DNA from: Catajapyx aquilonaris
Taxonomy: Eukaryota
Assembly: GCA_000934665.2 (NCBI GenBank)
Contig: JYFJ02001206.1
Location: 62,001 to 87,398, forward strand
DNA length: 25,398 nt
Direction: 5' to 3'
The position numbers and the translations under genes are program-made. Shown piece after piece: positions 1-25,398 of this stretch (position 1 is the first letter of the stretch; each line of letters starts with the position of its first letter). Below the pieces are notes generated by a model. It saw only the letters and a program-made list of their open reading frames with translations, had not been told where the DNA came from and did no database searches.

Positions 1-598
1 GCAGCATTAGAGCATATGTGCGTCGAACCCGAGTTGGTAGAAATGTGAGCTTTAATGTGGTTCGTTATCTTGTCAGCTCTCTCACTTTTTCCTGGTAGTG
101 ATAATGATTGGAGCAAGATAATTGCGACATTAGATTTCTGCAGGTAGTGATATACCTATGATTTCCTTTACATTGTAGAGAATGAACGTCCTTCAATTCT
201 ATGGCTCCTCATGCTTAAAAGTGACCTTACTCTAAGCAGTCTAAGGTGTGCCAACTACTACAAAATGGTTTACCTGTTATCATTTCCATCTAAGGAATGT
301 GGATTAGGCTGTAATCATTCGGTAGAAGGTTACTGATTACGTTTCATAAAAATATAATCTGCATTGTTGTCGGTTACTGTCTTGCCACAATTTCCTAGTA
401 AGTGAATTATAAATAATTTTTATGTATGTTTGTACAGTGTTTTCTGGAGCTGATTGTTCATTTTTTTGACATGCAGTACCGTTATAATTATGCATATTAA
501 CACATTTGTTTAGAGGAAATATGGTCATATGGGGGTTGATGTTACATTATGAGAATAATAACTTCCTGAAAAAACGATACAAAAGATTCATTTTTTCC

Positions 599-2958
599 TT
601 ACATGATTGATTTTCTTGGGGGCAAAGGAGGAGTTCGTTGAGTGTTATGCGTCGCTGCAGAACTTGCATCAGCATAAATTTCATCATCATTTGCATTTTT
701 ATGTACATTTCCTCCATCATTATAAATGGGTTCTTCAGTGACGTTTCCTGCATCATCATAAGTACTCTCATCATTGTTTGCATGAACCTGGACCGGTGTG
801 GTACTTTCTGCATCATCGTAAACAGGATTATGATTCTGGCCATTTGTAGCATCATCATAAATAGGATGTTGATTATGGCCATTTGTAGCATCATCATAAA
901 TAGGATTTTGATCCTGGTCATTCTCCACGACATTTGTAGCGTCGTCGTAAACAGCAGAATTTTCGCAGTGCCCATGTCGAGAATTATGTGTCACATTCAT
1001 ATCTTCATATATAGGTGCCTTAATATTTCCAGCCTCTTCATACACTTTGTTGTGATGTCTGGAAGTGGGTGACACATTTCCTGCATCAACATAAGTTTGT
1101 GGTCTGTTGTTCTGATGTGAAAAATCACGTGATATATTTCCAGCATCGATATATGTGCTGTTGTCCTGGATACTTGTTGCTGGAGATTGCTGATGACTTC
1201 TGGGTGGTAAATGCCGATTGTCTTCCTGGCTATGGATTTGAACTATTGCTGATGACCCAAGACCACTCGGGCTGGCTTGATGGGAATTGCTTACCTGATC
1301 CGGGCTATAAAAATTAGTAGACCTTACAGAATTCATTAGAGACTTGCCCAGTCCTGGCCTTCTTTTATGCCACAAAAAGGTCATAACCTGCAAAATGGAT
1401 AATCACTGTATATTGCGTAAGTAGTACTTAATTATAGAAAATAAGACCTTTGTGTGCAGGGTTTCTAAAAATATGCAATTACCAGTAATCCTATCAGGGT
1501 GATTGCAAACAAAGTGCCCAAAGCGATAGCAGCACCCCTACTTTTATCTCCTTGTACAATGACCACCGTTGCTTCTGTAAAATAATTAATATGCATATAA
1601 TTTATTAAAATGCTACTATATGTAATCAAATTATATTAATTCAATGACATACTTGTAGTACTTTGGAGATGTGTCGTCCTTGTCGATTCTGTAGTATTTG
1701 CATATGTTGTGGTTGTCTCTTTTGTGTGGTTGGAAGTGTGGTTGTAATATTCATTGTTGTAGTTACAGCTGTGGCAGCTGTTGTTGCATTATGTGGCTCT
1801 GATGTGACTTTTGACGTTGATTTCGTGGTATGACCAGTTGCCTTGATGGTCAAGTTCTGAATAATTTTTCCTGCATGGACGTCACGAACTTTGCAGATGA
1901 CCGAGTGGGTAAAATCACAGGGAAAAACATTCATTCCTTCATGTGTAATTGCCACGCACCCGGTGGTTTTTTGCAACTCCACATCACTTCTGTAACAAAA
2001 TAATTCACGTTGTAAGTCCACATGCAATATTTTAAAATTACAACTTCTATGGACTTACATTGCTGTGGAATTGTTTAGGCTTCTCTCGTATGTCGGAAAA
2101 GTGTTAGAATTTCCTATCCACCAAGACTGGTTGCCCTTAACCACACTTCTTATCCAATCCTTGTAGATAAGAAACAAAAATTTAGTAATAATTAATTACA
2201 GCTTATTACTATGTATACCATTTCACGTGTCGTCTGAATGACAGCCATGTTGCTTCCGACATGCTCCCGGCATACATCTACTGCTTGATTCCATGTCAGT
2301 TCACCTTTGCAGTGATAGTAAAAGTAGCCATGTTGTTTGTATGGTTCACACAGTACGTCATGTGTTGCCCTGGCTGAAAATACATTATTGACGTCATTTT
2401 GACAGTTATCATTACCCTTAGTTGACTGCATAATTTTATTTATATTACCCCGTGATAACCCGATTAGGGTTTATAGGGGAGTGGATTACCACCATTTTTA
2501 GAAACAATTTTCCAATTTTACTTCAATCTCCGTGCAAGGACTTTCGGGATATAAGGTAGGGAAAGGGATTGTTGAGGAGGGGACACTTGTGCAGGTGCAT
2601 TGTCCTAGGCTTTGGGCCATGTGCAGTCCCCCAGGAGGTTAGGTTGCCAGACACCTCCTTGGTGCAGGTCAGAGACCCTCCCGACGCAGGTGAAAGGAAG
2701 TTCCCCAGGCGGGGATCAAACCTGGGGCCTTTCACTCAGCAAGCCGAGACGTTACCATCTCGGCCACCACACCTCCCCCTAGTTGACTGCATAATCACAA
2801 ATACAAATGCAAATGATAGAGAAGAATGATAAATGACTTACCACATACGCAATAATGTACCACAAGCATCATCCATAATGAAATGCAGCGAATTCTGCAT
2901 TAGTAGCAAGTCAGAAAAGGAGTGAGATTTTCCTCCTTCAGTACTCCACTGCTGACAT
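599..2958 (-). CDS. CTL receptor 1: signal peptide + single C-type lectin-like domain + Thr-rich mucin-like stalk + TM + long multi-tyrosine cytoplasmic tail (apparent 1-bp frameshift at ~1720)
   Basis: Manual exons: 2958-2945 (tentative), 2894-2842, 2373-2219, 2159-2059, 1989-1653, 1574-1483, 1387-599, all with GT-AG borders. CTLD motifs: LTWNQAVDVC..MAVI, SWWIG, GCVAI..FPCDFTHSVICK. TM: AAIALGTLFAITLIGLL/VMTFLW followed by HKRR. The phase of the TM exon requires one extra base in the A-run at 1720-1723. Confidence 0.8.
811..950 (-). repeat. 39-bp coding tandem repeat (PIYDDATNGxNxx) in the cytoplasmic tail of CTL receptor 1
   Basis: catttgtagcatcatcataaataggat recurs at 841 and 880, with degenerate copies on both sides. 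Confidence 0.85.
2435..2779 (-). mobile_element. tRNA-derived SINE in an intron of CTL receptor 1
   Basis: Minus-strand head GGGGGAGGTGTGGTGGCCGAGATGGTAAC (A box) and GGTTTGATCCC (B box). A-rich tail GGGGTAATATAAATAAA. 16-bp TSD tagttgactgcataat at 2419-2434 and 2780-2795. Confidence 0.9.
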
Positions 2959-3154
2959 CTTCTGAATGAATAAATACACTATATCTAGACGATAATAGTC
3001 TACTTATCGCTCGTTATCTAACTGCTGATTTCAAACTATTATGACTATTCTATCGGCATCCACGAAAGGATATGCAACACTACCAAAATAATAATGAAAT
3101 CTGTATAAATGAAGCCGTTTGTGAGTCTGCCTGTCTCTCTGTCTGTCCGCCTGC

Positions 3155-3252
3155 CAACCGTCATTTGCCTGCCATCTGTGCTCCACCCCCAGGCCGGAAC
3201 AGGATGGAGGTGTTGGGGGTTTTGAATACAAATGGCAGGCAAATGACGGTTG
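3155..3252. repeat. Inverted repeat / hairpin with a 21-bp perfect stem
   Basis: caaccgtcatttgcctgccat (3155-3175) is the reverse complement of 3232-3252; imperfect pairing continues inward. Confidence 0.8.
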
Positions 3253-3515
3253 CCGTTACACAGGCGGGAGAGGTTGAAGGTGTTGGAGTAGCAGGAGATG
3301 GCATTGGTGGGCGGACACACTGAAATACAGACAGTTGACGGGGCCACTGGCAGGTGCTTTCCCTTCATTCATTTCTTCCCGGGCAACGCCGGGTGCCGCA
3401 TCTAGTGAAGCATAAACGGCGAATACCAAAGCAATTTTTATATCATAATAAACCAATTGGCACTATTGGCAATTGAAGAAGACGGCTTGATTATTAATTT
3501 TGTACTTTATTGAAA

Positions 3516-5072
3516 TCATGGTCCTGTAGTACCAGACAGTAGCCTTCTCGTGTGAAAATTGTCCCTGATGAATGCTCTTCGATTTCTCCATACCAAAAAA
3601 AGTGTCCGGAACTGTAAAAACAAAAAAAACAAAAAAAAAGCTGAGAGTGTAACCCCCAATCAACTAGAAACATACCAGACATCCAAGAAGAAGCAGTAGA
3701 AAAATTGATACTGCCGACAATATCATGATCACATAATTGTCCCTTATAATATCCAGAAATGTAACAGTAGCTTCTTCAATTACCACAGTGTCCAACTCTT
3801 CATCTAATAACATTTCCGTAATATCAGTGCTGTAGCTGTAGTATTCTTTTTCACAGATGAAGGGACATTTCTGGCTGCATTGTTGGTCACTTAAGTAGCC
3901 ACCCTTCATCATTCCGCAATCCTCTTCGTTATCCACATGAGATGTATGGACATCCCATGGTCTGCAACAATGTAGTAAAAAGTCATTTCTGCCCTGTAAC
4001 AATAGTAATAATAATCGACTAACATAGCATCAGTGTCCAAGACGTCCTTATTCAACCATTTCCAATCGAAGCCGACCTTCTCAATTCCTAACCACCACGA
4101 TGAACACTTTCCTTCATTTTCCTTGCCGCGAATTAGAAAGTAACCTACGATATACTGGACAAAGATATTCCTTTACTTGATGTTCAGATACGTGTCTATT
4201 CTGTCCTCACCTTATCTGTCGCATTGTGGATCTGAAGGAGCGACCAGGACTTTCTCCTGCAAGTGTTGTAGGCCTCTATCCATGTAGATTTACTAGTAAA
4301 AAATTCGAAGGACTCGTATGAGAAGGGTACAGGCATCTTCAGCCCTGTATTATCTGGGAATAGTAAGAGTCTTTGAATACTTCCATAATATAATTATAAC
4401 ACCCAATTAAGTAGGCCTACCATCATAGCAGATGAAGCACCTGACTTCGTTACAAGGAATCGGATTTAAACTCCTGCTGCTCCTGATGAACTCTGCGCAG
4501 TCCTTCCCATACTTTCCATTGTTAGGTTCTCCCTCGTCCCATTTGCTGAAAATGAACCCCGTTATCTTTGTGTCTACACAGTCATATAATGAGAAAGTAA
4601 CTCACATTGCTGCAGTGTCCAGCGGATGTCCATTAACCCACTTCCACGTATCCTCCAGGTCCCTGTCGTCAATGCCTATCCACCAAGAATCGCGTGGATT
4701 GTTGCTTGAATGAGTCACATTGTCCAGCCATATCTAGTAGAATCGGAAGTGAATTATTGTCTAAATGGAATATAGCATCTTACCTTTTCGAGAACATCTT
4801 GTATGATAACAAGATCTCCTTGTAAGTCTTGACACTTTTGTCGGGCGTCGTACCATGCCAGTGGACTGCGACATAAAAGGTAGGACTTATTGTTGTTCAC
4901 TGGTGGTGTCCAATCATGTTCACACTCAATCTCCTTGCATTCTAATTTGTCTTAAATGATATTAGACGGATGTTAAGCGTCGTATATTTAAATAACTCTA
5001 ACAAACATTGTGCATCCACTTACTTGCAAGCAACACCACAGCAATAGTCTGCCATACGGTCCAAAGCGACAT
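3516..5072 (-). CDS. CTL receptor 2: signal peptide + two CTLDs (EPN motif in domain 1) + TM + short tail with no tyrosine
   Basis: Exons 5072-5024 (MSLWTVWQTIAVVLLA), ~4950-4784, 4733-4606 (SWWIGIDD..WKWVNG), 4545-4421 (WDEGEPNN..DCAE..CNEVRCFIC), 4353-4211, 4154-4024, 3961-3676 (CPFICEK..TM), 3611-3516. Phases are consistent and AATAAA follows the stop. Confidence 0.9.
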
Positions 5073-5298
5073 GACCTTTAGCGGAATGGAAGGATCAACA
5101 TATCACTTGCAATGCCAGTTTGGCATACATAATTATACCGATTCTAAGCACTGAATACCATCACACGCGTAAGGTCAAACTCCTCAGTGAGTACTGCTGG
5201 GTGCAGGGGGCATAGTTCTTTAGAATGTACTACTTCATGTTTGCACAGAAATGATAGAAGATATGCTGATAATTAATTTTTTCATGGTTTATTTCATT

Positions 5299-5373
5299 TT
5301 GACAAGCCTGACAAAGGATTACTGTAGGCCTAGCACTAGGAGGCCTACAGTAATCCTTTGTCAGGCTTGTCAA
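5299..5373. repeat. Perfect palindrome with 33-bp arms and a 9-nt loop
   Basis: ttgacaagcctgacaaaggattactgtaggcct (5299-5331) is exactly inverted at 5341-5373. Confidence 0.9.
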
Positions 5374-5620
5374 TATGAGATTGCTGAAGAAGAACAGCAA
5401 AAAAAAATCATAACAACTACTCCATGGTCTAAGCATTGTTGACCATGCACACGAATGTACTGCATGGTGGCAGTAGGCTGATAAGTGATAAAAATAATGG
5501 AGTACCAAGAAAATTGATATAATGCATTTACAGAGGTCATGTTGTGTATGCAAACATATCACATTCTACGACTTGATTTCTATTCCCGTCTCGACCTTAT
5601 CTCTGCATATACGTACTGTA

Positions 5621-5727
5621 CGGTCTCAATTAGTTTCGACCACTTTATCCTGGTCATGAAGCAACCCTTCGCACAGGCCTCATGGTGAGGACCAGGATAA
5701 AGTGGCCAAAACTAATAATCGAGACCG
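5621..5727. mobile_element. Small MITE-like element with ~35-bp imperfect terminal inverted repeats
   Basis: cggtctcaattagtttcgaccactttatcctggtc ... gaccaggataaagtggccaaaactaataatcgagaccg, flanked by TA-containing sequence. Confidence 0.6.
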
Positions 5728-5882
5728 ATATAGTACCAATCACCAGGAAGAGTCGTGTATACAGTACCACAGCACATTACTATTGGGTGTGACCCTTGTA
5801 AGGATAAACCGGGTATAAAACCCACCCCCGAGAATAATTCAACAGATTGAGTGTCCACATTATTTATTGCTGAGAGTACCCA

Positions 5883-7462
5883 TTAATCAACCCGTGTTCT
5901 CTCGGTGCTTGCGGTGGAGTGTGATCGTGGTCGCGAGAATATTTCGACCTCGTCCCCTTGCACCAGACCTTCATTGAAAGCATGTTCGACACCCATGTCT
6001 GCCAGAGACGCGTAGGAAGAGCTCTCCGTTGCTATCGGACGGGGTTTACGGAACTTCCGACGCACCAACATCATCATCATAGCCTTGGGTTTGAGGATGA
6101 GAAGAATTATTAGGACTATTCAGAATTTGACACATTGTAATTACTCACGAGTGCAACAAGGGCGAGGCATCCCATGCTCACTTTCAGAGCAACGGCCAGT
6201 CCTGATGGGGAGCTCACACTGGATTCACTCGGTTCTGCTACCATTTTAACGTCTGAAGTGTAATTAAAATTTACTACAATCAATTTTAATTTCTTGATAT
6301 CCACCTTACCACTGCCTACTGTTGAATTGAGCCATGTTTTACTCCTCTTGCATATGGATGAGTAGTTCTGGTTGCAAGGGTAGTCAACAAGGTGTCCTTT
6401 GTGGATAGTCCCACAATATTTCGTCTGCTCATTTGTTGCATTTTTGGGATTCCTGCAAGAAGTTACAGTCAGAAGCTACAACAATAGATGCCTGAAACTG
6501 TCAACTTACTTGGGTTCTTCAGTTGTAACACTACAGTCTTCAAGTGGGTCTGTTCCTTGACTTATCCACCACGAGTCACACGTATTTTCATCATGCAAGA
6601 TGATGTACAGCATCATATTCTGCATATGCAAATAAAATTGTTTTTACCATTGTTACAACCTGTTAATTTCATATAGTGCAATACCCCACTTGCCCTTTGT
6701 TTACAGTTATCAAGAGAGATTAGAGATGATCCTGTACTTTTGCAGGCGTCCTTTGCTTCAGCCCATGTGGACTTCAGACCGTGAAACTCCACATCAGTCA
6801 TCACAACATCGTCTATACTCCCTGTAATACACATCAGTACAAACACAGCCCATGTAAACTCTGTAAACCTGCTTACCATAATGGCATATGAAACACTTGT
6901 ATGCCCCACACGTTTGCTTCTGAACCTTCAACGATGATCTGTCAAAGTGAGTACACTCTTCCGTCTCACTTCCATCTGCAGTTGTCCACTTTCTGAAAGA
7001 ATCAACAGACAATTTTCTAGTCCCAAACTAGTTAGCTGGACTTACATCTTGGACTCTTCGAACGAACTACCATCCACCCATCTCCATTTTGAGTCCACCT
7101 CTGCCAGTCCTGTCCACCAGTTAGCCGCACTGTCCACCACATTTTGTAGCCATTTCTGCATAATCACATCATTACAATAAATTCATTGCAATGTTAAGTC
7201 ACACTTACATGCTCTTCCTCTGACTTAATCACTAGCAGGTCACCTCCTTCTTGCTTGCAGTGCTTTCTTGCATCGGACCAACTGGAAACATTTCCGTTGA
7301 AAGAGTACGACCAAGTGGTGTTTGCCCTTTCTATCCATACAGATTCACCTAGAATTTGCCACATGTTAGGTTGTACAAGGGGGGACATATACAGTCACAC
7401 TTACCAGTCACTGACAGAAGTATGAGAGCAATCAAAGAGAGACGACAACCGATGCAATCCAT
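5883..7462 (-). CDS. CTL receptor 3: signal peptide + two CTLDs + TM + tail with ITIM-like SSYASL
   Basis: Exons 7462-7405, 7348-7209, 7155-7046 (NWWTGLAE..WRWVDG), 6992-6877, 6821-6694 (probable GC donor), 6619-6510, 6452-6310, 6252-6149, 6083-5883. AATAAA lies ~15 nt after the stop. Confidence 0.9.
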
Positions 7463-7895
7463 GTTTCTGGACCGAGGTATGGCGCATTAATCTCGTTGCT
7501 CACTCGCACAAGGTGTGAGATATGGAAGGAATCTAATCATTGTGTGCTTATAAGATAAGGATGACAGGTAGGCCGTGAGTTCATTGAAACACCAGCCCAT
7601 GTTACGCATTTAATAAGTACAACATATTTATTCAGCTCTTACAAAATGCATTATTTACAGGTTTACCGCTACTACTAAAATTCCATTTGTACCAGTTACA
7701 AAGAGTAAAAATCTGAAGCGTACAGAAGTTCATTAATCATGTTTACATCAGCAAACATTGTCCTTGAGATACACCTACCATCAACAAAGGCCTGACGCAT
7801 TAATCACTGCTACAATGATTGGCCACCAGAGTGAGGCTCAAGTGACAGAAAGCGGTTGAACCATGGTCTTAAAATACTAAGGTCTGAACACTCTC

Positions 7896-8199
7896 TCTTA
7901 TCGCCTGCCCGGCGGTTTCTATGAGGTGCTCACTTGAGAGCGCCATGAGACAGCTTTTCTCTGCTCAATTATGTGGCGACCCTACCGGACTACGCTGAAC
8001 TAAGGTAGAAGAGAAGCCTCTACATGCGGGCCCAACATGGCCGCAGGCCACCATGTTGGGTCCCCCAATGTAACGCTTCCCTTTTGTACCTATAAAGTTC
8101 TGCGTAGTCCGGTAGGGTCGCCACATAATAGAGCGGTGAAAGGTCTCATGGCACTCTCAGGTGAGCATCTCATGCAAAACGCCCCGGCAGGCAATAAGA
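7896..8199. mobile_element. ~300-bp foldback/MITE-like imperfect palindrome
   Basis: Arms pair along their whole length (tcttatcgcctgcc/ggcaggcaataaga; attatgtggcgaccctaccggactacgc/gcgtagtccggtagggtcgccacataat; cccaacatgg/ccatgttggg). Centre at ~8045. Confidence 0.8.
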
Positions 8200-8243
8200 T
8201 AAGATTGTAGAGGAAGTGTCCAGGGGCTGGGTTGAACAAAGGG

Positions 8244-8332
<89 letters not shown>
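8244..8332. repeat. (AAT)n microsatellite, about 29 units
   Basis: Uninterrupted aat repeat. Confidence 0.98.
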
Positions 8333-8402
8333 TCTCGCAGCTTTTCAGTTCACTAGTCTGTTCTAATTTGTCCCAACCTAATTTATGTCTACACATCTGG
8401 GC

Positions 8403-10450
8403 CTAAACTGTCGTTTCATAATATTCCAGCCTGCTGTACACTGTTTCACTTCGCGGAATAGAGTGCCCATCTCTGCTGAGGTTTGCAACAAGCCGTTTCC
8501 TCACAGATAGTCGAAGCACCTCCAGTGACCTTTGACCGTAGTAGTACGCCGATTTGCATGCAGGGGTCTGTTCGAATATGGATAATATGGCACATTTGAT
8601 CATCCTCAAAAACATAATTATTACGAACATTACCTTCATTATAATGAGTCCAACAATAGTTGTTGCGCACATGATGAAAACCAAAGCAGTAATTATTTTC
8701 AGCAAAACTGTAGTTCTTGAATATCCTGCAAAAAAGCTGAAGTTCCATTAGAATTTTGGCTGCCTTTAAAATTAACGTTGGGTTTACCTACGCTGCTACT
8801 GGGATTAATTTTGCAAATAAATGGAACTTTTCGATCGCAAGGAAATTCATACACCTTCCCATCCTTGATTGCAGAGCACATTGCTTCATCATATATTTTT
8901 GCTTCGTTATGTTGGATATCTCTGCAATTAAGAATTATTTGTACTATTATTGTTTTTTTTGGCAAAATATAATGGACAGGGTTAGTAAAATTACCCAATC
9001 AAAGGGATTACAAACATTTTGAGAATTTTTGCAGCATTTTCTTGTTGCGTCCATCTCATAACCTCCGGTTCATTGTGGTGAATCCACCATGAACTGCAGC
9101 TGGTGTCGTCATACAGAATGTAATAATCAAGGATTCCCTGCAATTAAAGTTCATTATTCAACAATTACTGCCAATGTACTGGAAAAATATTTACCTTATC
9201 TCTTAACGACACGACTGTGGGCAGAGACCAACCACGTTTTCTGCAAATGTGAAGAGCGTCATGCCATGTCCTTTGTTTCTCATGAAATTCCATGTTGTCA
9301 TAACTAAATGGTTCTGGCATAATGAACGTTCCTGAACACATACCAAAACCATATTAATATAAAGTACAGTCTACTCAGCTGAATAACCCACCATTGTAGC
9401 AGGCATAGCACTCCTTTGAATGGCACGACACATTTTGAAACACCGATCCTTCTCGCCGGTACACTGTACACATTGCAGGATTGTCACTTTCAACTTCATT
9501 TTCAACAAACTTTCTGCAATCACAATATTCCTAACATGATTTACAACAACAATCGAAGCAATGATAACATACATGCGCGATGTGTTTAAGTTGCTGTCGT
9601 CAACCCACGCCCATTGCCACTCGTTATCGTCATCAGACAACCCGACCCAATATTCAATTCCTGTTTCCAGAGCGTCGTTCATCAGTTCCTGCAAGTATTT
9701 ATATATTGACAAACAACAATGTATGCACATCTTCTTGGCAAGGACTGACGGTCTTACCAGCTCTGATTTTGTTCCGAGCACCAGCAAACTGGAATTGTCC
9801 TCACGGCACGTTGCCAATGCTTCTGACCATTTCTGAGGTGTATGATGAAGAACATAATGATCTGACGATGTCGTAAGCTCAGTACGTTCTAATTGAATGC
9901 TCTCCACTACCGGTAAGGAACCTGAAATGTATTGATACAAATTAATACGCCATTATTAAAGGATCGCCTGCATAGACGGTGGCGTCTCACGTATGTTGAC
10001 ATACTATTGCATCAGGTTCAAACCTTGTCATAAACAAAACAACGTGCGCAGTGGACACGATATGATAAAAAGAGTAGGAACCACTATTGTTAAACGCACA
10101 TTTAACCGAATCGTAATTTAATGAGCACATCATAATATTCAGTTTTCATAAAATAGTCGCTGCAGGATAGGACTGTGACTTCACGACATCGCTTCAGGAT
10201 ATCATCAACTATTTTAAGGTCACTTTGTACGGGTTACGCGAATTTTTTTGTGGAAACAAACTCTCAAGTACAATTTATACAAATCACACTCCTAACAGTA
10301 AGTCGCATGTAGCGTAGGCCTAAGTGCCTCTTGTAGACTACATAATATCTGAACACTATTGCAAAATGAATAATTAGGAAATAGTAATTACTCACTGATG
10401 ACGTCGATGCAAAGCAATAAGGCAGTACACAAAGCCCAGAAACGAAGCAT
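8403..10450 (-). CDS. CTL receptor 4: signal peptide + two CTLDs + TM + tail with TVYSRL and C-terminal ETTV
   Basis: Exons 10450-10396 (MLRFWALCTALLLCIDVI), 9921-9758, 9688-9573 (EYWVGLSDDDNEWQWAWVD), 9513-9392, 9331-9195, 9137-9016, 8921-8788, 8725-8634, 8567-8403. Phases are consistent. Confidence 0.9.
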
Positions 10451-10863
10451 GTTTAGGCAGAACTTGTGTCTCAGACGCCAGGCAGGAAATGAGTACTGTA
10501 CAGCATACCTATCGATGCGCTATCTTTCACGTGATAATCGTGGTTGGTAGCCTATATATAAGTTCTATAAATTCATTAACGACGCATTTTGGACTATAGA
10601 CAGGTCTACATAGGGTTCGGAACTTGCCCCCATTTCGCAATATGAAGTTTAACAGCGCAGTAGTACTGGTTGAATTACAAATATTTATATCGGAAGATAT
10701 GGTTCTCTAATTATTCGTACTGTGAAGGGACAGGCGGCAAATGAGTTGACATAAACAGATAAGAGAGATTAACCCTAATTAATGGAGGAAACTCATCCAA
10801 TTTATATCGTGTCTGCTGTAACAGATTGCATTGTTTTGATAATATTTAAAATTGAGACAAAAT

Positions 10864-11188
10864 GGGGAGGCGAAGTGGCGCTGCGGTAACGTATGCGCCC
10901 GCGGATGTTAAGGTCCCGGGTTCGATCCCAACCCGGGGTTCCCCCCTTCATCTCGCGCAGAGTAAGACCGTCTCTGGCTTCGTTTCGGGTGGCGATCCTT
11001 CCACATATGCCACCCGGGGGAGTTCACAAAACGGCACATCAACGTCTGTGCACACGCACTTTGCACATCCCCTCCTACCTACCCTTGGAACACGCTAAAT
11101 ACTATCTTAGTATACCAGTTCCACCCAGATGGTGGTATTCCACCCCCCCTAAAGGAAATGTAACTCCCAATGGGGTAATGCAAAAAAA
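10864..11188 (+). mobile_element. tRNA-derived SINE, full length
   Basis: A box TGGCGCTGCGG, B box GGTTCGATCCC, tail GGGGTAATGCAAAAAAA. 10-bp TSD gagacaaaat at 10854-10863 and 11189-11198. Confidence 0.92.
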
Positions 11189-11460
11189 GAGACAAAATAC
11201 TAGAGTGAACAATAGCATAATTATATTGGTTAGCACAAGACTATACGTGTACTTTAATAAGGGGTTGCCATTTGGTCCTTCATCCTGGTTACTCAGACAA
11301 TTAGAATGAAGCAAATGCATTACACCATCTACTATTAGTTTCTGCTCATAGCTATGACGGTATAATAGGACAACGAGTAAACCATCCACAAATAACAGTA
11401 TACCAGCCAGTAATTATAAAAATGATATTTATTTATTTTAAAAATATTTTACATAAGTAG

Positions 11461-13203
11461 TCAAACTGTGGTGCTTTGAACCGAATAATCCGATTCTGGT
11501 CTCAGCCTGTAAAACGACAGATTACTATCAACATGAGTCATGTTGCTGCTGAAGTGCCTGTTCCTCAACCAATTCCACCACACCCAGAGTTTTCTTTTGC
11601 CACATTCAGGGAATCCAGTGGCCTGTTGGAAGAGAAAAAACTGTCACTTTGGAGTCATTACAGTCATTCTTGAAACATACCTTCATTACAATAAACCCCA
11701 GTACAGGTGCTAACATTACTAAGATGACAATACATAGCACACTTGTGGCTGATAAATAATCTGAAAGAAGGAAAATGCCATTACTTCCAATGGACATTAA
11801 ATAAACCACATTATTATGGGTACCGGTAGTTAAACTGGATGCATACCAGCTTCAGTGTGACTAGTGATACCATTAATTTTGCAAACAAATGGACGTTTGT
11901 TATGGCACGGAATTTGCATCAATTTTTCATCCTTTATAGCAGAACACATTTTACTCTGGCTTGTTCCTGATTCCAGGTCATGATTTTCTCTGAAATTATG
12001 CCCAGGTTTGTGATTATACAATGTTTGAATACATATAAATGTGCATAAAGTAATCTTGAACTGTAAATAGATAAATAGCTGCATAAGAAACTAGTCGCAA
12101 ACCTGTTGAGAATTGTTGCATCACACCCATCATCTTGCATCCACCTGAGAACCTCATGTTGATTGTTGATATGATGCAACCACCATGAAGTGCAATCACT
12201 CTCGTCGTACAAAACGTAGTAGTTGAATATGCCCTGGATAATAAAATATTTAATGTAAGTATTATTGCAAAACGTACAAAAAGGCTCAAGTAGGCATACC
12301 TTATCTACCAATGAATTGATGGTTGGCAGAGACCATCCTTTTGATTTGCACATGTGATTAGCTTCATGCCATGTCTTCTGCTTTTCATGAAATTCCAGAT
12401 TATCATAATTAAATGGTACCGGCATGGCGAATGTTCCTGTATAAATAGTACATTTATGTGCAGTCTATAGTATGTGGATATGCTCTTATTTCAATAATGT
12501 AATGACTCACCATTGTAGCACACGTAGCAATGTCTTAAATGACACGACACATTTTGAAACACCTTTCCTTGCTTTCGGTACAGTGTGCACAGGTCCGTAC
12601 TGATATTAGTGGCTTCAATTTCAACAAATTCTCTACAATGTTGATAAAATATTATTGAACCAATTTTATAAAAAAGTGTAACTCACAAGCTTGATGTGTT
12701 CAAGATATTTTTGTCAACCCAAAGCCATTGCCACTCATTGTCGTCGTCTGAAAGCCCAATCCAATATTCAGTTCCTTTTTCCAGAATGTCTTGAAGCAGT
12801 TCCTACAAACATTTTAATTGGCAGAGTAATCACCTCAAAGTACACTATCCATAAAACCAAAATGCATTATTTTAGCATCTTACAACCAAGTAATGGCGCT
12901 TCTTACCAGCTCCGAATGAGCTCTAAGGACCAGTAAGCTGCCATTATTATTCTCACGGCATGCTGTCAGTGCTTCGGTCCACTTCTGAGGTGTTCGACGT
13001 ACAACGTAGTGGTCCAAAGAAAGTTCATGAGTGACCCATTCTTTCTGAACACCTCCTTGCACGAACATAGCATCTAAAACACAACAAATTTTATGTACAA
13101 TGGAAACTCGAGGAAAACTCGAGGAGCACTAACAACATACTCTCTACTTACTGAACATTATTAAAATGAGGAGACAAAAACACGCCCAGGCCTGCAGCCA
13201 CAT
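11461..13203 (-). CDS. CTL receptor 5: signal peptide + two CTLDs + TM + tail ending STTV; ectodomain closest to receptor 4
   Basis: Exons 13203-13152, 13073-12907, 12802-12687 (EYWIGLSDDDNEWQWLWVD), 12632-12511, 12436-12300, 12233-12103, 11989-11847, 11760-11681, 11622-11461. Confidence 0.9.
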
Positions 13204-13540
13204 CAGACTGTGAAAATGGCTTTATGCCAGTCAAAGGTGACTGAACACCCCTTCTTTCTTCTCTTTTGAGTGACTTTGCAGAATAGTACTTTGTGGTGTT
13301 GCCTCCAGATGACAGATATCTTGGACGAATGGTAAGCCACCTTGTGGGCAATGAAGGAAGTGAGGATCTGGACAAGGGTTAATCACACTGAGATCTAATC
13401 TTACTAGCCTACTTCGACCCCGACATGTCTAAAATACCTCATCTCCATTAGAACTGATGGTCCGCGTACGATAAGTATGATAAGTCATCAGTACCGCACG
13501 ATATTTAGTCGATTTTTAGACAAATATGCGGAATATGATT

Positions 13541-13657
13541 AAAGAGTGTAACTCGCAAGACAGATGGGTCCAGGCAAATTTTGTCAACCCAAGGCCACTG
13601 CCCCACAACCTCTAAAACATGACAAATTGAAGTAAGCTACAATAGTACAATGGAAAT
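13541..13657 (-). pseudogene. Degenerate fragment of a CTL gene copy
   Basis: 13541-13602 resembles 12671-12732 (exon 3 end and donor; aagagtgtaactcgcaag..ttgtcaacccaaggccactgcc). 13611-13655 resembles the intron-1 acceptor region at 13073-13106 (tctaaaaca..caaatt..tacaatggaaa). Confidence 0.65.
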
Positions 13658-13935
13658 TAGTTATAATTCACACAATAATTATTATTATGTATACGGTTTA
13701 CTGTGGATGGTACAGTACAAAGGATTGCAACTCAAACAATGGAAGAATTGGTGAAGGAATGTCCATTCTAAGTGCACCGGGCACATTTTTATTGTAGTAG
13801 ATATGCACACCATTGACACTATAGGTGGACTAAGCTCACTGAAAATTGGAGGTTTTTGGGATAAAAATGGCCATATGGGGGAAAATGGCACATTTGTGGC
13901 CCAGACATGTCCGTCGTATGGAAGCATGTGGGTTG

Positions 13936-14004
13936 CACGTGACTGGAACTAATTTGCGTGGAAGCTGAGCTGGCCAATAGGAAGCGGGCTGCCTTCCCTA
14001 TAAA
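13936..14004 (+). promoter_or_regulatory. Promoter of YEQ-repeat gene 1: E-box CACGTG, CCAAT, TATAAA
   Basis: CACGTG 13936-13941, CCAAT 13974-13978, TATAAA 13999-14004. Same order and spacing as in the paralogue at 17831-17897. Confidence 0.75.
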
Positions 14005-14091
14005 GGTGGGCGACTGGGTGGTGCTGGTCCTCTGTCACAGCTCTCACCAACTTAGCTGCACGACGTCTCTTCTTACTACTTTGTTATCGTA

Positions 14092-14768
14092 ATGAACAAC
14101 GTAAGTAGTTTAACAAGTGTACGGGAAATACTGAGGAAAGGATTTACGTTTGTTTTATTTATTCACAGATGCTGGTCGCTGTCTTCCTGGCCCTTGTGGC
14201 ATGCTCGTCTGCTGGGTACTACGAGATGACTCCGGCTCCTACTTACGGATACGAGCAGCCCAAGTATGAGCAGAAGCAGTCCTATGGCTACGAGCAGAAG
14301 TACGAGCAGCCCAAATACGAAGAGAAATCATATGGATACGAGCAGCCCAAGTACGAGCAGAAGCAGTCCTACGGCTACGAGCAGAAGTACGAGCAGCCCA
14401 AATACGAAGAGAAATCCTACGGCTACGAGCAGCCCAAATACGAAGAGAAATCCTACGGCTACGAGCAGCCCAAATACGAAGAGAAATCCCACGGCTACGA
14501 GCAGAAGTACGAGCAGCCCAAATACGAAGAGAAATCTTACGGCTACGAGCAGCCCAAGTATGAGCAGAAGTACGAGCAGCCCAAATACGAAGAGAAATCT
14601 TACGGCTACGAGCAGCCCAAGTATGAGCAGAAGTACGAGCAGCCCAAATACGAAAAGAAATCTTACGGCTACGAGCAGCCCAAGTATGAGCAGAAGTACG
14701 AGCAGCCCAAATACGAAGAGAAATCCTACGGCTACGAGCAGCCCAAGTATGAGAGCTACGGTTATTAA
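14092..14768 (+). CDS. Secreted Tyr/Glu/Gln/Lys-rich repeat protein 1 (GYEQPKYE repeats; putative cuticle, eggshell or adhesive structural protein)
   Basis: Exon 1 ATG AAC AAC (14092-14100), phase-0 intron gtaagt..ttcacag, exon 2 14169-14768. Signal peptide MNNMLVAVFLALVACSSA. TATA upstream and AATAAA at 14795-14800. Confidence 0.92.
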
Positions 14769-15242
14769 ATCCCCAATGCTTGTATAACTATTTTAATAAA
14801 ACATGGAAATGGTAACTTAATATGGTGCTATTATGATCCAAACAAATCCTGCCTGCCCAACTTTTCACAGCTGCTGATTTACCTTCACTTACAAATTACC
14901 ATATTTATCCTGGCTAAATGGTTGCAGCTTGCCTCACTTGCTTCCCGTCAAGGAAGTGGCTGTTAATTTGTACATGTAATCATGGGTGATAGCAATTTTT
15001 CTCACTACAGAAACCTTTTAAATCTGAAAATATACCCTCTTTATCCAGTGGCATAAAAATCAAATTGGACCCAATATTCTATAGTTTAATCACTTTAATT
15101 TGAGATCACATTTTTCAGTACATGCTGCAAGTAGCTGACAATTTTAATTACGCTTTATTTTAAGCAAAATCACAATAGAATTCTGGACTTTCTGATCCAG
15201 ATGAATCCACAATAAGTGATTGAAAAGCACTTTGGTGTCAAA

Positions 15243-17315
15243 TTACACGTTGCTCTGAGGGTTGCCCTGCTCGTGGACCTTTGGCTGAACACCTGTGTCT
15301 TCAGGGCTGACTTTGTAGTATCCCTTTCCTCTCATCATGATCTTCTTAGCCAGTTCGCTCACATTGTTGGTGTACCGCTGCACCAAGTTACCTCTGTAGT
15401 GGAACCTCGTCTTATGCCGGTATGGCAGGTACCATACCAGAACAGCCTGTTGAAAGTTGCATATTGAAATATGAGCCGTTGAAAGTTGCATATTGAAATA
15501 TGAGCCATTGAAAACTGTTCGAGTGACGTACCATCATTATTCCGAAGGCTGACAGGCATATGCTCATGACGACATATTTGAACGAAAACAAGCTTCCTGT
15601 AAATAGACATAAGTGAGAGAAATATTCGACCTCATACTGTAATGTCGTTACCTCGTGTGAGTTGACTGTCGATGGTTTTCTTGCACACAAACGGCAGCTG
15701 TCTGAAGCAATGAACAGACTTCAGATTTCCACTCTTGACAGACACACAGTTCTTGTCCTGGTATGTAGACTCCTCCTCACTGTCTCTGAAATATGTAGCA
15801 TTGTTACGCCACATATGAACAGACTGACTCATGTCGTCTTACATCAAACGAATTCCCTCATTTTCATGTTGCCACTCCCATGCATCAGACGCGGCATTGT
15901 TCTTCCCCAGCCACCAGGAGGAGCACTTGGTTTCATCATGAAGGATATAATAGTCGAACACTCCCTGTAACACAACAATGTTTGAAACATTCAGCCTGCA
16001 AGTATTGAACTCTACTGACCTTATCTATCCAGTTGTCGATGCTGACTAGAGACCATCCTTGCCACTGGCATATGTGCATAGCTTCATGCCACGTCTTGGT
16101 GGTGTTGTGAAATTCTAAGCCGGAGAAGCTGAAAGGCACTGGCATACCAAGTACCCCTGTGCAAACCAGTCATTAGTAAGCTAATTATGAGGTACTCTAC
16201 ATTTGCTTACCATCATAGCATACAAAGCAGGCCTTTGTGTAGCATGGAAAATTCCTAAACTCTCGTTCGTCCCTCATGTATCTCACGCATTCTTGCGCAG
16301 GCTCCACATTGTTCGGATTCTCCTCAGTCCACTTTCTGAAATGTTTCGTTGTGGTAACAAGAACGACCAAAAAACACCGTGTGAACTCACATAGTCAGCG
16401 GATCCAACCGACTTCCTTCAATCCACCTCCACTGCCACTGATTGTCGTCATCAGACAATCCAATCCACATCTCCGAATCGCCCTTATTCAGTTCTTCCAG
16501 CCATTCCTATGTGTAAAGATTATGGTTGAATCTCACATTCGAACCTTACAGTACAATACATACAAGTTCCTGATGTGACCGAACGACCACGAGGTCACTC
16601 TCCTGTTTCTTGCATGTGCTGACAGCCTGAGACCACGTCACTGGGACATTAATATGCAAGTAGTGGTCGTTTGAATGAGGACGTTGGATCCATTGAACAT
16701 ATGCTGTGTTGCCTTGGATCAACTGAGGTGCTGGAAAAATATCATGTAAAATCTACTTTGTAAAAATATGGCTACAAAATTGGCCATAATTATTTGCGAC
16801 GTTTCAACACAATGCAATGCATGGGTTCAATAAAAAGCAGTGTTGTTATCAAGTCACTGATATTGTTCGCGATTCTCTTATCTTAACCTCTGAGACCTCA
16901 CGTGATACCTAATGTAGGTGTCCTACTGATGCGTCACACCGTAGGCTACATAACTCGTCACTTCTGTACAAACAAACATTTTGTCCTCCTCGGTACAAGG
17001 TACATGCTGGGACAAAGACAATTTGACATTATCAGTCACTTCAATTTCCCTCCGATAGGTGATGCTGACGGACACAGTTATACAAACATAATTAGGCAAT
17101 AATTAAGGTTTTAAAATGATAACTGGTTTTTATAATAGGTCGTACTTAGCTCTTCACATGTGTGGATTTATGAATAAGATGCCATTAATTGAAATTATTT
17201 GCCCGTACGACTATTATGGTCATAATATAGGTGGAGGGTTAAGCTAACAATAAACTATGTACTTACAGAATAAGAAAATGAGGAGGCAAAAACAAGGCCA
17301 GGCCTGCCACGACAT
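15243..17315 (-). CDS. CTL receptor 6: signal peptide + two CTLDs (NPN variant motif) + TM + tail ending QSNV
   Basis: Exons 17315-17267, 16730-16564, 16506-16391 (MWIGLSDDDNQWQWRWIEG), 16335-16211 (WTEENPNN..ECV), 16156-16020, 15965-15843, 15785-15652, 15596-15532, 15446-15243. Confidence 0.9.
15449..15506. repeat. 29-bp perfect tandem duplication in the last intron of CTL receptor 6
   Basis: gttgaaagttgcatattgaaatatgagcc occurs twice, adjacent to the 3' splice site. Confidence 0.9.
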
Positions 17316-17830
17316 CCTGTGAAAATGGTGATATCCGAGTGACTTTGCCGTTTTCCCCGTACCTTTTCCACCTGTTGAAAGTTAATCACTCGAATCTAAT
17401 CTTTCTACCTCAACCCCGACGTGTCTAAGATAAAATAGAGAGGCATAGAACGCTGCACTCTTCACAAAACATTTGCAGATGAAATTAATCAACGTCTCAT
17501 TTTTATGTACAGTTGCAAACATGATTAGCGACTTCTTTTTGCCAAAGTGCATTATTATCTGGTATAGCAGTGTCAGGAGAAATGGTTACAATCAACGATT
17601 GTTGTTGCCTGATCCTATCTGCTGGGTACTCCACATAATATTTTGGAGTTTAGCCAGAAAGTGGCTTCAGCTATTGCAAAAATACCAGTGTTGCAAAATG
17701 TTTGCATAGTGTACCACTACATTCTCAAAAAAAAAGCAGGAGACACTTATACAGTATATGTTCTATCAATCTGCATTTGACTGGCATATTTCGCTGCCCC
17801 CCCCCCCCCACATTNTTTTTTTAGATAAGT

Positions 17831-17897
17831 CACGTGAGTTCAGTCATTAGCATACAAGCTGCCCTGCCCAATAGGATGTGAGGGGCTTCACTATAAA
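17831..17897 (+). promoter_or_regulatory. Promoter of YEQ-repeat gene 2: E-box CACGTG, CCAAT, TATAAA
   Basis: CACGTG 17831-17836, CCAAT 17868-17872, TATAAA 17892-17897. Confidence 0.75.
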
Positions 17898-17976
17898 GGA
17901 AGGTGGCAAGGCTGAGAAGGTCCTCTTTTGTTGCTCTTGTTTTCACTGCAACAACGCATTTATTAGCTCAGGAATA

Positions 17977-18690
17977 ATGGCCAAGGTGGGTATGATGTGC
18001 GTTGTTATTGAGATCACATTACTAATTTTATTATCATGTTTTATCAGGTACTCATTGCTGTCTTCCTGGCCCTTGTGGCATATTCGTCTGCTGGGTACTA
18101 CGAGATGACTCCGGCGCCCACTTCCTACGGATACGAGCAGCCCAAGTACGATGAAAAATCCTACGGGTACGAGCAGCCCAAGTATGAGATGAAGCAGTCC
18201 TACGGTTACGAGCAGAAGTACGAGCAGCCGAAATACGAAGAAAAATCCTACGGCTACGAGCAACCCAAGTATGAGAAGCAGTCTTATGGATACGAGCAGA
18301 AGTACGAGCAGCCAAAGTTCGAGAAGCCGAGCTACGGCTACGAGCAGCCCAAATACGAAGAGAAATCCTACGGCTACGAGCAGCCCAANCGGCTACGAGC
18401 AGCCCAAGTACGAGAAGCAGAGCTACGGGTACGAACAGAAGTACGAGCAGCCCAAATATGAAGAGAAGCAGTCCTACGGCTACGAGCAGCCCAAGTACGA
18501 GAAGCAGAGCTACGGGTACGAACAGAAGTACGAGCAGCCCAAATATGAAGAGAAGCAGTCCTACGGCTACGAGCAGCCCAAGTACGAGAAGCAGAGCTAC
18601 GGGTACGAACAGAAGTACGAGCAGCCCAAATATGAAGAGAAGCAGAGCTATGGATACGAGCAGCCTAAATACGAGACCTACGGTTATTGA
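17977..18690 (+). CDS. Secreted Tyr/Glu/Gln/Lys-rich repeat protein 2 (paralogue of 14092-14768; assembly gap within the repeats)
   Basis: Exon 1 ATG GCC AAG (17977-17985), intron to 18047, exon 2 VLIAVFLALVAYSSAGYYEMTPAPT... The frame change coincides with the 'n' at 18389. Ends YETYGY*, with AATAAA at 18715-18720. Confidence 0.88.
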
Positions 18691-20160
18691 AGTGAACATG
18701 TATTAAAATTGATCAATAAACAATTTCTATTAGACACTTTTGACTTTGCCTACAAAAACCGATAACCATATGATTCCAAATTCACTAATTTAGACTATTT
18801 CAGTTGACGTCAGGTAGTTCAACGAACTGTCTTTCAGCAGCAACTAATGTACCAATACTGTACTTATAGCCCTCTCGTCGCAAGCTTGGGACTTTAAAGC
18901 TTCCGTATATTCATTCAACCAGAGGATTCTGCTGACATAATATAGTACCATAAGTGTAGGGTGAAACCTGGTGCTTTGATTTGTCATAATCTCTTATTAA
19001 ATAAAGCAGTGACTCTGTATGTCCCGGCTACCTAACACATTTCAACACCTCAGAGCGCTGAGATTTTTCACTGATGCTAAACCTGCATGTGATTGAGTAA
19101 AAAGTCCGAAAACTGCACTTTTTAAAGTTTAAATGCCTTAAATACGTATCTGCGCAATTTTTACGCGCATGCCCCTCCCTTCACCTCATGCTTCTCGGCC
19201 TTGCTCATACCCCGCCTCCCCACTTCTGCTCCGAGTCCCCCTCGCGCGTCTTCCTCCCTCCCACGCCACCAAGCAGGCAAAATAGGAAGCTGATGCCCAG
19301 TTCGCCACAATGCACGAAAGGGTGAGGGTCTCTCAGAGAATGGTCACCTTGGCGCCCTTTCCATGTCGCCCACCCACTCCTCGCCCCTCCAGTGTCTAGA
19401 CGTACGCTTCAGCTGCAAGGTAAGGTAGAAGGGGGGCAATGGGGGTACCAACAACTGCGTCTTCCACTTAACAATGAAACGAACGGAAAAAAAATCGAGC
19501 TTTGCAAGGGTACAACTTTATTTTCCAGAGGCAAGCAAACAAAGCAAATATTTGTTCCCTATGCCCAGATGTTGATTTGGACCGTAGTTCCTTTCATTAT
19601 TATTATCATTTATCATTTTCATTACTTTAATCCAAAATTGGGGGTGGGGAGTAAATTTTTAAAAAACATTGTGAAATAAGTTTAAGACAATAATTTCTGG
19701 TATGCTAGCTTGGTGTCAAATTAGCATGAATCAAACCCACTGAATAGCCTACGAATATGCTGTTTAAAGAGGCTATTAAAAATGGCTGCCCAAAATGACC
19801 ATTGAGTTCGAAGTGAACCATACCAATGTGTAGGTTGTCGTTTCCGACATTTTTGTGTTACAGTACGATAAAACCCATGCTAAATGAGATGGGTGATTGG
19901 TTGTCGGGCGATTAGAACGACGTATTGACAGCGAATCCAGTCGAAATTATGTTTCTGGAGGATAAAGACGAATAGAGGCAATGCAGCATTAATCCGTCCA
20001 GGCATTTGCACTATGAGCACCAAGCTACGACATTGCTCTAGCACCTCCCTTCCCAGTGTTAGCATTGTTCCCTATCATCATCATCATCATCCTCGTCGCT
20101 CTTTACTAAACACCATGCCTATAGTTCTTACTAATTAAAAATGTGAATTCAGCCAAGATA

Positions 20161-22538
20161 TTATGCTTTGCTCTCTTCTTGCAACGGATTGTAAGGAATC
20201 CCCATTTTGTCTTGGGAGTTTGTCTTTCTCCGAGGACAAACTTCCTTCAGTCCAGAGAAACGCCACGTCTGTGAAATGTAGGCACAATGTAGGTATGTAA
20301 GTTTTAGGCGGATTCAGTAAAACACATTATCAATAGCATGCAACAAAATATGGTACAGCATAAACTTACCACCGCCAAGAAGACTATTATTGACATTAAT
20401 ATTGTCATCGTTATGTAAATTGTGATCAACACAGGCGAATGCTCCAATGTGTCTGGGACGAACCGTTCTGAAAAGGCGAAAAGAAAATTAATGATTGATT
20501 CGTTTGCAACTGTTGGAATATCACGTAAACAGCCAAGTACCTTGGGTTGTGTCAATGTACACGTCGCTGTAATTTCTTTTGCAAGCAAATGGAAGTTTGT
20601 GAAAGCAATTGAAATCGTATAGCTGTCCATTCTTGATTGCTCCACAGTCTTCTTCGCAGTCGTCACACGGCTCTTCTTCTTGCTCTTCCCCTTCGGCGGA
20701 CCTAACACAAAGAAGGTACACTGGAGTGTGAAACAGAACTGTGTACTATATTGTGTACTAGGCACCAACTTGCCAAAATTTGGCAAAAAAATTAGGCATC
20801 GAAGCGACATCCGATGGTGAAGTGCGGAAATAAGTGCATGAGTAAGCGAGTCCAGGAGGTGGCGCCCTGGCGCCCGGAACGGCGAAATTGGGAATTCCGT
20901 GGTAGTGCTGTCGTGGGTTGTTTTTTTGTGGTTCACAAGGTCCCTGGCCCCTTTTTCCAAAAATCAAAAGTGGTTTGCAAATATAGAAAACTCGGGCAAA
21001 ATTTAGAGACCACGCCCAGGGTACATTTTGTGAGCTCCCTAGGGGGGGGGGGGGATTTATGTCAAGGATCACCATTGGATCACCACCCTAGACGTCGTAG
21101 CCAGAGACGACCCAACTCTGCACGAGATAAAGGGGGAAAATACCGGGCTGGGGATCGAACCCGGGACCCTTACATCCGTGGGCGCATACGTCTCCCTGGT
21201 GCAAGAGCCACGAATACACTGATGTTTGAGGATTCTTACATAAAAGGTACGCCAGGATTTGCCTGCTTCCATTGCCATATCTCCGAGATGTTGTTGTCCC
21301 TTTGCAACCACCAAGATGTGCAATTACTCTGGTCGTGCAGGATGTAGTAATTAAGTACTCCCTGAAATGTATTCCAAAAGTTAAAAGTGTCCTTCCAAGT
21401 CTTCATAGGAGGCCTCTGACAGACCTTATGCACCCAAGTGTCAATCCTCACAAGAGACCACCTTCTTTTGGCACAAATCTCTTCAGCTTCATACCACGTC
21501 TTGGGAGTGTCAATGAAATCCAACGTGTTGTAGCTGAATGGCACCGGAAGGCTGGTTAGTTCTCCTGCATTGTTATAATAAATGAGTAGAAATTAATCAA
21601 AAATGAAACAATGTACTCCTCCTGAACAGGCCTTACCATCGCAGCAGGCGAAGCAAGCCTTCTTGTGACATGGAAGATCCTTGAATTCTCTCTTGATCTT
21701 GACGTACTCGACGCATCCTCTTGCTGGTGCACCGTTGTCAGGTTGGTTCTTACCCCATTCGCTGGAATAGCAACAAAACAACTTTGTATCTGATTGTTTT
21801 CAAATCATAGGTCGAAAATTGCTAAACACTAACGTGATGGATTCATTGACTGGAGTTCCGTCAATCCATCTCCATCGCAATTCGGTATCGTAGTCTGACA
21901 GTGCAACCCAATAATCGGTGTCGTTGTCAAGTAGACTCTGAAGCCATTCCTGTAAGGTCACACAAGTTATTACTCTTGATGTGGACATTCGGAAGACATG
22001 TGAAGTTAGAAGCTTGGCAGACATGCTCAATGCTGGATTCCACGACAAGAAGTTTGCTGTTGTTGGCTTCACATGCGGCGTGTGCATCTTCCCACGAATC
22101 TGGTGCATTGTTGTGGATGTAATAATTGTCGGATGAGCCAGGCCGTTGAATCCATCCTTGTGTCTGGGCGAGGGCTGGTGTTAATACACTTACAACTGTG
22201 AAGAGTATGGGCTACAACACTCCATAAGCTCGATACACCTAATATGAGTGGAAATAAATAGGTTTGCTACCTAAAATAGCCAATGCAAATTGAAAATCTG
22301 GCTTTCTTCCGTGTTTCTGCGACTTGGCAGAGTGGAAGAGAAAATATGCAGCGTAGTTCTTTGTTGCAGGCAATTTGTATTCCTCTTCCATGCCATTTGC
22401 ATTTCTCATCCCATTAGGGAGGAAACATTTGCAGGAAATTTGGACGCATATCTGCAACAAAAATCCATTACTAAAGCGTGGTAGCATTATTAGGACGATC
22501 ATCCGTGCGAGCAGTATGGCTATATAACATGGTGACAT
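20161..22538 (-). CDS. CTL receptor 7: signal peptide + two CTLDs (QPD motif in domain 1) + TM + short tail with ITIM-like IPYNPL
   Basis: Exons 22538-22472, 22195-22023, 21949-21834 (DYWVALSD..WRWIDG), 21761-21637 (WGKNQPDN..GCVE), 21564-21425, 21361-21240, 20701-20541, 20467-20370, 20268-20161. Confidence 0.88.
21025..21190 (-). mobile_element. Partial SINE of the same family as 10864-11188, in intron 6 of CTL receptor 7
   Basis: Minus strand acgtatgcgcccacggatgtaagggtcccgggttcgatccc..tctcgtgcagag..gtctctggct..gggagctcacaaaa aligns with 10888-11031. Ends are not resolved. Confidence 0.8.
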
Positions 22539-22593
22539 GAAAAGAACTGTCAGTCACATTTAGGTTGAAATTGTGTAATATCAAGAAGGAATA

Positions 22594-23370
22594 CTATCCT
22601 CTTAGAATCTGGCATGACACTAGCAGTGTATAATATCTACAGTCTCTTACCACTGTAGGCATCCTTGCTCTTTTATTCTCTTCAAATGCATCGAAAAAAC
22701 TACTGGGTTTGTTCAAAACAAGTGCCATCGTCTTGTCAGGAGAAGAATCCATAGGCCGAATTGTATATGGCGATGATACCATATTTTTGAATAATTTGTA
22801 GGTTTGCATCAATTCTTCTGTTTTAATTAGCATCAAATACGATTTCAAAAGACCTTGGGACAAAAACACATCTTCTCCCAATCTGAACCAACTTCCATCA
22901 GATTGTTCTGGTGACAGGTACGGTGATGTTTCCTTCCCTCCAGTTTTCTCTCCCGCATTATCATCTCCGCTTCTTTTTATTATTAGTGCCATTTCTTTAT
23001 TCTGGTTTCCAACCTTTGAATCAGCTCTTTGGACTAAGGCACCACGATCTTTCCAAGTAGGAGCCGTTGCTTCTGGGTGAATAGAGTTATAGCGTATCCT
23101 GCAAAACAATTGTCATCAGATACCATTACAACCATAAATTTGTTGTGAAATTGACAATCTTCCTCACAAGCTGTTTCCTGATATGTTCTCATTGCTACCT
23201 TTCACCCCCATCATGATCACCATGTATCCCGCTTTCCCCGCCAGGTGCAAAGAGGATCTACCACCTGTGACACAGTCTCCAAAACTTCCACGTCCATCTT
23301 TGGCCTGCTCTTGCAAAAACCGGGGTTTAGTTGCCAGCATCAGCGGTGTATCAAAGGTACCTTCAGCCAT
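22594..23370 (-). CDS. Hypothetical two-exon protein with degenerate ankyrin-repeat-like segments (possible pseudogene)
   Basis: Exons 23370-23168 and 23098-22594 join in frame (TT|gtgagg..ttgcag|G). DTPLMLA and GRSSLHLAGKAGY resemble the ankyrin consensus G-TPLHLAA-G; the rest is unrecognised. Confidence 0.35.
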
Positions 23371-23560
23371 CTTTGTCTGACCTTGAAATGTGTTAATATT
23401 ACATGCATTTACAAAAAATCACAGCAAGTAGCGGCCATCTTTGTGCTCCGAGCACAACCCTAATTGCCCGGGTTTCTTTCGTCTCAAGTCGGGTTCGTCG
23501 GGTTCAATATACAGTAATTACCGAAGTTTGAATCAACACAGGCAATAATGAAACAAAACG

Positions 23561-23840
23561 ACCGAAGCAGTGGTAGCGGAGGGGATTTGGTATCCGACTG
23601 CTAATCGGGAGGTCCTGGGTTCGAACCCCGGAGGCCGGCGATCCTGACCTTGGTTTTCTGTGGTTTTCCAAGGTCGCTCCAGGAATAATTTCCGGGATCG
23701 TACCGTAATATAGGCCACAGCAGCTTCCCTCCTTTCCCTGTCCTGGAGGAGATGCGGGTCAGTCGGGGGTTTCTGACCCGCATCTAGGGGGCCATCTATG
23801 GCGAACGGACCCCCTGAGGGACTGCACACGACCCCCAACT
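23561..23840 (+). mobile_element. tRNA(Ser-like)-derived SINE of a different family
   Basis: A-box-like TGGTAGCGGAGGG, anticodon-like arm tccga-ctgctaa-tcggg, B box GGTTCGAACCC. Body ggttttctgtggttttcc..ccagg..ccgggatcgtacc..aggccacagcagcttcc resembles, from memory, the conserved core of arthropod SINEs such as Lm1/Talua/Ruka. No TSD found. Confidence 0.75.
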
Positions 23841-24650
23841 TGAGACATTGCACATGCACCAGAGCAATTCCACGTAAAAGTAAACATCTGGGACAAAAAT
23901 TGAAAATGACTTGTTGGCAATGTGTGATACGTCGTTGGAATCAGAAAGAACCCAAATTTCGGCTTCTGAAATATATTTTGACATGGAACCTGAACTAGTA
24001 AAAGAAATTGCACCTGAATGTGTTACATTGTGAATGCGAAGTTGTGCATGAAATCACATGAACTTTGACAGGCTTAAATGGGAACTTAAATAAAAATAAA
24101 TCCACTTTTCTTTGCACGGCGCTCAAGTCGAGGATGAAATGACCGCGTTCCTTGGTGGAGAAGGACAGTCATTCGACATAAATGGTTGATCTTGGCATCA
24201 AAAGTGGACTCCGCGCGGTGTGTGGGGTGTAGCGAAATAGATAAAAAAGTTTATGACAATGAGTGGGTTTTAGGGCAGTGGTGCTAGTTTTCAATATTCA
24301 TTGACTAGACACCGTGAGCAATGTCTCATGTGAATTGGAAGTCATAGAATGCCACCAATTTCTGCCAGCATTGATAAGGAAGTTGTTATGGGGTGTAACG
24401 TTACACCCCTCACGTGGCACGGGTATGGGGTGCAACATAATTATGCTCTATTCCCGTTTAAATGAAGTAGAGTCGTACATATTGGCACATTATGCTGAAA
24501 ATTGTCTGATTATCTATACCGTAATATTATACAGGCCTACTGTACGCATGGGTGAGGGAATTCCCCACTCAACACCTTTTACCAATCACCATCCTCTTGC
24601 ATGACATGACACATCATTCCACCTTCCTCTTACCCACTCCACTATGCGCG

Positions 24651-25054
24651 CACACACACACACCCATACACACACTCTTGTCTTGACTAAGGCGTGGGGA
24701 CGGACATTGATCACTTTTCACTGCGAGTGTAAACTGATCTAACCTAACCTAACCTAACCTAACCTAACCTTACCTTACCTAACCTAACCTTACCTAACCT
24801 ATCCTACCTAACCTACCCTACCCTAAGTAACCTAGGCTGAGAAAAATGGACTTTTGTGAAAACCTACAAATGAAAATAGTGGGGACATGTCCCCACTAAT
24901 TTACACATGTCCCCACTGTAATGGTACACTTCGCGTGTGTGAGACTGTGGGGACCGACAAATGTCCCCACAATTGGAACTGGTCCCCACAGCTACAGTAA
25001 AACCACAGACTTCCGTCCCCAGACCTTAGTCAAGACCTGATCACCCACACACAC
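24651..25054. mobile_element. (CA)n-flanked non-autonomous inverted-repeat element A with internal (CCTAA)n and GTCCCCAC repeats
   Basis: Arms 24680-24704 and 25012-25036 match 23/25 as inverted repeats. (CCTAA)n-like run at ~24739-24825. Multiple gtccccac/gtggggac copies. CA tracts on both sides. Confidence 0.7.
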
Positions 25055-25055
25055 C

Positions 25056-25340
25056 AACACAAACATATTATAATGTACTATCCTTGTGAGGATTTTCGAA
25101 AAATAAAAATTTAAAACTAACCTAACCTAACCTAACCTAACCTACAAAAAACACACGAAATTTTGGTGACATATATTTTGACAGTAAATATGAGGTATTT
25201 TTTCGATATTTCCCTATCCTTGTGAGGACTGTGTACCATATGAGGTCCTGAAAAAGTCCTCGTAAGGCAAGAGGTCCTCACAAGGATAGGGAAATTTCGA
25301 GAAAATTCCTCGCAAGGATAGGCAAGTCTGATCACACTCA
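25056..25340. mobile_element. Related inverted-repeat element B with internal (CCTAA)n and ATCCTTGTGAGGA repeats
   Basis: ctatccttgtgagga at 25078 and 25214, with inverted copies at ~25275-25289 and ~25307-25321. (CTAAC)n at 25117-25143. Right end caag.ctgatcac is shared with element A. Confidence 0.6.
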
Positions 25341-25398
25341 GTGAGTGTCCAATCCTAGAGCAGGAAAAACAGGATTAATCCTGCCCTATAGATTTAAT

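Follow-up and report, generated by a model that had tools for sequence, protein, structure and literature searches.

A tandem family of predicted transmembrane CTLD proteins with divergent cytoplasmic tails in Catajapyx aquilonaris

In vertebrates, the lectin-like receptors of the NK gene complex and of myeloid cells (the Ly49, NKG2, Dectin-1 and Dectin-2 clusters) are type II proteins with one CTLD, a domain split into three exons. Their paired members have near-identical ectodomains, and ITIM, hemITAM or charged-TM adaptors are used. Paired receptors of the KIR, Ly49, LILR and Siglec type are defined by near-identical ectodomains combined with opposite tails. In arthropods, dual-CRD C-type lectins are known as secreted opsonins. 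The insect immulectins (IML), as described in PMC7379682, consist of a signal peptide and two tandem CTLDs without a transmembrane segment, act extracellularly and have undergone lineage-specific expansions, with no orthologues elsewhere; according to the same source, the insect transmembrane forms are the CTL-X proteins, which also carry further domains. Two oyster membrane C-type lectins, CgCLec-TM1 and CgCLec-HTM, are reported to have a Tyr-based tail motif and to take part in haemocyte signalling through Syk, ERK and IL-17 (PMC13027682). In Caenorhabditis elegans, the single gene coding for CLEC-38 is assigned a neuronal role in netrin/UNC-40 signalling (PMC3130637).

The window analysed here, a stretch of 25,398 nucleotides of the C. 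aquilonaris genome (contig JYFJ02001206.1), contains seven genes (G1 to G7), co-oriented as had been claimed in a preliminary description and all on the minus strand, which extend from 599 (G1 stop) to 22538 (G7 ATG). Six of them, G2 to G7, have complete ORFs of 368-374 aa with zero internal stops and code, in this order, for a signal peptide, two CTLDs, one TM segment and a tail of 23-59 aa. They contain 47 introns, of which 46 are of the GT-AG type and one of the GC-AG type; the GC donor is that of the G3 exon 6821-6694, and an alternative GT is found at 6685. The phase plan 1-0, 0-2, 2-1 is repeated in CTLD-A and CTLD-B, each CTLD being divided into three exons, as in vertebrates. All seven genes have a TM exon, of phase 1 to 0, and after it a tail exon with an open frame. 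The common exon and phase plan formerly ascribed to the six dual-CTLD genes holds for G3 to G7, which have nine exons apiece with identical phases, but not for G2, in which the third CTLD-B exon (B3) is fused with the TM exon to give eight exons. The first exon of G4 was located by a hydrophobicity scan, and the G7 exon 22195-22023 has an alternative acceptor at 22174. The 538-nt B2-B3 intron of G7 contains a repeat copy (21077-21191).

Table 1. Positions in the window of the seven CTLD genes and two neighbouring genes; the models of G1 to G7 were predicted from the sequence and from comparison of the paralogues.
Feature	Positions	Strand	Exons	Predicted product and remarks
G1	599..2373	-	A1 2373-2219, A2 2159-2059, A3+stalk 1989-1767, stalk 1716-1653, TM 1574-1483, tail 1387-599	One CTLD, Thr-rich stalk, TM, Tyr-rich tail of 256 aa; no 5' end found
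G1 tail exon	599..1387	-		12 Tyr, 9 Yx[DE]A, 2 NPxY, 1 YxxM, C-terminal PPLPPRK
G2	3516..5072	-	5072-5024, 4950-4784, 4733-4606, 4545-4421, 4353-4211, 4154-4024, fused B3+TM 3961-3676, tail 3611-3516	Signal peptide, 2 CTLDs, TM, 23 aa tail without Tyr; EPN in CTLD-A
G3	5883..7462	-	7462-7405, 7348-7209, 7155-7046, 6992-6877, 6821-6694, 6619-6510, 6452-6310, 6252-6149, 6083-5883	Signal peptide, 2 CTLDs, TM, 59 aa tail; SSYASL at 6003-6020
G4	8403..10450	-	10450-10396, 9921-9758, 9688-9573, 9513-9392, 9331-9195, 9137-9016, 8921-8788, 8725-8634, 8567-8403	Signal peptide, 2 CTLDs, TM, 55 aa tail; TVYSRL at 8427-8444; C-terminus TTV
G5	11461..13203	-	13203-13152, 13073-12907, 12802-12687, 12632-12511, 12436-12300, 12233-12103, 11989-11847, 11760-11681, 11622-11461	Signal peptide, 2 CTLDs, TM, 54 aa tail; C-terminus TTV
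YG1 (neighbour, non-lectin)	14169..14771	+		Secreted YGYEQPKYE-repeat protein gene, divergent from G5
G6	15243..17315	-	17315-17267, 16730-16564, 16506-16391, 16335-16211, 16156-16020, 15964-15843, 15785-15652, 15596-15532, 15446-15243	Signal peptide, 2 CTLDs, TM, 58 aa tail; C-terminus SNV
YG2 (neighbour)	18036..18693	+		YG1 paralogue, repeat-protein gene, divergent from G6
G7	20161..22538	-	22538-22472, 22195-22023, 21949-21834, 21761-21637, 21564-21425, 21361-21240, 20701-20541, 20467-20370, 20268-20161	Signal peptide, 2 CTLDs, TM, 33 aa tail; IPYNPL at 20182-20199; QPD in CTLD-A

The view of this locus as a tandem family of membrane CTLD proteins, with a common ectodomain plan and very different tails, is therefore supported. 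We consider it reasonably probable that its members are type I proteins with two CTLDs (one in G1) which serve as recognition receptors, the tail setting the intracellular role of each. Tandem duplication would have produced a lineage-specific family, and the two CTLDs would have arisen by internal duplication.

Both domains were identified as CTLDs by profile comparisons. As proposed earlier, the exon-bearing ORFs were compared with Pfam Lectin_C: 10 of the 29 matched (E<=0.01), from G2 to G7 and for A and B exons alike, and two of these ten passed the gathering score despite being fragments; the G4 ORF 9371-9952 scored 29.7 bits. In comparisons with 24 proteins, the paralogue profile of domain A reached up to 74 bits on Lectin_C domains and that of domain B gave 20-30 bits along almost its entire length, and hhalign related domain A to domain B with a probability of 96% (E 1.6e-9); the E-values of these profile comparisons refer to a small set of sequences chosen beforehand as CTLD proteins. 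The nearest Atlas clusters of the family were Lectin_C (score 0.90-0.92). In the alignment of the six dual-CTLD proteins, invariant Cys and Trp columns were present in both domains, each ectodomain contained 10-14 Cys, and the Cys framework was accompanied by the W-x-A...C / WIGL-type core.

The sugar site is less well preserved. EPN was found in no domain other than G2 domain A, QPD in none other than G7 domain A, and WND in no member. The G2 A3 exon aligned with the EPN Ca2+/sugar region of mannose-binding protein and collectin-11 (E 0.0014-0.0019), and its likeness to the mannose-binding protein/collectin CRDs (PDB 1hup, 1kza, 4yli) concerns this EPN site; however, the acidic residue that collectins have two positions ahead of the Cys is Lys in G2, and their W-N-D is L-N-P. 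A complete Ca2+ site 2 (EPN/QPD, acidic residue before the Cys and WND) is present in no member, and none fits the definition of a true Ca2+-dependent, carbohydrate-binding C-type lectin. Since the canonical Ca2+/sugar site is incomplete throughout, several members may bind non-sugar ligands. The proteins would most likely act as recognition receptors at the cell surface, for glycan or protein ligands.

Pairwise identity between the ectodomains ranged from 22 to 51%, the closest pair being G4/G5 (51%). Exons were more alike than introns among the paralogues, synonymous sites were saturated, and pN was lower than pS in 18 of 18 pair-by-region comparisons. The dN/dS ratio, whose determination had been recommended, was 0.23 (domain A) and 0.35 (domain B) between G4 and G5, and this closest pair is under purifying selection. 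The tails were the least constrained part of the proteins (pN 0.39-0.61, against 0.25-0.49 for the ectodomains). No orthologue was found for following the conservation of the tail motifs, as had been proposed, and no close relative of the lectin family was detected among 1.84 billion representative proteins. On this comparison the receptor family is lineage-specific, and it exemplifies fast, lineage-specific receptor evolution because of this very lack of a close relative.

By hydropathy, the six dual-CTLD proteins are single-pass: in each of them the 19-mer profile shows one hydrophobic peak (2.2-3.1) towards the C-terminus, with basic residues after it. An N-terminal hydrophobic peak above 1.6 was observed in four of the six; G2 and G6 have hydrophobic first exons of 16 residues. 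Immulectins resemble G2 to G7 by architecture alone, through their two tandem CTLDs, but they are secreted, whereas all members of the locus have a TM exon and a cytoplasmic tail; the C-terminal peak in all six led us to reject an immulectin assignment. It might nevertheless be argued that the TM and tail exons are unused or minor, the products being secreted lectins of the immulectin kind, or that several copies are decaying pseudogenes. Insect dual-CRD lectins are described as secreted (PMC7379682), the signal-peptide exon of G1 was not found and an unusual intron is needed in this gene. Moreover, if the intron after B3 were retained in G5, G6 or G7, translation would meet a stop after a mere 5-6 further codons, so that secreted isoforms are possible. 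We nonetheless judge this explanation quite improbable: the phase of the TM exon and the open tail exon have been kept in seven genes out of seven despite the low identity and the saturated synonymous sites, six genes are devoid of internal stops and dN/dS is below 1. As this conservation is hard to explain otherwise, the TM and tail exons are probably used.

The tails themselves are largely unrelated, as previously stated, since 20 of the 21 tail pairs scored Z<3 and only the G3-G1 pair reached Z 3.5. All the short motifs announced earlier were recovered: SSYASL (G3), IPYNPL (G7), TVYSRL (G4) and the S/T-x-V ends of G4, G5 and G6, together with a Tyr-free tail in G2 and a multi-Tyr tail in G1. 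To estimate how often such motifs are expected, composition-preserving shuffles of the seven tails were used. The ITIM consensus was observed twice for 0.98 expected (P 0.26 for the seven tails, P 0.13 when the six dual-CTLD proteins are taken alone), TxYxx[VIL] occurred once (P 0.22) and YxxL/I three times, in G3, G4 and G7, for 2.0 expected (P 0.34). The ITIM reading of these tails is not supported, the number of matches being at chance level; in short tails, matches to this consensus are expected by chance and cannot, alone, support an inhibitory-receptor claim. Because the YxxL/I count is also at chance, a sorting role is statistically no better supported than an inhibitory one.

These data bear on the proposal that the locus is a 'paired receptor' complex. 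On the NK-complex model, SH2 phosphatases would be recruited by the ITIM members, G3, G7 and perhaps G4, and these would counteract G1 and G2, the activating or null members, during self/non-self recognition. SSYASL and IPYNPL do fit the ITIM consensus and TVYSRL a loose ITSM, the Tyr of the ITIM match is the sole tail Tyr in G3 and G7, sharply differing tails are carried by a common ectodomain plan, and the multi-Tyr tail of G1 could be a docking platform. A precedent for signalling through Tyr motifs by invertebrate membrane C-type lectins is reported in the oyster (PMC13027682). However, the ectodomains are far from near-identical, and G4 and G5, the closest pair, have like tails, both ending in TTV. 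In addition, an activating partner was not found: ITAM is absent from the seven tails, the acidic triad of hemITAM is absent before the YxxL of G3, G4 and G7, and no member combines a mid-membrane basic residue with a short tail. The TM segment of G2, the short-tailed member, has no internal charge, and in G3 and G4 the Lys is placed at the outer end of the hydrophobic segment. With ITIM matches at chance and tails under the least constraint, the paired-receptor proposal is unsupported and we find it very doubtful, the data being neutral on an immune or self/non-self role as such. The absence of the acidic triad also speaks against the hemITAM receptor class (CLEC-2, Dectin-1, CgCLec-HTM); the oyster proteins CgCLec-TM1 and CgCLec-HTM have one CRD and a hemITAM, in contrast to the two CTLDs found here. 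The vertebrate NK and myeloid clusters are likewise tandem arrays of membrane CTLD genes with differing tails, but the present locus differs from them by its type I proteins, two CTLDs, low identity, chance-level ITIM and lack of an adaptor signature.

The one tail feature exceeding chance was the C-terminal S/T-x-V, of the class I PDZ-ligand type, present in three of the seven tails for 0.18 expected (P 0.0004, a value which overstates independence as the three ends may share ancestry, G4/G5 being the closest pair). The sequences of G4, G5 and G6 conform to the class I consensus [S/T]-x-[V/L/I]-COOH.

CLEC-38, which is said to have two CTLDs, is a transmembrane CTLD protein like G1 to G7, but it is encoded by a single gene. 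A non-immune function of this kind could be imagined for the present family, as adhesion or tissue-organisation receptors which PDZ scaffolds anchor at junctions or polarised membranes. Their expression might coincide with that of the Tyr/Lys-rich secreted repeat proteins encoded by the divergent neighbouring genes, for instance in an epithelium that secretes cuticle or matrix. The PDZ-type ends of G4 to G6 and the incomplete sugar sites are consistent with such receptors, and clec-38 is reported to encode a transmembrane CTLD protein regulating netrin signalling (PMC3130637). Furthermore, G5 and G6 each have a YG repeat-protein gene as a head-to-head partner, at distances of 965 and 720 nt respectively, and this two-gene unit, lectin plus YG, has been duplicated; the nearest Atlas clusters of the YG protein are arthropod cuticle-like, with scores below 0.8 that make them a lead only. 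On the other hand, the head-to-head position alone is no proof of co-regulation, a YG neighbour accompanies only two of the seven lectin genes, and the likeness to CLEC-38 is one of architecture alone, known from description. We therefore regard adhesion receptors as rather unlikely. The frame of YG2 is broken at a single N (18389), and a (TTAGG)n-type array is also present in the window; like the arthropod neighbours of the YG protein, it points weakly to an arthropod origin.

If recognition receptors are indeed encoded, the intracellular role of each member would probably be set by short linear motifs in its fast-evolving tail. The PDZ-ligand C-terminus of G4, G5 and G6 suggests anchoring or localisation by PDZ scaffolds; the single YxxL of G3, G4 and G7 would fit a generic tyrosine sorting or internalisation signal as well as an ITIM; the long multi-tyrosine tail of G1, with its proline motif, might be a docking platform; and the G2 tail is almost featureless. 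A bolder reading, to which we give little credence, is that an arthropod-type lineage independently built a cluster of type I dual-CTLD receptors wired to different intracellular machinery, functionally analogous to the lectin clusters of the vertebrate NK complex and of myeloid cells. The G1 tail would then be a docking platform with multiple phosphotyrosines and with motifs of the NPxY, YxxM and SH3-ligand types; G3 and G7 would have one YxxL each, G4 to G6 PDZ ligands and G2 a near-null tail, and signalling outputs would have been diversified on one ectodomain scaffold. With seven different tails joined to a membrane-bound two-domain ectodomain, such a family would be a simple system in which to test how lectin recognition is coupled to the cell in invertebrates.

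G1 is the aberrant member. Its CTLD scored 33.7 bits against an HMM built from CTLD-A of the six dual-CTLD paralogues, and its exons gave no Pfam match in the exon-level search. A signal-peptide exon was not found between 2380 and 3450, and the frame is open only upon removal of an extra 50-nt GT-AG intron (1717-1766), whose acceptor is weak and purine-rich; with such an intron and no signal-peptide exon in that interval, G1 may be a pseudogene. Three of its Tyr units, of the PIYDDATN type, are encoded by a 39-nt tandem repeat of 2.9 copies (810-922).

Reading of the minus strand showed a tandem gene family, maintained by selection, whose products are predicted to be single-pass proteins with two extracellular C-type lectin-like domains (CTLDs) and short cytoplasmic tails unrelated to each other. 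The strand was read in three frames, and the similar blocks, taken as stop-to-stop open reading frames (ORFs), were compared with the window by tblastn, which sorted them by mutual similarity into six sets with six blocks each and one further set with three. The blocks were then scanned for each exon for AG and GT/GC sites fitting a fixed phase plan. Six complete genes (G2 to G7) were obtained, numbered along the plus strand as in the preliminary description. A first exon that is short and hydrophobic is followed by three exons per CTLD (A1-A3 for the first domain, B1-B3 for the second), and the genes close with one exon for the transmembrane (TM) segment and one for the tail. The joined models are ORFs of 368-374 codons free of internal stops; their 47 introns, mostly 50-104 nt long, include 46 of the GT-AG type and a single GC-AG intron, which follows B1 of G3. 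Exon phases run 1-0, 0-2 and 2-1 in domain A and repeat in domain B; the TM exon that comes next has 1-0. This plan, ascribed earlier to all six genes, is identical in G3-G7, while G2 departs from it only by the fusion of B3 with the TM exon. Both end points of the cluster had been placed exactly. The window comprises 25,398 bases with a G+C content of 37-47%, and two single N are present.

Positions of the features discussed, on the forward strand of the window
Feature	Position	Strand	Remark
Lectin-like genes G1-G7	599-22538	-	599, last base of G1 stop codon; 22538, G7 ATG
Tandem repeat in G1 tail exon	810-922		39-nt unit, 2.9 copies
G1 intron	1717-1766	-	50 nt, GT-AG, acceptor purine-rich
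Dispersed repeat pair, inverted	2586-2685 and 23762-23862		72%
SSYASL, G3 tail	6003-6020	-
Donor sites of G3 B1-B2 intron	6685-6694	-	GC donor
Near-palindrome, G3-G4 spacer	7896-8199		~290 nt, arm identity 79%
(ATA)n microsatellite	8244-8332		perfect, 29.7 copies
TVYSRL, G4 tail	8427-8444	-
G4 ORF used as query	9374-9952	-	A1 and A2 in frame, A3 out of frame
Dispersed repeat pair, inverted	10889-10998 and 21077-21191		81%
Duplicated unit, G5/YG1 copy	13129-14769
YG1	14169-14771	+	between G5 and G6
Tandem repeat in G6 TM-tail intron	15444-15513		29-nt unit, 2.4 copies, 95% matches
Duplicated unit, G6/YG2 copy	17244-18691
Single N	17815
YG2	18036-18693	+	between G6 and G7
Single N	18389		interrupts YG2 frame
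IPYNPL, G7 tail	20182-20199	-
Open frame just upstream of G7	22594-23112	-	172 codons, no Pfam family; possible gene, exon or transposon debris
CCTAA array	24739-24834		96 nt, ~19.6 copies, interstitial

For the B1-B2 intron of G3, the best model uses the GC donor, which lies in a perfect AG|GCAAGT context and leaves the exon as long as in the paralogues; an alternative GT donor 9 nt downstream is weaker and would add three residues. The remaining gene, G1, has a single CTLD, encoded by three exons with phases as in G2-G7, followed by a stalk rich in Thr, a TM exon and a tail exon of 789 nt; its frame is open only after removal of the short intron listed in the table. Between 2380 and 3450, no signal-peptide exon was found for this gene.

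Relatives of the family were sought at several levels. Word-indexed searches returned 59 candidates for the G7 B1-B2 ORF at longer lengths and 6111 for the G1 tail, none of them significant. When the G4 ORF was searched exhaustively against 1.84 billion representatives, 24 matches were obtained at E<=1e-3 (best 1.5e-8) and none at E<=1e-10; all 24 were generic multi-CTLD proteins. The out-of-frame A3 made this search weaker; even so, a far higher score than that of the best match would be expected from an orthologue sharing 50% identity. A metagenome scan with a three-sequence B1 alignment produced 226 pattern matches, a single one of which passed tblastn. This locus was rejected as a chance match, as it matched over 22 residues on a 1391-nt contig of 59% GC and the other exons were unmatched. 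Rfam and ARAGORN searches gave zero matches. Among these searches, the predicted two-CTLD type I family is without close relatives.

The domain assignment proposed earlier was borne out by Pfam, Lectin_C being matched at E<=0.01 by 10 of the 29 exon-bearing ORFs, spanning G2-G7 and both A and B exons; two ORFs exceeded the gathering score, though they are fragments. A profile of the six A domains reached up to 74 bits on the Lectin_C domains of the 24 proteins from the representative search, and that of the B domains 20-30 bits over nearly its full length, only the bit scores being meaningful because this library was pre-selected for CTLD proteins. The G1 CTLD scored 33.7 bits against profile A, and the nearest language-model clusters were Lectin_C families (score 0.90-0.92). 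Furthermore, profiles A and B aligned with each other (probability 96%, E 1.6e-9), which, together with the repeated phase plan, shows the two-CTLD ectodomain to be the product of an internal duplication.

Domain A of G2 is alone in having EPN, and domain A of G7 alone in having QPD; WND is absent from every member. Compared with mannose-binding protein and collectin-11, the A3 exon of G2 has Lys in place of the acidic residue two positions before Cys, and L-N-P in place of W-N-D. Since the canonical Ca2+/sugar site is incomplete in every member, we refer to these domains as lectin-like and not as demonstrated lectins. The likeliest sugar binders would be G2, with its EPN, and G7, with its QPD.

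In Kyte-Doolittle plots (19-residue windows), each of the six dual-CTLD proteins displayed a single strong hydrophobic segment towards the C-terminus (2.2-3.1) and, after it, an Arg/Lys cluster, in agreement with the TM segment claimed before. An N-terminal peak above 1.6 was observed in four of the six proteins, and the first exons of G2 and G6 encode hydrophobic stretches of 16 residues. The ectodomains (~270-300 residues) bear 1-5 N-glycosylation sequons and 10-14 Cys. This pattern fits type I membrane proteins, as predicted by hydropathy alone. It is improbable that the products are mainly secreted isoforms or that the copies are decaying: a retained intron after B3 would indeed end translation after 5-6 codons in G5-G7, but in all seven genes both the TM exon and the tail exon have been preserved in phase. 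The TM segment also separates the family from the immulectins, insect dual-CRD lectins which are reported to have a signal peptide and no TM segment (PMC7379682); the family is therefore not an immulectin family. The insect TM forms are CTL-X proteins with additional domains (PMC7379682).

Pairwise identity among the six proteins is 22-51% (G4-G5, 51%; G6-G7, 39%). Synonymous sites being saturated in all other pairs, dN/dS was usable for G4-G5 only and amounted to 0.23 in domain A and 0.35 in domain B. In 18 of 18 pair-by-region comparisons pN was lower than pS, with the highest pN in the tails (0.39-0.61 versus 0.25-0.49 in the ectodomains), and paralogues were more similar in exons than in introns. 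These values indicate that the duplications are old and that the genes are held under purifying selection, the tails being the part with the least constraint.

As stated in the preliminary description, the tails show no sequence relationship to each other: of the 21 pairs compared, G3-G1 alone attains Z 3.5, the G3 Tyr falling on one G1 motif and two other G1 Tyr positions facing Phe in G3. The ITIM-like motifs of G3, G4 and G7 are present as quoted there, as are the S/T-x-V ends (TTV in G4 and G5, SNV in G6), and the 23-residue G2 tail does lack Tyr. The G1 tail (256 residues) contains 12 Tyr, 9 of them in Yx[DE]A; it also carries NPxY twice, YxxM once and PPLPPRK at the C-terminus. Its multi-Tyr character was thus correctly seen, but the eleven motifs counted are not independent, because three stem from the 39-nt tandem repeat.

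The motifs were then compared with 20,000 composition-preserving shuffles of the tails. The ITIM consensus was observed twice, against 0.98 expected in all seven tails (P 0.26) and 0.65 in the six dual-CTLD tails (P 0.13); TxYxx[VIL] was observed once (0.25 expected, P 0.22) and YxxL/I three times (2.0 expected, P 0.34). Neither an ITAM nor a YxxL preceded by an acidic triad was found in the seven tails. The sole feature above chance was a C-terminal [S/T]-x-[V/L/I], present in 3/7 tails against 0.18 expected (P 0.0004), which is the pattern of a class I PDZ-domain ligand and is carried by G4-G6. As these three genes are related, the triplet may reflect retention and not three independent events; a triplet preserved on its own, in tails that have otherwise become unrecognisable, is what would be expected of a functional motif.

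In paired receptors, ectodomains that are nearly identical are joined to opposing tails. The cluster had been proposed as such a locus, with inhibitory signalling through the ITIM-like motifs, a reading that we now consider unlikely. It breaks down on the defining feature: identity between the ectodomains is 22-51%, the tails of the closest pair (G4-G5) are alike, matches to the ITIM consensus stay at chance level, and the activating signature, in which a short tail goes with a basic residue in the middle of the membrane segment, is absent from every member. The sequence does not support the signalling account that had made the cluster attractive.

The genes probably encode cell-surface recognition receptors whose tails serve mainly localisation or trafficking. 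The putative PDZ ligand of three members would direct localisation, the generic YxxL would serve trafficking, as it fits a tyrosine sorting signal as well as an ITIM, and G1 is a candidate multi-phosphotyrosine docking receptor. Tyr-based signalling by invertebrate membrane C-type lectins has already been described in oyster, where CgCLec-TM1 and CgCLec-HTM are membrane C-type lectins with one CRD and a hemITAM, signalling through Syk-ERK (PMC13027682). The present family belongs to the CTLD superfamily and is neither a hemITAM receptor nor a paired-receptor set.

Expansions of CTLD genes restricted to single lineages are common among invertebrates. The predicted type I two-CTLD membrane architecture, tandemly expanded and without close relatives, is solid as anatomy and somewhat unusual. 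In a word search of the open-access literature, no arthropod cluster of dual-CTLD type I receptors came to light, although one may still be in print, and a review of crustacean receptors names no TM C-type lectin at its five mentions of "transmembrane domain" or "cytoplasmic tail" (PMC9028835).

The single-exon genes YG1 and YG2 code for a signal peptide and, behind it, some 15-20 Tyr/Lys/Glu-rich repeats of the YGYEQPKYE(E/Q)K type. They are arranged head to head with lectin genes (G5-YG1, 965 nt; G6-YG2, 720 nt). Since G5 and G6 share 79% identity across 91 nt at their first exons, and the YG genes 72% at the DNA level, a two-gene unit was duplicated, composed of a lectin first exon, a ~0.7-1 kb spacer and a divergent YG gene. 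Each pair, G5/YG1 and G6/YG2, may therefore share a bidirectional promoter. The break of the YG2 frame at its single N suggests a collapsed or uncertain repeat and not a true frameshift. For the repeat protein, no Pfam family was found and a database search gave one weak match; its nearest Atlas clusters, arthropod cuticle-like proteins with scores <0.8, are a lead only. It may be a structural protein or matrix component capable of cross-linking. For the lectin-like proteins, a role outside immunity, in adhesion or in organising the matrix and perhaps tied to these neighbours, is a lesser possibility than recognition; C. elegans CLEC-38 is a precedent (PMC3130637).

The translations of both dispersed repeat pairs resemble fragments of tRNA-derived SINEs, with no match by ARAGORN or Rfam. 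One copy is located inside the long G7 B2-B3 intron and another just upstream of the G1 CTLD, where the first exon is missing. The 29-nt tandem repeat takes up most of the G6 intron in which it lies. The near-palindrome between G3 and G4 is MITE-like and adjoins the (ATA)n microsatellite. Finally, an arthropod origin is weakly hinted at by two observations alone, the cuticle-like clusters nearest to the YG protein and the CCTAA array. This array is the complement of TTAGG, the arthropod-type telomere unit.
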